Positions 1 to 64,000 of a stretch of 64,000 nt of DNA are shown here, piece after piece. A program made the position numbers and the translations under genes. The DNA is taken from the sequence record NC_052656.1. One strand, written 5' to 3'. Positions within the stretch are counted from its first letter, which is position 1; each line of letters opens with the position of its first letter. The notes below the pieces were generated by a model. It was not told the DNA's origin. It saw nothing but the letters and a program-made list of their open reading frames with translations, and searched no databases. Source of the DNA: Escherichia phage anhysbys.

Positions 1-166
1 CATTCCAAATCATGCTTTGAACAATCTTATTTTGGTCCCCTTCAGGCATAAATTCATCTAAACGGTAATCGTCATTACCTACCGCTTTTGCTGCATAACG
101 GCTTTCAATCTTTGCTGAATTAGCCAGTTTCTGCCGTTGTGTTTTAGCTGCGGTTTTATTTCCCAT
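1..166 (-). CDS. hypothetical protein, N-terminal fragment (gene runs off the window start)
   Basis: minus-strand ATG at 166-164 with AGGAG ~8 nt upstream; frame open to position 1; missing from the ORF track only because no stop lies inside the window. Confidence 0.35.
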   Translation of the reverse strand, partial: MGNKTAAKTQRQKLANSAKIESRYAAKAVGNDDYRLDEFMPEGDQNKIVQSMIWN

Positions 167-182
167 AGTAGCACTCCTTTTA

Positions 183-203
183 GAAGGGGCCGAAGCCCCT
201 TTA
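183..203 (-). terminator. GC hairpin GGGGC-CGAA-GCCCC 3' of lysozyme gene
   Basis: perfect 5-bp stem with tetraloop at 186-199; U-run is weak on the minus strand, so terminator function is uncertain; same 14-mer recurs at 4478-4491. Confidence 0.35.
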
Positions 204-704
204 TTAGTTGTAAGCATCTAAAGTTCCAGAAGTCAGAACTTTAATTACTCGTTCAGCACGGTTTGGCGTCTGGCTATACCATCGGCTTTTACGCATGTTT
301 TTACCTGCTTGAGTATAATATGCATTGCTGATTAAAGTCAAGCTATTTTGAAACCCTTCAGCACCTTTTAACCCCAACTGGAAAACCATGTTGATTATTC
401 CCAATTTACGAGTATCACTAACCTTATCATAGATTGGTGATAAGATAGTACTGTTTTTTATGTCTCTCTTCACTTTTGCAACATCGTCAGCAAAGATTTG
501 ACGGGCTTCTTTTTCTGTGATAACTCCATTAGTCTTACGACCAAGAAGATTATCTAAGATTTGAATAGCCTTTGCTTTATCTTTTATTTTAGTCAGAAGG
601 TGTCCTATGCCGACTGTCCAATAACCAAGATGGTCTTGATAAACAGTAAGCTTCAGTCCTTCATCGACTCGTAGCATATCAAACTCATCTACTACTTTAG
701 CCAT
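204..704 (-). CDS. endolysin, T4-type lysozyme (glycoside hydrolase family 24)
   Basis: 166 aa; N-terminus [30 protein letters not shown] closely parallels T4 lysozyme [30 protein letters not shown], including the catalytic Glu/Asp/Thr positions. Confidence 0.9.
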   Translation of the reverse strand: [166 protein letters not shown]

Positions 705-711
705 TTACTTC

Positions 712-861
712 CTACTCGTCGTCTCCTACTCCGTGATCCAACTCGTTAAACAACAGATGTTCTGGAGAAGTTTCACGTTTTGGTTTCGTTTTCTTTATGT
801 TGGACTTCAGCTCATTTGCCAAAGCACGAGAAAAGATCTTACGTTTCTGTTTACTTTTCAT
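712..861 (-). CDS. small basic protein (49 aa), hypothetical
   Basis: ATG at 861 with GGAG ~11 nt upstream; Lys/Arg-rich; below ORF-track size cutoff; fills the gap between glutaredoxin and lysozyme. Confidence 0.25.
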   Translation of the reverse strand: MKSKQKRKIFSRALANELKSNIKKTKPKRETSPEHLLFNELDHGVGDDE

Positions 862-866
862 AATTG

Positions 867-1127
867 TTACTCCGCAATTTGAGCCATGAGATCACGCAGT
901 TCGGTAAAACCGCCTACGTATGTTACCTCCCCGTTCACTTCAGACAGAATTTGTGGAAATGTGCGTGGAGGAACTCCGGTAAGATCAACAACTGTTTTAG
1001 TCATTGATTCTAAATCATAGTCTTGATCAAGACTTAAATATTCAAACTGTTTATTGCGCATGGTTAATAGTTGTTTTGACATTTCGCAAAATTGACAGTT
1101 AGGTTTACCAAAAATTACAAATTCCAT
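867..1127 (-). CDS. glutaredoxin/NrdH-like redoxin
   Basis: 86 aa with N-terminal CQFC (CxxC) active-site motif; thioredoxin-fold size; same module as nrdAB. Confidence 0.75.
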   Translation of the reverse strand: MEFVIFGKPNCQFCEMSKQLLTMRNKQFEYLSLDQDYDLESMTKTVVDLTGVPPRTFPQILSEVNGEVTYVGGFTELRDLMAQIAE

Positions 1128-1969
1128 TACCTCTCCTTATTAAGTAATACTGCTAAAGACTGTTCAATACCTTTATTTAAATCTGATTTTGTAAGATAGT
1201 GACTGGTTACTAATTGTGACTTCACCGGACGTGCTGCTGGAGCATTATAGGTTGAAGCTGATACCGCCGATATCTTAACAGGTTCTGGCATCTGTGTCAA
1301 GATCTTTTCCGCAAACTCCGCCCAAGAAATAAAATGGCTTCCTGCAAAATGGTAAGTCTTAACAGACCTTGACCAACCTGTTTTTAATACTTCAAAAATA
1401 GCTTCTGCTAAATCTGGAGCATATGTTGGACAAGAGAACTGATCAGCAACAACAATAAAATCACGTTGTCCATCATTATAGCGAGACAACATGGTTTTTA
1501 GAAAGTTATTTCCAAATTCGCTATATACCGAGGCTGTTCGAATAATATATGCATTTGGGTTAACTCCTCGCACCATTTTTTCACCGAGTTCTTTCGTATA
1601 CCCATAATTGTTTATTGGGTTAGGTGTAGTATCTTCAAAAATAGGATGAGAATAATTAAAAATATAATCTGTAGAAATATGCACAAAATCAATTTTAAGT
1701 TTGCTGCACACTGCCGCAATATTTGCAGGTCCATACGCATTAACAGCCAAAGCAGTAGCAAAATCATGTTCTGCTTTATCTACAGCCGTATAAGCAGCGC
1801 AGTTAATAACACCGTCTACATAATCTTCAACAATAGCGTTTCGCACAGCTTCAAAATTTGTAATATCTACACGTTCTTTAGGATAAATTAAAGATACATT
1901 CGAAGGAACCACTTTACGTAAAGCTTGTCCCAGTTGTCCATTACCACCTAATACCAGATATGTTAGCAT
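1127..1969 (-). CDS. rmlD: dTDP-4-dehydrorhamnose reductase-like (RmlD family)
   Basis: 280 aa; Rossmann GGNGQLG; NCAAYTAVDKAE, STDYIF, YGYTKELGE (YxxxK), NNFLKTML parallel E. coli RmlD as recalled from memory. Confidence 0.75.
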   Translation of the reverse strand: MLTYLVLGGNGQLGQALRKVVPSNVSLIYPKERVDITNFEAVRNAIVEDYVDGVINCAAYTAVDKAEHDFATALAVNAYGPANIAAVCSKLKIDFVHISTDYIFNYSHPIFEDTTPNPINNYGYTKELGEKMVRGVNPNAYIIRTASVYSEFGNNFLKTMLSRYNDGQRDFIVVADQFSCPTYAPDLAEAIFEVLKTGWSRSVKTYHFAGSHFISWAEFAEKILTQMPEPVKISAVSASTYNAPAARPVKSQLVTSHYLTKSDLNKGIEQSLAVLLNKER

Positions 1970-2529
1970 ACACCCTCACTACGTAGCTGTTGAAAAGATT
2001 TAGCCATTGCATCTTTTGTTGATAAAATAGGTTTAAAATCTTCATCAAAAATCATATCAAAGCCCCAATCGATCCCTATATCAGGATCATCCCAACGTAA
2101 ACTTTGTTCACTAGAAGGGTCGTATGGAGTTGTGCATTTGTATTCAAAGATAGCATCCATACTCAAAACTATAAAACCGTGTGCCAAACCAGGTGGAAGC
2201 CAAAACTGCGTATGGTGTCGTGCACGAAGAACAACACCGTCCCAAGCACCGTAAGTTGGACTATCTTTACGTAAATCTACAGCGAAATCCAATACTTCTC
2301 CACTTACACAACGAACAAGCTTACCTTGCGGGTTGTTTGTTTGGAAGTGCATTCCTCGCAAAACACCGAAGTTTGATTTAGACATGTTATCTTGAACGAA
2401 AGTTTGTCTACCAATAATATCTTCGTATTTTTGTTCATTGTATGTTTCTAAAAAGAAACCACGATCATCTTTATAAACGTCTGGTTTGATAATTACCGCA
2501 CCTTCAATTTTTGTTTTTTCTACTTTCAT
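1963..2529 (-). CDS. rmlC: dTDP-4-dehydrorhamnose 3,5-epimerase (RmlC, cupin fold)
   Basis: 188 aa; DDRGFFLETYN, FVQDNMSKS, VLRGMHFQ, GKLVRCVSGEV.DFAVDLRK, FWLPPGLAHGF, PSSEQSLRWDD track the RmlC family almost block for block. Confidence 0.85.
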   Translation of the reverse strand: MKVEKTKIEGAVIIKPDVYKDDRGFFLETYNEQKYEDIIGRQTFVQDNMSKSNFGVLRGMHFQTNNPQGKLVRCVSGEVLDFAVDLRKDSPTYGAWDGVVLRARHHTQFWLPPGLAHGFIVLSMDAIFEYKCTTPYDPSSEQSLRWDDPDIGIDWGFDMIFDEDFKPILSTKDAMAKSFQQLRSEGVC

Positions 2530-2538
2530 TTTCTCTCC

Positions 2539-2865
2539 TTACCAGACATGTTGAGAAATAATAGTTTCCGTTTTAATGTTATATTTTTCAAGTAGCTCTG
2601 CATAGGCTTCTTTTGCATTCTCATTTAATTGCTCAAGATCTACAGCTACGCTTCCTTCTCCGCCTTCTAAATAAATACCATATATGCAATAAGACTCATC
2701 AGCATCGTAGAAAGGAGAGATGCGACTTAAGTCCAGACCTTCTTGTAAGAACCAGTTAAAATCTCCGTCAAATTCTTCTTCAATTCTAGGATCTTCTCCT
2801 ACAGCCTCTTCCCACTTATTAAAAGGTGCACCCTGTAACATACGCCATTCGATATCAATACCCAT
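2539..2865 (-). CDS. hypothetical acidic protein
   Basis: 108-aa ORF, coding-like composition, in operon context; no recognisable motif. Confidence 0.5.
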   Translation of the reverse strand: MGIDIEWRMLQGAPFNKWEEAVGEDPRIEEEFDGDFNWFLQEGLDLSRISPFYDADESYCIYGIYLEGGEGSVAVDLEQLNENAKEAYAELLEKYNIKTETIISQHVW

Positions 2866-3019
2866 TTTTCATCTCCTCCTCTTCTTGAGCAGCTTTAATA
2901 ATTGCTTCATAAATATCGTAAGCAATGCCTCCACAACATCTAGCTTCGAAAGCTATTGCTTCTGCAATGTGGTCTGTTAATTCTCGTGGAATTCGGACAT
3001 ACTCTTTTTCACTCTCCAT
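2855..3019 (-). CDS. small hypothetical protein (54 aa)
   Basis: ATG at 3019 with GGAGG 7 nt upstream; stop overlaps the start of the downstream gene (translational coupling); below ORF-track cutoff. Confidence 0.3.
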   Translation of the reverse strand: MESEKEYVRIPRELTDHIAEAIAFEARCCGGIAYDIYEAIIKAAQEEEEMKNGY

Positions 3020-3161
3020 CTTCTACCTCCGACCCTGCTTTTTCAAATACTACTACTCGTCCTTCACCATGACAATTCAGGCAAGGAAATGTTACCATAA
3101 TTTCCACTTCCATCTGTCCAGTCCCACCACACACAGGACAAAAAATAAGTTTTTCAGCCAT
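3009..3161 (-). CDS. small zinc-ribbon protein (50 aa)
   Basis: ATG at 3161 with GGAGG upstream; two CxxC pairs (CPVCGG...CLNCHG); stop overlaps the next small ORF's start. Confidence 0.35.
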   Translation of the reverse strand: MAEKLIFCPVCGGTGQMEVEIMVTFPCLNCHGEGRVVVFEKAGSEVEDGE

Positions 3162-3370
3162 TATTCCTCCTTAATTATTTCAAACTTGGCAACACCATTT
3201 ACAATAATATGACCACAAGACATAACTCCTAGCCAAGGATCGCCGTTTTTCTTCAGGCGTTTACCGAATACATCACAAAAACCATTCTTCATTTCGGAGG
3301 CTTCATAAGAAGCCCCTTTGTCAAAAACGTCTTTGAATGTGTCGATTATACCAACACATCTCAAAATCAT
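3161..3370 (-). CDS. hypothetical protein (69 aa)
   Basis: ORF with ATG/TAA overlap to nrdB stop; no motif recognised. Confidence 0.45.
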   Translation of the reverse strand: MILRCVGIIDTFKDVFDKGASYEASEMKNGFCDVFGKRLKKNGDPWLGVMSCGHIIVNGVAKFEIIKEE

Positions 3371-4455
3371 TAGAAGTCAAGCTCCTCATCATCAGAGAGA
3401 TCTTTGTTAGCTGAATTCAATTTGTAATTAGTTAACTGAATCTCTTGGGCTGCTGACTGAATCAAATCAGGATTCAACCATTTTTCCATCCAAGCTAAAG
3501 GACTATGTTTAGGTGCTTTAAACTTGGCTTTCATTTTCAATCGACGATAAATAGGAGCAGCATTGAAATAAACCCACTGTTTAGACAATTCGGCGTTAAG
3601 ACCTACAATAAAACGACCTTCACTAAACAGGTAGTCACACCACTGTTCCTCTTGTTCAACAACAGTGTCGAGGATCAAAGTCAACTCTTCAATATTGTCT
3701 TCGTAAATTTTACGCCAAATTGGGTCATGCATCAATGCATCAATTACAGCATAATCCATCTTAACATGCAAGATTTCATCTAGCATAATTTTCTGGATCA
3801 GCTTACAAGCCCCAACAAACAATTGTTGTTCTGCCATAGCAAAAGTAGCAGAGAAGGAAGATATAAACTGAATACCTTCTAATCCAATCAGGGCTACCAT
3901 CCCTTTAAGAATCAGCAATCGAAGTTCATCGTTAGCTTCAATCAATCCTAGAGCATACTTATGACCAGCTTCTTCCAACTGACCCATGATATCAGCAATG
4001 ATACCCATACGATTGAAAATTTTATCATTAATCATAATCTGATTGATGACTTCAATTGGATCTGGAGTACATTGACGGATTATTTCAGAATACGTTAACG
4101 CATGGAGAACTTCCATTTCACTCTGCTTCATCATCATAGCACAGGCTTCATTGTTACTCAAGAATGGAGAGAACAAAGTGATGATTGATTTTGCAAGAGA
4201 ATCATTTTCCCATTGGAACGATAAGTTTTTAATCATAACATCATAGTTGTTTTTAGAACAAGCTACGAAATCTTTACGTGTCTGATCCAAGTTAACTTCG
4301 TTTTCATCCCAATCTTGTGCTTTTTGAAGTTTGTAGAGTTTGTGCATTTCTGGATAAGTTACGTTAACAGAATCAAAGATCCCTAATTGCTCCCCCAAAA
4401 ATACTGGATATTTTCCTGTTTTGTAAACTTCGTTGTGTAAATTAATTGCTGCCAT
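3370..4455 (-). CDS. nrdB: ribonucleotide reductase class Ia small subunit (NrdB)
   Basis: 361 aa, ferritin-like helical protein directly downstream of nrdA; typical size and architecture; uninterrupted (no intron). Confidence 0.85.
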   Translation of the reverse strand: MAAINLHNEVYKTGKYPVFLGEQLGIFDSVNVTYPEMHKLYKLQKAQDWDENEVNLDQTRKDFVACSKNNYDVMIKNLSFQWENDSLAKSIITLFSPFLSNNEACAMMMKQSEMEVLHALTYSEIIRQCTPDPIEVINQIMINDKIFNRMGIIADIMGQLEEAGHKYALGLIEANDELRLLILKGMVALIGLEGIQFISSFSATFAMAEQQLFVGACKLIQKIMLDEILHVKMDYAVIDALMHDPIWRKIYEDNIEELTLILDTVVEQEEQWCDYLFSEGRFIVGLNAELSKQWVYFNAAPIYRRLKMKAKFKAPKHSPLAWMEKWLNPDLIQSAAQEIQLTNYKLNSANKDLSDDEELDF

Positions 4456-4469
4456 TTAAAATTCTCCTC

Positions 4470-4492
4470 AATAAAAAGGGGCCGAAGCCCCT
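4470..4492 (-). terminator. intrinsic terminator/attenuator between nrdA and nrdB
   Basis: minus-strand GGGGC-TTCG-GCCCC hairpin followed by TTTTTATT. Confidence 0.55.
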
Positions 4493-4499
4493 AGTTTCA

Positions 4500-6740
4500 T
4501 CACATCTTGCAAGCTTCACAACCACCATCAGAATCTTCTTGTGCTAAAGAGTCTGCTGATTTTGTTCTACTATTAAGGTAATACAACGACTTACCACCCA
4601 GTCTAGCAAAATTCAGAATAAACTGCATCTCAGCTTTCACTGATAAACGTCCACCTACCAATTTAGAATAATCTAGCCAAGAATCACAAGAAATTCCTTG
4701 GTCCGTAAACTTGGTAAAGATACCATACATTTCTGCAAGGTCTTTAGCAGGAGTGTCCCAGGCGGACTGGTAGAACATTTTCAGTTTTTCGTAGTCTGGA
4801 ACAATAAATAATACACTACCTTTCTGACTTTGTTTATACATAATAGTATCACGAACAGGATACAGAGAGTTAGTAGTATTGCTTACCAAACTGCTGGACT
4901 CATTAGGTGCGATAGCAGCCAAGACACTGTTACGGATACCACCTTGTTCAATGATTTCAGCACGTAAGCCTTCCCAATCCATTTTAAGATCAAAATTACC
5001 GATACTATCTACTGTTTTAGCATAAGTGTCAATTGGTAGCCAACCTTGAGGCCATTTGGTCTTATCGATCCATTCCGCATTACCTTTTTCCTTAGCCAGA
5101 CGCAGAGAGGCTTTTGCCAACCAAAAGTAATGACGTTCTGCAAGTTCATGCATTAATTTTTTAGCATAAGCATCTGAATAATTTACAAAATTACTTGCCA
5201 AGTAATGTGCTAAGTTTGTAATACCTACACCAATAGATCTACGTGCTTTAGCAGTTATTTCGTTATGTTTAAATGGATAATCCATTGTTTCAATAACGTT
5301 GTCAATTGTCAATACAGTGTAGTATGCAACATCCTCATATTCTTCAGGTAAGACACGACCAGCAACAATAGAAGATAAGAAGCATAAAGCCAATTCTTGA
5401 TCTTCTGTATTCTCACCAGTAAAGAGATCCGGCATACTGTGGAAAGCTTTAGTTGGTAAGAAGATCTCTTGACACAGGTTTGATTGATACACCGTATCCA
5501 GGAAAGGTGTATGGTTGTTAACGTTGTCCGCAAAGAACATGTAAATACGTCCTGTTTCTGCACGTTGAACAATAATCTCTGTCAGAAGATCACGAGCCTT
5601 AACAAATTTTTTCTTAATGCGACGACGGCTTACTTTGTCATAAACTGCATCAAACTCTTCTTCACTTTTATACAAAGCTTCATAAAGTTCAGGAGCATCA
5701 TCACAACTAACTAACATCCAATCTTCGTTTTTTGCTGCTCGACGCAAGAACGAACGGTTAACAACAATAGAATAATCCAGTTTGTCTACTCGTTTATCTA
5801 TAGGTGTTGTTGGATTCTTCAGTCGAATCAGATCGTCGAAGTCTGGTTCAAGTATGGTAAAGGTAACTGTAGCACTACCTCCACGGCTTGCTTGCTTCGA
5901 AGCTCCAACACTATCTTCCATCCATTTCAGATACGGAAGAAGACCACCATGAATAATACGATTATTCTTAACACCTTGACCTGTGGCACGAGTTTGAAGA
6001 TTAACACCAATACCTGCGTTATTCAACGTATACTCATGAGCTAAGTAATTAGCAATGGCTAAAGACTCTGCTGTGTCATCTGCACGGAATAAACAACAAG
6101 ACGCACTTCCTTTGATTGGAGTTCGTAGAGTTGTCAGATATGGTGATGGCAGATTAATCTTAAGATCGCTAACATAAGTATACAGTTTTTTAATATCTTC
6201 TATACGGCGTTCTTTTGGTTGGATCTCCATAACCTTCATTGCGATACCAATGAAAAGAAACTGTGGAGACTCATGCACCACATCGTTTACTGCATCTCGG
6301 ATAAGATATTTATCCACCATCTGACGTAAAACAGAATAGCCATAAGTTAGATTTTTATTATGCTTTACAATCTTACCAATTTCTTTGATCTCTTCATCAG
6401 TATAATCCATTTTAGCCCAATGTCCACGTTCTACCATATCATGATAAAAGGTATTCAGTGAAGGGATACTGTGGTATCCCCCATGAGCCTGTTTGTAAAT
6501 CATACCCAGAAGAAGTCTTCCTGCCATATCACTGTAAGCTTGTGTTTTCTTGTCAATACACGCTGCAATCATTGCTTTATGCAGATCACGTGTAGACACA
6601 CCGTCATAACACCGCTTCACAGCTTCTAATTCAATTTCAGACCAGTTTAGTTTACCTGCTGCAAATTCAGACCACTTGCGAAGTTTTTCTGGATTAAACT
6701 CCTCTATCTTACCGTTAGATTTAGTTACAAAACGAATCAA
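4500..6740 (-). CDS. nrdA: ribonucleotide reductase class Ia large subunit (NrdA)
   Basis: 746 aa; active-site region SNLCQEI, C-terminal Cys pair (CEAC), size matches NrdA. Confidence 0.9.
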   Translation of the reverse strand: MIRFVTKSNGKIEEFNPEKLRKWSEFAAGKLNWSEIELEAVKRCYDGVSTRDLHKAMIAACIDKKTQAYSDMAGRLLLGMIYKQAHGGYHSIPSLNTFYHDMVERGHWAKMDYTDEEIKEIGKIVKHNKNLTYGYSVLRQMVDKYLIRDAVNDVVHESPQFLFIGIAMKVMEIQPKERRIEDIKKLYTYVSDLKINLPSPYLTTLRTPIKGSASCCLFRADDTAESLAIANYLAHEYTLNNAGIGVNLQTRATGQGVKNNRIIHGGLLPYLKWMEDSVGASKQASRGGSATVTFTILEPDFDDLIRLKNPTTPIDKRVDKLDYSIVVNRSFLRRAAKNEDWMLVSCDDAPELYEALYKSEEEFDAVYDKVSRRRIKKKFVKARDLLTEIIVQRAETGRIYMFFADNVNNHTPFLDTVYQSNLCQEIFLPTKAFHSMPDLFTGENTEDQELALCFLSSIVAGRVLPEEYEDVAYYTVLTIDNVIETMDYPFKHNEITAKARRSIGVGITNLAHYLASNFVNYSDAYAKKLMHELAERHYFWLAKASLRLAKEKGNAEWIDKTKWPQGWLPIDTYAKTVDSIGNFDLKMDWEGLRAEIIEQGGIRNSVLAAIAPNESSSLVSNTTNSLYPVRDTIMYKQSQKGSVLFIVPDYEKLKMFYQSAWDTPAKDLAEMYGIFTKFTDQGISCDSWLDYSKLVGGRLSVKAEMQFILNFARLGGKSLYYLNSRTKSADSLAQEDSDGGCEACKM

Positions 6741-6756
6741 CTTCTCCTCCCTATTA

Positions 6757-6999
6757 TTAATGCATATTCAAAACATCTACATCATAACCGAACTTCATTT
6801 CATTAAAAAGTCCATTAGCATATAGAAAACCTTCAAAATGAGTTATGTCATCAAACCCTTTTGCTTTTGCTCGACGGTCTGCTTCTTGTCTTTTAGGAGA
6901 TAAACGTTTTGAAGTGTCTAGAATTACAGTTACATTACAACCAACAGTTTCATCAAAATAGACTTCGATTTCACAGCCTTCATATTTATTATCAGTCAT
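6757..6999 (-). CDS. hypothetical protein
   Basis: ORF 6757-7011; start placed at the second ATG (6999), which has a GAGGG Shine-Dalgarno. Confidence 0.45.
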   Translation of the reverse strand: MTDNKYEGCEIEVYFDETVGCNVTVILDTSKRLSPKRQEADRRAKAKGFDDITHFEGFLYANGLFNEMKFGYDVDVLNMH

Positions 7000-7007
7000 T
7001 GTCCCTC

Positions 7008-7418
7008 TCATTGATTAGTATCATCTGCTTTCGCAGGATCATAAGAGTTACCGAAATCATCCATCTTAATATGTGACGCACCCCAACCTGTAAATTCTTC
7101 ATCACCAAAATGAAAAATATCGTTTTCTTGATAGATTCGTTTAAAACCACAATTAGGTGAAACAGGGAAAGTGAAAAGCGTTGTATTTGCAAACACTACT
7201 CGCTTATCGTTATTGCTTCGGATATTCACATTACGCTCAACAGAATAGTGTGAATCTTCAGCCATACCCAGCATTACAAGCGACGCTCTAATAACAGCAT
7301 TTTGTTTCTCGTGTGGGATATTGCCATTGTGTTTATTTGATTCTAGTTTCCAGATAGGGGTAGACATTACAGTAGACATGCTTACGGTAGCCCAAGTTGT
7401 AGTATTTACTAATGACAT
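7008..7418 (-). CDS. hypothetical protein
   Basis: ORF-track start at 7451 is a GTG inside a hairpin; ATG at 7418 has AAGGAG 5 nt upstream. Confidence 0.45.
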   Translation of the reverse strand: MSLVNTTTWATVSMSTVMSTPIWKLESNKHNGNIPHEKQNAVIRASLVMLGMAEDSHYSVERNVNIRSNNDKRVVFANTTLFTFPVSPNCGFKRIYQENDIFHFGDEEFTGWGASHIKMDDFGNSYDPAKADDTNQ

Positions 7419-7470
7419 ATTTTCTCCTTCATTTTGAATGGGAGGACTCACCTCCTCCCAGTATTGTGCT

Positions 7471-7500
7471 ATATTATACTAAAACTAATACTAAAGTCAA
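7471..7500 (-). promoter_or_regulatory. sigma70-like promoter (TTGACT-16-TATAAT) on minus strand
   Basis: reverse complement of 7495-7500 is TTGACT and of 7473-7478 is TATAAT; followed by 5'UTR hairpin GGGAGGA/TCCTCCC. Confidence 0.5.
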
Positions 7501-7516
7501 TAATTATTTAAACAGA

Positions 7517-8515
7517 TCACCATTTAGTATGATTTGTTAAAAGTTGACGATGTTGAATCCAGCCTTTGAAATTGCCAGACCAAAACTTACCATTACGATC
7601 TACATGGGTAATACCTGGTTCCCAAGAGTTAAAATCCCAAGGAGCATTGATAAACAAATCTTCAAAACAGTTCTCCCCATATTGTTCGCATGTTTCTTGC
7701 ATTGGGGTGGCTTGATGTTCAAACGGAGAAGCATGAACCTTGCGCCCAGTCAGCAAACGACCATAGATATCTAAAGCTTTATCTTTAGTTGCATTCAAAC
7801 GACGATAGCTAACCTGTGCACAACACGAAGCTGAAATAGCTTTGGCTTCTTCCAAAGTAAGCACAACAACTTCTCCAGATTCATCTTGAACATAGTATCC
7901 ACCAAAAACAAAATGATCGTCACCTTCTGTGCCAATATTATCATAGAAATGGTCTACATAAGGTGTGTGCCATTGCCCTGGTTTCAGCACTTCTGGTGTA
8001 GATTCTTCATACTCTTTGTGCATCTCTTTAGCCAAAGCTTCGATAGTAGGATCGGCTTCTTTGTCATCACGTAGCCACCAGAAATTTTCATATTCTGTTG
8101 CTGTCAGAACTGTTTTAATTCGTTGGAAAGGTTCCAGAAGACGGTTTGCAACTTGTTTGTGGTACCCTGCCAAAGAGAATTCTTCTGCAAAACGTGCTGC
8201 ACTAAGCGCGGCAAGATCCCACCACTCTTGAGCAGTATAACCTGCATCAATAAGAGCATCATGGTCAACACCTTTGTCCTGCATACCAGGTTGGTTAGCC
8301 CCAAAACGATAAGGACGAGCAGGCTGATTTCGAACCATTTCGATCAGTGTTTTAACAGGTATAGCACGGCTAGAAGCAGCATTACGACTGAACAGGCGGT
8401 GAGTCATCAGTTCTGAATGAATAATACGTGGATATTCAAGTTCGAAAGTTACAATCTCTTTTCCGTCTTCAGTGATGGAATGCGCAATAATACTAGCCGA
8501 AATCTGTTTTGTCAT
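7517..8515 (-). CDS. thyX: flavin-dependent thymidylate synthase-like (ThyX family)
   Basis: 332 aa; THRLFSRNAASSRA matches the ThyX signature RHRx7S (cf. RHRIASYNELSGRY) but with Thr replacing the first Arg. Confidence 0.6.
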   Translation of the reverse strand: MTKQISASIIAHSITEDGKEIVTFELEYPRIIHSELMTHRLFSRNAASSRAIPVKTLIEMVRNQPARPYRFGANQPGMQDKGVDHDALIDAGYTAQEWWDLAALSAARFAEEFSLAGYHKQVANRLLEPFQRIKTVLTATEYENFWWLRDDKEADPTIEALAKEMHKEYEESTPEVLKPGQWHTPYVDHFYDNIGTEGDDHFVFGGYYVQDESGEVVVLTLEEAKAISASCCAQVSYRRLNATKDKALDIYGRLLTGRKVHASPFEHQATPMQETCEQYGENCFEDLFINAPWDFNSWEPGITHVDRNGKFWSGNFKGWIQHRQLLTNHTKW

Positions 8516-8524
8516 TTTTTCTCC

Positions 8525-9133
8525 TTAGTTTTTAAAATTGTTCAAAGTGTTAAAAACATCCAAACATGTTAGCCACTGATCTTCTAAACCTGTGATCACA
8601 ACATTTGGTTTTTTCTTTAGTTCTTCTAGATGGTTATCTTTATAAGGCGTATTAAAATATATTTTAACCACTTCATCTGGAAAATATAGTAGGTTATCAG
8701 CCCTGTCATCTATTGCTATATCACAAGGCAATAAGTATTTTTCTTTCGTAGCAAAAAAGCCGTTGCCAGATCCTTTGCTAAAATCAATCGTATCTAATGT
8801 TCTTAAAACATGCTTATGTTTAGAACTTAAGTGACCACCTTTTGTCACACTTGCGATCAAAAGATTGCTACCTTTCCTTGAAACATACTTTAAGAAATCT
8901 GGCATACCTGGAACAAAACCCATTGTATCATAGAGATGAGGATTATCCAGAAATCCGTAAGGATCTATATTGAACTCCTCCCTGAAACCAGGAAAGTAGT
9001 TGGTAAGATCATAGTCTGCATTTTTTGTGAATGTGTCTATCTTAACACCAAGTCCACTAATCTTATTCAACCATTCTAACCAAGCAACATCTAATGGAGC
9101 CACAACTAAATCCCAATCACATACTATCTGCAT
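8525..9133 (-). CDS. HAD-superfamily 5'(3')-deoxyribonucleotidase-like
   Basis: N-terminal DxD (VCDWDLV) and C-terminal IAIDDRADN resemble the NT5C/HAD motifs. Confidence 0.5.
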   Translation of the reverse strand: MQIVCDWDLVVAPLDVAWLEWLNKISGLGVKIDTFTKNADYDLTNYFPGFREEFNIDPYGFLDNPHLYDTMGFVPGMPDFLKYVSRKGSNLLIASVTKGGHLSSKHKHVLRTLDTIDFSKGSGNGFFATKEKYLLPCDIAIDDRADNLLYFPDEVVKIYFNTPYKDNHLEELKKKPNVVITGLEDQWLTCLDVFNTLNNFKN

Positions 9134-9149
9134 AAAACCTCCTCTCTCT

Positions 9150-9180
9150 TTTAGTATAGTTATCTTATACTAACTTTCAA
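9150..9180 (-). promoter_or_regulatory. candidate promoter (TTGAAA-16-TATACT) on minus strand
   Basis: reverse complement of 9175-9180 is TTGAAA, of 9153-9158 is TATACT; very short leader before the 9133 start, so uncertain. Confidence 0.35.
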
Positions 9181-9745
9181 TTTCCTGCAATAGGATTTTG
9201 ACTATTTGTTTACGGCGTTTTGCTACTGTGCTTTCAGGTTCTATTTTACGCTTCTTCAGCCATGCTTTATCTTTCTTAGCTCTGCACAAAGCTATCGCTT
9301 CTTTTTCAGCTTTCGCTTCTTCAAAAGATATACCTTGTTTATCTGCATAAGCAAGAATAGAGTTGCACAATTTACAAACCATTCGCAAATCTTCTTCTTT
9401 CACATAGATTAAACGGAAAACAAAAAGAGGAATATCATCAAAACATTGAAGTTGTTTTGCTGCGTGAATATGATCCACTTGGAAGTCTTTCATTCCTCCT
9501 CTATGTCCACATATTTCGCACTCACAATTCCAAACTTGTTTTGGTTTTCCAGTTTTCTTGTCTATCATCACATTGCCGTCTTTATCTACTCGATCAACTT
9601 TAAAACGCCTTGCATTGATAACCTTAATTTTATTAGGGTGTCTCATCCATGCTTTTCTAAAACATCCCCTAAGATAAGTATAAAATTCAGCTTGTGTTTT
9701 CCAGGGTGTTCCTTCACCCCACATTATTTTTGGTTCACCTGCCAA
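9170..9745 (-). CDS. HNH endonuclease (free-standing, homing-endonuclease-like)
   Basis: 191 aa; CECEICGH...DHIH...CKLCN = CxxC / DH-x-H / CxxC-N arrangement of the HNH fold. Confidence 0.6.
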   Translation of the reverse strand: MAGEPKIMWGEGTPWKTQAEFYTYLRGCFRKAWMRHPNKIKVINARRFKVDRVDKDGNVMIDKKTGKPKQVWNCECEICGHRGGMKDFQVDHIHAAKQLQCFDDIPLFVFRLIYVKEEDLRMVCKLCNSILAYADKQGISFEEAKAEKEAIALCRAKKDKAWLKKRKIEPESTVAKRRKQIVKILLQEIES

Positions 9746-9790
9746 TATTGCTCACCTTTTTAGCTGTATATTCCCCTGGTGGGATATTGT

Positions 9791-9823
9791 GTTTAAAAAA
9801 CAAAAGGCGGTCTAACCCCGCCT
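9791..9823 (-). terminator. intrinsic terminator
   Basis: minus-strand hairpin AGGCGG...CCGCCT followed by TTTTGTTTTTT; lies inside ORF-track entry 9735-9968, which is therefore rejected. Confidence 0.6.
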
Positions 9824-9912
9824 TGCACATTGTTTCTGGAATAGTCAAAGTTAGTAAAAGTTTATCACCTTTTCGGTTGAATATTTTATAAACTTCTCCT
9901 GCTCCATATTGT

Positions 9913-10314
9913 TTAGTATTGCTCGCCACTAATACGTTCCTTAAGTTGTTTAATAGCTTCGATTGCATCTACATAAGAAGAGTTATACATGTGTTTCAGT
10001 GCTACTCGTACTAAAGGATCTTTTGTGAAGAAATCAATAAGAAGCATAGCTTGATCATGTTTAGCTGCATTTGTCATAGATGGATAATTTTCACGAACCA
10101 TATACGTGTTATTTTGCATAAGGGTTCTTTCTAGTTCAATACAATGAATAGCTTTATCTAGGTTAATCTGACGTTCACCTTTAATACGTGTTGCGTATTT
10201 TGCCAATTTGCAAAAACAAGGTGTGCCACCAACCAAATAAGCTAGTTCAATAGGTTGCATTGCCATTTTTGTGTAGTGATCACCGTCAACCTGATTATCA
10301 AAAGCATTAGACAT
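9913..10314 (-). CDS. DUF3310-like phage protein
   Basis: GDHY...QPIE...KYATRIKG...DLDKAIHCIELE pattern recalled for the DUF3310 family. Confidence 0.45.
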   Translation of the reverse strand: MSNAFDNQVDGDHYTKMAMQPIELAYLVGGTPCFCKLAKYATRIKGERQINLDKAIHCIELERTLMQNNTYMVRENYPSMTNAAKHDQAMLLIDFFTKDPLVRVALKHMYNSSYVDAIEAIKQLKERISGEQY

Positions 10315-10579
10315 AATTTTCCTCCTGAATTCCTACTGCGCCTTCTTCTGGGTAATCTGTATAATAAGCTACCCTACCTTGATAGATAACATCACCATCA
10401 TCATTGTAGATTGCTGTATCTTCTTGAATTGTTATTTCAACGTCAAGTAAATCTGGGTCTTTCTCGATGGTATAGTTTAAACCTAACATTTCAAACAGTT
10501 CGAAAATTTCGTTACCTGTTAATGTAATGCTCATATTTCCTCCTTTTATTGTGGTTAGCAGAGTATACACTAATATCAA
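10307..10579 (-). CDS. hypothetical protein
   Basis: 90-aa ORF downstream of a strong promoter; acidic. Confidence 0.45.
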   Translation of the reverse strand: MILVYTLLTTIKGGNMSITLTGNEIFELFEMLGLNYTIEKDPDLLDVEITIQEDTAIYNDDGDVIYQGRVAYYTDYPEEGAVGIQEENYV

Positions 10580-10590
10580 ATTTTTGTCAA
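10562..10590 (-). promoter_or_regulatory. sigma70-like promoter (TTGACA-17-TATACT) on minus strand
   Basis: reverse complement of 10585-10590 is TTGACA and of 10562-10567 is TATACT, 17-nt spacer. Confidence 0.6.
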
Positions 10591-10614
10591 TAAAAAAGGG
10601 AGCAATAAGCTCCC
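10591..10614 (-). terminator. intrinsic terminator
   Basis: minus-strand GGGAGC-TTATT-GCTCCC hairpin followed by TTTTTTATT. Confidence 0.65.
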
Positions 10615-10620
10615 TGATTA

Positions 10621-11580
10621 TTAGATTCCAATAATAGTTGCTGCTCGTTTATCTTTGGATCTGGTGTTTGCTCTACTACGTGACAAACCTCCACAAGATT
10701 CACAACGAATGATATCGAAAGAACTTACCGCAGTGTGGTATTGCTTACCAGTAACAACGTGAACATGATCACTGCCGCAACGAGAACAACGGACTTTCTC
10801 ATCTGGGTAATAAGCGGATAAGTTAGGATGCTGTGGAATCCACGGAAGGATTTTCATATACAAATCACGAAGTGAAACAACATCACCATCATTGTAAATC
10901 TGCATACGTTCAAAAGCATCACGATCACCTTCACAACATGCTTTCCATAAAGGGAACCCCTCGTTATCCAGTTTTTCACTTTCTGTTTCAAAATACGCTC
11001 CCATCTCTTTAAGAGAATTGGAAGGAAGTGCAAACTGTTTCTTAGCTGCCTTCAAGGTATCAACAACTACATAGTTAGAAGGTGGAGCCATATCATGATA
11101 TGCGAAGCGTTGGTTAATGTATGCACGGTCAAACTTGTACCCATTGTGAGCCACAACAACATCAGCTTCATTCAGAAGATTCCAAAGATCTTGGCAAAGT
11201 TCCCAATCATCTGTATGATCGATATCGAAAAGAGGATAAGAAGATAAATTCTTACCTTCTACTTCACCTGTATACAAATCAGCAGAAGAGTAAGATAACA
11301 AATAACCCCTACGAATTACCTGGTCTGGAGAAATGAAGGCTTTGAATCGACGGAAAGTATATGCAATCTCTGGTGCAGTTTCAACATCAATAATTTTAAT
11401 AACTGGTTGTTTCTTTTTAACTGGCTCTTGTTTACTTGCACCGAAACGTGCAAGAAAATCATTTACTGTGCTTTTTCTTGTTGGACTACCTAAAACAATT
11501 GCTGCAATATTGCGAGAAGACATACCCTCTGCACTCATACTAAGGATATCTGCTTTCTGCTCTTCTGTTAATCTGCTCAC
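10621..11580 (-). CDS. DEDD-type 3'-5' exonuclease with N-terminal HTH and C-terminal zinc ribbon
   Basis: IIDVETAPE (Exo I DxE), VVVAHNGYKFDRAYI (Exo II), YNDGDVVSLRDLY (Exo III); CSRCGS...CESCGG zinc ribbon. Confidence 0.5.
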   Translation of the reverse strand: MSRLTEEQKADILSMSAEGMSSRNIAAIVLGSPTRKSTVNDFLARFGASKQEPVKKKQPVIKIIDVETAPEIAYTFRRFKAFISPDQVIRRGYLLSYSSADLYTGEVEGKNLSSYPLFDIDHTDDWELCQDLWNLLNEADVVVAHNGYKFDRAYINQRFAYHDMAPPSNYVVVDTLKAAKKQFALPSNSLKEMGAYFETESEKLDNEGFPLWKACCEGDRDAFERMQIYNDGDVVSLRDLYMKILPWIPQHPNLSAYYPDEKVRCSRCGSDHVHVVTGKQYHTAVSSFDIIRCESCGGLSRSRANTRSKDKRAATIIGI

Positions 11581-12695
11581 TCTGCCTCCTGTTGTGAGAT
11601 GTATGACTGAAGCATACTCTCAAATGTTGTATCGTCATTATCCCAGCGTTTCATGTATACCAACTGGAAAATTGTTTCTATCCATTCATCTGTTGTCATA
11701 TGGACTTCTTCTCCATCCCAAGAAGTAAAATTAACGCCATCTGGGAACCACGAGTAGTAAGTATCTTTAACTGTTTGGAAAAGTTCTGCTTGAGTTTTAC
11801 AAGCTGAAAGAAGATTAAAACAAGTAATATCTCCGAACTTAATATCAAAATCTTGATAAGGTCGGATACTATCTGTTTTATCTCCCATTAGCATCTGATA
11901 GGCTAACCAATAACTTCCCCAACCTTTAACTTCTTTCTTTTTACCTTTATCTACGATCCATATGTCGCCAATAGACTCGTCAATAAGAATTATATCTGGA
12001 TTTTTAAATACTCCATCCTCTTTGTAGAAATTAAAAAGGATACTAGGAGTATGTAAACTATCTTTATCTATAGACACTACGATATAAGAAAATTTACCCG
12101 TCCTTTTATAATCTTTATAACCTTGGAAACCATACTTCTCTAACTCATCGTCAGCCTCTATTACAGTAACAACATCACCATTGTGGAACTCCACAAGATA
12201 ATCTTTGGTTTCTGAAAGCTGAAGTGGTTTGATATCTAATCGTTCAGATTTATATTCTACAGGCATTTTGAAGGCGTGTCTGAAAGTTTTTCCTACGCCA
12301 ATAACTCCGCAATATTTTTCTAAACGTAGATGTTTTAGAATACCTAAGACTTTTGTTTTAGCTGCTTGGAAGGTGTGTCCGATATCTTCTGGCGGGTATT
12401 GCTTATCAATAATTTCGAACTCTTCCTTTGTGAAGGGACGTTTGTTTTTGGAGGCTCTTTCTGCATTTGTATCTCCTAGCCAACCTCCAATTTTAGTCTT
12501 ACTTTTACCCCAAAACTCTGTCTTATTTTTAAATTCCTTTTGAGCACCTGAAGGGATGTGCTTCGCAATGATTGTTCTTTTCTCTAATGCAGACGCTGCT
12601 TGGAAAGCGATCTGATCATAATCAATTGCAGCTATTGTTTCTTCGTTGACATATAAATGAAGATCTTCAGGTTTAATTAAAATATAACCGCTAAT
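11577..12695 (-). CDS. rnh: T4 RNase H-like 5'-3' exonuclease/flap endonuclease; boundaries uncertain, no canonical start codon
   Basis: frame is open from 12707 to 11577; upstream part encodes ETIAAIDYDQIAFQAASAL (cf. T4 RNase H ICLIDFSQIALSTAL), then EADD, SIDKD, GDKTD motifs; first in-frame ATG is 12266 (ORF-track start), far too late; candidate AUU start at 12695 after GGGGG. Confidence 0.55.
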   Translation of the reverse strand: MSGYILIKPEDLHLYVNEETIAAIDYDQIAFQAASALEKRTIIAKHIPSGAQKEFKNKTEFWGKSKTKIGGWLGDTNAERASKNKRPFTKEEFEIIDKQYPPEDIGHTFQAAKTKVLGILKHLRLEKYCGVIGVGKTFRHAFKMPVEYKSERLDIKPLQLSETKDYLVEFHNGDVVTVIEADDELEKYGFQGYKDYKRTGKFSYIVVSIDKDSLHTPSILFNFYKEDGVFKNPDIILIDESIGDIWIVDKGKKKEVKGWGSYWLAYQMLMGDKTDSIRPYQDFDIKFGDITCFNLLSACKTQAELFQTVKDTYYSWFPDGVNFTSWDGEEVHMTTDEWIETIFQLVYMKRWDNDDTTFESMLQSYISQQEAE

Positions 12696-12707
12696 ATTTC
12701 CCCCTAA

Positions 12708-12917
12708 TTATTCATCGTCATCCTCTGTTGAGAATGTTTTAGTATACGGACATTGACGACTTTTCGGGATTGCTATAACTTCATCTTGGTTAGCGTTAGA
12801 ATAGTAGCAATATTTTGTGTTGCCATTAACTTCAGAATCAGACAAGATTAAAGTAATTTGACCTGCTGCTACTGTGAAACTAAAAGCTAAAAGAACGACT
12901 GTCAGAATCTTTTTCAT
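12708..12917 (-). CDS. small secreted protein (signal peptide, two Cys)
   Basis: MKKILTVVLLAFSFTVAAG signal-peptide-like N-terminus; AGGAGG RBS. Confidence 0.45.
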   Translation of the reverse strand: MKKILTVVLLAFSFTVAAGQITLILSDSEVNGNTKYCYYSNANQDEVIAIPKSRQCPYTKTFSTEDDDE

Positions 12918-12927
12918 AACGCCTCCT

Positions 12928-12956
12928 AAAAAGCCTACCTCATTAAGTAGGTAGGC
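12928..12956 (-). terminator. hairpin terminator/attenuator
   Basis: minus-strand GCCTACCT...AGGTAGGC hairpin followed by TTTTT, then AGGAGG RBS. Confidence 0.45.
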
Positions 12957-12989
12957 ATAATATCATAACTAATCCCGCAAGTCAAGAAC

Positions 12990-13868
12990 TTATTTAAGGA
13001 TTGTTGCTTTGGTTAAATCTTCCATCAGACCTCGAATCTCATTGAAGCACAGAAGGACTGAAGCTTCAATACTACCTTCTTCGTCTGCAAAATATTTCGG
13101 AAAACGTAGTTTAGAAAGTTTAAACTCTTTATCCACTACAAAATCTACAACACCATCATATTCAAGACCGATTGCAACCACATCTTTACCATCTTCTTTT
13201 AGTTCGACAGCTTTAGACTCGTATAGGGATTCTTTACTCCAAACAACAACGCCCTCGCTATCCTCCATTTTGATATAATTTCCGAGAGTAATACGATCTG
13301 CTTCGTGATTCTCCAACAATTCGCCAAAACCTTTTACAATAGCTTCTTCGTGCACACTAAAACCTACCGAAGGGAAAGTCCCCAGAACGGAACGGAGGAA
13401 AGAAGTAATCTCTTCTGCAACCTTTTTACTTCCATTAAGAACATAAAGAAGATTCGTAGTTTTATCCAAGACAACATAGTTAAAGAAATCTTCAGGTTCT
13501 GTTTCAGGCAATAGTGCAAATTCAATATCTTCCTTCATTGCTTTGACTACTTCTTTATCAACATAAAACTCTTTACCTTCGCTCCCCATGTCCTGACGCA
13601 TTTCTTCTAGACGTTCATTCAGAATACGTTTAACTTTCTTTTTATCTACTTTCTTCACAGATTGACCTACATTAAGTAGTTCAAGATCTGAAAACTCTTT
13701 TACAAATTTAGAGTCATCTTCGAAACGAACAAGACCGATAGTGTGTGACTGGGAGCCTTCTGCCGTTACAAATTCCAGAGGAATATCTGTAATGCTGTTA
13801 AGGGATGCTACAGAAGCATTGTCACCAACAACCATAGGCAGAGCGGATTTAAAAGATTTTACAAACAT
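12990..13868 (-). CDS. hypothetical acidic protein (292 aa)
   Basis: long ORF with AGGAGG RBS; no confident motif. Confidence 0.5.
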   Translation of the reverse strand: MFVKSFKSALPMVVGDNASVASLNSITDIPLEFVTAEGSQSHTIGLVRFEDDSKFVKEFSDLELLNVGQSVKKVDKKKVKRILNERLEEMRQDMGSEGKEFYVDKEVVKAMKEDIEFALLPETEPEDFFNYVVLDKTTNLLYVLNGSKKVAEEITSFLRSVLGTFPSVGFSVHEEAIVKGFGELLENHEADRITLGNYIKMEDSEGVVVWSKESLYESKAVELKEDGKDVVAIGLEYDGVVDFVVDKEFKLSKLRFPKYFADEEGSIEASVLLCFNEIRGLMEDLTKATILK

Positions 13869-13924
13869 GTTTCCTCCTATTTAATACATCTCACATTACC
13901 GCCCATAAAGGGCGGCTTACAACA

Positions 13925-14650
13925 TTACTTGTTAATAATACCTGCAATATTAGGTTTGACAAAGGTCGATGGTTTCATGATCTTACCTTTATCATCAAAG
14001 AATACATACACTTTCTGTTTTTCATTATAAACAGCATGAACACCAGTGTATGCCCCTTCTGGACGATTGGCATTTCGTTCTTCAATTGCAGCGCATTCTT
14101 GTGCAATTGCTGAATCGATATCTGAAGTTTTCCAGGTTTTCAGCAACTGTTGTTTAGTTGGATACTTGGAATCATTACTTTTCAATACCTCTTTAATAAC
14201 TTTCTTTTCTGGATATTTTGAACGGATTAGAGTGTCACGAGACATACGCATAATACCAGCAGCCATTAGTGCCATTTGAACTGGCTCTGTAAATGTTTGT
14301 TCCAAAGCATCGAAATCGGTATACACAGTTGGAGTAAAAACATCGCCTACAGCATAGTCCAAGAAATTCATCGTATGTTCTTCACCAAAGAACATGTAAG
14401 TCAGATAACTGGATACTACAAAAATATCCGCTGCTGCATCCAAGAGTTCTACATGATCGTTTACTTTCGCGGCTGTTTCATACTCTTTAAGCTCTTCACG
14501 AACGAACCCGATTTGGGACATAAATAGCTCTTGAGTGAATTCAGGTTGTTCACCACCTCGTGCTTTGGCATTCCAATCAATCACGTGCTTTGCTGCATTT
14601 TTGAAAAATTCAGTATCGAATTTAATATCTTTAAAAAAATTCTCGATCAT
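13925..14650 (-). CDS. MazG-like nucleoside triphosphate pyrophosphohydrolase (putative)
   Basis: EELKEYETAAKVNDHVELLDAAADIFVV resembles the MazG EExxE/D helix motif; weak. Confidence 0.4.
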   Translation of the reverse strand: MIENFFKDIKFDTEFFKNAAKHVIDWNAKARGGEQPEFTQELFMSQIGFVREELKEYETAAKVNDHVELLDAAADIFVVSSYLTYMFFGEEHTMNFLDYAVGDVFTPTVYTDFDALEQTFTEPVQMALMAAGIMRMSRDTLIRSKYPEKKVIKEVLKSNDSKYPTKQQLLKTWKTSDIDSAIAQECAAIEERNANRPEGAYTGVHAVYNEKQKVYVFFDDKGKIMKPSTFVKPNIAGIINK

Positions 14651-14659
14651 TATAACTCC

Positions 14660-14842
14660 TTATTTAAAATAGCTTTCTAGAAAGTTGCTAATATTTACTA
14701 CAGTCTCACCCATGTAAATTCCTGCGAAACCGAAAACAAGCATACGTGGAATATTGAAATACCATTTATCCGCCGGAAAAGATGCCAGAATTACAATAGC
14801 AATTGCTATCAACATCATAAGAATTGTTGCTAAAATTATCAT
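14660..14842 (-). CDS. small membrane protein (60 aa, two hydrophobic segments)
   Basis: ATG at 14842 with GGAGG 7 nt upstream; ATGA overlap with upstream ORF stop. Confidence 0.35.
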   Translation of the reverse strand: MIILATILMMLIAIAIVILASFPADKWYFNIPRMLVFGFAGIYMGETVVNISNFLESYFK

Positions 14843-15033
14843 AAAAATGCCTCCAGGTATTTTGCACAATGGTAAGCTAAGAAACAAGAAACTACCGCAT
14901 ACCCAACTCCAGACATACATGAATCAATCGCAATACATACGGTTCTTTTCTTTGAATTCTTAGGAAAGCTTTCCGAAGCATTCATACAATAAAAAGAAAG
15001 CACACTGAAAACGATTAAAATGGCTAAGAACAT
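14839..15033 (-). CDS. small membrane protein (64 aa)
   Basis: GGAGGAAAA-ATG start; N-terminal TM helix MFLAILIVFSVLSF. Confidence 0.45.
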   Translation of the reverse strand: MFLAILIVFSVLSFYCMNASESFPKNSKKRTVCIAIDSCMSGVGYAVVSCFLAYHCAKYLEAFL

Positions 15034-15042
15034 TTTTCCTCC

Positions 15043-16170
15043 TTATTCTGCTGGTTCCCAAGTACCTGGGATCATTTCTCGAATACGAACACCAACAGGT
15101 TTTGTTGGAATACCTTCATCTGAAAATTCTTCATACTCTATTTCAACGAACTGATTAATCAAGGTAGAAGCATTCTCTGCTTTACGATAATTGATAGTCT
15201 CATGAGCATCTTTACGCATTAAGAATTCGACTACTTTACCATTTTCCATCTCACCTGTCAACACTCCATCACCATTTTTATCACTTTTTGAATTTGTTAC
15301 TTTAACTTCAAGGGTGTGGCGAGGCTTACGTTTAATAACGTCATAAGAACGTTTATCAAATTCGTAAACTCCGTGAGCATTACGATATACTACACCTTCA
15401 GCTTTCTCAAGTAAAGCTTTTTCATAGAAAGCATCAAACTGTTCTTGGTTTTCAATATACTCTGTATGAACTACGCAAATAAGCTCGTCAAGACCATAAT
15501 CTTCAACTACTGCCTTAAGAGCAGTAAGAACATCAACACGTTTTTCAAACGGTAGATCTGGAACTGGAATATCATATACGTAATAATTCAGCAAAGGTGT
15601 ATTTGCATTATGCTTCTTCCAGGCACTGTTAATTTGTTGCAGACTAAGGACACCTAACCCAGCAAACACTTCACCATCAAGAGGATGACCAACAACTTCA
15701 CTAATAAAGTTTGGAATACCTTTCCAATGAGGTGGCAGGTTATACACTTCCCCAGCTTTTGATAAACACTCCCCTTTCATGTTAATCATAGAACGTAACC
15801 CGTTCAGTTTGTATTGTGCATAACCAGGGAACACAACCCTTTCAGGATAATCTTTATAATCCTGGCATTTCATTGGTGTAGAAGGAACATGGTTTTCAGC
15901 TTCTTCTTTTGTTTTATAATAGCCATTCTTTAACTGTTTTGTCCATTTGGCAAAAGCTTCAAGTTCAGCTTGTTCTTCTGGTGTTGTTTCATTGGAACGA
16001 CCGATGTTTTTTGCTTCTGCTGTATAAGATTTTTCTGTGATTTTTCCACCTACCCTTCCATGAGCTACAGTAACAACTGCACCATCTGTATACACTGTCC
16101 ACTGTTTAAGTTTTCCTTTTGAATCTTTACCATACAGCGTTTGATTTGTTTGTTGCATTAGTCCTCCCAT
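15043..16170 (-). CDS. ATP-dependent DNA ligase
   Basis: 375 aa; adenylation motif I variant KLNGLR (KxDG-type); small size typical of phage ATP ligases. Confidence 0.65.
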   Translation of the reverse strand: MGGLMQQTNQTLYGKDSKGKLKQWTVYTDGAVVTVAHGRVGGKITEKSYTAEAKNIGRSNETTPEEQAELEAFAKWTKQLKNGYYKTKEEAENHVPSTPMKCQDYKDYPERVVFPGYAQYKLNGLRSMINMKGECLSKAGEVYNLPPHWKGIPNFISEVVGHPLDGEVFAGLGVLSLQQINSAWKKHNANTPLLNYYVYDIPVPDLPFEKRVDVLTALKAVVEDYGLDELICVVHTEYIENQEQFDAFYEKALLEKAEGVVYRNAHGVYEFDKRSYDVIKRKPRHTLEVKVTNSKSDKNGDGVLTGEMENGKVVEFLMRKDAHETINYRKAENASTLINQFVEIEYEEFSDEGIPTKPVGVRIREMIPGTWEPAE

Positions 16171-16379
16171 TTAAAAACTGAAATTTTCAATCTGTTACAC
16201 ACTTCATCCAAATCTGCGTCGAGTAACGTTGTAGATGTTGCCAACATATAATCAATGCTTGTGAAACCTTGCCCTTTGGCATAGTCAAGCATATCTTCAT
16301 ACATATCTTCAAGATCACCGTCATCAAAAGTAGCTAGAAAATCCTCGTCCCCGCTACGAACATAAAATGCAGTACTCAT
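16158..16379 (-). CDS. small highly acidic protein
   Basis: 73 aa, Asp/Glu-rich. Confidence 0.45.
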   Translation of the reverse strand: MSTAFYVRSGDEDFLATFDDGDLEDMYEDMLDYAKGQGFTSIDYMLATSTTLLDADLDEVCNRLKISVFKWED

Positions 16380-16567
16380 TCATCTTCATCCCAAGATTCA
16401 AAAACGCAGCAATCATCGGTTTCTATAATACCAACACGTCCGCAGGTATTGCAAGTGATTTTATCACCGTAGAATAAATAATTTTTATCACCCTCTGTGT
16501 TTACAGTTATGTCATTACTACCACAAGGGCAAGTCAGCCAACCAACAACAACGATATCTTTTTTCAT
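16376..16567 (-). CDS. small zinc-ribbon protein
   Basis: CPCGS...CNTCG Cys pairs. Confidence 0.45.
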   Translation of the reverse strand: MKKDIVVVGWLTCPCGSNDITVNTEGDKNYLFYGDKITCNTCGRVGIIETDDCCVFESWDEDE

Positions 16568-16576
16568 AATCCCTCC

Positions 16577-16903
16577 TTAAGCGTTCAGTTCGTTGTTGAG
16601 TTCGTAAATCTCTTCTTGAAGAGCATCAATCTCTTCCTCCAAACGGGAGATCTCTTCTTTTAGATATACCATTTCTGATTCTTTCTCTTCTAATTCATTT
16701 TCAAATTTTACTTTATTCGCCTCATTTTCATAATGCAGTTCAGCGTAATCATCACGCATTTGTTCAATAAGATGAATCAGAGATAAGATATAGTTATCCC
16801 CAGTTTCATCTCGCCACTCTTCCCCGTGGCGCAAGATTGTGATTCGTCCCGTGTTTTCATCTAAAATTGTCTCATATTTACGATCATCTGTATAAATCTG
16901 CAT
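16577..16903 (-). CDS. coiled-coil protein, hypothetical
   Basis: C-terminal heptad-like E/L-rich segment. Confidence 0.45.
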   Translation of the reverse strand: MQIYTDDRKYETILDENTGRITILRHGEEWRDETGDNYILSLIHLIEQMRDDYAELHYENEANKVKFENELEEKESEMVYLKEEISRLEEEIDALQEEIYELNNELNA

Positions 16904-16912
16904 TATTACTCC

Positions 16913-17317
16913 TTATTGAAGTTTAAGTGAACCACGAAGACGTTTCTCTTGCTGATCACGAATATATTGTGGAACCTCGTGAATTGAATCATTACCGTGC
17001 CTATTTTCAACAACTAAAGAGATAACTTGATAACCAAACTCTTCAGCAAGAGTTAGATAAGGTTTAAGTTCTTTCTCTGTGGTTGAAGTGTTAGAAACAA
17101 TAATCTTGTTAAGATTAGATGCCATAGCATCACGAACAATACTCTGACACCATGCGTGTGCTTTACCTACATTTTCTGGCTTCCAATCGTAAACACCACT
17201 TTCTGTATAATGATATTGATCTGCCTCACAGATAGGCCAATAACCTTCAGAAATAATTTCTGCTACCGTAGATTTACCAGCACCTGAAACGCCACGTAAA
17301 ATGATAAGTTGTTTCAT
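16913..17317 (-). CDS. P-loop polynucleotide 5'-kinase (Pnk kinase-domain-like)
   Basis: Walker A GVSGAGKST near N-terminus; 134 aa, size of T4 Pnk kinase domain; adjacent to RNA ligase. Confidence 0.6.
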   Translation of the reverse strand: MKQLIILRGVSGAGKSTVAEIISEGYWPICEADQYHYTESGVYDWKPENVGKAHAWCQSIVRDAMASNLNKIIVSNTSTTEKELKPYLTLAEEFGYQVISLVVENRHGNDSIHEVPQYIRDQQEKRLRGSLKLQ

Positions 17318-24477: not shown

Positions 24478-24749
24478 CCAACACAACATTAAGGGCACTG
24501 TGATTGATCGTCGTATCCTGTGCACAAGGTCTGTTCGAAAGACAGTGTTCTTAGTATTGTGTTGATCACACAAAGAGTCACCTGAAACTTGACCGGAGTA
24601 GGGTTGGATGGGGCAAAAGAAGAAGCGGCTCTCCCATCGACAGCAACGAAGAATAATATTTGACTTTGGTTTTGTATTATTTTAAGTTAGCTTACCGAAC
24701 GTAGGGCTAGTCACCCAATGGGATACTCGTCACTGTCCCACTCAATAAA

Positions 24750-24783
24750 ACTATTGACAACCAATAGTAAAATGTAGTATAGT
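24750..24783 (+). promoter_or_regulatory. promoter with conserved ACTATTGACAA -35 element
   Basis: TTGACA at 24754-24759, TATAGT 18 nt downstream; precedes tRNA-Gly. Confidence 0.55.
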
Positions 24784-24794
24784 AAAGATGTAGG

Positions 24795-24865
24795 GCGTTC
24801 TTGGTGTAGCGGTAGCATTCCGTCCTTCCAAGTCGGCGGCACGAGTTCGATCCTCGTAGAACGCT
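24795..24865 (+). tRNA. tRNA-Gly (anticodon TCC)
   Basis: acceptor GCGTTCT/AGAACGC, anticodon loop CTTCCAA, discriminator T, T-arm ACGAG-TTCGATC-CTCGT, CCA. Confidence 0.75.
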
Positions 24866-24966
24866 CCAAATTATTTAATAAAGGGTTGCCAGAAAACTTT
24901 CTCTTTTACTCATGGTTTTCTCCTTCTCTCACACCTCTTCTGGTTGCCCTTCATTAAATGATTTAT

Positions 24967-25039
24967 TGGTTTGTAGTGTAGTCCGGTAGCACACGACACT
25001 TTGACTGTCGTAGGTTTGGTTCAAATCCAGACAGACCAG
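24967..25039 (+). tRNA. tRNA-Gln (anticodon TTG)
   Basis: acceptor TGGTTTG/CAGACCA, anticodon arm CGACA-CTTTGAC-TGTCG, T-loop TTCAAAT, discriminator G, CCA. Confidence 0.8.
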
Positions 25040-25047
25040 CCATATAA

Positions 25048-25121
25048 CGGAATTTAGCTCAGTTTGGTAGAGCATACGCTTTGGGAGCGTAGGGTCGCAG
25101 GTTCGAATCCTGCAATTCCGA
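25048..25121 (+). tRNA. tRNA-Pro (anticodon TGG)
   Basis: acceptor CGGAATT/AATTCCG, D-arm GCTCAGTTTGGTAGAGC, anticodon loop TTTGGGA, T-arm GCAGG-TTCGAAT-CCTGC, CCA. Confidence 0.85.
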
Positions 25122-25130
25122 CCAATCAAA

Positions 25131-25201
25131 TGTTTCGTAGTTCAATGGTAGAACCCACGACTGATAATCGTGAGACACAAGTTCGATTCTTGTCGAAACA
25201 A
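25131..25201 (+). tRNA. tRNA-Ile (anticodon GAT)
   Basis: acceptor TGTTTCG/CGAAACA, anticodon arm CACGA-CTGATAA-TCGTG, T-arm ACAAG-TTCGATT-CTTGT, CCA. Confidence 0.8.
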
Positions 25202-25206
25202 CCAGT

Positions 25207-25276
25207 TTCCCGTTAGACTTACAGGATAAGAGTTCCACAACTTATTGTGATGCTGGTTCGAATCCAGCACGGGATA
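25207..25276 (+). ncRNA. tRNA-like element with 4-nt anticodon-position loop (pseudo-tRNA or structured RNA)
   Basis: perfect T-arm GCTGG-TTCGAAT-CCAGC and 6/7 acceptor pairing, but anticodon-position hairpin is CACAA-CTTA-TTGTG (tetraloop); no encoded CCA. Confidence 0.25.
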
Positions 25277-25282
25277 CATAAT

Positions 25283-25358
25283 AGCGGGATAGAGGAGTCT
25301 GGTCGTCCTCGCCAGTTTCATATGCTGGAGATCATCGGTTCAAATCCGATTCCCGCCT
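25283..25358 (+). tRNA. tRNA-Met (anticodon CAT), second copy; could be initiator or Ile2 type
   Basis: acceptor AGCGGGA/TCCCGCC with A1-C72 mismatch, D-arm GAGG...CCTC, anticodon loop TTCATAT, T-arm ATCGG-TTCAAAT-CCGAT, CCA. Confidence 0.7.
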
Positions 25359-25476
25359 CCAAATATCGCTTGCCAGCGGTATCTTTGAAGACCTTGCCTG
25401 GTTCCTTCTAAGATGGAGGGGTGCGACTCCTTAACGCACAATTATAATAAAGCATTTCAAATTAACAGTATTTATT

Positions 25477-25500
25477 AGCCTCCTTATTGGAGGCTTTTTG
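25477..25500 (+). terminator. intrinsic terminator after tRNA array
   Basis: AGCCTCC-TTATT-GGAGGCT hairpin followed by TTTTT. Confidence 0.7.
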
Positions 25501-25518
25501 CTATCTATTGAATAAAAC

Positions 25519-25547
25519 TTGACTTATTATTTTTTATATGTTAAGAT
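25519..25547 (+). promoter_or_regulatory. candidate promoter (TTGACT-17-TAAGAT)
   Basis: hexamers upstream of the AGGAGG RBS of the 25569 ORF. Confidence 0.45.
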
Positions 25548-25568
25548 AAAGTTTAGGAGGATTTTATT

Positions 25569-25865
25569 ATGCCTAAACTAAAACGTGGTCGTGGAAGACC
25601 AACAGCCGAAATGCAACAGATCTACGCAATGGATGCGGCGCAAGCAAGTGTAAAAGAATTATTTGCAGAGCATTATTTAGAAGCTATGCGATATATTGTT
25701 GAACTTGTTAATGATAAGGATGCAGCAAAACCTCTCCGCTTCCAAGCAGCTAAAGCTATTAAAGAGCAAGTAGAAGAATGGTTAGAAGAACATTATGAAG
25801 CTATGGAAGAAGAAACCCCTGCCGTGCAGAATACAGATGACGTTCCTAAAAAGATCGTAATCTAA
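25569..25865 (+). CDS. hypothetical DNA-binding-like protein (possible small terminase subunit)
   Basis: 98 aa; N-terminal KRGRGRP basic patch, acidic C-terminus; position ahead of terminase but separated by spanins, so assignment is weak. Confidence 0.4.
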   Translation: MPKLKRGRGRPTAEMQQIYAMDAAQASVKELFAEHYLEAMRYIVELVNDKDAAKPLRFQAAKAIKEQVEEWLEEHYEAMEEETPAVQNTDDVPKKIVI

Positions 25866-25879
25866 TCCCTCTCCTCTCT

Positions 25880-25950
25880 TGGGGCTTTGCCCCTCCTCCT
25901 TGTTATTTTTAACACCCCTCTCCGAAAGGTTAGGGGCTTTTTTATTTTTA
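25880..25950 (+). terminator. tandem hairpin terminators
   Basis: GGGGC-TTT-GCCCC then CCCCT...AGGGG followed by CTTTTTTATTTTT. Confidence 0.6.
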
Positions 25951-25954
25951 ATGC

Positions 25955-25984
25955 TTGCAATTGTATATCATTTTGTGATAAGAT
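25955..25984 (+). promoter_or_regulatory. candidate promoter (TTGCAA-18-TAAGAT)
   Basis: upstream of GAGGAGG RBS at 25992. Confidence 0.4.
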
Positions 25985-26005
25985 CAGATATGAGGAGGAT
26001 AAAAT

Positions 26006-26176
26006 ATGCGCAATTTTGTAGTTAAAAATGATTTTAACCGTTCTTCTTATCATAAAGATAAAAAGAATGATTACACACGGGCTTGGAACTTGGAGGAAGA
26101 ACTTTATGATGACAGAGAAGACGTGGGAAGAGATCCTAGCGGAGGCTCAACCGATGGAAGTGAAGAAGATAGTTAA
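26006..26176 (+). CDS. small hypothetical protein (56 aa)
   Basis: ATG with strong GAGGAGG RBS 7 nt upstream; competes with overlapping ORF-track entry 26028-26243 (RBS-supported internal start at 26106). Confidence 0.3.
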   Translation: MRNFVVKNDFNRSSYHKDKKNDYTRAWNLEEELYDDREDVGRDPSGGSTDGSEEDS

Positions 26177-26226
26177 CAACGCCCCTTCTCTTCCTAAAAT
26201 AAAATTTTATGAGGAAGTAGAAGATA

Positions 26227-26613
26227 ATGAATCTAAAGACTAAAACTGTATTAAGTTTTGTTTTAATTGTTATTCTTGCAGGAATGTTTGCTTATAACAA
26301 GATACGTGAGTCTGGCTACAAAGATGGTGTTGCCTATCAAACACAAGTATATCAAGCAGCCCAAGCAAAAGCAAAACAAGATTTTGATGTTCTTCAAAAA
26401 AGAGCAGATGAAGAAAGAGCATTATTAAATACTCAAATAAACAACTTGTCTAAAAACAATGCACAATTAAAAGCAGATTTAGAGAAGAAGAAACAAACGA
26501 TCAATGAGGATACAACGAATTATGCAAAAACTAATTCTGGCAGTATGTCTTGCTTTGCCCCTAATGATGACGGGTTGTTCATCATCAACAAAAGTTTCCC
26601 CAGTTCTTATTGA
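26227..26613 (+). CDS. i-spanin (Rz-like): N-terminal TM anchor plus periplasmic coiled coil
   Basis: TM segment VLSFVLIVILAGMFAY followed by K/Q/A-rich coiled coil; o-spanin ORF begins inside its 3' end in another frame. Confidence 0.55.
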   Translation: MNLKTKTVLSFVLIVILAGMFAYNKIRESGYKDGVAYQTQVYQAAQAKAKQDFDVLQKRADEERALLNTQINNLSKNNAQLKADLEKKKQTINEDTTNYAKTNSGSMSCFAPNDDGLFIINKSFPSSY

Positions 26614-26848
26614 TGAGTGTAAGGCTGTAGCCATAGAAAAGGTTAAAGGTCCAGATTCGGACTTGATGGATAAAGTATCGACACCTGTGCCATACACTAA
26701 AAATCAAATTGCAAAAGGGGTTAGTAGATCTGAAGTTGTTAACAACCAAACTCAAAACAATGCTCTTTGGGAGCAAGATAGACGAAAGGTTCTAGGTTTA
26801 CAAACATATATTAAAACACTGCAAGAAAAAGGTATTATTGCTGAATAA
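26522..26848 (+). CDS. o-spanin (Rz1-like outer-membrane lipoprotein), start overlapping i-spanin gene
   Basis: signal peptide ending in lipobox-like LMMTGC; start could also be the upstream in-frame ATG at 26504. Confidence 0.55.
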   Translation: MQKLILAVCLALPLMMTGCSSSTKVSPVLIDECKAVAIEKVKGPDSDLMDKVSTPVPYTKNQIAKGVSRSEVVNNQTQNNALWEQDRRKVLGLQTYIKTLQEKGIIAE

Positions 26849-26857
26849 GGAGGGAAT

Positions 26858-28933
26858 GTGGCAAAGAAAAAGGCAGCAGGTAGTTTAGCTGGAGTAGATA
26901 TTGAAGTAAAGGCTCAACCAGGTAAACAGACTCTTGCAATGGATTTAATGCCAGAAGTTATGATTTATGGTGGTGCCGCTGGATGTGTTTCTGCTGAAAC
27001 GGAATATCTTACAAAAGATGGTTGGAGGCAGATTAGTGAATATTCGGGAGAGGATATTTACCAATATAATCCTAAGAATAAGCGTTTAGAATTGGTAACA
27101 CCTTATTTTGTAGAATACGATTTAAATGGAGATAACCTATACAGAATAACAAATGGTGTAGGATTATTCCAAGAACTTAGTATGGAACACCGTTTTGTAT
27201 TCTATAAGAAAAAGAAATCAAAGAAACATTTCGAGATTCTTGTAGGAGATCTTATTGCATTACAGCAAATAGGAAAACCCCTGCAAGGTTATGTAGAAAA
27301 TCCATTCGGTAAACGTGTTCCTTTTAACATACCTGGTAAAAAGAGCACTTACTTAAAAATACACGAGGTTATTTCAACAGATGATAAGAAATATTGTTTT
27401 GAGACTCCAAGCAGCTATATTGTCTTTAGACGTGGCGATCACTGCTTCGTTACTGGGAATAGCGGCAAGTCTCGTCTGCTATTGCTGAAAGCTTTAAAAT
27501 ACGCCTACAAAGACCCTTTGTTTGGTGGAATACTTTTCCGTAAGAACACCACTGCTCACCGTAAACCAGGTGGTCTGTTTACAGAAGCAAAACGTTTGTA
27601 TCTTCCTTTACAACCACACGTAAAAGAAAGTACAATGGATATCATTTTTGAAGCCACTGGTGGTGGAACCCTCAAATTTGACCATTTGGAAAATGATAAC
27701 GTAACAGCAGAAACAAACCATCAGGGTACCCAGTATTCAATGGTAGGTTTTGACGAGTTAACCCACTTCACACAATATGAAATGCTATATCTTCTGGGAC
27801 GTATGCGTTCAGAGTCAGAAACAAGTTTCATGTTGTGCACATGTAACCCTGACGCAGATAGTTGGGTTTTGAATTGGGTGTTACCTTATCTTGATGAGGG
27901 TGGTTATCCTAGAGAAGATATGTGTGGTAAACAAAAATATTTCATCATTGTTAACGATGAACCTGTTTTTGCTGACACACCTGAAGAACTGAAAGAAAAA
28001 TATCCAGAAAACTGTTTCATGGAAAACCCTAATACAGGGGAGACAGTTGTTATTGAACCACAAACTTTCGTATTTATTGGTGGGACAATATTTGATAACC
28101 CAGAACTCATTAGGCTTAACCCTAATTACTTAGCACAGCTTAAATCACAAACAGCGATCAAAAGAGCACAGCTTCTGGACGGTTGTTGGTTTGCACGTAT
28201 CCAGAAAGAATCTTTCTTTCAACGTGAATGGTTACATAAAATATCTTATAAAGATGTTCCTAACAATCTTAAACTAATGCGAGCATGGGATAAAGCTGTT
28301 TCAGTTCCTACAGAAACTTACCGTTATCCAGACTATACAACATCTGTCAAAATGGGTAAAGATCAAGATGGTAATATCTACATCTTTGGCGACTATGATT
28401 ATGATGCTGTGGATGAGAAAAGTAAAATTTTCGGAAGGTTTCGAAGACTACCTGGGGAAAGGGATAACCTGATTCTAAATCAATGTAAGATTGATGGACC
28501 AGAAGTTACAGTAGTGCTTCCTAAAGACCCATCTGGTGCTGGGACAATAGAATACACAGAGTCTGCAAAGAAACTTATTCTAGAAGGTTTTGTTGTTAAA
28601 CCAGATGCTATGCCAGGTAACAAGAAAAAGCTTCAGCGTTTTATGCCTTTTAGTAGTGCGTGTCAAAACGGTTTTGTTTATATTGTTGAAGATTCTTTCC
28701 CTAATGTGGAAACTTTAACCCACTTTTATAAAGAATTGGAATCTTTCAATGGTGAAAGATCTACAGCCACTATTAAAGATGACATTCCCGATGCTGCTGC
28801 CTCTTGTTTTAATACTCTGTCAAAAGAGAATACTTTCAAAGCAGTAGCTATCCCTACAACAACAAATGCTCCTACAGGATACAGTAGAATGAACAGCGGA
28901 TTTCACCAGCCGTATAGTGTCCGTAAAAGATAA
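26858..28933 (+). CDS. terminase large subunit (TerL), interrupted by an in-frame mini-intein
   Basis: GTG start after AGGAGG; Walker B MVGFDELTHF, coupling motif LCTCNPD, nuclease Asp motifs GDYDYD / VLPKDPSGAG; Walker A is split as ...IYGGAAG | 159 aa | SGKSRLL. Confidence 0.85.
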   Translation: MAKKKAAGSLAGVDIEVKAQPGKQTLAMDLMPEVMIYGGAAGCVSAETEYLTKDGWRQISEYSGEDIYQYNPKNKRLELVTPYFVEYDLNGDNLYRITNGVGLFQELSMEHRFVFYKKKKSKKHFEILVGDLIALQQIGKPLQGYVENPFGKRVPFNIPGKKSTYLKIHEVISTDDKKYCFETPSSYIVFRRGDHCFVTGNSGKSRLLLLKALKYAYKDPLFGGILFRKNTTAHRKPGGLFTEAKRLYLPLQPHVKESTMDIIFEATGGGTLKFDHLENDNVTAETNHQGTQYSMVGFDELTHFTQYEMLYLLGRMRSESETSFMLCTCNPDADSWVLNWVLPYLDEGGYPREDMCGKQKYFIIVNDEPVFADTPEELKEKYPENCFMENPNTGETVVIEPQTFVFIGGTIFDNPELIRLNPNYLAQLKSQTAIKRAQLLDGCWFARIQKESFFQREWLHKISYKDVPNNLKLMRAWDKAVSVPTETYRYPDYTTSVKMGKDQDGNIYIFGDYDYDAVDEKSKIFGRFRRLPGERDNLILNQCKIDGPEVTVVLPKDPSGAGTIEYTESAKKLILEGFVVKPDAMPGNKKKLQRFMPFSSACQNGFVYIVEDSFPNVETLTHFYKELESFNGERSTATIKDDIPDAAASCFNTLSKENTFKAVAIPTTTNAPTGYSRMNSGFHQPYSVRKR
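26984..27460 (+). mobile_element. mini-intein (Hint domain only, no homing-endonuclease domain) in the TerL P-loop
   Basis: 159 aa starting Cys (CVSAETEYLTKDG, block-A-like), ending ...FVTGN followed by Ser +1; SMEH as block-B-like SxxH; excision restores the P-loop GAAGSGKS. Confidence 0.6.
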
Positions 28934-28936
28934 TTG

Positions 28937-28965
28937 TTGACAAAAGTCACTTTAAAGTGTATTAT
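28937..28965 (+). promoter_or_regulatory. sigma70-like promoter (TTGACA-17-TATTAT)
   Basis: near-consensus hexamers between terminase and portal genes. Confidence 0.6.
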
Positions 28966-29034
28966 AACTAGATAGGTGAGGTTGTATATAATACAGCCTT
29001 GCCTTAACGATTTTATACCTGACTGGAGGAACAA

Positions 29035-30600
29035 GTGTCAACAGGAAAAAGAACGTACACTAAAAAGTCAGAATACTGGGACAAAGGTGCTGCAAATAAA
29101 GCTGCTCTCTCTCCAACAAAAGAGGCAGAGAAAGAGAAAACGTTACTCCTGTCACCTGAAATAGGAACGATCGGATTAAACTCAATCAAAGCATTTACGA
29201 ATTTCATGCAACCCTATGAGACTCGTTTCCCAGAATGTATTCGCACTTTTAAAGAGATGGGTGAAGACCCTGATGTAGCTACTGCTCTTGACGCTACATA
29301 TATCTTTGTAGATAGAGCATTCTTTGATTTCAAGATAAAATACAATGTAAACTCGGCAAAGTCAAGAAAAGCTGCTAAGTTTATTGATTACATGTTACGC
29401 AATATGCAAGCCCCTCTACGTCAATATGTTAGATCACTTTTGACATATAAGCAATATGGTTTTGCATTCGCAGAGAAAGTTTATGAGTTGGATGAAGATC
29501 CTAAAAGTCCTTACTTTGGGTATTGGCGATTGACCAAATTGGCTTTTAGACCACAAGACACTCTTCACATGGCTCAACCTTTTACATATTCGGCAGACGG
29601 ACGTTCTATTCTATCTGTTAACCAGAATATCACCAATACGATGTTAGCTCCAGGTAATACAACTTTAGAAACGGGTATTAAAGAAATTCCTTTCAGTAAA
29701 GTTTTATTTGTTGGTAGCAACATTACAGAGAATAACCCATTAGGAGTTAGTCCGCTTTTAGCTGTATATCGTAGCTGGCGTGAAAAATCTCTTATTCAGG
29801 AATTTGAGGTTATTGGGGTATCTAAAGATTTAGGCGGTATGCCAGTTCTTAAGGTTCCAAGTGACATTCTAAACAGGGCATCTTTAGATCCTGCGGGGGA
29901 TGAAGCACAATCTCTTCGAGTTCTCCAAGCCAACATCGCTAACCTGCACTCTGGTGAGCAAGCCTACATGGTGTTGCCTTCAGACGTTTATGAAGGCACA
30001 GTGATGCGTCAATACGATCTTGTATTCCAAGGTGTTGATGGCACGGGTAAACAGTTTGACACTCAAGCACTAATCAAACAACGTAAACTGGATATTTATA
30101 ACCGCTTTGGTGCGGGTGTGTTGATTATGGGTGATGGTGACGCAGGAAGTTTTGCGCTTTCTGACAACAAACAAACACTATTGTCTCATTTTATTGAGCG
30201 AGATGTAGATATTGTTGTAGAAGCTATAAACTCTCAACTGATCCCTCAAACACTACGACTAAACAATATCTTCCTTTCTGATGAAGATATGCCTAAGTTT
30301 GTCAGTGGTGAAATGGGTGATCCTGATATTGAAGTAAATGCTAAAGCTATTCAGCAGTTGGTAGCCTCTGGTGCAATACCTTTAACCCCAGAAGTTATTA
30401 ACGAGTTTCTTGAAAAAATTGGTTTTGAATATCGCATCCCTGATGATATTGTTGCCAATAAAGAGAAATTCTTTGAATTCATGGATAACTATATGCCTGA
30501 CAAAACTTCACGATCAGGAGATGGTTTAGCTACAGCGGGAACTGGAACGTCTGATACTGTTTCTGCTCTAGATCCTTCAGCACAAAACCTGTCGAATTAA
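29035..30600 (+). CDS. portal protein
   Basis: 521 aa, GTG start after GGAGG; assignment by position directly after TerL and by size. Confidence 0.6.
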   Translation: MSTGKRTYTKKSEYWDKGAANKAALSPTKEAEKEKTLLLSPEIGTIGLNSIKAFTNFMQPYETRFPECIRTFKEMGEDPDVATALDATYIFVDRAFFDFKIKYNVNSAKSRKAAKFIDYMLRNMQAPLRQYVRSLLTYKQYGFAFAEKVYELDEDPKSPYFGYWRLTKLAFRPQDTLHMAQPFTYSADGRSILSVNQNITNTMLAPGNTTLETGIKEIPFSKVLFVGSNITENNPLGVSPLLAVYRSWREKSLIQEFEVIGVSKDLGGMPVLKVPSDILNRASLDPAGDEAQSLRVLQANIANLHSGEQAYMVLPSDVYEGTVMRQYDLVFQGVDGTGKQFDTQALIKQRKLDIYNRFGAGVLIMGDGDAGSFALSDNKQTLLSHFIERDVDIVVEAINSQLIPQTLRLNNIFLSDEDMPKFVSGEMGDPDIEVNAKAIQQLVASGAIPLTPEVINEFLEKIGFEYRIPDDIVANKEKFFEFMDNYMPDKTSRSGDGLATAGTGTSDTVSALDPSAQNLSN

Positions 30601-30628
30601 AAATATTTAATATTTTTTAATTTTTCTA

Positions 30629-30657
30629 TTGACAAAACAACAAATATCCTGTAGACT
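30629..30657 (+). promoter_or_regulatory. sigma70-like promoter (TTGACA-17-TAGACT)
   Basis: hexamers upstream of the 30694 gene. Confidence 0.5.
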
Positions 30658-30693
30658 AAGATTTATGGGATATCTGTTTTTAAGAGGTTTCAA

Positions 30694-31173
30694 ATGGAAC
30701 TCAATAAAGATACACTGTGGGAACTCTTCAAAACCTTCGCTGGTTTTAAAGAGAATTCTGAATCCCAACAAGATTCTATACCATCTCAAAAACCTGAAAC
30801 TCTAGTCAAACAAAATAAATTTGATGAAGAAAAGATGCAGGTTATTGAGGTCTTGTATTGTCCACCTGAAGAAGACGATCTCCACGGAGAGCGCATGTCT
30901 GATTTGGAAATCAGGAAGATGGTTGACAACTTCAATGAGAATATTACCAATATTAGCGGTAATCTTGGTCACATGAAGAACACCGATAAGTTTGCTCCAA
31001 TTAAAGCTTGGGTAAATGAAGTCGATTGTTACATTGGTGACGAACTCGTTGTGGAAGGAACTCCCCTCGTTAAAATCCAATTCAACGACCCTGAATTATA
31101 TCAAGCTCGTAAAGACGGCGTTCTTAAAGGTTTGAGTATAGGCGCAATGGGCGTTAAAGTCAAGAAGGACTAA
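30694..31173 (+). CDS. head morphogenesis protein (possible prohead protease, XkdF-like)
   Basis: position between portal and scaffold; GLSIGAMG motif; assignment weak. Confidence 0.35.
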   Translation: MELNKDTLWELFKTFAGFKENSESQQDSIPSQKPETLVKQNKFDEEKMQVIEVLYCPPEEDDLHGERMSDLEIRKMVDNFNENITNISGNLGHMKNTDKFAPIKAWVNEVDCYIGDELVVEGTPLVKIQFNDPELYQARKDGVLKGLSIGAMGVKVKKD

Positions 31174-31175
31174 TC

Positions 31176-32291
31176 GTGGCAAATACATATTTAACTAACG
31201 TAGACTTTTCAGGAAAAGCTACGGAAGAGTCACTAGGTGCTCATATTGCTTACACTTTTGATTTTCAAGGTGGAGCGGCATCTGGTTATAATACCCCCCT
31301 TTTATTTAAGTCAGACGGATCTCCAGACATAACTTTTGAAAAGTTAGAAGCTCTCACTAAAATGGGAGAAGATGTTACAGAGTTACGTAAAAGCTATATT
31401 CAACAAGTGATGGATCGCATTTCTGAAAAAGTGCGTGAAAAATTTGAAGCTGGTTGGGATTGGGTTTACGTTATTGATGCTGACTTCGATGCGAACGTTG
31501 CAATTTTCTGTTCAGATAACGGTATGTTCTCTGTTGGCTTTAAAGTTGACGGACTGAATGTTGAAGTTGAAGAGGTTGCTAAACCTGTTGTTCGTGTTAC
31601 TGATTATCAAGTTGTTGATGGTGATGTAATGATCTCCATTGATTTCTTTGAGGACGTTTTAGACGATGCTTTGAGTAATCTCGTTAAGAGTTCCTTGAAA
31701 CAAAGTCAAGTTAAAGATTATTTAGTGAAAGCTCACGCTAAAGCTAATACAAACTCTGTGGATGCAGAGGCTAACCCCGCAGGTGATAAATCTGCAAACA
31801 CAACTGGAATCAATAAAGGAGAAACCCCTTTGGAAAATATCAACAAAGAAGAATTCCTGAAATCTGCTGAATTCCAAGAACTGATGAAAGCACAGATCGC
31901 TGAAGCTGTAGAAAAAGCAGCAGCAGATGCACGTGCAGCCGCAGAACTTGAAGCACAGGAAAAAATCGCTAAGGCAGAACAGGAAGCAGAAGAACTTCGT
32001 AAAGCTGAACAAGCTCGTATCGAAGAAGAATATACAACTGTTGTTAAATCCTATTCTTTCGTAGAAGAAGACAAAGTTGAAGCTCTCGTTAAATATCTGG
32101 TAGACAATAAAGATATCGCTGAAACTATCGTCAAAGCATTCGAAAAAGCACGTGCAGAAGTGGACGCAGTTAAGAAAGAATTTGGAACAGAACGTGGTGT
32201 TGACGTGATCAATACTCAACCTGTAGCTAAATCTTCTTCTGAACTGATTAGTCAGAAAGCTGCTGAACTTAAAAAAGCCCAGAAACAATAA
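31176..32291 (+). CDS. scaffolding protein (putative)
   Basis: GTG start 2 nt after upstream stop; long Ala/Glu/Lys-rich coiled-coil C-terminal half; position before capsid genes. Confidence 0.45.
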   Translation: MANTYLTNVDFSGKATEESLGAHIAYTFDFQGGAASGYNTPLLFKSDGSPDITFEKLEALTKMGEDVTELRKSYIQQVMDRISEKVREKFEAGWDWVYVIDADFDANVAIFCSDNGMFSVGFKVDGLNVEVEEVAKPVVRVTDYQVVDGDVMISIDFFEDVLDDALSNLVKSSLKQSQVKDYLVKAHAKANTNSVDAEANPAGDKSANTTGINKGETPLENINKEEFLKSAEFQELMKAQIAEAVEKAAADARAAAELEAQEKIAKAEQEAEELRKAEQARIEEEYTTVVKSYSFVEEDKVEALVKYLVDNKDIAETIVKAFEKARAEVDAVKKEFGTERGVDVINTQPVAKSSSELISQKAAELKKAQKQ

Positions 32292-32310
32292 TCTTAGGAG
32301 ATTAAATTAA

Positions 32311-32709
32311 ATGGCTAAAGGAATTACTTTATCTAACTCTCGCCAGGAATTCGGACACCTGGTTCTGGGTGGAGTGTTTAGCTCTGACCTTGGACACTGT
32401 GTACGTGAAGTTAACCTGGTTAAAACAGCAACCATGAAAATTGGTTCTATCCTGAAAGCTGACAACACTGAAGCTGCTAAAGCTGAAGCTGCCGATGCTG
32501 CTAAAGTTCTGATTTGGACTGATGCTCTGTTCGGTATTGACGATGTAGCAGTAGGTGACACTTTCACCGCAGTTGTTGGCGTACGTGATCTTACTCTGAA
32601 CCGCTTTGCAGTATACTACAAAGATGGCTCCCTTGTAGATGAAGCTGGCGTAGCAGCACTGGAAACACATGATCTGAAACTGACCGAAAAAGTCGTTTTC
32701 ACTTCTTAA
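32311..32709 (+). CDS. head decoration protein (putative)
   Basis: 132 aa immediately upstream of the major capsid gene, same TAGGAGATTAA RBS and host-like codon usage. Confidence 0.4.
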   Translation: MAKGITLSNSRQEFGHLVLGGVFSSDLGHCVREVNLVKTATMKIGSILKADNTEAAKAEAADAAKVLIWTDALFGIDDVAVGDTFTAVVGVRDLTLNRFAVYYKDGSLVDEAGVAALETHDLKLTEKVVFTS

Positions 32710-32730
32710 TTTTAATAGGAGATTAATATA

Positions 32731-33732
32731 ATGCCAGCAGTAATTTTAGATCAGGTTGTAGATTTCAGCCCTATGATCGAACTTCAGGATTCCCCTGATA
32801 CACTGATTGCCAGCCTGAATCTGTTCAGTGTTGACTATCATTCAACTACCGCTATTGAAATCGGTAAAGAAAAAGCTGAAGATGCTCTGATCTCCGCTCG
32901 TGAGCGTGGTGGTGAGCGTAACTTCCTGAGCATGAAAAATCCAGAACTGAAAGCGTTCCGCATTCCGTTCTTCCCTCTGGATAAAAACATCAAAGCTCAA
33001 GATATTCAATCTTTCCGTAGCTTTGCAATGGCAGGAATCAATGACTCTCTGCGCACAGACGCTGAAGTTGTTAACCGCTATATGTCCCAGATTCTGCGTG
33101 ACGTAGCAAAAACCAAAGAGAAAATCTTTGCAGAAGCAGTTATGGGTCGTGCCTATAACGGCGTAGGTGGTGCAGCTAACTCTGCATACAACTGGTATAC
33201 AGAATGGGGTGCTACCCAGAAATCTGTTGCTGTAGACTTTGCTTCTACCACTGTTTCTCCAGCAGCCACTATCGAGAAAGAAGCTCGTGCTTACATCATC
33301 GATACTAAACAAGATGGCTCTACCGCTACTCGTATCGTAGCTCTGTGTTCTCGTGAATTTTTCGCATCTCTGGTTAACTCTCCATTTGTTCGCCAGGCAT
33401 ATCAGTATTTCCAGGGAACTCCTAACCTTCTGCGTGATCGCCTTAGCGGTAACATGGATGTTCAGGTGTTCGAATGGAACGGTGTAACTTACATTGAAGA
33501 TATCCACGGTAACATCCCTGCTGGTGAAGCATATGTTCTGCCTATGGGTATCGAAGGTATGTTCCAGGCGCACTACGCTCCTGCGGATACTCCAGAACTG
33601 GCTAACACCCAGGCTCGTGAACTGTATACCTTCATGATCAGCCAGCACCGCACTATTCAGCTTCAGTCTGAATTCTCGCTGCTCGCAGTTAACACCCGTC
33701 CAGAACTGGTAGTTAAACTGACTACGGCTTAA
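32731..33732 (+). CDS. major capsid protein
   Basis: 333 aa; strongly host-optimal codon usage (CTG/CGT/GGT); followed by strong terminator; lambda-like order portal-protease-scaffold-decoration-capsid. Confidence 0.7.
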   Translation: MPAVILDQVVDFSPMIELQDSPDTLIASLNLFSVDYHSTTAIEIGKEKAEDALISARERGGERNFLSMKNPELKAFRIPFFPLDKNIKAQDIQSFRSFAMAGINDSLRTDAEVVNRYMSQILRDVAKTKEKIFAEAVMGRAYNGVGGAANSAYNWYTEWGATQKSVAVDFASTTVSPAATIEKEARAYIIDTKQDGSTATRIVALCSREFFASLVNSPFVRQAYQYFQGTPNLLRDRLSGNMDVQVFEWNGVTYIEDIHGNIPAGEAYVLPMGIEGMFQAHYAPADTPELANTQARELYTFMISQHRTIQLQSEFSLLAVNTRPELVVKLTTA

Positions 33733-33751
33733 TAGAACTCTGTTAAGATTA

Positions 33752-33786
33752 GAGGCTCGTCCGTGATGGGCGAGCCTTTTCTGTTT
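33752..33786 (+). terminator. intrinsic terminator after major capsid gene
   Basis: hairpin AGGCTCG...CGAGCCT followed by TTTTCTGTTT. Confidence 0.65.
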
Positions 33787-33816
33787 ACAATAAGAGTTTA
33801 CAACGAGGAGATTGAT

Positions 33817-34161
33817 ATGTCAAACCCAGAATTGAAACGTTACTTTAGTTATCACGAAATGATTCGTGATTTCGAATCGCTTTCACCACTGATCGATGCT
33901 GATAAAACATTAGTATCTGCGCCACCAATGTCTTTCTATCTGAAAGATGGTCGTGTTGCATTAGGTGGAAACTTCATTCACTTCCTCACGCGTTTGAGAG
34001 AAGAAACAGGTATTCTTGTGCATCCTTTTGCAAGTGAAGAACACATGGGTTACTATCTTGTAAGTTACGAAGATTATGCACCTGTAAAAATCAAAGAAGA
34101 AGTTTTAAAAGTAGAAGCGGTAGACACTCCAGCTAAAAAACGTTCCCTTCGTAAAAAATAA
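33817..34161 (+). CDS. head-tail joining protein (putative)
   Basis: start moved to ATG 33817 (GAGGAG RBS) because the ORF-track start overlaps the terminator. Confidence 0.4.
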   Translation: MSNPELKRYFSYHEMIRDFESLSPLIDADKTLVSAPPMSFYLKDGRVALGGNFIHFLTRLREETGILVHPFASEEHMGYYLVSYEDYAPVKIKEEVLKVEAVDTPAKKRSLRKK

Positions 34162-34170
34162 GGTGGGTTT

Positions 34171-34719
34171 ATGCTGAATGCGGTAGAGTTGGCACCACTG
34201 ATCCGAATTCTTGTTTATAACCCTTCTCAAGAAGTATTGCCAGATGCAATGCTGATTCAGATCATCCAAACTTGGATTGATATTATAGGGAATGAAGATA
34301 AGGATAAGTGTGCAGTATTGTGGAACAGCTTGATTTCTGTTTTAGAGTATTTATGGAACAACGATGTTCTTAACAACAGTACTCAAACAGGAGGAGCTAT
34401 GTCCCGCAGAGAGAAGATGGGTGAAGTCGAAGTTGAAGTTAAATTTAACAACGGTCAAGTAACTTATAAGTCTCCGTGGGAAGATATCTATCATAACTAT
34501 TTAAATGGTCTTATGGTCATTCCTGGGTGCACGGCAGGACGAGGGGCAACCAGTAAAGTTCTTATTGGCGGTGTTGATGCTCGTGAGATTGATCGAGTAA
34601 ACAGCGATCCTAACTCTGTGAATGGTCTTGGTAATGTTGCAAGTGTTGATCGTAATACCCGCAACGTTAATTATTTGCGAAATTACGGACCTGTTTCTTT
34701 TTATCGTAGGGACAAATAA
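34171..34719 (+). CDS. head completion/connector protein (putative)
   Basis: position in head-tail junction block. Confidence 0.4.
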   Translation: MLNAVELAPLIRILVYNPSQEVLPDAMLIQIIQTWIDIIGNEDKDKCAVLWNSLISVLEYLWNNDVLNNSTQTGGAMSRREKMGEVEVEVKFNNGQVTYKSPWEDIYHNYLNGLMVIPGCTAGRGATSKVLIGGVDAREIDRVNSDPNSVNGLGNVASVDRNTRNVNYLRNYGPVSFYRRDK

Positions 34720-35207
34720 TGGAAAGTGAGATCTTACCAGGTGACGATACAGATTGGGAAACCATTATCAAAAAGATGATGGACCTTGAACAAGTTCAAA
34801 TCGAAGCTGGTTTTTTAACAAACAAAAGGCATCCTGAATCAGATCTCACTATTCCTGCAATAGCAGCTATTCAACAATATGGTAATGAAACAAATAACAT
34901 ACCTGCTCGCCCTTTTATAACAGATGGTGCTGTTATCTCACAGAACAATATCGCTAAAAAGATGAAGCAGGTGTTTGCAAATTACTTACTGAATAATGTC
35001 GGGTTAGCTGTTTTTGAGCCTATAGCGAGAGCCTCTAGAGAAGGAATAGCTCAAGCGATTGCAATGCAACGTTATCGTCCTTTATCTCCTGTGACAATTA
35101 AGATACGACAAGATAAAGGCAACTATTCTAATCATATCTTAATAGATACGGCACACATGATAAATGCAATCGAAACAAAAATCACAAAAAGCAAGTCTAA
35201 AAAATAA
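34719..35207 (+). CDS. neck/tail completion protein (putative)
   Basis: ATGA overlap with upstream gene. Confidence 0.4.
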   Translation: MESEILPGDDTDWETIIKKMMDLEQVQIEAGFLTNKRHPESDLTIPAIAAIQQYGNETNNIPARPFITDGAVISQNNIAKKMKQVFANYLLNNVGLAVFEPIARASREGIAQAIAMQRYRPLSPVTIKIRQDKGNYSNHILIDTAHMINAIETKITKSKSKK

Positions 35208-35252
35208 CTTGCATAAACTTTGTTTTTGATGTATACTAAAAAGGAGATACAA

Positions 35253-35669
35253 GTGTTACTAGATCAATTTACTCTCCTTGATCTAACTGAATACCAAGGT
35301 CGTAGACGAGTCTACAAAGAGGCCGTTGGTTCAGTTATTGCTAACTTAGAAAGTAGTGTAGAATATGAACCATTTACTATTGAAGCGGCAAGCTTACAAC
35401 CGATATCTGGTAAAACACTGAATGCACTACCCGAAGGTTACAGATCTAAGGCTCAATATAGTTTCTGGACTAAAACAGAAATGAAGGGGTTACAACAAGG
35501 AACAGAACAGTTATCAGATCAAATATTGATAGATGGTAAATGGTATTCTGTTTATTCCCTTAAAGATTGGACCAGAACATCTTTCTTAGTCCATCATCAT
35601 TGTGTTGCAATATTAGACGATCAAAACAACTCCTGGTCTTATGGAACAGAAGGAGGAAACTTTGGCTAA
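35253..35669 (+). CDS. hypothetical structural protein
   Basis: GTG at 35253 with AAGGAG 6 nt upstream; ORF-track start 35220 is a TTG without RBS. Confidence 0.4.
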   Translation: MLLDQFTLLDLTEYQGRRRVYKEAVGSVIANLESSVEYEPFTIEAASLQPISGKTLNALPEGYRSKAQYSFWTKTEMKGLQQGTEQLSDQILIDGKWYSVYSLKDWTRTSFLVHHHCVAILDDQNNSWSYGTEGGNFG

Positions 35670-36300
35670 TATTTACCAACAAATAGAAGCATACGAAAAT
35701 GCCATCTACTTAAATATAGGTGGCTTCCTTCAAGAATTAGTGGGGTTGCCAGTCTATGTTATGGATAAGCCATTCATTAAACCGGATACTCCTTACCTAG
35801 CACTACGTATTATCACTTCCAGCGATTCTGGAGGTTGGTCTTACCGAAGCTCTATTCAAAATGATATGTATTCCTACGAGATGGATAATACCTACGAGAT
35901 TGAACTTGTAGCCTATCGTGGAAGACCTACCACTTTGATGAGCTATGTTCTGGCTGCTCTCCGTGGTGCAGAGGAATTAAAATACAAACATCTCTATTCT
36001 AAAGGTCTTGGTTTTTTAGGAGCCTCCAATATAGCTCAAGCCAATACAATTGTAGACGGAGATAAGACTGAATTAAGAGCGCGTATGGTTATGACGTTCA
36101 ACACTCGTATGAGTATTGAAGATATTGCTACTACACCAATAGAAGCAATCAACATGCACATCCGTTCATTCAGAGATAGTTACAATGATCCTATCCCTTT
36201 AGATTTAATTCTAAACAGGGTTTATGCAATTACTTTGGTTCCAGGCGAATACTCGTCAGTCAATCAAAATGGATCATTATTTAACAACCCTACCGAATAA
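35641..36300 (+). CDS. tail terminator/neck protein (putative)
   Basis: 219-aa ORF; alternative TTG start at 35663 has AGGAGG 5 nt upstream. Confidence 0.4.
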   Translation: MEQKEETLANIYQQIEAYENAIYLNIGGFLQELVGLPVYVMDKPFIKPDTPYLALRIITSSDSGGWSYRSSIQNDMYSYEMDNTYEIELVAYRGRPTTLMSYVLAALRGAEELKYKHLYSKGLGFLGASNIAQANTIVDGDKTELRARMVMTFNTRMSIEDIATTPIEAINMHIRSFRDSYNDPIPLDLILNRVYAITLVPGEYSSVNQNGSLFNNPTE

Positions 36301-36334
36301 ACTCATTGGAATTAAGTTTCTAACAGGAGCATAA

Positions 36335-37708
36335 ATGGCAACTTTTCGTGAAAAGGTAGCAACCGTAACTTTACTGTATGGTGCTACATCAATTCGTGAA
36401 ACCCAGTTCGATATTCCCCTGATCCTTACAGGTCAGAACGTAACTGGCGAAGCGATTCAATATTACTCTTCTTCCGATGCACTTTTGGAAGCAGGTTATG
36501 GATTAAATGATCCAGCGTATATTATGGCAGTCAAACTGTTTAACGGTTTGTTCCCACCAGATCAAGTCATGGTTGGTAAGCGTGAAGTTACAAACTTTAC
36601 TCTAACTCCAATCGTAGAAGATAGTGCAACTTACACAATTACCATCAAAAATGGTACCAAGAAAAAAGAATTTAAATTCATTGCTGATGACACTGCAACT
36701 GCACAAGAGATTGTAGTTGGTCTGACTGAAATGATCAATGCAGATCTTGTTTATGGCCCACTGTTTACAGTAGCTAACAACGGCGCTGCAATGACTTTCA
36801 CTCCAGTAGAAGGTAAGTTTGGTTCTATTGACAGCACAGGTTTCACTCAAGAAACTGTCTATGCTAATGCTATTACGGAAGATATTGCTGCTCTGCATGA
36901 TATTGATAGTAGCTGGTTCTGGACCCTTTCAGATTCCCATGAAACAGAAGATGTTCTAGCTTTGGCTGCATGGGTAGAAGAGAATGATAAAGTTTACTTC
37001 TTCTCTAGCTCTGAACCTGGAATTAAAACGAAAGCAGAAGATAACGTTCTGGAACGACTGAATGACCTCGGTTATAATAACACTTGCTTTGCTTTGTGGA
37101 TGACCGATGCAGATTCTGTATTCCCAGAAGCGGCAGTTGTTGGTGCAATCTGTTCTCGTCAACCTGGTTTAACTACTCTTCACGGTAAAACACTGGTAGG
37201 TGTAGAGATCGAGAAACTGGATCAGACTTCGGAAAACAATATTGTTCAACAGAACGGTAACATCTATCGTAAAGAGCATGGAACTCTGTTCTATCGTGAT
37301 GGATTGATGGTTAGCGGTTTCTTTGTTGACTATGTTGTTCATGCTTTGTGGTTTAAAGCTCGCACAGAAGAATCACTGTTTACACTGTTTAAACAACAGT
37401 CTATGCTGGGTGGTGGTGTTCGTGCTACTTCAAACGGTCTGGCTTTGATTCGACAAGCTGTTCTGGCTAACCCGATCCAAGTAGGTATCCTCAACGGTTC
37501 CATCGCTAATGAAGTTGTTACTTCTGAAGAGACTGGTTTGCGTGTCGATCTGAAACCTATTGTTTATATTCCTTCTCGTGCCGATATGACTGATGCGCAA
37601 ATCAATGCTCGTCTGGTCGATGGGATGAAGATTGAATATGTTTACGCTGGCTTCTTCCATTACGTTAAAGTTCAGGTCAACGTCCTGACTAACCGTACTG
37701 CAAACTAA
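36335..37708 (+). CDS. tail sheath protein (putative)
   Basis: 457 aa followed by a 159-aa tube-sized protein; host-like codon usage; terminator downstream. Confidence 0.55.
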   Translation: MATFREKVATVTLLYGATSIRETQFDIPLILTGQNVTGEAIQYYSSSDALLEAGYGLNDPAYIMAVKLFNGLFPPDQVMVGKREVTNFTLTPIVEDSATYTITIKNGTKKKEFKFIADDTATAQEIVVGLTEMINADLVYGPLFTVANNGAAMTFTPVEGKFGSIDSTGFTQETVYANAITEDIAALHDIDSSWFWTLSDSHETEDVLALAAWVEENDKVYFFSSSEPGIKTKAEDNVLERLNDLGYNNTCFALWMTDADSVFPEAAVVGAICSRQPGLTTLHGKTLVGVEIEKLDQTSENNIVQQNGNIYRKEHGTLFYRDGLMVSGFFVDYVVHALWFKARTEESLFTLFKQQSMLGGGVRATSNGLALIRQAVLANPIQVGILNGSIANEVVTSEETGLRVDLKPIVYIPSRADMTDAQINARLVDGMKIEYVYAGFFHYVKVQVNVLTNRTAN

Positions 37709-37710
37709 TA

Positions 37711-37736
37711 CGGCGGGGGTTAAGCCCCCGTTATCA
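37711..37736 (+). terminator. hairpin terminator/attenuator
   Basis: CGGGGG-TTAAG-CCCCCG hairpin after sheath gene; weak U-run. Confidence 0.45.
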
Positions 37737-37754
37737 AAATAAAGAGGATCTATA

Positions 37755-38234
37755 ATGGATAAAATGCTTACTGGCGTAATGGCCTACGACCCATCTCAAG
37801 TTATCCTTTCATTAGGTGGTTGGGAACCGTGGGGTTTTGCGGCTGATACTAAAATCGTTATTGCTAAATCTAACGATATTATCAACCCTTATTCAGGGAC
37901 TGATGGTGACGTTTCACTAGCTTTGAGTCGTAACCGTTTGGGAACACTCACAATGTCTTTGCAACGCACATCTCCAGCTAACGAAGTACTTGCAACATAT
38001 GCACAAACAATGTATTCTACTCGTCAAGTAGCATTCAGCGTTTACTTGGAAGACCCACGTGGCTATTACATTAGCACGATTGGATGGATTCAAAGTCAGC
38101 CTGAAGATACTATTGGCGAAATGATTACAGAGAACCAATGGGTTATTGGTCTTAAAGATGCAAGCCTTCTGCGTAATGAAGTTGGTGTAGGTTTGAGCAC
38201 CCTTAACTCAATCTCTGCTCTGACAATTCAATAA
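37755..38234 (+). CDS. tail tube protein (putative)
   Basis: 159 aa between sheath and chaperone genes. Confidence 0.5.
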   Translation: MDKMLTGVMAYDPSQVILSLGGWEPWGFAADTKIVIAKSNDIINPYSGTDGDVSLALSRNRLGTLTMSLQRTSPANEVLATYAQTMYSTRQVAFSVYLEDPRGYYISTIGWIQSQPEDTIGEMITENQWVIGLKDASLLRNEVGVGLSTLNSISALTIQ

Positions 38235-38241
38235 TAAATAA

Positions 38242-38262
38242 AGGGCAGAAATGCCCTTTTTA
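38242..38262 (+). terminator. intrinsic terminator
   Basis: AGGGCA-GAAA-TGCCCT followed by TTTTTAT. Confidence 0.7.
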
Positions 38263-38279
38263 TCATTAGAGAGGAAAAT

Positions 38280-38762
38280 ATGTCACAAGAACAAGATAAC
38301 ACAATTCAAAAATATGCTCGACCAGAAGAAGTAGTTGAGATTCCGTTAGATGGAAACAGATCTGTTACTTTCCGTATTATGAAGTGGAGTCCATCTAAAG
38401 TGTTTGACAGGATTCCAGAATTGGGTAGTGTTCTGGTTGTTCCTATGACTATGTACAGCACAGCAACAATGTCCGCAGACGAAGACCTTGAGTCACGTAT
38501 TGCTATGGCACTGATCCAACTTTTTGCAGGTTTGGAAGAAAAGAATTTAACTGTCTTTTTGCGTAAAATTTTAGATGAGGTTTATACTCAAGACGGTTAT
38601 AACGTTGCAGAAAATTTTGATGAATTATTTATGGCTCACCCAGAACTAGTGTTAGATCTTACGGCTAAAGTTCTGGAGGTAAACTACGGCCCTTTTTTCA
38701 AACGAGGTTTCGGAAAACTGTTCACACAGCTTCAGGCGATGACGAGTTTAGCAGCAAATTAA
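38280..38762 (+). CDS. tail assembly chaperone (short, in-frame product)
   Basis: two-ORF arrangement between tube and tape-measure genes. Confidence 0.55.
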   Translation: MSQEQDNTIQKYARPEEVVEIPLDGNRSVTFRIMKWSPSKVFDRIPELGSVLVVPMTMYSTATMSADEDLESRIAMALIQLFAGLEEKNLTVFLRKILDEVYTQDGYNVAENFDELFMAHPELVLDLTAKVLEVNYGPFFKRGFGKLFTQLQAMTSLAAN

Positions 38763-39028
38763 CACCTGCGATTGAACATGCTATCGACACAGCAACGAAA
38801 ACCCTTACTTTGAAGTGGTATGAGGTTATTCTTTGCAAAGTCGTTAAAGATACCTCGGAAACACTGAAAACATTGGATAACTACGGTGTAGATTATCTTT
38901 TAAAACTATATGAGTATTTAACATACGAAGAGTATGTTGAAGCCATGTATGTTAAAGACACTTCAATAAAGAGAAAACATCAAAACCAGACAAATAAAAT
39001 GTCAGATTTGTTTAAGAAACTTGTTTAA
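38280..39028 (+). CDS. tail assembly chaperone, -1 frameshift fusion product
   Basis: slippery heptamer T_TTT_TTC at 38693-38699 in frame 0; the -1 frame is open from 38669 through ORF 38810-39028. Confidence 0.5.
38693..38699 (+). other. programmed -1 ribosomal frameshift slippery site (U UUU UUC)
   Basis: X_XXY_YYZ heptamer inside the overlap of the two chaperone frames. Confidence 0.5.
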
Positions 39029-39048
39029 TCCAACACGAGGAACATACT

Positions 39049-41037
39049 TTGTTAGAAATTAACGCCTCCAAAATTAGTAACGTGGTTACGTTTAAGGTGG
39101 ACAAGAACAGTCTCAAGGAAGCAAAAGATGCCGTGTTGAGTGTTCAGAAGTTTGCAAATAAAATGCAACCCACTATGAACATGACCAAGTTTAGACAACA
39201 AATGAAAGAGATTGAGCGTGAACTTAAGAAAGCTCAAACTCAAAGTCAAAAACCTATGCGAGCACCTACTCCCGCTGGAGCGGGTGCTCCTGTAGGTGGA
39301 TCTGGCAGACCAAGAACTCCTAAAACCCCGCAAGGAAGAGAAGAAGAAAAAGCTCGTAAAGCGGCTGAACGCGAAGCTAAAGCAGCAGCACGTAGGGAAG
39401 ACTTAGGTAATCTTCGTTTGCAAAACTTTAACTACCGAGCAAAAGCGTTTAGTAAAGCCAGCCCTGGCGCTATGCAAGAAGCTAGAGACGTTATGGGTAA
39501 AGCTGTAGAGCAATACAAAAAGGGTGAAATAACTCTTCAACGTATGAACCAAGCTCTTGCTCACCAGTTAGATGCCTTACGCAGATCTCATCGTGAAAAG
39601 AATGCTGAAATAGAAGACGAGGTTCGCGGTCGTCGCCGTATTCGTAGAGAGCTAGAAGCAGAAGCTAAAATGCGTATACGTATGCGAAATCGTGAACTTA
39701 GAGATATAGAACGCAACCGTAAGCGTGAATTAGCTCAACAAAAACGTGATCGTGATCGTCGATATGGACAATTAAAAGAAGGTGCAGCAGGTCTTAATCC
39801 ACGTATGATTGCATCCTCTTTGATAGGTGCTGGGCTGTTTGCAGGTGGTTCTGTAGTTGGTAACACTTTGATGAATACTAACGAAAGAATTAAAATGGTT
39901 AGTCGCGGTGCTGAAAACGTCCAAACAAATGCTAACTCTATTTTAACAATGACCGCATGGGGTGAACAAAACGGTGTAGACTCGGCAAATATTATTAAAG
40001 CAATAGATAACATTAAAGACGTTCGTGAACGTCTAGGTAATACCATGATGAACACCAAATGGAACGCAAAAGAAGGGAAATGGAAAGGTGGTGATAACGG
40101 TATTACTGATATTATGAATGCTTTTGGTTGGAACCCCGATCAAATAAAACATTTGCAAAATGACCCGTTAGCTTTTATCCAAGCCACTGTTAATGAAGGC
40201 GAACGTCGAGGCATGAACTCTGCTCAAATCGGGCGACTTCTTGAAAACCTTGGTGATGACCTTATGCACTACCAACGCATGTTTAGTAAAAATGGCGAAG
40301 GTTACAATGAAACATTGAAAATGCTTCAAAGAACAGGTGCAACATTAACTCAAGAACAAATAGATGCTTCTAAAGAGTTTACTCGTTTTGCTGCAACAGT
40401 TCAGCTTGTAGGTCAAGGTATGCAGAACCACTTCTTAGAGGGTTTTGTGAAAGCGTTACCTAAAGATGATTCTTGGTTGGATAACGTTAAAGTGCTAGAT
40501 CAGTTTGCCAAAGATTTAGGTGAAGAACTCGGTAAGACAACAGTTCAATTAGGAGGTTTTGCTAAAGAATTGGGAGATGGTTTCGGATCTTTTACCAATT
40601 GGCTTAAAGAAACATTCCCAGATACATTCGGAGACAACACAGATCCTAATAAATCTATGGCACAAAAAGCATACGAGGCAACGCAAAGTGGAGACAGCAA
40701 TCCTGTAGCAGATTGGTTGTATAATTTAACAGGTATTGATACACAAGATATTGGTCGTATGTGGAGAGGAGAACAAACAAGGACACGTGCTTTTGGATTT
40801 GGTAATCCTCTTGAAGATTTACGTGAATCAGCCTATACACCTAACGTAAGTTTGGCTCGTAATCAACCTGTTGTTGAGAATACGGTAGCAATACCAAGTG
40901 ATCTTATCAAAGTTACGATCAGTCCTTCTTCCGAGTTTGGAAATATTCTTGATGCAAGAATTCAAAATAGCGGAAATAGCATTTTCCAACGTTTATCTCT
41001 TTCAACTCTAAGTGGACAATCTAACACTGGTGGTTAA
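39049..41037 (+). CDS. tail tape measure protein
   Basis: 662 aa, TTG start; Arg/Lys/Glu-rich coiled-coil N-terminal third; position after frameshifting chaperone. Confidence 0.7.
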   Translation: MLEINASKISNVVTFKVDKNSLKEAKDAVLSVQKFANKMQPTMNMTKFRQQMKEIERELKKAQTQSQKPMRAPTPAGAGAPVGGSGRPRTPKTPQGREEEKARKAAEREAKAAARREDLGNLRLQNFNYRAKAFSKASPGAMQEARDVMGKAVEQYKKGEITLQRMNQALAHQLDALRRSHREKNAEIEDEVRGRRRIRRELEAEAKMRIRMRNRELRDIERNRKRELAQQKRDRDRRYGQLKEGAAGLNPRMIASSLIGAGLFAGGSVVGNTLMNTNERIKMVSRGAENVQTNANSILTMTAWGEQNGVDSANIIKAIDNIKDVRERLGNTMMNTKWNAKEGKWKGGDNGITDIMNAFGWNPDQIKHLQNDPLAFIQATVNEGERRGMNSAQIGRLLENLGDDLMHYQRMFSKNGEGYNETLKMLQRTGATLTQEQIDASKEFTRFAATVQLVGQGMQNHFLEGFVKALPKDDSWLDNVKVLDQFAKDLGEELGKTTVQLGGFAKELGDGFGSFTNWLKETFPDTFGDNTDPNKSMAQKAYEATQSGDSNPVADWLYNLTGIDTQDIGRMWRGEQTRTRAFGFGNPLEDLRESAYTPNVSLARNQPVVENTVAIPSDLIKVTISPSSEFGNILDARIQNSGNSIFQRLSLSTLSGQSNTGG

Positions 41038-41044
41038 TAAAATA

Positions 41045-41067
41045 CCTCGCTTCGGCGGGGTTTTTTC
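41045..41067 (+). terminator. intrinsic terminator
   Basis: CCTCGC-TTCG-GCGGGG followed by TTTTTT. Confidence 0.7.
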
Positions 41068-41075
41068 GTTTCCCT

Positions 41076-41106
41076 TGACACGAAGTTTCTATATGTGTTA
41101 CAATAA
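41076..41106 (+). promoter_or_regulatory. sigma70-like promoter (TTGACA-18-TACAAT)
   Basis: hexamers after the tape-measure terminator; leader contains GGAAGA...TCTTCC hairpin. Confidence 0.5.
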
Positions 41107-41163
41107 TCAATATGGGAAGATCTTGCGTCTTCCTTTTGGCATTATCATTACCACGAGGTTATC

Positions 41164-41871
41164 ATGGCAGCAATGACTCCACAACAGTCGGTGAGAGCCG
41201 TCTACAAGGCAGAACAGGAAATCAACTCTACCGAGAATAAAAATACCTCGGCATCTACCGTAAAGGGTGATAATGGTTTCTGTATTTTAGCAAGTGTTTA
41301 TAATAGTTCAAGCGATCAATACATTCAAAACTTTAAAGCAATTACTTTCGATTCAGTCCCTGAAATAGGTGTAACTCGTGAAGCAGATGTTACAAGTTTT
41401 CCTGTGGAATCAGGATCGGATGTAAGCGATCACGTTCAGATAAAAAATAACAGATTTAAACTTTCAGGTATAATTACCGAAACACCAATTCGACTTATGC
41501 GAGATCAATTATACAGTGCAGGTGTAAATGGAGCGAGGATTTCTCAAGCAATAGAATATCTGGACCAAATATTTGAGTCAAGACAACCAATAGTCCTTTT
41601 GACAGAACACAGAACTTTTGAAAATGTTATTCTCAAAGGCTACTCTTATGATTATAAATCTGAATTTGCTATGCAATTTGATTTAGAGTTCGAACAAATC
41701 CGTCTAGTCTCTAAGGCCACTACTAACGCTATCGCTGTAAAAACAGCACCAAATAAGTCAACTGGTGGTGATGTGAAAGGACAGGTTCCATCTGGCGGTC
41801 CTAAAGTGGATAACCCAATTACAAGAAACACTGCGTCATCTACTGGAACACCAACTAATACGGGGAATTAA
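41164..41871 (+). CDS. tail/baseplate protein (putative)
   Basis: position downstream of tape measure. Confidence 0.4.
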   Translation: MAAMTPQQSVRAVYKAEQEINSTENKNTSASTVKGDNGFCILASVYNSSSDQYIQNFKAITFDSVPEIGVTREADVTSFPVESGSDVSDHVQIKNNRFKLSGIITETPIRLMRDQLYSAGVNGARISQAIEYLDQIFESRQPIVLLTEHRTFENVILKGYSYDYKSEFAMQFDLEFEQIRLVSKATTNAIAVKTAPNKSTGGDVKGQVPSGGPKVDNPITRNTASSTGTPTNTGN

Positions 41872-41873
41872 TA

Positions 41874-42287
41874 ATGGCAACATATTCTAAGACAACCCGA
41901 TCTACAAGCAATTCTGGTTATAGTGCAGTATATTTAGAAGATCATTCAACATACTTTGCATGGTATTTGAAAACAGAGGAATATCCAGACCAAACCTATA
42001 CAGTAACTTTAGATGGTGTTGATTACGATATCCGTTTAAGGTGGAATACAAGAGATGAATCTTGGCAATGCCAAATAGGATTGTCTGGGGGTGATCCAAG
42101 TATAAGTTTCAAAGTTACAAATGGTTTAGATCTTCTTAAACCTTATAAATATCTTGAAAGTGTGCCAGATGGTCAATTGTATATAGTAGATACAGTTAAG
42201 ATTAATGGTCGTCCTGGGTATACAACTACAGGTCGAGATAAACGTTTTGTATTGGTTTATATTGATAATAAACCTAATCAGGCGTAA
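41874..42287 (+). CDS. baseplate assembly protein (putative)
   Basis: 137-aa ORF in baseplate block. Confidence 0.4.
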   Translation: MATYSKTTRSTSNSGYSAVYLEDHSTYFAWYLKTEEYPDQTYTVTLDGVDYDIRLRWNTRDESWQCQIGLSGGDPSISFKVTNGLDLLKPYKYLESVPDGQLYIVDTVKINGRPGYTTTGRDKRFVLVYIDNKPNQA

Positions 42288-42296
42288 GGAGATAAT

Positions 42297-43307
42297 ATGG
42301 CAGAAAGAGAGTATACAAAAGCTCCTGCCCCTAATTTAAACAGGGCATACAAATTATTAATTGGTTCTGCCACAAACACAATACAGAAGAGAACTAAGAA
42401 CTCGGCATTTAAATCTACAGTAGATTTGGATACCAAGTTAGGGACAACAGAAAAATCCTCTTCTAATTTGTATTTGTTGCAAGACCATCAAATAACCTTC
42501 AGTATTAAGAAAGATAATAACAAAGATCCTAACCAAGCAGAGATTGTAGTTTATAACCTTTCGGATGATACTGTTAACTATATAAACCGTGGTATCCGAA
42601 ATAACTTGGCTGTTGCTTTAGCGGTAGGATACGAAGGTGAAGAGTTGGTTATGATCTTCAAAGGAACTATCCAGTGGGTTAGTGATACTTTTGACTCGGT
42701 AGACAGGAAAACCACTTTACACTGTTTGGATGGCGGTATTAACATTGCAGAAGCAAGAACAAGTCGCAGTTATCCAAAAGGAACTAAAATCAAACGTGTT
42801 GTGACAGATTTGGTAAAGGATTTAGGAACTACAGAAGGTAATATACACGTAGATAATGATCAAACCTTATCTTCAGCAACAGCTATGTGTGGAAACACTT
42901 CACATTACCTAGAACATATTTGTAAAAGTATTGATCATAATGTGTCAATACAAGATGGATCTGTTTATGTCACTCCTCGTTCACAAATGTCTAGTGCACG
43001 TAGCGCCTATATTAGCCCTGAAACTGGTTTAATAGGAAGCCCAGAACCATTCCACAACGATATTAAACCTACTAAAAAAGTTACCAAATCCTCTAAGAAG
43101 GCAAAGAAACCTACAGATGGTGTTAAATTTAAATGCCAAATGAATGGTGCAATCTTACCAGAAAAAACAATCTGGTTAAAAAGCCGAGATTATGATGGTC
43201 CATTTAAAGTAGTCTCTGTTTCCCACAATGGGGATAAAGAAGGTAAAGAGTGGGTTACTGAAGTGGAATGTGTATCCGTGTCTGAAATAATGACTAAGGA
43301 GAAATAA
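42297..43307 (+). CDS. baseplate hub protein (putative, gpD-like)
   Basis: 336 aa, size and position typical of myovirus baseplate hub. Confidence 0.4.
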   Translation: MAEREYTKAPAPNLNRAYKLLIGSATNTIQKRTKNSAFKSTVDLDTKLGTTEKSSSNLYLLQDHQITFSIKKDNNKDPNQAEIVVYNLSDDTVNYINRGIRNNLAVALAVGYEGEELVMIFKGTIQWVSDTFDSVDRKTTLHCLDGGINIAEARTSRSYPKGTKIKRVVTDLVKDLGTTEGNIHVDNDQTLSSATAMCGNTSHYLEHICKSIDHNVSIQDGSVYVTPRSQMSSARSAYISPETGLIGSPEPFHNDIKPTKKVTKSSKKAKKPTDGVKFKCQMNGAILPEKTIWLKSRDYDGPFKVVSVSHNGDKEGKEWVTEVECVSVSEIMTKEK

Positions 43308-44041
43308 TGGACGCATTAAATTTTGTCACAGCAATGCGTGGCTTAATGACAGAACAATTGGCAGAAGTCCATACAGCCCTGCCAGTCCGTGTGACTGGCG
43401 TTAATTATGGTGCTAAGACTGTCACCTTAGAATCTATTGTTAAAAACACCCGATCTAGCGAAGATGAAATAGATTACCCTACTTTTGAAGATGTTCCTTT
43501 TATGGTTAATGGTGGTGGGACAGGAAGAATCTCATTCCCTATTAAATCAGGAGATTTAGGGACCGTTATATTTTCTGAACGAGATCCTTCTAATGCACTG
43601 CAAACTAGTGGGGAAACTTCTTCATCATCCACTTTTATGCAGCCTTGTGGATTATACCCTATTTGTTTTATTCCTAAAATAGCTACAGGAACAGATTCAA
43701 CAGAAGCTGTAGATTCTGAAAAGGTAGTTATTTCTAATAACAAAAACACGTACGCTTCTTTCGACCCTACAGGTAATATTTCAATATGGAATAGTCAAGG
43801 GATGAAAATAGATATTACTACCTCCGGTATTACTATTACAGATGGCACAGGGACTTTGGATCTAAAAGGTGGTAATTTAACTTTCAAAGGCGGCGTAGCA
43901 GATATCAATGGTCTTAAAATAGATCAGAACGGTTTGATGACAGATGGTAATGGCATCGGATTCCATACTCACACGCACACGGTTCGTAACATTCAGAGCG
44001 GTAGCTCAAGTGCCGAGTCCTTAAAACCAACAGGAGCCTAA
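43307..44041 (+). CDS. baseplate central spike protein (putative)
   Basis: C-terminal Gly/Thr-rich repeats (ITITDGTGTLDLKGGNLTFKGG) and HTHTH, as in spike/needle proteins. Confidence 0.4.
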   Translation: MDALNFVTAMRGLMTEQLAEVHTALPVRVTGVNYGAKTVTLESIVKNTRSSEDEIDYPTFEDVPFMVNGGGTGRISFPIKSGDLGTVIFSERDPSNALQTSGETSSSSTFMQPCGLYPICFIPKIATGTDSTEAVDSEKVVISNNKNTYASFDPTGNISIWNSQGMKIDITTSGITITDGTGTLDLKGGNLTFKGGVADINGLKIDQNGLMTDGNGIGFHTHTHTVRNIQSGSSSAESLKPTGA

Positions 44042-44042
44042 C

Positions 44043-44669
44043 ATGGGAATCCCTTTTGACTTAAAACTTGGACCAAACAACGACCTCATCATGGACGATG
44101 GGGATTTGGTCCTTACCACAACCAGAACAGAAATTGCAGCACAAACTCTTGGGATAACTCTGAACACGTATCGTGGGGAGTGGTTTTTAAATACTAACTT
44201 TGGTGTTCCTTACTTACAAGAGATTATTGGTGTTGCCAGAAAGAAAGATATTGTAGACAGAATATTTTTAGCAGAGATTGCCAAAAACGTTTACATCGAT
44301 ACAATAAACAGTTATAAATCTGCTTATGATATGGACCAACGTTATTACTCAATGACAGTTATGGTCACAGTTGGAGCAGATACAGTAACATCTATATTCA
44401 ATACTCAACCTTCTGAAGAGTTTATTTACCCTGAAGCTGGTGAAGACAATGCAGCGATCATTTGTGAAGCTTACAGTATTGTTGAGAATTCGAATAGACT
44501 TTATCGCTTTATCAACTTTGTTGGTTTGCCACGTGATACCTACTCTACTTGGTGGAATGAATGGTCCACAGAGTCAGCAGTGGAAAGAATCATGGTTAAC
44601 GAAAAAGGTGATGCATTAGCTACAAACAATGATTTCGGTATAACAGCTATGACAGGAGTAGAAGAGTAA
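44043..44669 (+). CDS. baseplate protein (putative)
   Basis: 208-aa ORF, 2-nt spacing to neighbours. Confidence 0.4.
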   Translation: MGIPFDLKLGPNNDLIMDDGDLVLTTTRTEIAAQTLGITLNTYRGEWFLNTNFGVPYLQEIIGVARKKDIVDRIFLAEIAKNVYIDTINSYKSAYDMDQRYYSMTVMVTVGADTVTSIFNTQPSEEFIYPEAGEDNAAIICEAYSIVENSNRLYRFINFVGLPRDTYSTWWNEWSTESAVERIMVNEKGDALATNNDFGITAMTGVEE

Positions 44670-45142
44670 TGGCAGATTTAACTACGATCAAAATTTCTGA
44701 TCTTACACAAACAACCTCTGTATCTGATACAGATTTCTTTGTAACAGATCAGGCTGGAATAACAAAGAAAACTTCTTTGAAAGTGCTATTGAGTGGTGCA
44801 GGGGTAACTAGAAACCGTCTGAATGCACGGGGAACAGTAACTAGCACCTTGGCATTAGATATTAGTTCAGCAGAATACTTTTCAGCAACTTTATCTTCTT
44901 CAACGTGCACAATTAGTTTTACTAATATTCCAGTAGCAACAAATGCAGTTTTAAACTTTACTTTAGCTTTGCGTCAAGGAAGTGGTGCAAATAAAGTCGT
45001 ATGGCCTTCTTCTGTAAAATGGAGTTTTGGTCGTTCCCCAGTTTTGAGTTATCGTCAAGGTGCAACAGACACTTTTGAGTTTATCAGTTATGATAATGGA
45101 GCAACTTGGACAGGTAGCTTAGTTTTAGCAGGAGTTATTTAA
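44669..45142 (+). CDS. baseplate/tail fibre-associated protein (putative)
   Basis: 157-aa Ser/Thr-rich ORF. Confidence 0.4.
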   Translation: MADLTTIKISDLTQTTSVSDTDFFVTDQAGITKKTSLKVLLSGAGVTRNRLNARGTVTSTLALDISSAEYFSATLSSSTCTISFTNIPVATNAVLNFTLALRQGSGANKVVWPSSVKWSFGRSPVLSYRQGATDTFEFISYDNGATWTGSLVLAGVI

Positions 45143-48018
45143 TGTCAAGAGTTAAGCACAATATTGACAACACGTTTCAGTTGATTGAAGGGTTGGTTCA
45201 GTTTTTGGAAAGAAATACTGGGCTTACCATAGATCCTACGGTTCAGCATTACATTATCAACCCACAAAACGTATTGGCGAACAACAGACACTTTATTAAC
45301 TGGACAGCGCAGGAAGGGCAACCAAACGGTGACGCTACTACCGAAGGTCAATCTGTGCTTATCACTGGTTTTGCTTATGCATATTTGGCTACAGGGGATA
45401 AAAAATATCTTGAATCTGCCGAGAAGTATTGGCAAGCCTATATAGATCACTTCTTCGGGGGCCAACCTATTCCTGATCCTCCGGCTAAGTATCGTCCCAA
45501 CTGGATCATCAATGGTAAAGAACCACGTTTAGCACATTACCCTCTCACAGATGATGGGTATCCTACGCACGGTGGGTTCAAAGGTAGTATGATGACTTGG
45601 ATTAACGGAAGGACTGTTATTCCTAAAGGTGCACCGCATTGGGGGGAATACTTAGATAAAGCTTGGTTTGCTTTCAATGGCAATCTTGGTTGGAACTCCG
45701 TTAACGCAACAGTTTATGCAACTAATCCAGATGGTTCAACCAACTGGAAAGAATATGGAGATCAGTGGGACGTTGAATGGATTATAGATCGTCTAGGACG
45801 TAAAGTTGATTGGGATGGTAACATTTTATCTACAGGTCACAGCTTCGCAGAATATGGAACAGTGCAACTTAAAAATGCTTCTGTGAACGGTGATTATAAA
45901 TTCAACTACGCTACATGCAATCCTGTAGAACACGGTGGATATCTGCTTAAGCGTAATGAGATGTGGCATAACCGTCCTGTAAACGTTCCGGTAGAGTTAG
46001 GTTATCAAGATAATGCTTCCGATGCTGAAACGTGGTGGTGTGATGCAAACTACTTGATGTATCAGATCACAGGAGAGAGAAAATACTGGCTTTGCTGGCA
46101 ATCTTCTTTATTGTTGTGTCAAGACTACTCAAACATCGATATGTTTGATAAATTCTTCCGTAGATCTACGACAGCAATAATTCCTTTTACAGACGGTATC
46201 TCGTATGATTACTCATACCCATCTACAGCAATACCTAAATATTCTCGTGACGAGTTAGGCTACACAGTAATTCGCCAAGATGTTGCAGCACAAACAACTC
46301 TAGAACAACAGGCAGTTTGGTTCAGAGTGGATCAGAATTCAAAACTGCGTATTGAGTTTCAAGGTGTAGATGATGCAGGGGAAGGTGTTCTTTTCCGTCC
46401 AGAGTTAGAATTAAGCAAGACTAAGAGTGAAACAGACACAGTGACATATCGTTGTGGCTTACCTCTTGGTGCAGCTAATATGACTAAGATGGATATACCT
46501 TTATCTAGTTTTATGCGCACTGAACCTCCTGGAGGTGGTGTATATATTATTGCTGAACCCAGAATTATTGTTGACTGGGGAAGCAATACTGTGATACAAT
46601 ATAAATATGCAACTGGTATTGCTGGGACAAATAGTGATCAGATAGTTTCTGCTAATATGGATTCAGATGGTGGTTTTACTGTTGGGTTTTGGTTAACACC
46701 AACTAAAACAGCCAATTTAAAATCTATTACATATCGTTCATACGCAGATGATTTTAACATCACTATTACGGATTCCGCAGGTTGGAGATGGTGGGCCATG
46801 TTAGAAAAAACAAATTCTGCATGGGTTACTAAAGCTTTAAGTCCTGCTGATTTCAAATTAAGCACTTGGCAACCTAATCACAATGACACAGAGACAAAAC
46901 CTTCGTCAATAAACCTGACTACTGTTGATCAGATCAACATTGCATTGGATTCTGAACCTGCAAATGGCTTGACAGGGGCAATCGACTTTTATTGCGTTAA
47001 CGATATCCCATCTTTGTATTCTTCAGCCGCTGGCGATGATTACACAATGTATTTCAGGGTTACAGTTTCATCTGAAAATCCTTATACAGCAAAACTTGGA
47101 GATTGTACAATACTGGACTACAAACTTGACAGTTTGAATTATACTCCAGGAATCATTCCATTTTCCAATATTAGTGATCCTAACACAGCATTATATGACG
47201 GTTGGCGTGGTATTCCTTACCCAGGTTATCAATACCCATCCTTATATTGTTTTAAAGGGAGAGATATTGACTGGGTTCGTATGAACAACAGTATAGACTT
47301 TTTATATGATTCACAAATGTGGTTTTATAATAAGTTTGCCCCTGTAATGCCTGGGCCAATGGCACAAGCTTATGTTTGGGATCGTTGGGATGCTCATAAA
47401 TATGGAAACAAAAATGAGTTCACAATGTATCATTGGAACGATAAAGCTTGGGATGGTTATGAAGCACGAGCATTCTTCTGTGCGTGTCATACGGTATACG
47501 AACTAAAGCGACGAGGAGCCGAAGTTCCTGAAAAACTTTTAACAGTTTGTAAAAACTGGATCAACTACCTGAAGTGGTTCCAAGATAACAACGAAGGAAG
47601 AACACCAACAATATTTTATCCCAACGGAGAAGTGGCTGCGCCTGTAGATGACTTTACAAGTCACATGTCTGCGCTCTTTATGGCGGGATGTGCTATAATG
47701 GGGATGGCTGGATATGATTCAGAAATTCCTAACATTAAAATAGTAGCAGACCGCTGTTTTGAACTTATTCAGGAAAACTATATTGTTCTTGGTCCTAATC
47801 ACGTTATGAATGGTTGTTGGAGTGCTGCTCCTAGACCAGACAGTGATAACGGAGTCTTCTTTGGCTTCCACGCTGGAGAGTTGTTACGTGGTTTTGGGTT
47901 GTATGCTTTATACAAAAAACTTAATCCCCAAAATGCATTACCTGTTTTGGATTCGAGCAATATTCCTGCACTTACTGTTTTGACAATGGCAAACATTAGT
48001 GTGGACGTTACCGAGTAA
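45142..48018 (+). CDS. large tail-associated protein with alpha/alpha-toroid glycoside hydrolase/lyase-like regions (candidate depolymerase)
   Basis: 958 aa; VLITGFAYAYLATGDKKYLESAEKYWQAY and C-terminal aromatic/Gly-rich helical segments resemble (alpha/alpha)6-barrel enzymes; inferred. Confidence 0.45.
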   Translation: MSRVKHNIDNTFQLIEGLVQFLERNTGLTIDPTVQHYIINPQNVLANNRHFINWTAQEGQPNGDATTEGQSVLITGFAYAYLATGDKKYLESAEKYWQAYIDHFFGGQPIPDPPAKYRPNWIINGKEPRLAHYPLTDDGYPTHGGFKGSMMTWINGRTVIPKGAPHWGEYLDKAWFAFNGNLGWNSVNATVYATNPDGSTNWKEYGDQWDVEWIIDRLGRKVDWDGNILSTGHSFAEYGTVQLKNASVNGDYKFNYATCNPVEHGGYLLKRNEMWHNRPVNVPVELGYQDNASDAETWWCDANYLMYQITGERKYWLCWQSSLLLCQDYSNIDMFDKFFRRSTTAIIPFTDGISYDYSYPSTAIPKYSRDELGYTVIRQDVAAQTTLEQQAVWFRVDQNSKLRIEFQGVDDAGEGVLFRPELELSKTKSETDTVTYRCGLPLGAANMTKMDIPLSSFMRTEPPGGGVYIIAEPRIIVDWGSNTVIQYKYATGIAGTNSDQIVSANMDSDGGFTVGFWLTPTKTANLKSITYRSYADDFNITITDSAGWRWWAMLEKTNSAWVTKALSPADFKLSTWQPNHNDTETKPSSINLTTVDQINIALDSEPANGLTGAIDFYCVNDIPSLYSSAAGDDYTMYFRVTVSSENPYTAKLGDCTILDYKLDSLNYTPGIIPFSNISDPNTALYDGWRGIPYPGYQYPSLYCFKGRDIDWVRMNNSIDFLYDSQMWFYNKFAPVMPGPMAQAYVWDRWDAHKYGNKNEFTMYHWNDKAWDGYEARAFFCACHTVYELKRRGAEVPEKLLTVCKNWINYLKWFQDNNEGRTPTIFYPNGEVAAPVDDFTSHMSALFMAGCAIMGMAGYDSEIPNIKIVADRCFELIQENYIVLGPNHVMNGCWSAAPRPDSDNGVFFGFHAGELLRGFGLYALYKKLNPQNALPVLDSSNIPALTVLTMANISVDVTE

Positions 48019-48026
48019 GGGGTAAA

Positions 48027-50180
48027 ATGAAACAAGCTATATTTACTGTCACGCGAGACAAGAGAGTAAATGCGAGTTCATTTAACTACACGACTGTTGA
48101 CGGAACAGCAGTCGCTGGTAGAGATTATATTGCAAAATCGGGAACACTTGTGTTCCCTGATGATGCTGATTCTGCTACTATTGTGGTTGAAGTATTTGAA
48201 CGACCAAAGAACTCAATAGATCTTAACTTCTCCCTCCAAGTTTCAGGGATTAGTCAAAATAACATGATGGTTGAAACAACCATCAATTGTATTATAACTA
48301 CTATCCAAGAAAATACTACTCCAATAACTTGGACTACAAAAGACGTTAAAATGTTCTCTCCTATGTATTGGACAATAGATTCTCAAGCAACGGAAAGTTG
48401 TTCTATTGTATCTCATGGAGACTCTTTTACTGCAAGATTTGTAAACAGAACAACAGCAGGTTTGGCAGGGGTTATCTGGAGCACAGTTGACAAATATGAC
48501 CATAAAGGTGTTGGGTATTTGCCTCACACAGATTTAAGTTCAGAGAAACTTTGGTTTAAAATGGAAATTAGTCAAAACATGCCAGGTTTTAAAGAAGAAC
48601 CTTTGGTGCCGACTTTGACTGTAACTCTCCTGGATAAAAGTGTTCATTATGTCAGTTTAGGATTCTACGCTTCAGATATTTCAGAAGATGGTAAAACAGC
48701 CACAATAAAGTTAGATTTTGGTAATATCTTTTCTGGCCCTAATAATGATATTCCTTTGGATATGAGTGCTGTAGATAATATTTTCTTCTCTTTGATTACA
48801 GCAAGGTATGAAGAAATAGAAGAGATTGTACCTATTGCCAGTCAAGAGGCTTGGTTTACTTTCACTCTTCTTGAACCTACTTCTGGTTACAGTATGATGA
48901 AAGTCAGCAACCTTGTCCAGCCTGAACATGATATTCACATGTGCACATCTTATGATGATATGTATAACCTGACTCCAGAGAGAGTTATTTATAATACATA
49001 TGCACTAGGTTATCGTGGAATGATTAACCATTACAACGGAATGTCTCACTATTATGAGTTCTCATGGAACGGAACATCTTGGGCTTTAAATAGATCTGTT
49101 TTCCTGAATCCGGCTACAGAAGCTTGGCTTAACAGTTTCCATTCTATAGCTAATGAAAATGGCTACACAATAATGAACTCTTTGAGTTTTGAGTTGATGA
49201 GCACAGTTTGTCCTGTTGAATGGGTCCAGCATGATTGGAACGATGCTCTTGCAGCAACAGGGTATAAGCCTCCTAGTTACGTGTTGTCTCCAACTATTGA
49301 CGAAGGTATGGAATATTTGCAAAATGTTATTAACAAAATAGCATCTATTTCTCAAGCTAATAACATTCCAGTCGTCATTCAAATTGGTGAACCTTGGTGG
49401 TGGTATAATACAGCAAGTAAAATGCCTTGTATATATGATTACACTACCAAACTGGCATTCAATACAGAAACAGGTTTATTTGCACAAGATGCAGGAACAA
49501 TAGATGATTATAAAACAGGAACGCCGTTTGACGAATACTATGCATTTTTGTCTCGTAAACTAGGATTAAGAGTTACAAAGTTTGCAACAGATACTAGAGC
49601 AACTTACCCAGGAGCCAAGGTAACATTGCTTCCGTTCTTGCCATCAATTATCGGCAACGGTTTGATGGAGAAAGTTAACTTCCCGTCTGATTACTACATT
49701 CCTGAAGCTTTTGATTTTTACTGTTCAGAGTGTTATGACTGGCTTCTGGAAGGTAAGATGATGAAAGCATTTGATGCAATTACTATACCACATGAAAAAT
49801 TAGGTTTTGAATATTCTGATATTCACTACCTTTCAGGTTTTGTTCCAGATGCTACTCTTGCACCTTTGTATGGCTTTGATCCTAAATCAAACTACCGCAC
49901 ATATCTTTGGAAGATGATTATAGGTAACATAGTGTTGAACGCCAATAAGTTTGACGGACTTACACAATATATATGGGCCTATCCTCAAATAATGCATGAT
50001 TCTATCACGGTAGTTAATTCTCAATCCCAAGTTTTCTATATGGGTAACGTGCCTTTGAACGTTTATTTACAGGATATCACTCTTAAACAGGTAAATGTTG
50101 AGATTGCCACCATAAGTGGAATTACATTAGCCACTAAATCTGGAGAAGATTTAGTAACAACACAAAAATTTTATATATAG
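48027..50180 (+). CDS. tail protein with N-terminal Calx-beta domain
   Basis: 717 aa; VTRDKRVNASSFNYTTVDGTAVAGRDYIAKSGTLVFPDDADSATIVVEV matches the Calx-beta consensus. Confidence 0.5.
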   Translation: MKQAIFTVTRDKRVNASSFNYTTVDGTAVAGRDYIAKSGTLVFPDDADSATIVVEVFERPKNSIDLNFSLQVSGISQNNMMVETTINCIITTIQENTTPITWTTKDVKMFSPMYWTIDSQATESCSIVSHGDSFTARFVNRTTAGLAGVIWSTVDKYDHKGVGYLPHTDLSSEKLWFKMEISQNMPGFKEEPLVPTLTVTLLDKSVHYVSLGFYASDISEDGKTATIKLDFGNIFSGPNNDIPLDMSAVDNIFFSLITARYEEIEEIVPIASQEAWFTFTLLEPTSGYSMMKVSNLVQPEHDIHMCTSYDDMYNLTPERVIYNTYALGYRGMINHYNGMSHYYEFSWNGTSWALNRSVFLNPATEAWLNSFHSIANENGYTIMNSLSFELMSTVCPVEWVQHDWNDALAATGYKPPSYVLSPTIDEGMEYLQNVINKIASISQANNIPVVIQIGEPWWWYNTASKMPCIYDYTTKLAFNTETGLFAQDAGTIDDYKTGTPFDEYYAFLSRKLGLRVTKFATDTRATYPGAKVTLLPFLPSIIGNGLMEKVNFPSDYYIPEAFDFYCSECYDWLLEGKMMKAFDAITIPHEKLGFEYSDIHYLSGFVPDATLAPLYGFDPKSNYRTYLWKMIIGNIVLNANKFDGLTQYIWAYPQIMHDSITVVNSQSQVFYMGNVPLNVYLQDITLKQVNVEIATISGITLATKSGEDLVTTQKFYI

Positions 50181-50188
50181 GAGTAAAA

Positions 50189-52264
50189 ATGTCAACTACA
50201 ATTACTAATTTACCCGAAACATCAAAAGTTAATGATTCTGATTACCTGGTTTTAGACCAACCTGATAAGACTGTTAAAAGCACAGTTTCCAACTTTCTTA
50301 CTGACACTGGGGTGGTTTTAGCCACCCAGTTGAAAGATACAGATGGAGCAGATATGATCGGGGTTCCAACAACAGAAACTTCTTTGGGGGAATTGCTTTC
50401 ATCTGATGATATGGCCATCAAATATAGTTATGTCAACCCAACAATCAGTGAAAGGCTTGGGCGTGAAGGGGCGAAGGTTGTTTTGGTCGGCGACAGTCTG
50501 AGCAGTTTCTTCAACATAGATTCTGTAAACACAGCGTCTATCTTTGAGTCTTACCTGCGCCGCAAGATCATGGAATTCAACAGTACGGCGAAGTTCTATA
50601 ACAGAGCCATCGGCGGCAAGCGTTACTATGACTTGGGTAGAAATGAACCGCCTCTTAATGCTCTGAAGAGCGGATACCCTTGGTATACAGACACGTCCAA
50701 GCGTTGGATGACTTACTTGGACGATCTTAAACCAGATGTGATCTTCTTGGCCTTTGGTATGAACGATGGCGCTGGCTGGGACGTGGGTAACTTTCAACAA
50801 GATAACTTCTTCAAGATGATGGAAGAACTTAAGTCCATCAGTTCAAGCCCTGAGTTGGTGTTTTGTACTAATATTCTTCCTTCTACAACACATGTTGATA
50901 CCGCAACAGAAGACCAGCAGCAGGGGCGTGATGCGATGGCTGGCTGGACAAGAAGTTTTGCCAGAAAGGCGGGATATAGCTTCCTTGATCTTCATAGACG
51001 TTTCAAATGCTTACGTGATGGTGTAGACCCGTGCATGGCTAGTTATGCCCGTAAAACCATTCAGAAAGTGGTGTCGCTTCCGTATGTACACACCGCCCAG
51101 TGTGATATGTATTCGGCTCGGGTAATTTTGATCGATCCAGCCGTCGCGACCACAGGTATTAGATTCCAGTTGTCGAAGTATTCTAACAACTTCATGACCT
51201 TGAAATACGATACCACGACATCGCGCTGGATAACGACCGCATATACAGCTTCTTTCTCTTCCGTTGGCATCGCTGATCAGAGTTCTATGCCTGGCCCAGC
51301 CCCGGCTGAGGGAACAGAGATATACTTCACCATGAACGGTGACGTTGTCGTAATAACCATCGGCATCAACACATATCCGGTGTTCAGCCGTAATATTGTG
51401 CGCTTCGGTGGTAAATTCTTCCCTCAAATCGGCGGAACTGGTGATATTCGGATTGACATGATTGAGGGTACACCTATCCCTGTTAAATCAGAGTTGACGG
51501 ATTATGATTGCTACAACACTGACGGCGATGGCGGGAATGGCATCAACCACCCAACAGCCAAAGCGAGTTCCCGAATTTATACTCGCGTTGTTGACGACTG
51601 GTTCAGTATGTTTGCTGGGTCTGTTAGTTCCAGAAAGCAGGTGCTGGACATTGACTTTGTCAACGGCACTGTTGTGGTGAGAAACCCGTATAGCCCAGAA
51701 CTATCTTGTGAAGACAAAATCAGCGCCGCCCTGACTTTTATCAACGGATCACTCGCATACCAACGCGACGCTCAGGGACGTGTCATTGGAGCGGTGTTTG
51801 GGGCTACGAACAGAGCGTATGTTGACCAGGCTTTCTTCAATGCTTATGCGGGGAATTACAGCCAGCTCACATTTGAAGTAGAGTTCGTTGCCCCGAGCGC
51901 CCAGGCATACATCTGCACGTTCGGGGAAAACACCACAAGTGACCGAATCATAGCTCAGGTCACAAGTGATTTACGCCCAAGAATCACGGCAGCCGTGGCA
52001 TCACAAGCCAGCGACCTTTTCGGTTCAGCTTCGTTCCCATTTGTTGCTGGACGGAAATACGCTTTGAAATTCTCTTTAGATTGTGAGAATTCGGTCGCGC
52101 AGATGTGGGGGCAGAACAACTCCGCGCGAGGTAACATCAACGTCACCCCTATAACCGCCATATCTCCGGCGACGCTATCCAAGCTGAAACTTGGTTATGC
52201 GTCAACTGGAACATTTGGTGTAGATGTCGTGGTTTCAAGAATCAGAGTCTGGTTCTCCAACTGA
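50189..52264 (+). CDS. tail fibre/spike with SGNH (GDSL) hydrolase domain (candidate surface-polysaccharide esterase/deacetylase)
   Basis: 691 aa; block I VVLVGDSLSSFF, block III GMNDGAGW; AT-rich N-terminal ~80 codons, GC-rich remainder. Confidence 0.6.
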   Translation: MSTTITNLPETSKVNDSDYLVLDQPDKTVKSTVSNFLTDTGVVLATQLKDTDGADMIGVPTTETSLGELLSSDDMAIKYSYVNPTISERLGREGAKVVLVGDSLSSFFNIDSVNTASIFESYLRRKIMEFNSTAKFYNRAIGGKRYYDLGRNEPPLNALKSGYPWYTDTSKRWMTYLDDLKPDVIFLAFGMNDGAGWDVGNFQQDNFFKMMEELKSISSSPELVFCTNILPSTTHVDTATEDQQQGRDAMAGWTRSFARKAGYSFLDLHRRFKCLRDGVDPCMASYARKTIQKVVSLPYVHTAQCDMYSARVILIDPAVATTGIRFQLSKYSNNFMTLKYDTTTSRWITTAYTASFSSVGIADQSSMPGPAPAEGTEIYFTMNGDVVVITIGINTYPVFSRNIVRFGGKFFPQIGGTGDIRIDMIEGTPIPVKSELTDYDCYNTDGDGGNGINHPTAKASSRIYTRVVDDWFSMFAGSVSSRKQVLDIDFVNGTVVVRNPYSPELSCEDKISAALTFINGSLAYQRDAQGRVIGAVFGATNRAYVDQAFFNAYAGNYSQLTFEVEFVAPSAQAYICTFGENTTSDRIIAQVTSDLRPRITAAVASQASDLFGSASFPFVAGRKYALKFSLDCENSVAQMWGQNNSARGNINVTPITAISPATLSKLKLGYASTGTFGVDVVVSRIRVWFSN

Positions 52265-52276
52265 CGGAGTCTTTAA

Positions 52277-52405
52277 TGAATATTGACATATCTCCTATTC
52301 TTCACACCCTGGTCGCTACCACCCTGCAAGCAATTGCGGGGTTACTCCTGGGAGACTGGGTGATCGGAGCAGTGATGGGTTGTACGTTCTTCGCCGCCCT
52401 TTAAT
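52277..52405 (+). CDS. small hydrophobic peptide (42 aa), GC-rich
   Basis: ATG with GGAG 8 nt upstream; single predicted TM helix; GC-rich codons unlike surrounding phage genes. Confidence 0.3.
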
Positions 52406-52430
52406 TCCTGTCGGCGCTATTGATAGGCAT

Positions 52431-52453
52431 CCCCGCTTCGGCGGGGTGTTTTA
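52431..52453 (+). terminator. intrinsic terminator
   Basis: CCCCGC-TTCG-GCGGGG followed by TGTTTT. Confidence 0.7.
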
Positions 52454-52477
52454 AAACTACAACATGAGGACTAACCC

Positions 52478-52786
52478 ATGAATAAGATGTTCACACAGCC
52501 CACTGGCCCAGTGGCTAAACAGGTTAATAAACAAGGCATTGCCCGTAAGTTTGGTGTTAAACAATCTGAGGTTGTTTACTTCTCAGTTGGTGTGGATTTG
52601 GGTGGGTATAAGGTTATCTATGATAAGGAGACGCAAAGGGCGTATTCCCTACCTGCTGATATTGCCCCAGGTACTACTGCCATTAATCTTAGTGCTGCCG
52701 GAGTATTAGTTCACTCTGCGGGTAATGTGGACCTTGGGGAATTAGCTGCATATCGTGATTTAAAAAGTAATGAGAACGCACTATGA
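52478..52786 (+). CDS. hypothetical protein
   Basis: 102-aa ORF; ATGA overlap with downstream membrane protein gene. Confidence 0.4.
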   Translation: MNKMFTQPTGPVAKQVNKQGIARKFGVKQSEVVYFSVGVDLGGYKVIYDKETQRAYSLPADIAPGTTAINLSAAGVLVHSAGNVDLGELAAYRDLKSNENAL

Positions 52787-53025
52787 GAAAATTTTTAATA
52801 GGTATGTTCTGTACATATCCTGATAATAAAGTCAGTTCTACGAAAGTCTGGAACGCTGTAGGCATGTCGGTTATGACAGGCATGTTTATCTTTTTAGGAA
52901 TAGAAAAAGAAATTCCTGAATGGATGGGTTGGGCTTTTGTTTTCATGATAACTCCTTCTCGCCTCATGAAAAATCTTATTGATTTACGCTGGGGCAGATC
53001 ACAATCTACCAAAGAGGATGACTAA
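52783..53025 (+). CDS. holin-like small membrane protein (two TM segments, charged C-terminus)
   Basis: 80 aa; hydrophobic stretches VWNAVGMSVMTGMFIFLGI and WMGWAFVFMITPS, C-terminus RWGRSQSTKEDD. Confidence 0.4.
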   Translation: MRKFLIGMFCTYPDNKVSSTKVWNAVGMSVMTGMFIFLGIEKEIPEWMGWAFVFMITPSRLMKNLIDLRWGRSQSTKEDD

Positions 53026-54512
53026 TGGACGAATATGGTTTGACAGATGCGGGATTTGTAATCCCGACTTTTGACGATGTTTTAAACAACTACATGACAG
53101 CAGTAAAAAACACATTTGGTGCAGATGCAGCCACTTCGGAAGATACTGTGATCGGACAACTGTTTAGAATAATTGCATACACAGATTACACATTGTGGGA
53201 AGGTATGCAAGGTGTTTATAATACTCAAACACTGGATGGTGCAGAAGGTATTTATCTTGACGAAATCTTTTCTAAACGCGGTTTCTATCGAGCAGGGGCA
53301 GCAGCAAGTACAGGTTATGCCTATGTTAAGAGTAATAACAAAGCAGCTTGGACTTATGAGTTAGGCACGGATATTTACTTCAACTCTGATAGTGATATGA
53401 ACTACTATGTTAGCACACCAACTATGTTGAATGCTAAGATTGCAGCTTATCAAATCTCTCGTGCTAATGCAACTGCTACAGGTGTTCCAAATATTACTTT
53501 TTATGCACAAAGTGCGGTGGATGGGGGACTAAACAGTAAAACACTTGCACCTGGTTCTTCTACATTTATAACCGATCTTGAAACTTTTATCAAGGCGAAT
53601 TTAACAGAAGCTGATCGTAGTCTTGTATTTTCTGATTCAGGTAACTTATCAATTGGTTTTACTTCTTTAACCAGCGATACTCCAGTGGGACTAGTAACTC
53701 CTATCAAATTTTATGCCAGTGTTCCAGTTGGAACCAAATGGAGTGAAATTCCAGTAGTTGCAGCAGAGAAAGGATACAATCCTGTTGGTGTGGAGTCTAT
53801 TACAGGGATATCTTCTACCTTTACAGGTTATCTTGACAGTGGTAACTTTTATTCATTTTCTCCTGGTCGGGATGTTGAGACAGACGCAGAATTCCGCTCT
53901 CGTTTCAATGACAACGTTGATGAAGCTAACGCAGGGACACGAGCAGCTATTGTGAAAGCTCTGTTACTTACAGATGGTGTCACTAAGGTGAAGATTTATG
54001 ATAACCCTACGTTACATGATCAAGAACACGCTCCAGCTATGACTTTCCAGACTATAGTTTATGGTGGCAGTGCAGAAGAAATTGCAAATGTTATCTATAA
54101 AACCAAACCAATCAACACTTTGACACACGGAACAACTAACATAACAGTTACAACAGAAGATGGAGGACAAGAAATTATTCGCTTCTCTCCTGGTGCTTCT
54201 GCTATGTATTCCGTAAAACTTGTTTATCAAACTGTCAACGGAACAACTTTAAGTGGAACAGAAAAACAAAACATCGTAGAAGCTTTACAAAACCTGCAAG
54301 CTTACTTTGAGTTAGGTTCTTCAGTAACGAACGATCAAATCAAAGGTGTTATTTACGCAGCACTTGCTTTTGGACGCTTGACTTCTCTTCGTGTTTATGT
54401 TAAACTTAATACTGAGGATGACAGTAAATATACAGAGAATAATATAATTCCTGCTTATAATGTTGTCCCTTCTTTTGACCTTGATAACATTTCTTACGAG
54501 TATGGAGTGTAA
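53025..54512 (+). CDS. baseplate J-like protein (putative)
   Basis: 495 aa; position and size; weak N-terminal resemblance to baseplate J family. Confidence 0.4.
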   Translation: MDEYGLTDAGFVIPTFDDVLNNYMTAVKNTFGADAATSEDTVIGQLFRIIAYTDYTLWEGMQGVYNTQTLDGAEGIYLDEIFSKRGFYRAGAAASTGYAYVKSNNKAAWTYELGTDIYFNSDSDMNYYVSTPTMLNAKIAAYQISRANATATGVPNITFYAQSAVDGGLNSKTLAPGSSTFITDLETFIKANLTEADRSLVFSDSGNLSIGFTSLTSDTPVGLVTPIKFYASVPVGTKWSEIPVVAAEKGYNPVGVESITGISSTFTGYLDSGNFYSFSPGRDVETDAEFRSRFNDNVDEANAGTRAAIVKALLLTDGVTKVKIYDNPTLHDQEHAPAMTFQTIVYGGSAEEIANVIYKTKPINTLTHGTTNITVTTEDGGQEIIRFSPGASAMYSVKLVYQTVNGTTLSGTEKQNIVEALQNLQAYFELGSSVTNDQIKGVIYAALAFGRLTSLRVYVKLNTEDDSKYTENNIIPAYNVVPSFDLDNISYEYGV

Positions 54513-54514
54513 AA

Positions 54515-55144
54515 ATGGCAGTGAGTGTTGACCATGTAACAACTTGGGCCAGTATCAATGAAGATGTTAAAAACCTTCTGATTGAAGATTTTAAATCTTC
54601 TCCTAACATTGTCAAACTCCTCTACATCGTATCCAGTGAAAAGCAAAAGATAGATCAGGCAATGATCTATCTTGCTAAACACCGCTTGATCTCTACAGCC
54701 ACAGGCAAATACCTAGATATCCTAGGGGAAGAAATGGGGATCGAACGTAATGGCTCTGATGATGAAGAGTATAGAACAATATTAAAAATCAGGGCTTACC
54801 GCGTAGCCTCGTCGGGGACTCGTGGTGACATAATTGATATCTTCGCCCGTTTCACAGGAACAGAGCGTGAAACGCTTAATACCTATGTAGGTTTGAATAA
54901 AACCTTTGACGTGTTTTTCTACAACCTGTGTCTTCAATCTGATCAAGCTTTAGAACAGTTGCTAAGTGTTTTTCCTATTATTAGCAGCTACCGTCTTGGA
55001 GCAAAAGCAGGATCAGCTTTTGGTTTTAGTTCTTATTATGCTACCAAACCGCCTCATGGTATTGGTGGTTTAGGTTCCCTGTACATGGAATCTACTGGGG
55101 ATGAAACAGGACGCATGTGTACGCTTCTCAAGCAAATAGATTAA
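54515..55144 (+). CDS. baseplate/tail protein (putative)
   Basis: 209-aa ORF following J-like gene. Confidence 0.4.
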   Translation: MAVSVDHVTTWASINEDVKNLLIEDFKSSPNIVKLLYIVSSEKQKIDQAMIYLAKHRLISTATGKYLDILGEEMGIERNGSDDEEYRTILKIRAYRVASSGTRGDIIDIFARFTGTERETLNTYVGLNKTFDVFFYNLCLQSDQALEQLLSVFPIISSYRLGAKAGSAFGFSSYYATKPPHGIGGLGSLYMESTGDETGRMCTLLKQID

Positions 55145-55153
55145 GGAGTTTAA

Positions 55154-56185
55154 ATGGCGAAGCCAATATATTATCCTGACTGGGCTACACAAACTGTAAC
55201 GCTCCCAGGAACTTTAAACACAAACAAAATTAGACCTAAAGAAACTATCCGCGCAGTCGGTATGGACTATGGTCAGATCATGACTTGCGAAGAAATGAAC
55301 TGGATTCTTAATAACATCGGTTTGTGGATTCGTTATTTGGTTGATGATTTTATTCCTACTTTACCTAATACTTACTTGCCTTTAGTGGGAACTAAGATTA
55401 CAATGGCTGGTGATGCTACTGGTGAGGCTACTTGGAATGGTGATAAAGAAGTTATTTTATCTATACAAGTTCAAGATAACAGCCATAATCACTTATCGGC
55501 AAACATTACAGACGCTACTAGTTCAATAGTAAAACCAAATGTATTGGTAAAACGTGATGCAGGTGGTGCTATTTACGGTGGTGATATTTATGTTAATGGC
55601 ACTTCCACAACAGATCCTGCAACCCTGTTCTTCAAAAACTTTGCAGGACAAACAAATGGTGAGATTTCTGCCGAGTATCAAACCGGAGGCCAGCTTTACA
55701 TCTATCGTAGAAATCCTAGCACAGGTGGCATTGCGGCTGGCGTTCGTTTATATGATGCTGGTTATGTTCTAATTGACAATCCAAGATCGAATAGTGGACA
55801 AGATACTTCAAACGGAAATGCTTTGGTCCGCTTAGATTATTTGAACTCTCGTTTAAGCTCTCTTCAAAATACATTACAAACAAACATTAACAGCGTTCAA
55901 AATAATTTGAATAATGTTAATAGTAATTTAAATTCTCGTATTGATAATTTGCAAAACAGCTTACAAAGTCAAATAAACTCGCTTCAAAGTCAAGTGAATG
56001 CACGTGTAACGGCAGTTCGTATTAATGGACGTATTCAGTTAGGTGTATCAGAATCCCCTTACTATGCTGGTCACGTTATGACTGGTTGGGCTTTCGGTAA
56101 TAAGAAAGAACTTCGTGGTGCTTCTTATTGGTCTGGACCATTGCAATACTATGTAAATGGTGGATGGGTAACAGTAAGCTACTAA
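55154..56185 (+). CDS. tail fibre protein
   Basis: 343 aa; Asn/Gln/Ser-rich heptad-like repeats (LQNTLQTNINSVQNNLNNVNSNLNSRIDNLQNSLQSQINSLQSQV); followed by assembly chaperone. Confidence 0.55.
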   Translation: MAKPIYYPDWATQTVTLPGTLNTNKIRPKETIRAVGMDYGQIMTCEEMNWILNNIGLWIRYLVDDFIPTLPNTYLPLVGTKITMAGDATGEATWNGDKEVILSIQVQDNSHNHLSANITDATSSIVKPNVLVKRDAGGAIYGGDIYVNGTSTTDPATLFFKNFAGQTNGEISAEYQTGGQLYIYRRNPSTGGIAAGVRLYDAGYVLIDNPRSNSGQDTSNGNALVRLDYLNSRLSSLQNTLQTNINSVQNNLNNVNSNLNSRIDNLQNSLQSQINSLQSQVNARVTAVRINGRIQLGVSESPYYAGHVMTGWAFGNKKELRGASYWSGPLQYYVNGGWVTVSY

Positions 56186-56200
56186 GTAGGAGAATAAATA

Positions 56201-56740
56201 ATGAATATTGTTTACGATGGTTTTGAACTATATACTCCAGAACCTAATGAAGATACGCTCTTTTTAATTGGTTTAGGGGTAGGATTTTTAAGAGATTCCT
56301 CTGGCAGGGATTGGTATGATTTGTCGAAAGAGTTAGATGCTAAGTATCCTGATGCATATTTTGTTAGTTTAAATACTGATAACTTAGTCTTAGGTGTAGG
56401 GGAAGATGCAGTAGGATTATTCCCCCACAATATGCGTGTTGTTGTTACAGATAGTGTTCCAAAAGGTATGACCGAATATCCAAGACAATGGAGATATAAC
56501 GGAACAACTTTTGAAAAACATAATACTTGGACACAAGAAGATGTGGATACCACGTTAGAGACAGAATTGACGTGGGCTGGAAACCAAATAGGTGCTTTGA
56601 CAGATTTGCAAGAGTTACAAGGTCTGTCAGAGGAACAAGAAAAATGGTTAAAAGCTGTTAAGTTATATCGAGCATCTTTAGTTCTATTAGATCTGAAAGA
56701 CTTGAACAACATTCAATGGCCTGATAGACCTACTCAGTAA
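56201..56740 (+). CDS. tail fibre assembly chaperone (Tfa-like)
   Basis: 179 aa directly after fibre gene; C-terminal ...NNIQWPDRPTQ resembles the conserved Tfa C-terminus. Confidence 0.5.
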   Translation: MNIVYDGFELYTPEPNEDTLFLIGLGVGFLRDSSGRDWYDLSKELDAKYPDAYFVSLNTDNLVLGVGEDAVGLFPHNMRVVVTDSVPKGMTEYPRQWRYNGTTFEKHNTWTQEDVDTTLETELTWAGNQIGALTDLQELQGLSEEQEKWLKAVKLYRASLVLLDLKDLNNIQWPDRPTQ

Positions 56741-56750
56741 GGGATACAGT

Positions 56751-57086
56751 ATGGAATTTCAAGAAGCATGGGGACTTGCCAAGGATGCAATTATCCCTTT
56801 AATCGGAGTCATCTGGTTCTTTTTCAAACAAAAAATGGATAAATTCGGCTCTGATCTTGAGGAAATGGAGGAGAAAAGTCGAGAGCTAGAGAAGAAGTTG
56901 GTTTTTGTTGAATCAACTTATGCAACTAAAGCCGAACTTACCCAGATGCTAAATCAAATTAACTCTACATTAATGGCAAATAATAACACTCTTGAGCAAA
57001 AAATTGAAAAGATTATGGACCTCAAGAATGCGACTATTCAAATGATGCTAGATGACATAGTTAAACGTACACAGAATAAGGGGTAA
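56751..57086 (+). CDS. small coiled-coil/membrane-anchored protein
   Basis: 111 aa; N-terminal hydrophobic segment then coiled coil. Confidence 0.4.
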   Translation: MEFQEAWGLAKDAIIPLIGVIWFFFKQKMDKFGSDLEEMEEKSRELEKKLVFVESTYATKAELTQMLNQINSTLMANNNTLEQKIEKIMDLKNATIQMMLDDIVKRTQNKG

Positions 57087-57089
57087 TTA

Positions 57090-60000
57090 ATGGCAACATT
57101 CCCAACATATCCAGCAACGTCTCTTGAACAGGGCGTAGATCTGGTTATTTTCTCGTCTAACCAACTCCATGATGTTATTAATGGAAGTGCTACAGAGAGT
57201 ATTGAAACAGAATCAGGGTTGATACCAACCCTTAGAAAAGCCCTTGTTGACAACTTCTTTTTTAAGAGTCCCTTGGATTGGGCGCAAGGCACGAATGAAA
57301 CAGTTTTTAACCAACTTCGCTATTTCCAGAATGGAGTGTTGAGTGGTTATTACTATGCGCCTAATGCTACACTGGTAAACCCTATCCCTATGCAAGGTAC
57401 TCCAGTAGGGGATAATAACTGGGTATTGTGGGGACTGAAGACAGAACAATTAGCAACAGAAGTCACCCCTTGGGTATATTCTGGTGCAACTGGTTATGAA
57501 ACAGTAATCAGCCCTCCCTACATCTTTGATAGTGCTATTGTTACGATCAATGGTGTTATTCAGGTTCTGGGAGAAGCTTTCCGCATAGAAGATAGTAAAA
57601 TCATCTTATCTGAACCTTTGGGACATGATCCTGCAACAGGACTACCAAACAAGCTTTTTGCTTATATTGGTAAAATCGTAGCTTCCGCAGATACAGATCC
57701 TAACCTAGAGAACCGTCTTGTCAGTTTAGAAACAAAAACCGAAGAACTGACAGAAAGTATGGATAAAGTTCCGCTGCAAACCATTGCTCGTAAGTATGGT
57801 TTGTTAGACGATGAGGTAGCTTATGCTACAGTAGGACAGTCTTTAACAGGTATTAAAGCTCTGTATGATCCGGTAGCACAGTCTTCCTACACATTACCTC
57901 CTAGCATCACAGGAACTTTAACATCCTTATCTGTTTCTGGAGTAATGACTTATTCTGGAGGATCTGTAGACCTTTCTGCACTGGCTGTTGAGCGTGGACA
58001 GTTTGTTCATTTGCCTACAAGCTTTGGTAATAACGTAACTCTGACAGCTAAAAATCAGACGATTGGACGTGGTGCTGGTCGTTATCGTTGGGCTGGAAGT
58101 TTACCAAAAAGCATTTTGGCCTCTGATACATTGGAGACAAGCGGTGGATTAGGTCCAAATGCATGGGTTCTGACCAATACAGAAGGACTGTTAACTCCTC
58201 GTGGTGGAACATACAACGATTTATTCGATGTTGTCTACTTGTCAGAATTTGCTAACAACACAACAACATATACCACACCAGAAGCAGCTTTCCAAGCGGC
58301 ACTGTTAGCAGCAAAAGCTTCGAAAAGCAAGATTCTCGATGCTTACGGTTGCGATATGACTTTCACGACAAGCTCTTTTGATATTCAAGGTATCACTTTG
58401 CGTGGGGGTGTGTTCCGTGGTCAACGCGACTATCGTGTGCAAAATGCTACAGTAGAAGGCACAACTTTCCGTAACTCTCGTGTTATGTATTGGGGTGGTG
58501 CTGTGCGCATGTTCGATTGTTTGTGGGACGGTGCTCCTCGCGCAGGTCAAGTTGGTAGCTTGGTATTCCAAGGCAACCCAATATCAGGTACTTTTGAAAT
58601 TGATAACTGTACTTTTAAAAACGGGTTGTATGGCATCCTTCAACAAGGAACAGGAGAACCAGTAACACGTGGTGTCTTCCGTAACCTTACCTTCATGGAC
58701 ATGCAAGGTGATGCAATAGAACTGAACGTCATCAATAAACATTATGACGATGGTTGTGTGATTGAGAATATTTACCTGTCTAATATCGATGGAACTAATG
58801 CTCCTATTCCTCTGTCGAACTGGGGTATCGGTATCGGTGTAGCTGGTAAAGGACCATATGGTTACGGAATCCCTGATGATCAATATTGTAAGAATATTAC
58901 AATTCGTAACGTTTTTGCAAAACGTTGCCGTCAAATTGTCCACGTAGAAGTTGGTCGTAATATTTCTATCGAAAACATTCATGGCGATCCAGATCAAACC
59001 GTATCTGTTGGGACAGGTTTGGCAACTGGCGCAGTTGTAATGTATGGAAGTAAAGACTTTACGATTGATGGTGTTTATGGAGAGCCTAAAACAGATGGTA
59101 GCACACTTGCAAGTAATATCCGTATGATTTACTTGGAGTGGGGAACTAACGCAGTTCTGGATGAAGAGGGTAATCCGGTAGTTCCGGCACAGGGCAGACC
59201 TTCAAATCCATGCTTTAACTATTCTGTTCGTAACATTCACACCAAAACTGGGCGTGTTTTTGCGGGAGTTTCCGCTGGGCCAGGTTATGAAAACAGAGTT
59301 AGCTTTGAAAATATTCGTTGCGCTGCATTGCAGTTGTTCGGTATAGCTTCTTGGCTTTCAATGTCTAACATCACTTGTAATATCTTCGATTGTGTTGGTC
59401 AACCTGAATCTGGTCCAGGGACATTTTATGATGGATTCTTCCGTAGAGAAAAATCTGTTCTTGAAATGGTTAACGTAAACTGTTACCCAGATGGCAAGAC
59501 GATGGTTACTGGTCGTCCACAGTGGAGCCGTTGCCGTTACTCTGATATTCATCGTGTCAACTGTAATGTTGAAGCTAATATGTATACCAATATCGCAGGT
59601 GGTATTGGAGCTATCGTAGGAACAACGGGCAAAGTTTATTACTTAGAGCCTAATCCTAGTCGAAACATTGATGGAATGCATTTCCCAACAGGGAAAGAGT
59701 TTGACAAAGGTGATATGATAGTCAAGGCGGATAATACGTTCTTCCTTGTGACAACAAGTGGGGCATATATTCCAGATATCCCAGCTTTCGGTATTCGAGC
59801 TACACAGGCAGGAGATACCTTCCTGACACAGAACTTGACTCCTAACGGGACAGCAACAAATGCTTCTTGGTTGTATCATTACCCTCTGTCAGCAGGGACA
59901 CGTATCCGTATTCCTGGTGCTGGTGTAGGTGGAGCAGATTTGGACACAGTTATTACTCGTGCGCCTTATCAAGATAATGATACGTGGACTAACCCAGTTA

Positions 60001-60143
60001 AAATAGACATTGCAGATCCAATTGTAACGCCTACAAGTGCTGGAGTTAGAATTAAAACCATACCTAATGATTCCAGTAATGTTTCTGTAGGTAATACTGC
60101 GGTTATTCGCCCAACGCCAGTAGTAGATGTGCCAACAACCTAA
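57090..60143 (+). CDS. tailspike with parallel beta-helix (pectate-lyase-like) domain
   Basis: 1017 aa; repeated N/G-x-hydrophobic rungs (NITIRNVFAKRCRQIVHVEVGRNISIENIHGD, RNSRVMYWGGAVRMFDC). Confidence 0.5.
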   Translation: MATFPTYPATSLEQGVDLVIFSSNQLHDVINGSATESIETESGLIPTLRKALVDNFFFKSPLDWAQGTNETVFNQLRYFQNGVLSGYYYAPNATLVNPIPMQGTPVGDNNWVLWGLKTEQLATEVTPWVYSGATGYETVISPPYIFDSAIVTINGVIQVLGEAFRIEDSKIILSEPLGHDPATGLPNKLFAYIGKIVASADTDPNLENRLVSLETKTEELTESMDKVPLQTIARKYGLLDDEVAYATVGQSLTGIKALYDPVAQSSYTLPPSITGTLTSLSVSGVMTYSGGSVDLSALAVERGQFVHLPTSFGNNVTLTAKNQTIGRGAGRYRWAGSLPKSILASDTLETSGGLGPNAWVLTNTEGLLTPRGGTYNDLFDVVYLSEFANNTTTYTTPEAAFQAALLAAKASKSKILDAYGCDMTFTTSSFDIQGITLRGGVFRGQRDYRVQNATVEGTTFRNSRVMYWGGAVRMFDCLWDGAPRAGQVGSLVFQGNPISGTFEIDNCTFKNGLYGILQQGTGEPVTRGVFRNLTFMDMQGDAIELNVINKHYDDGCVIENIYLSNIDGTNAPIPLSNWGIGIGVAGKGPYGYGIPDDQYCKNITIRNVFAKRCRQIVHVEVGRNISIENIHGDPDQTVSVGTGLATGAVVMYGSKDFTIDGVYGEPKTDGSTLASNIRMIYLEWGTNAVLDEEGNPVVPAQGRPSNPCFNYSVRNIHTKTGRVFAGVSAGPGYENRVSFENIRCAALQLFGIASWLSMSNITCNIFDCVGQPESGPGTFYDGFFRREKSVLEMVNVNCYPDGKTMVTGRPQWSRCRYSDIHRVNCNVEANMYTNIAGGIGAIVGTTGKVYYLEPNPSRNIDGMHFPTGKEFDKGDMIVKADNTFFLVTTSGAYIPDIPAFGIRATQAGDTFLTQNLTPNGTATNASWLYHYPLSAGTRIRIPGAGVGGADLDTVITRAPYQDNDTWTNPVKIDIADPIVTPTSAGVRIKTIPNDSSNVSVGNTAVIRPTPVVDVPTT

Positions 60144-60149
60144 TGGAAC

Positions 60150-60172
60150 AGAGGGGGAATCCCCCTCTTCTT
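60150..60172 (+). terminator. hairpin (weak terminator)
   Basis: GAGGGGG-AAT-CCCCCTC hairpin; poor U-run. Confidence 0.35.
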
Positions 60173-60204
60173 CCAATAGAATGGTCTAATGATAGGAGAG
60201 ATAA

Positions 60205-62229
60205 ATGAATTTAACAAGACCTAATAGTGCGATAGCCGATCTGGTAGAAGCTACTTATCGAAAACGTCGCAGCTTTGAGGCAGGTTTTACATTACGTAAT
60301 TCCCGTGAAGTTTTGCTGTTAGCAGCAGAAGGGAATTATTACCAATGGAAAGGAACTTTTCCTAAAATAGTTCCAGCAAACTCTACGCCAGCCACCACAG
60401 GTGGTATTTCTTCCCTTGCATGGCAAAATGTTGGGACCGCTGATGATATAGCAATTATCAATGCCAAGTTTACGGCAGTGCAGCAACAGATTGATGATCT
60501 GTCGGAAACAATACCTGAAGCTGGTAAATCGGCTTATCAGATCGCACTTGATAATGGTTTTGTTGGAACAGAAGCACAATGGCTTGCTTCTTTGAAAGGG
60601 GATACTGGTGCTCAACTTAATATTAAAGGATCATTAGCAAGCACTAGTGAACTACCATCCACAGGTAACGTTGCAGGGGATGGTTATATCGTAGGTGATG
60701 TAATCTACGCTTGGGATGGTTCTGTTTGGAAACTTATTTCTTCTCTTGGGCCAGAAGGTAAATCAGCTTACGAGGTATGGTTGGCAGATGGTAATACAGG
60801 ATCTGTTTATGATTTTCTTACCTCTATAAAAGGTGATAAAGGAGATGTTGGTCCTACAGGGCCACAGGGAGCACCTGGTGTTAACGCCAACGGTTTTGAT
60901 TATCGTGGAGATTTGCCTTCTACAAGTAACTTACCACAACCTAACTCTGAAAACGTAAGCCAAGCTTATTCTATCAGTGGTAATCTTTATGTCTCTAATG
61001 GGACAGCTTGGGTCAACATGGGTAATATTGTTGGTCCTCAAGGTCCACAAGGTGAGGCAGGTAAAGACGGTCTTGATGGAACAGATGGAGATGAAGGGAA
61101 ATCTGCATATCAAAGTTGGCTGGATGCTGGTAATGAAGGGACAGAAGTAGATTTTATTGCTTCCTTAAAAGGAGAGAAGGGTGACAAAGGTGAGAAGGGC
61201 GATCCTGGTCCACAAGGTGAACAGGGTGTTCAGGGTATCCAAGGTCCGGTTGGTGCAGGTCTTTCTGTAAATGGTGAATTGTCAGATGTTTCAGAACTAC
61301 CTTCTGTAGCGGAGGTTGGTGATGCCTACGTTGTAAAAAATGATCTTTACGTGTGGATCGACGACAATCAAACGTGGCTCAATGTAGGTAGTTTGGGTGG
61401 TAGATCTATTACAGCTAAAGGTCATGTTGCAAATGGAGAAGCTCTCCCTGTTTATAATAATTATGGTGATGCCTATTTAACTGAAGACACCAGTAATCTT
61501 TACATCTATACCTACGATCAAGACACCAATTCCGCATCTTTTGTTGACATGGGAAGTATTAAAGGCGACAAAGGTGAAAAAGGGGATAAAGGAGATAAGG
61601 GTGATCCTGGAACAAACGGAACCAACGGTACTGATGGGACCAACGGTAAGGACGGCGCACAGTGGTTTGTAGCAACAACTAATCCAGTCGCAGGAGACGG
61701 TGCTATCAATGATTACGCCTTCAATACTACCACTGGAGCAGTGTTCAAGAAAACAGATTCTTCTACTTGGACACTTATAGGAACTCTTCCTAGTATACCA
61801 GAAGCCCCTCAAGACGGCTTGACGTATGGTCGTTCTGATGGGAACTGGATTGAAATATCAGGATCAGATCCTACGGAAGCTATAACACCAACTAGAGTTA
61901 CAGCAGGTTTCATGGAACTTGAAACAACTACTGCCAACTCTGGAGCATCTTGGACTCCTTCTGGAACTTCCAATATGTATGTTGTTACAGTAACCGATGC
62001 TTTAACAGTTGGAGCATGGCCTGGTGTCACTGGCTCTACAAAACCTAAAGCATTTTCAGCAATGATTTATTTGATTCAAGATACAACGGGACACACGGTT
62101 ACACTAGATGCGTCTTATGGAGCACTGAATGATACAGAAATAGCAACTACTGCTAACGCAGTAACAATTTTGCAATTAACGTATCCTGGTGTGGGTAATA
62201 TCGTGGACATGGTTGTTGTAACACGATAA
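60205..62229 (+). CDS. tail fibre with collagen-like Gly-X-Y repeats and repeated ~30-aa modules
   Basis: 674 aa; GDKGDVGPTGPQGAPG, GEKGDKGEKGDPGPQGEQGVQGIQGPVG, GDKGEKGDKGDKGDPGTNGTNGTDGTNGKDG; three copies of GKSAY(Q/E)xWLxxG...SLKG module. Confidence 0.6.
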   Translation: MNLTRPNSAIADLVEATYRKRRSFEAGFTLRNSREVLLLAAEGNYYQWKGTFPKIVPANSTPATTGGISSLAWQNVGTADDIAIINAKFTAVQQQIDDLSETIPEAGKSAYQIALDNGFVGTEAQWLASLKGDTGAQLNIKGSLASTSELPSTGNVAGDGYIVGDVIYAWDGSVWKLISSLGPEGKSAYEVWLADGNTGSVYDFLTSIKGDKGDVGPTGPQGAPGVNANGFDYRGDLPSTSNLPQPNSENVSQAYSISGNLYVSNGTAWVNMGNIVGPQGPQGEAGKDGLDGTDGDEGKSAYQSWLDAGNEGTEVDFIASLKGEKGDKGEKGDPGPQGEQGVQGIQGPVGAGLSVNGELSDVSELPSVAEVGDAYVVKNDLYVWIDDNQTWLNVGSLGGRSITAKGHVANGEALPVYNNYGDAYLTEDTSNLYIYTYDQDTNSASFVDMGSIKGDKGEKGDKGDKGDPGTNGTNGTDGTNGKDGAQWFVATTNPVAGDGAINDYAFNTTTGAVFKKTDSSTWTLIGTLPSIPEAPQDGLTYGRSDGNWIEISGSDPTEAITPTRVTAGFMELETTTANSGASWTPSGTSNMYVVTVTDALTVGAWPGVTGSTKPKAFSAMIYLIQDTTGHTVTLDASYGALNDTEIATTANAVTILQLTYPGVGNIVDMVVVTR

Positions 62230-62233
62230 CAGA

Positions 62234-62257
62234 AGCCCCGAAAGGGGCTTTCTTTTT
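62234..62257 (+). terminator. intrinsic terminator
   Basis: AGCCCC-GAAA-GGGGCT followed by TTCTTTTT. Confidence 0.7.
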
Positions 62258-62270
62258 ATGGAGGGTTTAA

Positions 62271-64000
62271 ATGTTTCCAATTCCAATATTTACTATTATG
62301 ACCAGCACTGGTGTCGTTCCTCTGCCAGCAGGCATTGTTAAAAAAGTAATTACTTTAGATTACCCAGATAACGCTGGTAATTCTAACAGCAGTTTAGCAA
62401 TTTTGCTTAATGATGGTAGATTGTTTACTCAAGGCGCAAACCTCTTTGGTGAGATTGCAGATGGAACTCGTAGTGCACGATTCAATAATTTCCACTTAGC
62501 TTCTACTGTAGTAGCGGATGTGTTTACCGCAGATCGTTGTTTTGTTATTAAAACTAACAGTGGGGGATGGCAATATTCAGGATTGACAGCAGGGTTGGTA
62601 GGATCTATAGCAGCAGGTGGTACGGATGCATGTGTAACTACTTGGACCAGCTTTCCATCTGTAATAACAGGGACTATTTCTTTAGCCAATCTTAAAGAGG
62701 TTAAAGGAGGGTATAACAATACTCTCTGGTTAATGAATAGTGGTGTTCTTTACGGATCTGGTCAAAACACAGTAGGCAGTTTAGGTGCAAGTACTACTAA
62801 CGAAGTTTCTACTCCTCGTCAGATAACAAGTTCAGCAGTTGCTTTTGATGCAGGTTACAACCAATGCTCTTATGTCAACAATGTGGGAACCTTGCGTGTT
62901 TGTGGAGCTAGTAAAGGTTTAGCAGGTAATAATAACACAACAACCGCTTTTGTCAATGCCACGATATCCACTACTGAAACAGTGTATGTCAAAGATTACA
63001 TCAATACAGTTTCCCAGACAATAATTGTAGGAGATACCTCCGGTGGCGCGGGTACAGTAAACTACTTATATGTTAGATCTAATACAGAAACAACCTACAC
63101 TAAACTGGACACCTTTGCAGCAGGTTTCTCAACATGGAAATTTCCACCAAGCCGCCACTCTTTTTTCGTTGGGATCAATAATTCCTTGTGGGCTATTGGT
63201 AAGAACTACACTGCAAACTTAGGTTTGGGGTATGATTCTGCGAGCGGAGATCCACTACAAGTGGGAAAACCAGTTAAACCTGAAGGAGTGGGTTCCTGGG
63301 ATATAAACAAGCTCACAAGCGTTCATACGCTGAATATGGATATTACTAACCAATTAGGTTATCAAGGAACCTTTTTCGTTTATAACGGGGATATGTATTA
63401 TTCCGGTATTTGGAAAGATGGGAAAGCCTCGTATTTGTTCAATAGTGGTCTAAACTATAATAAATTCACACCAATAGCAAGCTCTGTGATTACGGGGGAT
63501 GTGCTGGCAACTAGCTTAACTACAGATTCTTTAGGAATTTGTATTGTAGGTGGAACTAAACAGTTGACACATTCTGTTAGCCCAGAAGGAGGTAAACTTT
63601 TCAATATTAAATACACTTCTTCTGCCCCTGCAAACATGACAATATCATCCACTGGTTTAATGACTTTCCATGCAGAAGGTGGTTTTGATGCGGGTATGAC
63701 AGCCTTAAACGCTGAAGGAACAACTTTATCAGATACCTCTGGAGGATATGCTTCAACATTAAGTGTTTACACCCCTAGCTTATCTGCAATGGATGTAGGA
63801 ACAACACAAACAATGGTAGCAGAAATAACGCCAACAGGGGCAGCAAGCTTACCTGGTATGGTTGTTGAGTATACAACTACAGACCCTAATGTTGCTACAG
63901 TAGATCCTACAACTGGTGTAATAACTGGTGTTGGTGACGGTGGTTGTAGAATTGGTTGCACAGCTACGTATCAAGGTGTTGTTACCGCTTCTGATAGTTC
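62271..64000 (+). CDS. tail fibre/adhesin with propeller-like repeats and C-terminal Big_2-like Ig domain (runs off window end)
   Basis: GGAGGG RBS then ATG 62271; frame open to 64000 (absent from ORF track for lack of stop); Gly/Ser/Thr-rich repeats; final ~80 aa resemble a bacterial Ig-like domain. Confidence 0.5.
   Translation, partial: MFPIPIFTIMTSTGVVPLPAGIVKKVITLDYPDNAGNSNSSLAILLNDGRLFTQGANLFGEIADGTRSARFNNFHLASTVVADVFTADRCFVIKTNSGGWQYSGLTAGLVGSIAAGGTDACVTTWTSFPSVITGTISLANLKEVKGGYNNTLWLMNSGVLYGSGQNTVGSLGASTTNEVSTPRQITSSAVAFDAGYNQCSYVNNVGTLRVCGASKGLAGNNNTTTAFVNATISTTETVYVKDYINTVSQTIIVGDTSGGAGTVNYLYVRSNTETTYTKLDTFAAGFSTWKFPPSRHSFFVGINNSLWAIGKNYTANLGLGYDSASGDPLQVGKPVKPEGVGSWDINKLTSVHTLNMDITNQLGYQGTFFVYNGDMYYSGIWKDGKASYLFNSGLNYNKFTPIASSVITGDVLATSLTTDSLGICIVGGTKQLTHSVSPEGGKLFNIKYTSSAPANMTISSTGLMTFHAEGGFDAGMTALNAEGTTLSDTSGGYASTLSVYTPSLSAMDVGTTQTMVAEITPTGAASLPGMVVEYTTTDPNVATVDPTTGVITGVGDGGCRIGCTATYQGVVTASDS

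Follow-up and report, generated by a model that had tools for sequence, protein, structure and literature searches.

Positions 25207-25276 (+ strand) of the window analyzed here, i.e., the whole 64,000-nt stretch of DNA from Escherichia phage anhysbys (NC_052656.1), hold a tRNA-derived element that cannot decode, and this element belongs to a family that keeps the tRNA shape but not the anticodon loop. The element cannot present an anticodon because the loop at the anticodon position has only 3-4 nt. The family represents a mostly unannotated set of tRNA-shaped phage RNAs. Our tentative reading, to which we give somewhat less than an even chance, is that the element may be a cis-acting, tRNA-derived processing or structural RNA, kept for its tRNA shape and partly degenerate in the genus Phapecoctavirus. 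The parts of the element are as follows (alignment A2 is a MAFFT alignment of 20 distinct family members).

25207..25213, + strand: acceptor stem, 5' strand TTCCCGT, with position 1 unpaired (U1·U72); from sequence, MFE fold and family covariation in 6/7 acceptor pairs
25214..25215, + strand: U8-A9 connector, invariant across the family; from alignment A2
25216..25232, + strand: D arm GACTTA-CAGGA-TAAGAG; from sequence, MFE fold and alignment A2
25218-25221 and 25227-25230, + strand: D hairpin CTTA/TAAG around the loop CAGGA, the firm pairs being CTTA/TAAG
25224-25225, + strand: G18G19 within the D loop CAGGA; from sequence
25233..25235, + strand: 3-nt linker TTC, replacing the single position 26 of a tRNA; from alignment A2
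25236..25249, + strand: anticodon-position hairpin of 14 nt instead of 17; from sequence and MFE fold
25236-25240, 25241-25244 and 25245-25249, + strand: parts of this hairpin, i.e., CACAA, loop CTTA and TTGTG; from sequence
25250..25251, + strand: variable region AT, 2 nt instead of 4-5 nt; from the alignment
25252-25256, 25257-25263 and 25264-25268, + strand: canonical T arm GCTGG, TTCGAAT and CCAGC; from sequence and MFE fold
25269..25275, + strand: acceptor stem, 3' strand ACGGGAT; from sequence, MFE fold and covariation
25276..25279, + strand: discriminator A25276, then CAT where relatives and neighbouring tRNAs have CCA; from sequence

A check of the sequence at 25207-25276 reproduced the cloverleaf base for base. 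The perfect T arm, the acceptor stem with 6 of 7 pairs, the D hairpin CTTA/TAAG and the hairpin CACAA-CTTA-TTGTG, as described in the initial annotation, were all found in place, and its claim that the element, unlike the tRNAs of the cluster, encodes no CCA proved correct; A25276 is followed by CAT, whereas an encoded CCA ends 12/12 tRNA-type genes of the cluster. In the acceptor stem (TTCCCGT/ACGGGAT), the position without a standard pair is 1:72 (U·U), and in the window's lineage positions 10:25 and 11:24 of the D arm are both mismatched, which leaves a weak D stem. When compared to canonical tRNA (RF00005), the element shares the cloverleaf, U8-A9, G18G19 in the D loop and a textbook GGTTCGAATCC T arm including the T54-Ψ55-C56 loop, and its acceptor is of the 7-bp type with 6 of 7 pairs formed. 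Conversely, its 14-nt arm with a 4-nt loop is not a canonical anticodon stem with a 7-nt loop and carries no anticodon, a 3-nt linker takes the place of the single position 26, the variable region has 2 rather than 4-5 nt, 1:72 is U·U, CCA is missing and the element stays below the detection thresholds of ARAGORN and the Rfam tRNA model.

ARAGORN made no call at the element, and Rfam gave no tRNA match there, neither at the gathering level nor at E ≤ 10 with permissive filters. Among Rfam families of any kind (including mascRNA, the tmRNA tRNA-like domain and YrlA), none overlapped 25207-25279 at E ≤ 10. That the general tRNA covariance model does not detect the element is in line with the non-canonical reading. 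The unconstrained MFE fold of the 78-nt stretch was the same cloverleaf (-22.9 kcal/mol; z = -3.3), and 1/200 shuffled sequences folded as well. When the D-to-T interval was searched exhaustively, no stem with at least 3 pairs enclosed 7 nt at the anticodon position. Enumeration of 6- to 9-nt loops gave only 6 or 8 nt as alternatives, both of which require pairs of the hairpin described above to be opened. An alternative fold with a normal 7-nt anticodon loop, which would have spoken against the non-canonical reading, was not found, and this reading holds.

The element is located in a cluster of 12 tRNA-type genes (23439-25361), 10 of which were called by ARAGORN while Rfam added a Tyr-like and a Ser(TGA)/Sec-like gene. 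The following features surround it.

24754..24783, + strand: sigma-70-like promoter TTGACA-18-TATAGT with 11/12 matches, predicted from the consensus match only
25131..25204, + strand: tRNA-Ile(GAT), with its CCA end 2 nt upstream of the element; from ARAGORN and Rfam
25283..25361, + strand: unusual tRNA(CAT), Met-like and called 'pseudo-CAT' in some records, 6 nt past the discriminator of the element; from ARAGORN and Rfam
25477..25495, + strand: intrinsic terminator hairpin with a T run, closing the unit; from sequence, and also annotated in phage ASO2A

Between the predicted promoter and the terminator, the transcription unit has the order Gly, Gln, Pro, Ile, element, tRNA(CAT) and structured trailer. 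As is the case for canonical phage tRNAs, the element thus lies in a tRNA operon directly after another tRNA, and the family members in A7_1, UPEC06, SABI and phiEB49 likewise lie 1-3 nt after the CCA of the upstream tRNA. The cluster is a mosaic in which tRNA genes are often gained and lost. In a well-annotated relative, an Rnl1-like RNA ligase and a metallophosphatase are encoded approx. 5 kb upstream; an RNA ligase combined with a phosphatase is typical of tRNA repair. At 24323-24400, the cluster contains a second element of tRNA shape, which is likewise unannotated. An 88-nt insert between tRNA-Gln and tRNA-Pro in phAPEC8 showed no Rfam match.

Homologues of the element were found by BLAST in A7_1, A73 and W70 (85.7% identity to the element), in UPEC06 and LTH01 (81%) and in the siphovirus phiEB49 (78.6%); the match to A7_1 had E = 6e-14. 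Vequintavirinae of the A7_1-like and Mydovirus groups carry homologues in their tRNA clusters, and onward searches together with a D-arm/T-loop pattern added the Klebsiella phages 05F01 (Stephanstirmvirinae) and NDO71 (Mydovirus). The Enterobacter phages SABI and SonariX also carry a homologue, as do Kaypoctavirus KP8 and the N4-like Gamaleyavirus phages IME11, PBM-3, E20, CU10EC and about 15 more. Overall, the family is represented in Stephanstirmvirinae, Vequintavirinae, Schitoviridae and Drexlerviridae, and each phage locus with the element, among those scanned with the family model, had one copy, always in a tRNA cluster. When 185,579 genomes (one per bacterial or archaeal species) were scanned with the pattern, 3 matches were obtained, all unrelated, and 5,426 complete E. 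coli genomes contained no BLAST match to the element. A relaxed D-arm plus T-loop pattern applied to IMG/VR gave 60 further loci, all of them ordinary tRNAs (≤ 47 bits), and a metagenome scan gave only contigs of the same phage types and unrelated sequences. Judged from these searches, the family appears to be phage-borne, confined to phages of Enterobacteriaceae and common to virus families otherwise without nucleotide similarity. We found no published description of the element or its family in the literature.

Features common to the family are U8-A9, the 3-nt linker, the hairpin at the anticodon position, a variable region of 2-3 nt and a textbook T arm. The D arm follows the motif UAGRCUUAnnGGnnAAG, which includes G18G19, and its primary sequence hardly changes from one phage family to another. 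The acceptor stem begins with U1-A72 nearly always, and 1:72 is paired in every examined member outside Phapecoctavirus (U-A in 14/25 aligned sequences, G-C in phiEB49). CCA is encoded in most members outside Phapecoctavirus, the exceptions being the A7_1 type and some Gamaleyavirus, where it is replaced by TCA or TTA. The element in the window shows the D-arm motif, the 3-nt linker, a loop of other than 7 nt and the short variable region of the family; however, it has U·U instead of the paired 1:72 (U-A) and A-CAT instead of discriminator-CCA. As the discriminator flips between A and G among close relatives in the family, and as there is neither a G3·U70 pair nor a long variable arm, a conserved aminoacylation identity was rejected and no synthetase could be assigned.

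The arm at the anticodon position differs among lineages as follows.

Phapecoctavirus: 5 bp and a 3-4 nt loop
A7_1 and UPEC06: 7 bp and 3 nt
KP8 and NDO71: 7 bp and GGCA (5 bp and 8 nt with the inner pairs open)
Gamaleyavirus: 5 bp and 6 nt
SABI and 05F01: 5 bp and 9 nt (RACUUAAGA)
phiEB49: weak stem and 7 nt

Nearly all family members thus have a closed or irregular anticodon arm, with loops ranging from 3 to 9 nt. ARAGORN called the phiEB49 copy only, as Val(AAC). With the Rfam tRNA model (threshold 29 bits), the PBM-3 (40.7 bits) and SABI (33.3 bits) copies scored above and the 05F01 (27.9 bits) and phiEB49 (24.6 bits) copies below the threshold, while the KP8, A7_1, phAPEC8 and window copies had no match. 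The 4-nt loop of the window's copy is one version of a family trait, i.e., the replacement of the anticodon loop by a non-presenting structure, and not a private lesion. Palindromes in some of the loops (CUUAAG in SABI and 05F01, CAUG in KP8 and NDO71) were considered as sites of kissing dimers; this idea was dropped as they are not general to the family.

Support for the cloverleaf was assessed in alignment A2 and in A4, a model-fitted alignment of 25 members. Standard pairs occupied 89% of pair cells, as compared to 44-45% when the partners were slid by one column (A2 and A4). Changes on both sides were found in 11/23 pairs, i.e., 6/7 acceptor, 3/5 anticodon-stem and 2/5 T-stem pairs; fitting A4 to the model biases its counts toward the structure, and the MAFFT alignment A2 gives the same numbers. 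In the T stem, pairing was complete (100%) throughout the family and 2 pairs covaried. The observed covariation score of the alignment was reached by 0/500 shuffles. As compared to A7_1, the window's copy differs by compensatory changes at 3:70 (C3-G70 vs. U-A) and 49:65 (G49-C65 vs. A-U). KP8 and NDO71 have the same irregular loop region (CAGGCAUG) but differ in two pairs of the anticodon stem that encloses it, and IME11 has A6-U67 where other Gamaleyavirus have G-C (6:67). Because compensatory changes separate lineages that were both already non-decoding, these comparisons argue that pairing was probably maintained after decoding was lost.

A family covariance model (R1) gave 72-90 bits for family members and ≤ 42 bits for true tRNAs (33 sources, i.e., the window and 32 loci). 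With a second model (R2), built without any Phapecoctavirus sequence, the element was the top match in the 64-kb window (61.9 bits; E = 1e-13, E-values from the purpose-built models R1 and R2 being rough), as compared to ≤ 43.1 bits for true tRNAs in the window. Homologues in other lineages and the match to this leave-clade-out model show that the tRNA likeness of the element is more than chance.

The window represents a Phapecoctavirus genome. In the region tested, it matches Escherichia phage dw-ec with 100% identity, and its identity to phAPEC8 and approx. 65 further records is 98-99%. By BLAST, the element was present in 69/69 Phapecoctavirus records with 95-100% identity; together with homologues in at least 5 other phage lineages, this provides the conservation in relatives that the initial annotation had left to be checked. 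Justusliebigvirus, the sister genus, has no copy and yet a working tRNA cluster, so the element is dispensable for such a cluster.

Base-by-base reading of the element in 16/69 Phapecoctavirus genomes showed that the loop at the anticodon position is CTTA, TTTA, CTA or TTT, with one-base deletions converting it to a triloop in two genomes. The discriminator is followed by CAT, CCT or CCC, 1:72 is U·C in 3/16 genomes, and position 25233 in the linker is a T/A polymorphism among Phapecoctavirus genomes. Unpaired 1:72, mismatches at both 10:25 and 11:24, the 13- to 14-nt arm and the replacement of CCA by CAT, CCT or CCC are unique to Phapecoctavirus, and the copy of the window's lineage is the most degenerate member of the family. 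Among the same 16 genomes, the element was the most polymorphic block of the cluster, with 14/74 variable columns as compared to 1/74 for tRNA-Ile. Similarly, 2/69 records were identical to the window in the element, as compared to 44/69 in the tRNA-Ile block and 58 in the downstream trailer block. Pairwise divergence of the element (1.4-4.1%) was at or above the local background (approx. 1-1.5%). Conversely, all variants shared by at least 2 of the 16 genomes (7/7) were either unpaired or pair-preserving (A-U to G·U). Under neutrality, the chance of 7/7 structure-neutral variants is P ~ 0.01 by a rough estimate from a small sample, with 40/73 positions paired. Singletons, each seen in one of the 16 genomes, included two stem-breaking substitutions (one in the D stem and one in the T stem), a T-loop insertion and a G18-to-A change.

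Three possible sources of the element were considered and rejected. The anticodon arms of the element and of the adjacent tRNA-Ile(GAT) look alike (CCACGACTGATAATCGTGA vs. CCACAACTTATTGTGA); however, the remainder does not match and tRNA-Ile reached only 41-43 bits on the family models, which speaks against a tandem duplicate. A decayed orthologue of the tRNA-Met found in the equivalent slot of Justusliebigvirus PHB05 was rejected as that gene scored 15.6 bits on R1. A host origin was rejected on the basis of the scans described above, in which 185,579 species genomes gave 3 unrelated matches and 5,426 E. coli genomes gave none.

Under the tentatively preferred reading, the element would be transcribed as part of a polycistronic tRNA precursor, and RNase P would still recognise it by its shape and cut at its 5' end. 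RNase P recognises its substrates by the acceptor/T helix and the elbow and does not read the anticodon arm; in E. coli, some polycistronic tRNA transcripts can be split by RNase P on its own. As the element retains the acceptor/T-arm helix and the elbow formed by G18G19 and the T loop, a cut at its 5' end is probable. Such a cut would free tRNA-Ile with a 2-nt 3' trailer and would separate it from the downstream tRNA; phage T4 tRNAs without encoded CCA are matured by E. coli RNase BN and the CCA-adding enzyme. Selection would then keep the tRNA shape as a 'punctuation' module, while the anticodon loop, the discriminator and CCA would be free to drift. Against this reading stand the polymorphism of the element, which is the highest in the cluster, its divergence at or above background, the small number of records identical to the window in it (2/69) and its absence from Justusliebigvirus. 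Moreover, the near-invariant D arm and the CCA encoded by most other members exceed the needs of a mere RNase P handle, which hints at a sequence-specific partner.

With the element conserved and no 7-nt loop found, the three readings offered in the initial annotation, i.e., a decayed tRNA, a processing or structural element and a tRNA mimic, all stay live. The element could be a plain pseudogene, i.e., the dead remnant of a phage tRNA-like gene that was gained by horizontal transfer and hitchhikes in an essential tRNA operon; it would then have no function of its own, and its stems would persist since too little time has passed. We regard this as possible but rather unlikely. While lesions found only in Phapecoctavirus (U1·U72, loss of CCA, the 10:25 and 11:24 mismatches and the 13- to 14-nt arm) are what such decay would leave, the anticodon arm is irregular or closed in each lineage while the other three arms are intact, a pattern unlike random decay, and compensatory changes separate the window's copy from the equally non-decoding A7_1 copy. 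High polymorphism in comparison to the rest of the cluster, at approximately background divergence, also favors a dead copy, but 0/7 shared polymorphisms break a pair (rough P ~ 0.01 for a small sample). The G18-to-A change, the D-stem and T-stem breaks and the T-loop insertion in single genomes can be read both ways, as damaging changes confined to single genomes are also what purifying selection predicts. Finally, absence from Justusliebigvirus and a mosaic cluster with frequent tRNA gain and loss are consistent with a hitchhiker, whereas retention in 69/69 Phapecoctavirus records is not readily so.

Alternatively, the element may act in trans as a tRNA mimic, i.e., a stable processed RNA that would serve as a decoy or sponge for a protein recognising the tRNA body, such as a defence nuclease or toxin with which the host targets tRNAs, or an enzyme of tRNA processing or modification. 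Lacking an anticodon loop, such a mimic could neither be cleaved there nor disturb decoding. The spread of the family over unrelated phage groups that share only enterobacterial hosts, with no counterpart in 185,579 species genomes or 5,426 E. coli genomes, would fit this idea, as would the nearly invariant D-arm sequence and elbow, and the Rnl1-like ligase and phosphatase approx. 5 kb upstream imply that tRNA conflict is relevant to such phages; however, we found no published description of the element or the family. Most members outside Phapecoctavirus encode a discriminator and CCA, but the discriminator flips between A and G and CCA changes to TCA or TTA in Gamaleyavirus and to CAT, CCT or CCC in Phapecoctavirus. 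Likewise, KP8 and NDO71 keep CAGGCAUG identical around two compensatory stem changes, whereas the loop of the anticodon arm is unconstrained in Phapecoctavirus and the copy of the window's lineage evolves fast; the fit is weakest for the window's copy. Overall, we consider a trans-acting mimic unlikely. The broader proposal that enterobacterial phages of at least 4 unrelated lineages exchange and maintain a dedicated 'anticodon-less tRNA', of which 25207-25276 and 24323-24400 would be two instances in one operon, is in our view similarly doubtful. Such an RNA would be stable, would preserve the surface of acceptor, T arm and elbow with the anticodon loop closed or scrambled, and would act in trans, e.g., by occupying or misleading a tRNA-binding defence nuclease, toxin or processing enzyme of the host. 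Highly improbable is a working tRNA with an unconventional anticodon loop, e.g., a frameshift or recoding suppressor. Here, the 8- to 9-nt loops of KP8, NDO71, SABI and 05F01 have sizes known from +1 frameshift suppressors such as SufB2 and SufJ, but the window's loop is contracted rather than expanded (4 nt, or 6 or 8 nt only with stem pairs opened), has either 3 or 4 nt in different Phapecoctavirus genomes, and is part of a copy without CCA, a 1:72 pair or a U33-purine37 frame. The phiEB49 copy, although called as Val(AAC) by ARAGORN, falls below the Rfam tRNA threshold (24.6 vs. 29 bits).

Several known systems resemble the element in part. Known examples of tRNA punctuation follow the mitochondrial model, and the E. 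coli valV-valW and leuQPV transcripts are split by RNase P alone. The element, as a processing module, would likewise be a tRNA-shaped unit that signals cleavage and so defines the ends of the adjacent RNAs; however, known punctuating units are functional tRNAs or mitochondrial relics, and we know of no dedicated anticodon-less punctuating unit described in a phage operon. Phage T4 species 1 and 2 (rnaC and rnaD) are stable non-tRNA RNAs of the T4 tRNA cluster that are co-processed and whose function is unknown; unlike the element, they are roughly 120-140 nt long and not cloverleaves. mascRNA and the MHV68 tRNA-like RNAs are non-decoding RNAs with an atypical anticodon loop that are cut from longer transcripts by tRNA-processing enzymes; they are eukaryotic or encoded by a eukaryotic virus and receive CCA after processing. 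The mode of action proposed for the element is alike, but there is no sequence or model relationship, and Rfam RF01684 matched only a true tRNA in the window. Bacillus cereus tRNA-Other, a chromosomal gene, is reported to be retained with no function in translation and to have a regulatory phenotype (PMC3399842). It resembles the element as a tRNA-derived gene kept without decoding, while the element differs in being phage-borne, in its closed anticodon arm and in having no known phenotype. The AcrIIIA1 protein-RNA system was rejected as an analogue as it concerns host tRNA fragments.

The tRNA clusters of phages are commonly interpreted as sets for codon supply or anti-defence, and stretches missed by gene finders are treated as spacer. 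Here, an unannotated 'spacer' represents a covariation-supported, non-decoding RNA family that appears to be confined to phages and to have moved between phage families. If its members are processing marks only, phage tRNA operons would keep dead tRNAs as RNase P handles; if they act in trans, they would be the counterpart, in viruses of bacteria, of the tRNA-like RNAs of eukaryotic viruses and would add a new participant to the conflict over host tRNAs. Annotation pipelines systematically miss the family, and for carrier genomes both the number of tRNAs assigned to a phage and the amount of 'intergenic' DNA are correspondingly wrong. The element is not annotated in any Phapecoctavirus record inspected, and most records elsewhere carry no annotation of it either; Gamaleyavirus homologues appear as 'tRNA-OTHER' in some records (NCBI-style), the copy in Kaypoctavirus KP8 is annotated as 'tRNA-Leu' and the phiEB49 copy as tRNA-Val.

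A second tRNA-shaped element lies within the tRNA cluster, and both the tRNA at the 3' end of the cluster and the trailer that follows it have features of their own.

Elements in and next to the tRNA cluster, coordinates in the window
24323-24400, plus strand: second tRNA-shaped element, unannotated, flanked by tRNA-Asn and tRNA-Thr
25283-25361, plus strand: "tRNA-Met", named pseudo-CAT in some records
25362-25476, plus strand: trailer, from the last tRNA to the terminator

The second tRNA-shaped element has an acceptor stem (GGACTTG/CGAGTCC), a closed and extended anticodon arm (CCAG-TC-GCC-AAGA-GGC-TT-CTGG) and a T loop of 8 nt, and does not encode CCA; its minimum free energy corresponds to z = -3.0. 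It scored 19-20 bits on the family model, i.e., the covariance model built from phage-borne tRNA-shaped RNAs with an irregular or closed anticodon arm. The element is held by 86 phage records, including Justusliebigvirus, at 95-100% conservation, and none of the 30 matches listed carried an annotation for it.

The tRNA(CAT) is unusual in its length (79 nt), its D stem of 5 bp and one additional base ahead of the CCA. Among Phapecoctavirus genomes one pair of its T stem varies in a compensatory manner, from C-G to T-A, which argues that this tRNA is probably functional; it is perhaps an Ile2-type or elongator CAT tRNA.

The trailer is better conserved than the anticodon-less tRNA-shaped gene at 25207-25276. 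When its first 82 nt (25362-25443) were used as the query, 58 Phapecoctavirus-level records were identical to the window over this region and 62 more records, Justusliebigvirus included, matched at 90-95%. The trailer is also predicted to fold stably (z = -3.2), and it may represent a small RNA or a further processing element.

The following features were also noted for the window and for other phages.

Window, approx. 17.3-18.8 kb (position inferred by offset from 55047-56532 of the relative ASO2A): Rnl1-like RNA ligase gene and metallophosphatase gene
phAPEC8 locus (L001), 1944-2036, corresponding to window 25043-25047: 88-nt insert in the tRNA-Gln/tRNA-Pro interval
Klebsiella phage KP8 locus (L012), 351-425 and 755-857: irregular tRNA and weak permuted tmRNA match
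IMG/VR jumbo-phage contigs, L017 893-970 and L024 5773-5850: CAT-anticodon tRNAs, found by pattern scan

Comparison of the window with loci L001, L007 and L125 revealed that the tRNA cluster (23439-25361) is mosaic, with divergent alleles replacing the Tyr and Asn block, the Pro block and others in some genomes. The Justusliebigvirus cluster has Lys, Phe, Leu and an additional Met, and its Ile is located 3' of the trailer. The 88-nt insert, present in phAPEC8 and about a dozen relatives and absent from the window, had no match in Rfam.

The additional irregular tRNA of KP8 is assigned a 2-base "anticodon" by ARAGORN and recorded as tRNA-OTHER; the permuted tmRNA match (33 bits, under threshold) is directly downstream of the KP8 family member. 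The jumbo-phage CAT tRNAs have a similar D arm (GGCTTAnnGG) and apparently miss the usual two bases linking the acceptor to the D stem; they were rejected as family members (41 bits).

The Rnl1-like RNA ligase gene adjoins the metallophosphatase gene, and the two precede the tRNA cluster by approximately 5 kb. These genes likely encode a tRNA-repair pair, which in turn suggests that Phapecoctavirus-type phages encounter anticodon nucleases.

Follow-up and report, generated by a model that had tools for sequence, protein, structure and literature searches.

The genes for the head decoration protein, the major capsid protein (MCP) and the tail sheath protein of Escherichia phage anhysbys (NC_052656.1) differ sharply from their neighbours in codon usage, and this shift is very probably explained by translational selection, which would act on a small set of phage genes with products required in the greatest amounts. 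The effect is real but well known, a textbook case of such selection in the structural genes of phages. The analysis covered a window of 64,000 nucleotides (the whole stretch of phage DNA examined) and followed an earlier note on the same DNA, which had proposed that the three genes use codons typical of highly expressed enterobacterial genes, either through selection for extreme expression or because the capsid module has an evolutionary origin of its own.

Phage and gene identities

The window belongs to a phAPEC8-like E. coli myovirus (Phapecoctavirus), with the flagged decoration-capsid region being 99.9% identical to that of phage ETEC-TG. Its relatives among the Stephanstirmvirinae and Vequintavirinae include phages of Klebsiella, Erwinia and Vibrio. 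The genes for the decoration protein, MCP and sheath are exact ORFs (Table 1), and PHROGs, Pfam and the phi92 structure leave no ambiguity as to protein identities. The MCP matches PF03864 over its full length (residues 14-331) with 126.6 bits, against a cut-off (the Pfam gathering score) of 22.9, and has an HK97 fold of the lambda gpE type, which has been solved for its phi92 orthologue. For the sheath protein, the phrog_205 profile likewise spans the full length (residues 1-456), and the protein is 77% identical to phi92 gp130, itself modelled as the sheath by cryo-EM. The tube protein shares 44% identity with the protein annotated as tube in Vequintavirus AlexBoehm, and the probable scaffold gene is syntenic with that of AlexBoehm (25% identity, E=9e-5). 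Opposite-strand ORFs within the capsid and decoration genes were weighed and rejected as genes.

The cryo-EM structure of phi92 gives 780 copies of gp123 and 775 of gp124 (T=13) per virion, together with 144 copies each of the sheath gp130 and the tube gp131 (PMC13450770). Virion copy numbers used here for anhysbys are the phi92 values carried over by orthology.

Table 1. Genes and expression signals discussed in the text, in positions of the window
Feature	Position	Strand	Basis and remarks
tRNA array, 11 genes	23439..25361	+	ARAGORN 10; Rfam 11, the extra one at 24136-24220
Probable head scaffold gene	31176..32291	+	Position and annotation; phi92 gp122 "potential scaffold"
Shine-Dalgarno AGGAG	32296..32300	+	10 nt 5' of decoration start; phi92 annotates AGGAG likewise
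Head decoration/cement protein gene	32311..32709	+	ORF; phrog_2680 head decoration, E=8e-44; orthologue of phi92 gp123
Shine-Dalgarno AGGAG	32717..32721	+	9 nt 5' of capsid start; phi92 annotation agrees
Major capsid protein (MCP) gene	32731..33732	+	Pfam PF03864 (Phage_cap_E), E=1e-36; phrog_29; orthologue of phi92 gp124
Intrinsic-terminator-like hairpin	33751..33779	+	Terminator scan; stem of 12-13 bp followed by T tract; begins 19 nt past capsid stop
Shine-Dalgarno AGGAG	36325..36329	+	5 nt 5' of sheath start; phi92 AGGAG precedes gp130
Tail sheath gene	36335..37708	+	phrog_205, E=3e-100; orthologue of phi92 gp130
Tail tube gene	37755..38234	+	phrog_280; orthologue of phi92 gp131
Bidirectional terminator-like hairpin	38240..38259	.	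Just past tube gene; terminator scan, both strands

Size and character of the codon shift

The codon adaptation index (CAI) was calculated with the Sharp-Li E. coli weights, with a cross-check limited to weights from two MG1655 genes, fusA and tufA; the two sets of weights correlate with r=0.96 and give an identical gene ranking. Each gene was compared with two null models, the first consisting of 300 synonymous reshuffles with its amino acids kept and the second of 500 draws with both amino acids and GC3 fixed.

CAI is 0.569 for the decoration gene, 0.570 for the MCP gene and 0.417 for the sheath gene, with a median of 0.259 (SD 0.079) for the 87 ORFs of the window, and the MCP gene is the strongest codon outlier of all. 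The bias is independent of amino acids and GC3, as the respective z scores of the three genes are 8.5, 14.7 and 8.4 under the amino-acid-matched null and 5.6, 9.0 and 6.6 when GC3 is also fixed, none of the 500 draws attaining the observed CAI. The use of highly-expressed-type codons by these genes is therefore confirmed. The scaffold gene (CAI 0.426, z 3.9 under the amino-acid null) and the tube gene (CAI 0.318, z 3.3), which the earlier note had missed, share the trend; with GC3 fixed, the scaffold score drops below 3 and the tube gene does not reach |z|>=3.

At the level of single codons, leucine in the three genes is encoded by CTG in 61% of cases against 13% in the rest (p=2e-21), and by TTA in 6% against 27%. 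AGA is absent from their 36 arginine codons (20% in the rest), as is AGG (7% in the rest), and ATA does not occur among their 55 isoleucine codons (19% in the rest), while CGT rises to 69% from 48% and GGT to 67% from 50%. The codons named in the earlier note as favoured (CTG, CGT, GGT) or avoided (TTA, AGA, ATA) thus behave as described, with the exception of AAA, for which the increase (88% against 74%) is merely marginal (p=0.05). Fisher tests by amino-acid family reached significance for Leu, Arg, Ile, Thr, Asn, Gln, Phe and Ser. No shift was seen in the three genes for the codons of Pro, Asp, Tyr and His, CCG being essentially unused.

It could be argued that such values are an artefact of amino-acid composition, of gene length or of chance among 87 ORFs, given that the capsid proteins have an unusual amino-acid make-up (GC1 0.58-0.63 compared to 0.49 elsewhere) and that CAI is noisy for short genes. 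However, both nulls retain the amino acids of each gene, eight amino-acid families are individually significant and the bias is replicated in two further genomes, those of phi92 and AlexBoehm. The randomisation tests refute this explanation, whose probability we regard as negligible.

The shift is also apparent when no host reference is applied. In a principal component analysis of RSCU values, the first axis places the MCP gene first, with the decoration, sheath and tube genes making up the rest of the top four, the tube gene being fourth. Its positive loadings include CGT, CTG and GCT and its negative ones AGA, TTA and ATA, and the axis follows E. coli CAI (r=0.84) far more closely than GC3 (0.21).

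GC3 itself is 0.33 in the decoration gene, 0.41 in the MCP gene and 0.32 in the sheath gene, with 0.295 elsewhere. The earlier note had treated CAI and GC3 together as the values that should set these genes apart from the genome average; CAI does so, but GC3 hardly differs and is for this reason ill-suited as a discriminator here. The third-position change is chiefly from A to C, and the favoured codons comprise both T-ending (CGT, GGT, GCT, ACT) and C- or G-ending ones (CTG, AAC, ATC, TTC, CAG), a mix which fits tRNA matching over a shift in base composition. The description of the usage as "host-optimal" is an overstatement, as E. coli fusA and tufA reach CAI values of 0.74 and 0.82, above those of the three phage genes (0.57 or less), and the host adaptation of the three genes is partial.

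Relation to virion copy number

CAI is ordinary for the portal, terminase and protease genes and for the neck genes which lie between capsid and sheath, and the genes of low-copy virion proteins (portal, neck, baseplate and fibre) do not exceed the genome average. Across 13 proteins, with copies taken from phi92 by orthology, CAI and log10 virion copy number are correlated (r=0.93), as are the z score and copy number (Spearman 0.74, p=0.004). The CAI order follows the copies, namely 775 and 780, then 144, then 12 or fewer. The tube and sheath proteins are present in equal numbers (144), yet the bias of the tube gene is much weaker. The phage offers a clean quantitative case in which codon adaptation scales with copy number over a range of about 250-fold (3 to 780 per virion).

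With the copy numbers obtained in this manner from phi92, we infer that expression level is the cause of the bias and that the return is a gain in translation speed or efficiency. The MCP, decoration, sheath, tube and scaffold genes would use the codons of the most abundant E. coli tRNAs (CTG, CGT, GGT, GCT, ACT/ACC, AAC, ATC, TTC and CAG) and shun the rare AGA, AGG, ATA and TTA, which may result in quicker elongation and fewer ribosomes being occupied as synthesis surges late in infection. The remaining genome would drift under an AT-rich mutational bias, relying in part on the tRNAs of the phage itself.

Conservation in relatives and selection at synonymous sites

The bias is conserved in related phages. 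In phi92, the orthologues have CAI values of 0.578 (decoration), 0.587 (MCP), 0.409 (sheath), 0.361 (tube) and 0.437 (scaffold), and CAI in anhysbys and phi92 correlates with a Spearman coefficient of 0.86, even though neighbouring genes have a dS of about 1.7 between the two phages and are near synonymous saturation. In the Vequintavirus AlexBoehm, the corresponding values are 0.631 for the MCP, 0.469 for the decoration, 0.475 for the sheath, 0.50 for the tube and 0.436 for the scaffold gene, with most other genes in the range of 0.19-0.34, an exception being the prohead protease (0.465).

When compared to phi92, dS is reduced in the decoration (0.52), MCP (0.76) and scaffold (0.88) genes and is only marginally under that of the neighbours in the sheath gene (1.42). 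Genes at 16913-18803 also have a low dS, with ordinary CAI, meaning that low dS is insufficient as proof, and a test comparing the conservation of optimal and non-optimal codons was added. At conserved residues of the scaffold, decoration, MCP, sheath and tube proteins, optimal codons were kept in 70% of cases and non-optimal codons in 50% (OR 2.3, p=1e-11), whereas for the other late genes the figures are 54% and 53% (p=0.69). Purifying selection thus acts on synonymous sites of the high-CAI genes, with the sheath gene being less clear by dS.

The alternative offered by the earlier note, a separate evolutionary origin, would mean that the capsid (and sheath) genes were gained horizontally from a phage or host lineage whose codon usage resembles that of E. 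coli, and that they are still to drift towards the composition of the genome. Phage genomes are often mosaic, the CAI of these genes is sharply unlike that of their neighbours and GC content is a little higher at 33-34 kb (0.454). However, the bias is distributed gene by gene, occurring in the decoration and MCP genes and later in the sheath and tube genes with ordinary genes between, composition is not shifted as a block, and the portal, terminase and protease of the head module are unaffected. GC3 moves only from 0.295 to about 0.32-0.41 and the signal survives its fixing. Both phi92 and AlexBoehm have the same gene order as anhysbys, and the bias falls on the same genes in each of the three lineages. 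In pairwise comparisons, the identity of the capsid protein to its phi92 counterpart (89%) is near that of the portal (83%) and terminase (86%), which also holds with respect to AlexBoehm (42%, 43% and 40%, respectively). A plausible foreign segment at 50189-52264 shows the opposite signature, having a GC3 of 0.50 and an unshifted CAI (z -0.2). A separate origin of the capsid module is largely refuted by these comparisons and in our opinion very improbable. Selection for extreme expression is, by contrast, upheld by the bias in orthologues, the conservation of optimal codons, the reduced dS and the scaling of CAI with virion copies. The case shows that a local codon anomaly should be equated with horizontal transfer only when divergence, GC3 and synteny are out of line as well.

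Ribosome-binding sites, terminators and promoters

Each of the three genes is preceded by an AGGAG Shine-Dalgarno sequence, and the context of that of the decoration gene, TAGGAGATTAA, is common to the capsid gene too. The hairpin following the capsid gene has a predicted minimum free energy of -28.5 kcal/mol (z -5.7), with none of 200 shuffles folding equally well, and a different GC-rich hairpin with a T tract occupies the equivalent position in phi92 and AlexBoehm. A sigma-70 promoter scan gave 28 sites compared to 32 expected from shuffles, and no late promoter could be named from it. The AGGAG sites and the putative post-capsid terminator would fit a short and very abundant decoration-capsid message.

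Phage tRNAs and possible non-decoding selection

The anticodons of the phage tRNA array include TCT (AGA), TGT (ACA), TCC (GGA), TTG (CAA) and TGG (CCA). Of these five codons, four are under-represented in the high-copy genes and find their greatest use among the low-copy late ones. Per 1000 codons, those cognate to phage U34 tRNAs number 55 in high-copy genes, 109 in the remaining late genes and 79 in genes of the minus strand, with AGA shares of 0%, 25% and 12%, respectively. For proline, the high-copy genes use CCA and CCT and not the host optimum CCG, a tRNA-Pro(TGG) being phage-encoded. The rare codons that remain cluster near 5' ends, with five of the eight in the decoration gene falling within its first 28 codons.

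These three features, namely the scarcity of phage U34-tRNA codons in the high-copy genes, the choice of proline codons and the 5' position of rare codons, could also be read as selection at synonymous positions in which decoding speed is not the target, but rather mRNA stability or structure, avoidance of codons with tRNAs that host anticodon nucleases attack, or independence of the most critical proteins from phage tRNAs. Against this, the favoured codons match those of highly expressed E. coli genes family by family and the bias scales with copy number, as is predicted by selection for decoding efficiency. We consider such pressures improbable as the source of the shift; they could accompany translational selection instead of replacing it.

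Alongside translational selection on the high-copy genes, a two-tier translation economy may tentatively be proposed, whereby virion proteins of very high copy number depend nearly entirely on host tRNAs, with phage-tRNA codons being used most heavily by the low-copy late genes. Should selection maintain this partition, the tRNA array would not serve to boost capsid output; it would sustain the AT-rich low-copy genes, or shield them whenever host tRNAs run short or are cleaved. A pattern resembling it has been described for T4, and the reading is hence only modestly new. Cowe and Sharp in 1991 and Kunisawa in 1992 are said to have described the use of host tRNAs alongside phage-encoded ones in T4-type phages. 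In rV5, a comparison of tRNAs and codons found tRNAs for codons that the phage uses often and E. coli rarely (PMC3606486). Like the T4-type phages and rV5, anhysbys is a large AT-rich myovirus with tRNAs for AGA, ACA, CCA and others, and as in the T4-type phages its most abundant late proteins still follow host-optimal usage. A difference to the T4-type systems is that the partition in anhysbys, with phage-tRNA codons at their highest in low-copy late genes and at their lowest in capsid and sheath, is one of codon counts by gene class.

Comparison with other phages and wider relevance

Classic cases of host-preferred codons in phages are the head and tail genes of lambda, gene 10 of T7 and gene 23 of T4. 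A literature search for codon usage in phAPEC8-like phages found no specific study, and to our knowledge the group is absent from the data set which Lucks and colleagues assembled in 2008. That study documented the phenomenon for 74 phages, finding the CAI of head and tail genes to be significantly above that of non-structural genes with amino acids and GC3 controlled, and interpreted it as translational selection on high-copy proteins (Lucks, Nelson, Kudla and Plotkin, 2008; PMC2266997). The randomisation logic applied to anhysbys is alike and so is the outcome, with the difference that the effect is restricted to the four or five proteins of highest copy number and does not extend to the structural class. 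The finding raises no new question.

The codon signature supports E. coli or its close relatives as the host of the phage, and the virion proteins of greatest abundance can be picked out from it with no recourse to proteomics. It is also of relevance to phage engineering, both for payloads placed after the capsid gene and for capsid recoding as a means of attenuation. In T7, recoding of the major capsid gene with 182 suboptimal codons is reported to have attenuated the virus (PMC5592923). The gene is of the same kind, encoding the major capsid protein of a lytic coliphage, and the experiment is one on T7.

Genome context of the flagged genes

The region of phage anhysbys containing the flagged genes shares 99.9% identity with Escherichia phage ETEC-TG and at least 99% identity with 56 phAPEC8-like phages (Phapecoctavirus, Stephanstirmvirinae), which have genomes of ~150 kb and derive overwhelmingly from E. 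coli. A second group, including phi92 (Justusliebigvirus), shows ~84% identity to it. The boundaries that the earlier note gave for the head decoration (cement), major capsid and sheath genes coincide exactly with ORFs.

Features of the window (CAI, E. coli codon adaptation index; z, standard deviations above a synonymous-reshuffle null with amino acids fixed / with GC3, third-position GC, fixed too)
Feature	Position	Strand	CAI	z	Remarks
Replication and nucleotide-metabolism genes	1-22 kb	-
ATPase, RNA ligase-like and phosphoesterase genes	16913-18803	-	ordinary
tRNA array	23.4-25.4 kb
Eleventh tRNA	24136-24220	+			Rfam, 39 bits; not called by ARAGORN
One of two tRNA-Met(CAT) called by ARAGORN	25283-25361				79 nt; anticodon position unusual
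Terminase, portal, protease, scaffold, decoration, capsid, neck, sheath, tube, tape measure, baseplate and fibre genes	from 26.8 kb	+
Prohead protease gene	30694-31173	+
Scaffold gene	31176-32291	+	0.426
Antisense ORFs	32307-32567, 32329-32670	-
Decoration gene	32311-32709	+	0.569	8.5 / 5.6	phrog_2680
Major capsid gene	32731-33732	+	0.570	14.7 / 9.0	Pfam Phage_cap_E, phrog_29
Antisense ORF within capsid gene	32842-33648	-			268 aa
Post-capsid hairpin	33751-33779
Mechanical ORF	33763-34161	+			GTG start inside post-capsid hairpin
Sheath gene	36335-37708	+	0.417	8.4 / 6.6	phrog_205
Tube gene	37755-38234	+	0.318
Palindromic hairpin AAAGGGCAGAAATGCCCTTT	38240-38259				T runs flanking on both strands; directly 3' of tube gene
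GDSL-esterase fibre gene	50189-52264	+			GDSL/SGNH esterase domain PF13472

ETEC-TG and phi92 both label the gene at 30694-31173 as "DNA methyltransferase", a name that came from phrog_1530. This is probably a mis-annotation, judging from matches to Pfam Peptidase_S78_2 (XkdF-type prohead serine protease; 44.9 bits, cut-off 24) and phrog_3017 (head maturation protease) and from 39% identity to the syntenic, annotated prohead protease of the Vequintavirus AlexBoehm.

Codon usage of the decoration, capsid and sheath genes

CAI was calculated for 87 non-overlapping ORFs, called with a simple ORF rule on the coding strand of each window half, using Sharp-Li weights validated on only two genes, MG1655 fusA and tufA (r=0.96). 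The median was 0.259 (SD 0.079), on a scale where E. coli fusA scores 0.74 and tufA 0.82. The shift to host-optimal codons that the earlier note had read in the decoration, capsid and sheath genes was confirmed by CAI, null tests and codon counts. With GC3 also fixed, the observed CAI was reached in 0/500 draws for each of the three, and no z above 3.5 was found among the remaining window ORFs. Weights from fusA and tufA only gave 0.511, 0.493 and 0.341 respectively, with ranking unchanged, and the trend extends to the scaffold and tube genes. While CAI differs clearly, GC3 barely does (decoration 0.33, capsid 0.41 and sheath 0.32 vs 0.295 elsewhere); the third position changes mainly from A to C with T constant, and GC3 is the wrong discriminator for this shift.

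As for individual codons, CTG makes up 61% of leucine codons in the three genes and 13% elsewhere (p=2e-21), with TTA at 6 and 27%. AGA (0/36 vs 20% elsewhere), AGG (0 vs 7%) and ATA (0/55 vs 19%) are absent, and CGT (69 vs 48%) and GGT (67 vs 50%) are favored as claimed; AAA follows in direction (88 vs 74%) but only marginally. Also raised are ACT+ACC (76 vs 46%), AAC (72 vs 45%), CAG (61 vs 30%), TTC (62 vs 38%) and ATC (47 vs 28%), with no shift between the three genes and the rest for Pro, Asp, Tyr and His codons. In a reference-free principal component analysis of RSCU in 50 longer genes, axis 1 (20% of variance) opposes CGT, CTG and GCT to AGA, TTA and ATA, correlates with E. coli CAI (r 0.84) more than with GC3 (r 0.21), and places the capsid, decoration, sheath and tube genes highest.

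Rare codons are concentrated at the 5' ends of the optimized genes (32311-32400, 32731-32790): 5/8 decoration codons of w<0.05 fall within the first 28, and the sole TTA is codon 7 of the decoration gene and codon 6 of the capsid gene. Such clustering would agree with the preference, already known, for gene starts that are AT-rich and weakly structured. The antisense ORF within the capsid gene lines up with the sense codon boundaries ((33648-32730)/3 = 306) and was rejected as a gene; it is a by-product of codon bias, its length arising because TTA, CTA and TCA, the antisense stops, are almost absent from the sense codons (1, 0 and 1).

Selection or a separate origin

The earlier note had left two explanations, selection for extreme expression or a separate evolutionary origin of the capsid module. 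The bias goes gene by gene and is not modular: the terminase (CAI 0.256), portal (0.249) and protease (0.298) genes are ordinary, and so are the five ORFs that separate the capsid gene from the sheath gene (0.19-0.33). Nor is there a sign of a differing history for the capsid protein, its pairwise identity to phi92 (89%) resembling that of terminase (86%), portal (83%) and tube (92%), and likewise to AlexBoehm (42% against 40, 43 and 44%). A plausibly foreign gene, that of the GDSL-esterase fibre, shows the opposite signature (GC3 0.50, CAI z -0.2). On these sequence comparisons, a separate origin is rejected.

The fibre gene, especially 51000-52300, has a local GC of 0.49 (~0.38 for the window) without CAI excess. 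It sits where phi92 has the endosialidase tailspike gp143, and no orthologue was found in the window/phi92 comparison. Probably this gene, for a receptor-binding or depolymerase fibre, has been exchanged.

phi92 shares the bias; its orthologue CAI is 0.578 for decoration, 0.587 for capsid, 0.409 for sheath, 0.437 for scaffold and 0.361 for tube (Spearman 0.86, window vs phi92), and adjoining genes are near synonymous saturation (synonymous divergence, dS, ~1.7). In AlexBoehm gene order is identical and the same positions are elevated (capsid 0.631, tube 0.50, sheath 0.475, decoration 0.469, scaffold 0.436); most other genes lie at 0.19-0.34, the prohead protease (0.465) being an exception.

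Synonymous sites are constrained, with dS to phi92 of 0.52 for decoration, 0.76 for capsid and 0.88 for scaffold. Where the window and phi92 encode the same residue, the five high-CAI genes pooled (scaffold, decoration, capsid, sheath, tube) keep 70% of optimal and 50% of non-optimal codons (p=1e-11), against 54 and 53% in the remaining late genes, which excludes recent recombination as the cause of the low dS. Low dS to phi92 is also seen at 16913-18803 (0.56-0.70, most genes ~1.7; protein identity 84-93%). With CAI ordinary there, this is what would be expected if the two genera had recombined relatively recently, and not from codon selection.

Codon adaptation also follows virion copy number. 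The cryo-EM structure of phi92 contains 775 capsid and 780 cement proteins, 144 copies each of sheath and tube, 12 each of portal and adaptor, 6 each of stopper, terminator and two initiators, and 3 each of tape measure, hub and spike (PMC13450770). With these numbers transferred by orthology to the window genes, log10 copy number is correlated with CAI (r=0.93) and copy number with z (Spearman 0.74, p=0.004). Gene-specific bias, orthologue conservation, synonymous constraint, the relation to copy number and the lack of signs of a differing history together support translational selection for extreme expression.

The bias adds one more case to a rule already known, and earlier studies of lambda, T7 and T4 reportedly reached the same conclusion as Lucks et al. 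In 74 phages, head and tail genes were enriched in host-preferred codons with amino acids and GC3 controlled, which was ascribed to translational selection (Lucks et al., 2008; PMC2266997), and the same holds here for decoration, capsid and sheath under both controls. Experimental deoptimization of the T7 capsid gene is reported to have attenuated the recoded strain (PMC5592923). A literature search found no codon-usage study specific to phAPEC8-like phages.

Expression signals and tRNA genes

Most likely, the genes of the highest-copy virion proteins use codons that abundant E. coli tRNAs decode and shun rare ones, which would maximize elongation rate per ribosome late in infection. Ribosome-binding contexts and a terminator-like hairpin fit with this mechanism: the decoration and capsid genes share TAGGAGATTAA 5' of ATG, the sheath gene has AGGAG, and 19 nt past the capsid stop lies a GC-rich hairpin of 12-13 bp with a T tract (-28.5 kcal/mol, z -5.7). 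In phi92 and AlexBoehm the equivalent position is taken by other hairpins, also with T tracts. These signals suggest a short, abundant decoration-capsid transcript, and the hairpin following the tube gene could be a second terminator closing a sheath-tube unit. A sigma-70 promoter scan of the window identified no late promoter. For the mechanical ORF beginning within the post-capsid hairpin, a more plausible start is the one that ETEC-TG annotates, which maps to ~33817 and lies beyond the hairpin.

In the rV5 genome, phage tRNAs match codons frequent in the phage and rare in the host (PMC3606486). Anticodons of the phage tRNAs here cover AGA, ACA, GGA, CAA and CCA, among others. These five codons are scarcest in decoration, capsid and sheath (55 per 1000 codons, vs 109 in other late genes and 79 in minus-strand genes), and the tRNAs therefore appear, on a codon count rather than a demonstrated mechanism, to serve the AT-rich bulk of the genome and not the capsid. 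A selected partition between high-copy genes dependent on host tRNAs and low-copy late genes dependent on phage tRNAs is conceivable but rather doubtful. Either of the two tRNA-Met(CAT) genes may in fact encode an Ile(lysidine) tRNA, which would read ATA. The eleventh tRNA is the positional counterpart of a tRNA-Tyr annotated in ETEC-TG.

What the first reader, a model, noticed from the sequence alone, without database searches (positions are those of the whole stretch)
38669..38762. Programmed -1 frameshift in the tail assembly chaperone at U UUU UUC
Frame 0 of the chaperone contains ggc ccT TTT TTC aaa at 38691-38699; a -1 slip enters a frame open from 38669 through the 38810-39028 ORF, yielding a C-terminally extended product ahead of the tape-measure gene. 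This is the conserved long-tailed-phage G/GT-type mechanism.
Basis: partly seen in the sequence, partly recalled or inferred. Interest (0 to 1): 0.45.

Follow-up and report, generated by a model that had tools for sequence, protein, structure and literature searches.

The report
Tail chaperone -1 frameshift site
A phAPEC8-like E. coli phage very probably makes a short and a long form of its tail-assembly chaperone by letting some ribosomes slip back one base at C_CCU_UUU_UUC; this is the ordinary lambda G/GT trick, conserved in this phage group but left out of the database annotations examined.

Summary
The 160-aa tail assembly chaperone gene (38280-38762; Pfam Phage_TAC_15) lies between the tail tube gene and the tape-measure gene. 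It contains ggC CCT TTT TTC aaa in frame. The -1 frame opens at 38669 and runs 119 codons to a stop at 39026-39028, 20 nt before the tape-measure start.

In-frame slippery heptamers are common in this window (67 in about 17,400 codons). Only this site leads into a long -1 frame; elsewhere -1 open runs inside genes reach at most 56 codons.

In 50 of 55 related loci checked (Stephanstirmvirinae, Vequintavirinae, Felix O1-like Moogle, an Aeromonas phage) T_TTT_TTC is in phase; one distant contig has T_TTT_TTA. The -1 frame continues 102-138 codons, except in one truncated contig. The preceding codon changes amino acid (P/C/S/D) but always ends in T. A Rheinheimera phage uses G_GGA_AAG nearby instead.

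The extension shows a coding substitution pattern and has no conserved start codon or ribosome-binding site. No downstream RNA structure was found. An upstream GGAGG 13 nt from the site may stimulate slippage but is not universal.

Verdict: a -1 programmed ribosomal frameshift giving a 249-aa G-T fusion, inferred from sequence and not shown experimentally. It is a new member of a known kind and of low interest.

The parts
38280..38762 (+). Tail assembly chaperone, short (gpG-like, TAC-N) form, 160 aa, translated in frame 0.
   Evidence: ORF. Pfam PF21822 Phage_TAC_15, E=1.3e-23, residues 29-143. phrog_3840 'tail assembly chaperone', E=2.8e-55. The start ATG has a GAGAGGA Shine-Dalgarno sequence (dG -6.4). 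In the AF2 model, confidence falls below 50 from residue 141, just after the slip codons F139-F140.
38675..38679 (+). Internal Shine-Dalgarno-like GGAGG (within CUGGAGGU). It lies 13 nt 5' of U_UUU_UUC and 10 nt 5' of C_CCU_UUU. Candidate 5' stimulator of the -1 shift (inferred).
   Evidence: Duplex with the 16S 3' end is -10.6 kcal/mol. That is stronger than the real RBSs nearby (-5.5 to -9.2) and beyond the 1st percentile of the background. The spacing falls in the 9-14 nt range reported for -1 stimulators (PMC5009743). It is present in most but not all relatives.
38690..38699 (+). Slippery decamer C_CCU_UUU_UUC, made of two overlapping in-phase heptamers (38690-38696 and 38693-38699). This is the site of the -1 shift.
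   Evidence: T_TTT_TTC is in phase in 50 of 55 related loci. It is the nucleotide-conservation maximum of the locus (0.95). The only in-frame TTTTTTC in the 60 genes of the window is this one.
38699..39028 (+). -1 frame extension (T part, TAC-C): 109 codons plus stop. It has a variable linker followed by a conserved, roughly 65-aa helical domain.
   Evidence: Translation. phrog_16039, E=9.5e-45. Coding-type substitution pattern in the -1 phase, 0.36/0.21/0.58. Conserved across subfamilies. No Shine-Dalgarno sequence before any candidate start.
38280..39028 (+). Span encoding the predicted 249-aa G-T fusion: 38280-38699 in frame 0, then 38699-39025 in frame -1, with base 38699 read twice.
   Evidence: Conceptual translation. 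tblastn with the fusion recovers two pieces in two frames in 134 phage records at 80% coverage or more.
39049..41037 (+). Tape measure protein gene (TTG start, 662 aa). This is the presumed client of the chaperone.
   Evidence: phrog_16051 'tail length tape measure protein', full length. GAGGAA Shine-Dalgarno sequence.
37755..38234 (+). Tail tube protein gene (context). This is the presumed partner of the T domain.
   Evidence: phrog_280 and Pfam KPP10_Orf10. Annotated as tail tube in SKA64 and 05F01.
36335..37708 (+). Tail sheath gene (context). It shows that this is a contractile-tailed phage.
   Evidence: phrog_205 'tail sheath', E=2.9e-100. DUF3383.

Best explanation
This is the tail assembly chaperone locus of a phAPEC8-like myovirus (genus Phapecoctavirus).

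Most ribosomes read 38280-38762 and release a 160-aa chaperone (G-like, TAC-N). A minority slip back one nucleotide when tRNA-Pro/tRNA-Phe or tRNA-Phe/tRNA-Phe occupy the P and A sites on C_CCU_UUU_UUC (38690-38699). They then continue in the -1 frame to 39028. The product is a 249-aa protein with the same TAC domain, a flexible linker and a roughly 65-aa helical T domain.

By analogy with lambda gpG/gpGT, both forms coat the tape-measure protein, and the T domain recruits tail tube subunits. The fixed slip frequency sets the ratio of the two forms.

The slippery decamer alone is probably the essential signal. No 3' RNA structure is evident. [quoted passage not shown]

Shown here: the sequence anatomy, its conservation, the coding nature of the -1 frame, and the absence of an independent start. 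Inferred: that slippage happens, its efficiency, the role of the GGAGG, and the protein-protein contacts.
For: 1. Anatomy. The in-phase heptamers, the -1 frame open from 38669 to 39028 and the position between tube and tape-measure genes are read directly.

2. Uniqueness in the window. Only this site among 67 in-frame heptamers gives a long -1 extension. The maximum -1 open run elsewhere is 56 codons.

3. Conservation. T_TTT_TTC is in phase and followed by a 102-138 codon -1 ORF in 11 GenBank relatives from two subfamilies with about 30% protein identity. The same holds in 36 of 38 IMG/VR loci; of the other two, one is the window's own sequence and one, the most distant, has T_TTT_TTA on a contig that ends before the -1 stop. 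It also holds in phiTE, Murica and Aeromonas 4L372XY and in Felix O1-like Moogle, whose record carries a joined 'tape measure chaperone' CDS.

4. Selection at the nucleotide level. The codon before the T run is CCT, TGT, TCT, GAT or AGT, so the amino acid varies but the third base is always T. The first Phe codon is always TTT. Nucleotide conservation peaks at the site. In IMG/VR the T6 form occurs in 14 contigs, and the T5 and T7 forms in none.

5. Slippery-site turnover. The Rheinheimera phage Barba16S homologue has lost the T run but has an in-phase G_GGA_AAG four codons downstream, followed by a 126-codon -1 ORF.

6. The extension is coding but has no start of its own. Substitutions follow a 3>1>2 codon-position pattern in the -1 phase. 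Conserved residues lie upstream of every candidate start. Hena1 and KB57 have no ATG/GTG/TTG until T residues 80-84. Anti-SD pairing before candidate starts is +0.4 to -3.7 kcal/mol, against -5.5 to -9.2 at nine of the ten real gene starts tested. Gene callers chose at least 7 different starts.

7. Domain boundary. The Pfam TAC domain ends at residue 143, and AF2 confidence collapses after residue 140.

8. Motif quality. Y_YYU_UUY heptamers fit the published rules for frameshift-prone motifs in E. coli (PMC4066793).

9. No single-ORF fused version exists among the homologues found in a 5.8-billion-protein database.
Against: - There is no experimental evidence (fusion protein, reporter assay, ribosome profiling) for this phage or, as far as six literature searches found, for any Stephanstirmvirinae or Vequintavirinae member.
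- No significant or conserved downstream stem-loop was found: z-scores run from +1.1 to -0.4, the consensus fold energy is -1 kcal/mol, and there is no Rfam match. Efficiency may therefore be low.
- The upstream Shine-Dalgarno-like element is confounded by the conserved L-E-V/I peptide. It is only modestly non-random per lineage (P 0.007-0.13) and is absent in FBKp34, phiTE, Aeromonas 4L372XY and Barba.
- Some relatives (PsgM04F, phiWec186, 05F01, FBKp34) have an ATG about 20 nt after the G stop, so extra independent expression of a T-only protein cannot be excluded there.
- The T-domain structure model is of low confidence (pLDDT 65), so its function rests on analogy.
Confidence: 0.87

Rival explanations
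1. Two separate genes. The downstream ORF is translated on its own, by de novo initiation or by termination-reinitiation after the chaperone stop codon, as a small independent protein. This is how most GenBank records annotate it. On this view the heptamer is incidental.
For: Many records annotate a separate 'hypothetical protein'. Several relatives have an ATG about 20 nt downstream of the G stop. CPT's Murica record annotates an RBS for the second ORF.
Against: - No start codon is conserved. Annotators and gene callers used at least 7 positions, including an ATT.
- In the window the first canonical start is TTG 38810, with +0.1 kcal/mol anti-SD pairing.
- Hena1 and KB57 have no start codon before T residues 80-84.
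- Conserved residues and a predicted helix lie upstream of the candidate starts.
- This model does not explain why the -1 frame always opens just before an invariant in-phase heptamer, nor why the wobble T is invariant.
Confidence: 0.05
2. Transcriptional slippage. RNA polymerase adds one extra U at the T6 run. Normal translation of that minority of mRNAs then yields the same G-T fusion.
For: The site is a homopolymer run. An mRNA with one extra U would encode exactly the same fusion protein (GPFFQTR...), so protein data cannot separate the two mechanisms (inference).
Against: - The run is only 6 T. Bacterial transcriptional slippage is described for runs of about 9 A or T (PMC5009743).
- The run length is fixed at exactly 6 in the relatives that have it and is never longer.
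- Barba phages replace the run with G_GGA_AAG, a classic ribosomal heptamer that is not a homopolymer.
Confidence: 0.05
3. Chance or artefact. The overlap is a sequencing or assembly indel in one gene, or a decaying pseudogene, and has no programmed recoding.
For: Homopolymer runs are typical sites of sequencing indels (general knowledge).
Against: The same two-frame architecture occurs in more than 130 independently sequenced phage genomes and in metagenomic contigs. Both frames show coding-type substitution patterns. No T5 or T7 variants exist in IMG/VR.
Confidence: 0.01

Closest known systems
Phage lambda gpG/gpGT tail assembly chaperones (-1 shift at G_GGA_AAG), and the conserved frameshift of long-tailed phages (Xu, Hendrix and Duda 2004, as summarised in PMC5009743)
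   Same: Two overlapping ORFs lie immediately upstream of the tape-measure gene. [quoted passage not shown] No strong 3' RNA structure is evident here (for lambda, the lack of such a requirement is my recollection). The products are chaperones rather than virion components (the lambda part is from PMC5009743).
   Different: The heptamer differs (C_CCU_UUU_UUC against G_GGA_AAG). This is a myovirus rather than a siphovirus. The Pfam family is different (Phage_TAC_15), and the T domain has no Pfam match. The ratio of products and the binding partners are untested here.
Felix O1-like phage Moogle 'tape measure chaperone' with annotated translational frameshift (KM236239; PMC4319497)
   Same: The site is homologous. 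The motif ...LEANFGSFF... carries GGAGG-N13-T_TTT_TTC and a -1 extension ending at the tape-measure gene. The record carries a joined (j2) CDS.
   Different: It belongs to a different subfamily (Ounavirinae), has a shorter chaperone (133 aa) and is highly divergent in sequence. The frameshift there is also an annotation, not an experiment.
Vandenendeviridae (Pseudomonas phage Adele) and Andersonviridae TAC loci, with a proposed conserved -1 PRF at an invariant GTTTTT motif (PMC12846349, Dec 2025)
   Same: The argument and architecture are the same: TAC-N with a poly-T slippery motif near its 3' end, and an uninterrupted -1 frame up to the tape-measure gene that is routinely mis-annotated as a separate hypothetical protein. 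The authors place these families as relatives of Vequintavirinae and Stephanstirmvirinae.
   Different: That paper did not analyse the Stephanstirmvirinae or Vequintavirinae loci. In Stephanstirmvirinae the base before the T run is C, not G (CCCTTTTTTC), which creates a second overlapping heptamer.
Phage P2 E / E+E' (-1 frameshift in the FETUD tail operon; Christie et al. 2002, recalled from memory and not checked here)
   Same: It is a contractile-tailed phage in which a -1 slip on a T-rich heptamer near the end of the chaperone gene extends it ahead of the tape-measure gene.
   Different: The protein families are unrelated at sequence level. The P2 shift was shown experimentally.
E. coli dnaX and IS3/IS911-type -1 frameshift cassettes
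   Same: A slippery heptamer has a Shine-Dalgarno-like element 9-14 nt upstream (PMC5009743). In the window, GGAGG sits at 10 and 13 nt.
   Different: dnaX and the IS elements also use a 3' hairpin or pseudoknot and reach high efficiency. No such structure is detectable here, and the Shine-Dalgarno-like element is not universal among relatives.

Membership tests
G/GT-type tail assembly chaperone frameshift (Xu-Hendrix-Duda class) | A pair of overlapping ORFs lies between the major tail/tube gene and the tape-measure gene. | tested here: met
   Order is sheath 36335-37708, tube 37755-38234, ORF1 38280-38762, -1 ORF to 39028, tape measure 39049-41037.
G/GT-type tail assembly chaperone frameshift (Xu-Hendrix-Duda class) | The upstream ORF encodes a tail assembly chaperone. 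| tested here: met
   [not shown]
G/GT-type tail assembly chaperone frameshift (Xu-Hendrix-Duda class) | A slippery sequence lies in the 0-frame phase inside the overlap between the two frames. | tested here: met
   C_CCU_UUU at 38690 and U_UUU_UUC at 38693, within the overlap 38669-38762. They are the only in-phase heptamers in that overlap.
G/GT-type tail assembly chaperone frameshift (Xu-Hendrix-Duda class) | The second ORF lacks its own conserved start codon and RBS. | tested here: met
   no Shine-Dalgarno sequence, variable or absent start codons, and conserved sequence upstream of the candidate starts.
G/GT-type tail assembly chaperone frameshift (Xu-Hendrix-Duda class) | The architecture and slip site are conserved in divergent relatives. 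| tested here: met
   Of the 55 related loci checked, 50 keep T_TTT_TTC, one has T_TTT_TTA and one (Barba) has G_GGA_AAG nearby. All have the -1 frame open beyond the G stop.
G/GT-type tail assembly chaperone frameshift (Xu-Hendrix-Duda class) | The fusion protein is actually produced at a low fixed ratio, and both forms are needed for tail assembly. | not testable with these tools
   This needs proteomics, reporter assays or genetics. No publication for this clade was found.
G/GT-type tail assembly chaperone frameshift (Xu-Hendrix-Duda class) | The G part binds the tape-measure protein and the T part binds the tail tube protein. | not testable with these tools
   The T-domain model has low confidence (pLDDT 65, pTM 0.35). 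No complex modelling was available.
dnaX/IS-type stimulated -1 PRF cassette | A Shine-Dalgarno-like element lies 9-14 nt 5' of the shift site. | tested here: inconclusive
   GGAGG at 38675-38679 has spacings of 13 and 10 nt and dG -10.6. In 25 of 26 contexts pairing is stronger than the mean of synonymous-codon shuffles, but each P is only 0.007-0.13. The element is absent in FBKp34, phiTE, Aeromonas 4L372XY and Barba.
dnaX/IS-type stimulated -1 PRF cassette | A stable 3' hairpin or pseudoknot lies 5-9 nt downstream. | tested here: not met
   Fold z-scores of +0.81, +0.13 and -0.40 in the window and similar values in relatives. Consensus structure energy is -1.02 kcal/mol with no covariation near the site. 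No Rfam match. Pseudoknots were not searched explicitly.
Transcriptional slippage sites | A homopolymer run of about 9 or more A or T. | tested here: not met
   The run is exactly T6 in the window and in the relatives that keep it. The threshold is taken from PMC5009743.

The most novel reading that the evidence does not exclude
The most novel reading not excluded is that a fixed cassette acts as a structure-free, dnaX-like 5'-stimulated frameshift signal. The cassette would be a Shine-Dalgarno-like GGAGG, a 13-nt spacer and U_UUU_UUC. It is shared by Felix O1-like, rV5-like and phi92/phAPEC8-like phages.

In Stephanstirmvirinae the added C_CCU_UUU heptamer would give two consecutive chances to slip. 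Lineages that lost the GGAGG (phiTE, FBKp34, the Aeromonas phage) would then have retuned their G:GT ratio. That would make this clade a natural series for studying how frameshift efficiency is set without any 3' RNA structure.
Probability: 0.3. Interest if true: 0.35.

Novelty: new member of a known kind. Interest (0 to 1): 0.2.

Why it matters
The main value is for annotation. In every Stephanstirmvirinae and Vequintavirinae record inspected, the long chaperone form is missing. Its C-terminal part is either unannotated or called a stand-alone 'hypothetical protein' with an arbitrary start. A joined CDS (38280..38699, 38699..39028) would correct this across more than 130 genomes, several of which belong to therapy-candidate phages.

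Biologically it extends a textbook recoding event to another large group of myoviruses. It also shows that the slip site is homologous from Felix O1-like to phi92-like phages, with one documented case of slippery-site replacement in Barba phages. It does not open a new question.

Tried and rejected
- **Downstream stimulatory structure.** Single-sequence folds of 61, 101 and 148 nt after the site, folds of four relatives and an RNAalifold consensus of seven Stephanstirmvirinae all gave nothing above shuffled controls. An Rfam scan of 38200-39200 gave only a sub-threshold SraG match on the other strand.
- **Single-ORF (Rosetta-stone) fusions.** Two searches of the 5.8-billion-protein database found none. 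With the 249-aa fusion as query, all 41 hits were chaperones of about 160 aa. With the T part as query, all 18 hits were fragments of 64-85 aa.
- **Solved structures by sequence.** No match.
- **T-domain model.** Too poor to search with.
- **Literature.** Six searches found no paper describing this frameshift in Phapecoctavirus, phi92, rV5 or PVP-SE1-type phages. The rV5 genome and proteome paper does not contain the words frameshift, chaperone or tape measure. The Vladimirov et al. 2022 paper on T4-like chaperones is not held.
- **Other heptamers.** The T_TTT_TTA at 19707 on the minus strand, with a 44-codon -1 run, was looked at and judged to be chance.

Full report
**What the window is**

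The region 36300-41100 is 98-99% identical to about 60 phAPEC8-like phages of the genus Phapecoctavirus, subfamily Stephanstirmvirinae. Examples are EF1-1, ZCKP1, SKA64 and ESCO13. It is about 74% identical to phi92-like phages.

The local gene order is as follows:

| Coordinates | Gene | Support |
|---|---|---|
| 36335-37708 | tail sheath | phrog_205 |
| 37755-38234 | tail tube | phrog_280 |
| 38280-38762 | 160-aa ORF, tail assembly chaperone | Pfam Phage_TAC_15, 84 bits, residues 29-143; phrog_3840 |
| 38669-39028 | stretch open only in the -1 frame | see below |
| 39049-41037 | tape-measure protein | phrog_16051 |

**Checking the observation**

Reading the sequence directly gives ggc cct ttt ttc aaa in the chaperone's frame. 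U_UUU_UUC therefore lies at 38693-38699 in the X_XXY_YYZ phase.

A slip on either gives the same product, ...NYGPFF-QTRFRK...

The -1 frame has a stop at 38666-38668. It is then open for 119 codons to the stop at 39026-39028, 20 nt before the tape-measure start. The +1 frame is open for only 7 codons. The predicted fusion protein is 249 aa.

**Is it more than chance?**

A slippery heptamer by itself is not unusual. Sixty putative genes of the window contain 67 in-phase X_XXY_YYZ motifs, or 3.9 per 1000 codons.

The -1 frame of those genes has 10.7% stop codons, a mean open run of 8 codons and a maximum of 56. A 119-codon run has a probability of about 1.5e-6 per position.

Of the 67 heptamers, only the two at 38690 and 38693 lead into a long -1 frame: 109-110 codons, reaching 266 nt past the 0-frame stop.

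**Comparative evidence**

- Eleven GenBank relatives were examined. These are phi92, KP2025, PsgM04F, phiWec186, 05F01 and FBKp34 in Stephanstirmvirinae, and FV3, FENT2, Hena1, KB57 and SSE121 in Vequintavirinae. Protein identity to the window falls as low as about 30%.
- All eleven keep T_TTT_TTC in phase. In each, the -1 frame opens 84-138 nt before the chaperone stop and closes 8-54 nt before the tape-measure start, apart from one probably mis-annotated start. The +1 frame is short in all of them.
- Of 38 IMG/VR loci, 37 keep T_TTT_TTC, including one that is the window's own sequence. The most distant locus has T_TTT_TTA, and its contig ends before the -1 stop. In the others the -1 frame runs 248-278 nt past the G stop.
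- phiTE, Murica and Aeromonas phage 4L372XY keep the site as well.
- The codon preceding the T run encodes Pro, Cys, Ser (both TCT and AGT) or Asp in different lineages, yet it always ends in T. The first Phe codon is always TTT. This is selection on the nucleotide sequence, not on the protein.
- Nucleotide conservation among seven Stephanstirmvirinae peaks at 0.95 around 38685-38715, the highest value in the locus.
- In IMG/VR the T6 form of the site occurs in 14 contigs. The T5 and T7 forms occur in none.
- The Rheinheimera phage Barba16S homologue has lost the T run. It has an in-phase G_GGA_AAG four codons downstream, followed by a 126-codon -1 frame that encodes a recognisably homologous T domain. 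The slippery site has been replaced while the recoding has been kept.

**The extension is coding but has no start of its own**

Downstream of the chaperone stop, pairwise differences by codon position in the -1 phase are 0.36, 0.21 and 0.58. The chaperone's N-terminal part gives 0.31, 0.19 and 0.50.

The -1 translation aligns across both subfamilies. After the slip comes RFR(K/R), then a linker of variable length rich in G, S, T, P and D, then a conserved domain of about 65 aa.

Conserved residues lie upstream of every candidate start codon. Hena1 and KB57 have no ATG, GTG or TTG until T residues 80-84.

In the window the first canonical start is TTG 38810. Anti-Shine-Dalgarno pairing before the candidate starts is +0.4 to -3.7 kcal/mol, against -5.5 to -9.2 at nine of the ten neighbouring gene starts tested.

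Gene callers and annotators placed the start of the second ORF at seven or more different positions, including an ATT, or omitted the ORF altogether.

Neither database search found a version with both halves in one ORF.

**Domain boundary**

The Pfam domain ends at residue 143. In an AlphaFold2 model of the short form (mean pLDDT 73.7), confidence falls below 50 from residue 141, directly after the slip codons F139-F140. The shift therefore occurs exactly at the end of the folded chaperone domain.

**Stimulatory elements**

No downstream stem-loop stands out. Fold z-scores are +0.81, +0.13 and -0.40 in the window and similar in relatives. The consensus fold has -1.02 kcal/mol and no covariation near the site. 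There is no Rfam match. Pseudoknots were not searched explicitly.

Upstream, CUGGAGGU (GGAGG at 38675-38679) pairs with the 16S 3' end at -10.6 kcal/mol. That is stronger than the true ribosome-binding sites nearby. It lies 13 nt from U_UUU_UUC and 10 nt from C_CCU_UUU, within the 9-14 nt range reported for -1 stimulators (PMC5009743).

Evidence for a functional role of this element:
- phi92-like phages have GAGGUGA at the same place, and rV5-like phages have GGAGGU.
- Felix O1-like Moogle has GGAGG with the identical 13-nt spacing.
- The Glu codon here is GAG in all but one of the lineages examined that keep the Glu (phiTE has GAA), although GAG makes up only 26% of Glu codons in the window.
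- In 25 of 26 contexts the pairing is stronger than the mean of synonymous-codon shuffles.

Evidence against:
- Each individual P value is only 0.007-0.13.
- The peptide L-E-V/I is itself conserved, which confounds the test.
- FBKp34, phiTE, Aeromonas 4L372XY and Barba lack the element.

I regard it as a probable but unproven and dispensable enhancer.

The motif itself fits the published rules for shift-prone heptamers in E. coli: UUN in the A site, and all pyrimidines (PMC4066793).

**Mechanism**

The best-supported model is a -1 programmed ribosomal frameshift at 38690-38699. It yields a major 160-aa chaperone and a minor 249-aa chaperone-T fusion.

By analogy with lambda, gpG and the G part of gpGT bind the tape-measure protein, and the T domain recruits the tube subunit. 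The lambda G:GT ratio is about 30:1 (PMC5009743). These functional steps are inferred, not shown.

**Rival explanations**

- *Independent translation of the second ORF* is disfavoured by the lack of any conserved start codon or RBS.
- *Transcriptional slippage* is disfavoured because the run is only T6, is never longer, and is replaced by a non-homopolymeric heptamer in Barba phages.
- *Sequencing artefact* is excluded by conservation in more than 130 genomes.

**Comparison with what is known**

The kind is textbook: lambda G/GT, and the conserved frameshift of long-tailed phages.

Homologous sites have been noted before. The Moogle genome, a Felix O1-like phage, carries a joined 'tape measure chaperone' CDS. 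A December 2025 paper argues for a conserved -1 PRF at an invariant GTTTTT motif in Vandenendeviridae and Andersonviridae, and describes these as relatives of Vequintavirinae and Stephanstirmvirinae (PMC12846349).

I found no paper or GenBank record that annotates the frameshift in Phapecoctavirus, phi92-like or rV5-like phages. This holds even for CPT's Murica record.

The finding is therefore a new, un-annotated member of a well-known kind.

**Verdict**

- Novelty is low and interest is 0.2.
- The main practical consequence is a correction to the annotation of this phage group.

Noticed in passing
window 38240-38259: A terminator-like hairpin (AAAGGGCAGAAATGCCCTTT followed by a T-rich tail) lies between the tail tube gene and the chaperone gene. 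Relatives annotate a terminator at the same place (FBKp34, Murica). It may lower transcription of the chaperone and tape-measure genes relative to the abundant tube protein.
   Followed up: partly
window 23439-25361: There is a cluster of 10 phage tRNA genes: Met x2, Arg-UCU, Ser-GCU, Asn, Thr-UGU, Gly-UCC, Gln-UUG, Pro-UGG and Ile-GAU. tRNA-Pro(UGG) could read the CCU of the C_CCU_UUU heptamer. There is no phage tRNA-Phe.
   Followed up: no
L054 (Rheinheimera phage Barba16S, MK719726) 1218-1224: The homologous chaperone has lost the T6 run (..HYGCLTSGKSF..). It has an in-phase G_GGA_AAG, the lambda-type heptamer, four codons downstream, followed by a 126-codon -1 frame encoding a homologous T domain. 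This is an example of slippery-site turnover.
   Followed up: partly
L053 (Citrobacter phage Moogle, KM236239) 48626-49263, minus strand: This Felix O1-like phage has the same GGAGG-N13-T_TTT_TTC cassette in the motif LEANFGSFF, and a joined CDS in its record. The site is therefore homologous across Ounavirinae, Vequintavirinae and Stephanstirmvirinae.
   Followed up: yes
window 38771-38810, and loci L003-L014: GenBank records disagree on the second ORF. It is absent in EF1-1, SKA64 and Hena1, starts at an ATT in ESCO13, and starts at TTG or ATG at different positions elsewhere. The PsgM04F tape-measure start is annotated 147 nt downstream of the -1 stop, against 8-54 nt in the others, and is probably mis-called.
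   Followed up: partly
window 19701-19707, minus strand: An in-phase T_TTT_TTA lies 7 codons before the stop of ORF 19686-20156 (-). It has a 44-codon -1 run extending 119 nt past the stop. The next gene (19319-19675) has its own strong GAGGAGG RBS and is in a different frame. Judged to be chance.
   Followed up: partly
[not shown]
   Followed up: no
L013, L040-L043 (KB57-like Mydovirus loci): The Glu of L-E-V/I is replaced by Lys or Arg (CTGAAGAT or CTGAGGAT), which weakens the Shine-Dalgarno-like element at the usual 13-nt spacing. A GGAGGT appears 9 nt further upstream, at about 22-nt spacing and outside the 9-14 nt range. Its significance is unknown.
   Followed up: no

Follow-up and report, generated by a model that had tools for sequence, protein, structure and literature searches.

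The closest described counterpart of the locus analysed here is the tail-fibre locus of phi92 (Justusliebigvirus, Stephanstirmvirinae) and phAPEC8, which the literature terms a 'multivalent adsorption apparatus' and a 'nanosized Swiss army knife', crediting it with at least five tailspikes and fibres. Cryo-EM of phi92 has established that several fibres and spikes are co-assembled on the virion; the phi92 cryo-EM paper identifies gp145 and gp146 as the wedge, to which the fibres are attached. A 2026 cryo-EM study of phi92 leaves fibre II without a gene assignment, and gp141 and gp142 go unmentioned in it.

Comparable components are known from other phages. The G7C tailspike gp63.1 (4QNL) combines an SGNH esterase with beta-sandwich domains, docks by a TD1/TD2 N-terminus and is described as an O-antigen deacetylase spike. 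In the Ackermannviridae, TSP1-4 of CBA120 are encoded in a four-gene tsp cluster, and a Gp10-like XD hub is part of the branched TSP complex; truncated, adaptor-only TSPs are known from Limestonevirus. N4 is a podovirus whose gp64/gp65 heterodimer wraps the tail tube, and phiTE (9CUY) is a flagellotropic phage with a long beta-helical LTF that has no enzymatic spike body.

The window analysed here is a stretch of 64,000 nucleotides from Escherichia phage anhysbys (NC_052656.1). A sequence-only reading, made without database searches, had proposed a tandem array of at least six large receptor-binding or enzymatic tail proteins between positions 45142 and 64000.

Organization of the locus

The large adsorption-protein ORFs of that reading are real: 45142-48018 (958 aa), 48027-50180 (717 aa), 50189-52264 (691 aa), 55154-56185 (343 aa), 56201-56740 (179 aa), 57090-60143 (1017 aa), 60205-62229 (674 aa) and 62271 to the window end (at least 576 aa; 890 aa in relatives). 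They and the other ORFs described below lie on the + strand at the coordinates given, and about 98% of 45142-64000 is coding on this one strand, far beyond chance. The array is not strictly tandem, being interrupted by a block at 52478-55144 (an orphan 102-aa ORF, a small membrane protein and two baseplate-wedge genes) and by a lipoprotein gene at 56751-57086. One more fibre-like gene (157 aa, 44669-45142) is found just upstream of the proposed start.

Phage tuntematon has 97.5% DNA identity to the region at 88% coverage; 62 phage records reach 80% coverage or more, and Phapecoctavirus genomes are 97% identical over 83-88%. The genes gp134-gp151 of phi92 are colinear with it gene by gene (homologue identity 59-87%), and every gene from 39049 to 62229 (tape measure, baseplate hub, gp140-143, wedge, short fibre with chaperone, gp150-151) has a counterpart in phi92 or Phapecoctavirus, with the order kept. 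By these sequence comparisons the region belongs to a Phapecoctavirus, a contractile-tailed E. coli phage, and is orthologous to the tail-fibre locus of phi92 and phAPEC8. This orthology supports the earlier proposal of a multivalent adsorption apparatus, for which the literature uses equal terms. The multi-fibre locus itself is a rediscovery, the host-recognition set of the phi92/phAPEC8 type having already been published.

With phi92 the region shares its gene order, gp140, gp141, gp142, gp144-gp149, the N-terminus of gp150 and gp151. The gp143 position is variable in the same way, but it holds an endosialidase in phi92 and an SGNH esterase here. In addition, phi92 gp150 lacks the extra TD1-TD2 insertion of the 1017-aa spike, and phi92 has neither the orphan 102-aa TD1 gene nor the 890-aa RCC1/Ig protein.

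Variation within the genus is confined to two positions, namely the gp143-equivalent slot (50189) and the short-fibre tip (of the 343-aa protein) with its chaperone, so that the suggestion of a different surface polysaccharide for each protein is too uniform. The toroid and the Calx-beta/TIM-barrel proteins (ORF1 and ORF2 hereafter) are 97-100% conserved, at the level of the baseplate wedge. The total count of terminator-like hairpins is near chance; the strong intergenic ones are two, at 52431-52446 (+ strand; six G-C pairs followed by a T-run) 3' of the slot-3 gene, which is the gene at 50189, and at 62232-62251 (+ strand; terminator scan) 3' of the collagen-like fibre gene. No promoter is claimed, because the promoter scan returned 49 sites against 48.4 by chance, with no excess.

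Conserved components

The 157-aa product of 44669-45142 (+ strand) is a fibre-like adaptor, 83% identical to phi92 gp140. The gene that follows (45142-48018, + strand) encodes a 958-aa homologue of phi92 gp141, in which a fold search recognizes a glycoside-hydrolase-like (alpha/alpha)6-toroid with two beta-rich insertions. The toroid hydrolase or lyase suggested earlier stands as a six-hairpin fold, but by sequence it belongs to no characterised GH family. The fold search alone was informative, unlike the sequence searches of Pfam and the PDB: there was no Pfam match, no PDB match by phmmer, and none with a 42-sequence profile at E <= 10. Residues D64/E68, D294/E296, W770/Y773/R776 and E913 are invariant and located at the starts of alternate helices, an arrangement compatible with a conserved pocket for sugar binding or catalysis. 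No characterised enzyme family is matched by sequence, and the protein could be a scaffold or lectin instead of an enzyme.

A homologue of the 157-aa gene is positioned directly upstream of the ORF1 homologue in 72 of 80 IMG/VR loci. Two fusions are on record, ORF1-ORF2 (P0101) and P2-gpI-ORF1 (P0087). The first of these suggested an obligate unit of two enzymes, made up of the toroid and the Calx-beta/TIM-barrel protein; this was rejected as a general rule, because an ORF2-like gene occurs downstream of an ORF1 homologue in 2 of 62 IMG/VR loci, both from close relatives, and the constant partner of the toroid is the 157-aa upstream gene. The adaptor and toroid pair is widespread in other phages. 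Within its N-terminal ~40 aa, the adaptor has an anchor motif in common with the slot-3 spike (z 8.3; 0 of 1000 shuffles).

The 717-aa homologue of phi92 gp142 (48027-50180, + strand) contains the Calx-beta module predicted for it (42.5 bits against a Pfam cutoff of 27), together with NCTSP_N (60.1 bits) and TIM-barrel_NCTSP (265.5 bits), both again at a cutoff of 27. Among PDB entries it matches N4 gp64 (9LC0/9YF4; 9LC0_M, E 6.8e-30) and gp65 (E 1.6e-12), and its family, 'glycan deacetylase tailspike', is shared with N4 gp64. It is the NCTSP_N and TIM-barrel domains that are homologous to gp64 and to a part of gp65. In contrast to the N4 heterodimer, a single polypeptide with an added Calx-beta module is encoded here, in a myovirus baseplate locus. 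N4-type and phi92-type phages both depend on the wecB/nfrB (NGR) pathway, and the BASEL and NGR papers tie the TIM-barrel family to wecB/nfrB-dependent infection and the conserved glycan NGR.

The tailspike at 57090-60143 (+ strand; 1017 aa) carries a phi92 gp150/WcaM-type catalytic domain, as seen in PDB matches and the phi92 alignment. The beta-helix expected for it is corroborated by homology of its body (aa 426-1000) to the solved structure of phi92 gp150 (6E0V, E 1.4e-79). Ahead of this body are a phiTE-LTF-type N-terminus (aa 11-127), a small adaptor-like segment (~aa 121-178) and TD1-TD2 (aa 226-372). The N-terminus matches 9CUY_g (E 2.3e-19), the part of the phiTE LTF that binds wedge 2A and the sheath-initiator helix, and aa 121-178 give weak PDB matches (E 3e-4 to 0.18) to adaptor or branching RBPs including 6W4Q and 7Y22. 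The spike also matches the N-terminal domains of CBA120 and G7C at E 1e-25 to 1e-30. Unlike the phiTE LTF, it bears an enzymatic spike body.

Domains of the TD1/TD2 type found in CBA120 TSP1-4 occur in the 1017-aa spike, the collagen-like fibre (TD2) and the orphan (TD1). However, the spikes here are dispersed among baseplate genes, and a Gp10-like XD hub gave no Pfam match and, beyond the weak PDB matches of aa 121-178, no clear one in the locus. Branched fibres, as proposed earlier, are plausible in view of these docking domains and the phiTE-type baseplate-binding N-terminus of the 1017-aa spike.

The 1017-aa spike is 99-100% conserved in the genus; its identity to phi92 gp150 is 75% over aa 1-215 and 33% in the catalytic part. 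It probably acts on colanic acid or a similar exopolysaccharide, by analogy with phi92; with only 33% identity between its catalytic part and the characterised colanidase of phi92, the substrate is uncertain. A homologue with 99% identity across 376 aligned N-terminal residues carries the WcaM family assignment, and the label 'colanic acid degradation' is a transferred annotation.

The 674-aa product of 60205-62229 (+ strand) is 59% identical to phi92 gp151. It is the collagen-like fibre that had been anticipated, with Pfam Collagen at 48 bits against 27.2 and four Gly-X-Y tracts in the translation (~aa 209-230, 277-300, 322-352 and 453-486). It begins with Tail_spike_N (TD2, aa 12-77) and has a C-terminal domain matching the C-terminus of the phiTE LTF. 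Of the final gene of the window (62271-64000, + strand), the first 576 codons are present; the full protein of 890 aa combines an RCC1-like propeller with Big_2 Ig-like domains (phrog_11922, Pfam). The RCC1 repeat and Big_2 both score above their cutoffs, in agreement with the propeller and Ig-like protein read from the sequence. This protein has no full phi92 counterpart and has been reported as 'TfpM1', absent from Justusliebigvirus.

A chimeric esterase-type spike at the gp143 position

Slot 3, the gp143 position, encodes a 691-aa spike (50189-52264, + strand) composed of a genus anchor, an SGNH esterase and two lectin-like beta-sandwich domains, as identified from Pfam, homologues and a model. 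The SGNH esterase had been named from the sequence, and Lipase_GDSL_2 (47.3 bits against 32.9) and the mostly invariant catalytic blocks bear it out. Only aa 1-57 are common to relatives, and from aa 44 to 691 the protein has 96% identity to P0122, which is a spike from a related lineage of myoviruses. At the DNA level, an imported recombination tract of 2.06 kb (50342-52399, + strand; 2058 bp), which takes in the SGNH body and, downstream, the 5' part of a small ORF, is 96.6% identical to positions 8523-10580 of L004, which is of the donor type. Genus relatives align up to ~50349-50353 and resume only from ~52431-52541. The junction falls within 50342-50354, at about codon 52-55, and GC content rises to 0.458 in the 50001-52000 bin. 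As judged from these alignments, the slot-3 protein is a chimera of a ~43-55-aa genus anchor and an imported SGNH-esterase body. Downstream, a 42-aa hydrophobic ORF (52276-52404, + strand) is, from the translations, a shortened version of the 98-aa ORF found after the donor-type spike.

No record contains the exact 691-aa protein, and among deposited phage genomes none has this SGNH module in slot 3. What is new in this window is a previously unrecorded esterase-type spike in a known swappable position. The ~57-aa N-terminus is shared by more than 80 proteins whose C-terminal modules are unrelated, among them endosialidase (phAPEC8), pectate-lyase, beta-helix and GDPD; slot 3 is empty in WPEC1 and ESCO32, which makes an empty slot a viable state. 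An SGNH allele of 695 aa, 62% identical and with a short anchor but no Tail_spike_N, occupies the same slot on a 151.7-kb metagenomic Phapecoctavirus contig, and the 452-aa slot-3 protein of tuntematon also has no Tail_spike_N. In the donor P0122 the body is preceded by a 166-aa N-terminus with Tail_spike_N, whereas here it directly follows the ~43-aa anchor.

SGNH blocks I (GDS), II (G) and III (GxND) are present in the 691-aa protein. Across 35 homologues G101, D102, S103, G143, G190 and N192 are invariant, and D193 and H454 nearly so. Block V, displaced by a ~170-aa beta-sandwich insertion, is non-canonical: the catalytic Asp may be missing, because the block reads N450-G-I-N453-H454 and not D-x-x-H, with Asp absent at -3. 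The model (pLDDT 82.6) yields Foldseek matches to LamG/galectin-type sandwiches and, over the whole chain, a weak one to 4QNL, the esterase spike of G7C (rank 21, TM ~0.15, E 2.4e-8). The slot-3 protein resembles gp63.1 in pairing an SGNH esterase with beta-sandwich domains, but its SGNH body has no detectable sequence similarity to gp63.1, and docking would occur through the ~43-aa genus-specific anchor instead of TD1/TD2. By analogy, it most likely binds and O-deacetylates acetylated O-antigen or capsule without depolymerising it. A plaque-halo assay, proposed earlier for each of the proteins, would miss a deacetylating esterase of this kind.

Docking domain, wedge genes and short fibre

A 102-aa ORF at 52478-52786 (+ strand) encodes an orphan tailspike N-terminal domain of the TD1 docking type, without a receptor-binding part. 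It is 62-76% identical to the first ~94 aa of full spikes, among them CBA120 TSP1/orf210 (72.6%) and those of Det7 and G7C-like phages, and it shares 44% identity with the 1017-aa spike over aa 226-302 of the latter. The possibility of a decaying pseudogene fragment was rejected, since the ORF is kept at the same length as a stand-alone gene in at least five lineages and dN/dS is low (0.06-0.38 in 14 informative pairs); the tuntematon/Ro121c4 pair (dN/dS 1.25), with five differences, carries no weight. The substitution pattern indicates that the domain is under purifying selection. It is absent from phi92, nepoznato and WPEC1. Co-transfer with the SGNH body is not cleanly supported, because the tract of high identity stops at ~52399, short of the orphan. 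From position 52391 on, DNA identity is 84% for the L004 lineage, against 94-97% for genus relatives, but the orphan protein is nonetheless nearest to the L004 copy (93%); the orphan region is therefore mosaic.

The next genes encode an 80-aa small membrane protein (52783-53025, + strand; phrog_1322), 81% identical to its phi92 homologue gp144, and the two baseplate-wedge proteins (53025-55144, + strand; Baseplate_J, DUF2612), homologues of phi92 gp145/gp146. The pair at 55154-56740 (+ strand) specifies the 343-aa short tail fibre (phrog_4465), the homologue of phi92 gp147 or 'fiber III', and its 179-aa Caudo_TAP chaperone (30.9 against 22.1), the homologue of gp148, matching the fibre and Tfa chaperone read there before. 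The N-terminus of the fibre matches the phiTE STF joint (E 1e-8). In Ro121c4YLVW the tip (aa 275-343), which with the chaperone forms the second variable position, is unalignable and the chaperone is 26% identical, so that chaperone and tip co-vary. The literature ties this fibre family to the LPS core, not to capsule or O-antigen. A 111-aa predicted lipoprotein (56751-57086, + strand; phrog_15210), the homologue of phi92 gp149, follows.

Discussion

The region is very likely a host-adsorption block, whose products, a set of distinct fibres and spikes, share the six-fold baseplate of a Phapecoctavirus. Gene identities, folds, the conservation pattern and the recombination junction are observed in the window. 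With virion positions, incorporation and stoichiometry modelled on relatives, one virion would carry several glycan-binding or glycan-modifying activities. The constant equipment would consist of the 157-aa adaptor and toroid, the TIM-barrel protein of the NGR-linked family, the 1017-aa spike, the collagen-like fibre, the RCC1/Ig protein and the 343-aa short fibre with its chaperone; substrates and enzymatic activities, too, are assigned here by analogy with relatives. The phiTE-LTF-like N-terminus of the 1017-aa spike would bind the wedge and sheath initiator, and LPS core binding by the 343-aa short fibre with its chaperone would trigger contraction. Host range would be tuned mainly at the gp143 slot, where the ~43-55-aa anchor would keep the spike attached while the downstream part is exchanged by recombination.

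The toroid (45142) and the Calx-beta/TIM-barrel protein (48027) may alternatively have a mainly structural role, as arms or scaffolds whose enzyme-like folds persist for their shape and not for catalysis, only some of the proteins then acting as true RBPs; one example would be the 'arm-like scaffold' of phi92 fibre I with the slot-3 spike at its tip. We consider this possible but rather doubtful. The conservation of both proteins, like that of core baseplate proteins, is in keeping with such a role, as is the L-shaped fibre I of the phi92 paper, which has its endosialidase at the distal end only. The toroid, TIM-barrel and slot-3 genes are also adjacent, with a terminator-like hairpin at their end, the two recorded fusions involve ORF1, and the WPEC1 deletion takes the slot-3 gene along with the last ~34 codons of ORF2. 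However, the invariant acidic and aromatic residues of the toroid would fit a sugar-binding or catalytic pocket, and genetic evidence connects the ORF2 family with a glycan receptor. The rarity of ORF2-like neighbours of ORF1 homologues counts in the same direction. The anchor motif, moreover, does not need ORF1 or ORF2, because the L004 lineage has a spike with this motif and lacks both genes at that place.

It is very improbable that the slot-3 SGNH protein is a non-functional or ill-fitting product of a recent recombination accident, not adapted to the virion. Its lack of the Tail_spike_N that most slot-3 alleles and the donor P0122 possess would be compatible with such an event, as would its absence from the record and the truncation of the small downstream ORF by the import. 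Yet the ORF is intact, its catalytic blocks are conserved, and tuntematon likewise manages without Tail_spike_N at this position. The short-anchor SGNH design also recurs, given the independent 62%-identical allele in the same slot of another Phapecoctavirus contig.

Within the host-adsorption block that we favour, the gp140 and gp141 homologues can tentatively be seen as an old portable two-gene module displaying a glycosidase-like toroid on varied virions, at the wedge in P2-like and phi92-like myoviruses and in the head-tail region of ~32-kb siphovirus-like elements, although we regard this as a speculative proposal. If it is true, the adaptor and toroid, perhaps with the TIM-barrel protein, would be the 'fibre II' or 'fibre I' arm of phi92, and at a spike-docking site the orphan TD1 of 102 aa would act as placeholder or adaptor. 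The gene-to-fibre assignment in this phage group would then be directly testable.

Phages of the phi92 type are a textbook case of multivalent host recognition, to which this window adds one natural spike swap with its junction and donor lineage resolved. The swap suggests that an anchor of ~43 aa suffices to mount a foreign enzymatic body of 650 aa, and that slot 3 is repeatedly filled by an esterase as against a depolymerase. This may be of practical use in adapting the host range of these therapy-relevant phages, a group that already infects broadly. The gp140 and gp141 module with its shared anchor motif, and likewise the orphan docking domain under selection, point to parts that phi92 cryo-EM left without assignment.

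Organization of the adsorption locus

The region at 45142-64000 spans 18.9 kb, is nearly all coding and reads on the plus strand. Megablast assigns it to the genus Phapecoctavirus (subfamily Stephanstirmvirinae); Escherichia phage tuntematon matches at 97.5% identity over 88% coverage, and 62 phage records span 80% or more of the region. GenBank record MG065650.1, unannotated and entered as 'Campylobacter phage B15' with host C. jejuni, aligns with this E. coli Phapecoctavirus region at 97.4% identity, and its host label looks doubtful. Upstream, ten tRNA genes (Met, Arg, Ser, Asn, Thr, Gly, Gln, Pro, Ile, Met) cluster at 23439-25361, a short way past a switch of GC-skew sign and coding strand at about 22 kb.

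Gene order matches the annotated phi92 genome gene by gene, starting at the tape-measure gene (39049) and ending with the collagen-like fibre. A 157-aa fibre-like ORF at 44669, just 5' of the region, is the gp140 homologue, followed on the plus strand by the toroid protein (45142, gp141) and the TIM-barrel protein (48027, gp142). The plus-strand ORF at 50189 is equivalent to gp143 by position only. Beyond it lie an 80-aa membrane protein (52783, gp144), two baseplate-wedge proteins (53025 and 54515, gp145 and gp146; Baseplate_J and DUF2612 in Pfam), a 343-aa short fibre (55154, plus strand, gp147), a Caudo_TAP chaperone (56201, plus strand, gp148), a lipoprotein (56751, gp149), a 1017-aa spike (57090, plus strand, gp150) and the collagen-like fibre (60205, plus strand, gp151).

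The sequence-only reading had described at least six large tail proteins in tandem, forming a multivalent adsorption apparatus. ORF mapping reproduced its ORF coordinates exactly, and its module calls all hold. The Calx-beta call at 48027 is borne out, with NCTSP_N and TIM-barrel domains also present; ORF 50189 scores above the Pfam threshold as a GDSL/SGNH hydrolase; the fibre at 55154 is indeed followed by its Tfa-type chaperone; the beta-helix tailspike at 57090 has the solved gp150 spike of phi92 as a match (E 1e-79); ORF 60205 carries four Gly-X-Y collagen-like tracts and a Tail_spike_N domain; and the propeller/Ig-like ORF at 62271 combines RCC1-type repeats with Big_2 Ig-like domains. 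The large ORFs are real, but they are not strictly in tandem: a 102-aa ORF, the membrane protein and the two wedge genes separate the third large ORF from the short fibre, and the lipoprotein gene lies between the chaperone and the 1017-aa spike. The two strongest plus-strand terminator-like hairpins are intergenic, at 52431-52446 after the slot-3 gene (ORF 50189) and at 62232-62251 after the collagen-like fibre gene, and would give the array three or more transcription units; counted overall, terminator-like sites are no more numerous than expected by chance.

The multivalent reading is supported, but such a system has already been published for phi92/phAPEC8-type phages. In a review citing Schwarzer 2012, gp141 and gp142 are listed as glycosidases, gp143 as an endosialidase, gp150 as a colanidase and gp151 as a potential fibre. 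A 2026 phi92 cryo-EM paper identifies gp145/gp146 as wedge and gp147 as fibre III, and places gp143 by inference at the tip of the L-shaped fibre I. Because the roles of the locus are already described in this literature, the array itself is a rediscovery.

An anchor-esterase chimera in slot 3

The 691-aa slot-3 protein (50189-52264, plus strand) shares only its first ~57 residues with its relatives. The same N-terminus is found on more than 80 proteins of ~150-kb contigs, joined to unrelated C-terminal modules that include phAPEC8's own endosialidase, and the slot is empty in WPEC1 and ESCO32. Its residues 44-691 correspond, at 96% identity, to residues 167-814 of P0122, a spike of a related myovirus lineage. 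The imported tract occupies 50342-52399, with 96.6% DNA identity over 2058 bp; the genus backbone can be aligned as far as 50349-50353 and resumes at about 52431-52541, and GC content rises in this part of the window, in agreement. Also within the tract are 41 codons from the start of a small hydrophobic ORF, which in the donor type is 98 aa long and follows the spike (10457-10753 in the donor-lineage locus L004). The truncated 42-aa copy in the window (52276-52404) probably lost its remainder in the deletion that closed the tract.

The exact 691-aa protein has no record among public assemblies. The closest full-length counterpart to the esterase body in a set of 50,697 deposited phage genomes is a podovirus protein (52% identity). 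In metagenomic data, a Phapecoctavirus contig of 151.7 kb carries a 62%-identical SGNH allele in the same slot with the same short-anchor design, and SGNH in slot 3 is therefore a recurring allele class. In WPEC1 (L007 5886-8202), the slot-3 spike and the 102-aa ORF are lost in a deletion that also takes the final ~34 codons of the TIM-barrel protein, so viability on at least one host does not require the spike.

SGNH blocks I-III are retained across 35 homologues, with G101, D102, S103, G143, G190 and N192 invariant and D193 nearly so. His454 is likewise nearly invariant, and block V reads N-G-I-N-H rather than D-x-x-H. The predicted model (pLDDT 82.6) comprises an SGNH core and two beta-sandwiches, one inserted and one C-terminal, that match LamG/galectin-type lectin domains in Foldseek, where the G7C esterase spike 4QNL gives a weak whole-chain match. 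By analogy with G7C, the protein likely binds and O-deacetylates an acetylated O-antigen or capsule.

Conserved and variable components

Every window protein was compared with four Phapecoctavirus genomes, phi92 and one related metagenomic lineage. Within the genus, identities reach 99-100% for the toroid protein (83% to phi92), 97-99% for the TIM-barrel protein (76% to phi92), 99-100% for the 1017-aa spike, 93-98% for the collagen-like fibre and 97-98% for the RCC1/Ig protein, a conservation similar to that of hub and wedge. Only two positions vary among the genomes compared: the gp143-equivalent slot with its adjoining 102-aa ORF, and the short-fibre tip with its chaperone. In Ro121c4YLVW the tip (aa 275-343) is replaced and unalignable, and the replacement chaperone shows just 26% identity. 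Together, the final ~70 residues of the short fibre and the Tfa chaperone (55976-56740) make up the second variable cassette of the genus, and the two co-vary.

This pattern fits the BASEL view, in which conserved glycans would be the target of most of the locus. The BASEL paper describes a predicted glycan-deacetylase domain common to N4 gp64 and the conserved 'lateral tail fiber' of these myoviruses, and Sellner et al. report that these phages need wecB and nfrB, that is, the NGR glycan. N4 gp64 and gp65, which make up the N4 non-contractile sheath, are homologous to the NCTSP_N domain and TIM barrel of ORF 48027. The short-fibre family is akin to Mu GpS/GpU and has been linked to the LPS core.

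A shared anchor motif and a possible mode of spike mounting

Phages and prophages from Enterobacter, Pseudomonas, Stenotrophomonas and marine bacteria encode full-length homologues of the toroid protein at 43-55% identity; conservation over the whole length in this way is atypical for a host-specific receptor-binding protein. A fusion protein (P0101) suggested that toroid and TIM-barrel proteins work as a pair; as a general rule this was refuted by an adjacency test, which found a TIM-barrel-like neighbour in only 2 of 62 loci. The constant neighbour is instead the gp140-like gene (157 aa), located immediately 5' of the toroid gene in 72 of 80 IMG/VR loci (44669-48018 in the window; also, for example, 5442-8790 in L068 and 4304-8814 in L035). 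The pair lies between gpI and the tail-fibre gene in a P2-like element; in a ~32-kb siphovirus-like element, a toroid homologue is encoded between head genes and the tail-tube gene, after a 563-aa protein whose C-terminus is gp140-like.

The N-termini of the 157-aa protein (44669-44800), the slot-3 spike (50189-50320) and donor spike P0122 have in common a motif of ~40 aa, I..L.....V.D.D..V.DQ...T.K.T (z about 8; 0 of 1000 shuffles), which suggests a common docking socket. In the donor lineage, the motif-bearing spike directly follows the sheath-initiator gene, and homologues of gp140, gp141 and gp142 are absent; the socket therefore probably belongs to a core baseplate protein.

Other array proteins match known attachment modules. 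Residues 11-127 of the 1017-aa spike align with the long fibre of phiTE (its residues 14-132; E 2.3e-19), and the 343-aa fibre has an N-terminus similar to the phiTE short-fibre joint that binds wedge 1. A small domain at about aa 121-178 of the spike gives weak but consistent matches to adaptor or branching receptor-binding proteins. It is followed by TD1-TD2 domains resembling those of CBA120 TSP1/3/4 and G7C gp63.1, and then by a catalytic body only 33% identical to the phi92 colanidase. Together, the phiTE, adaptor and TD1-TD2 matches outline how these proteins may be mounted. In Ackermannviridae, TD1 is received by Gp10-like XD3 domains of a partner spike. No Gp10-like XD domain was clearly detected in the array proteins, and a CBA120-type branched complex is for this reason only possible in anhysbys.

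The 102-aa ORF (52478-52786) consists of a TD1 domain with nothing attached; its identity is 72.6% to the CBA120 TSP1 N-terminus and 44% to the 1017-aa spike at aa 226-302. It stands alone as a short gene in several Phapecoctavirus lineages, overlaps the next gene by ATGA, has a dN/dS of 0.06-0.38 (14 informative pairs) and is missing from phi92, nepoznato and WPEC1. Truncated adaptor-only spikes are known in Limestonevirus, and the 102-aa protein may act as an adaptor or as a placeholder at a site where spikes dock.

The novelty lies in a single allele, an anchor-esterase chimera that has been mapped precisely and that occupies a known variable slot. The 2026 cryo-EM paper leaves fibre II without a gene assignment and nowhere mentions gp141 or gp142; our analysis also provides leads on components still unassigned in phi92.
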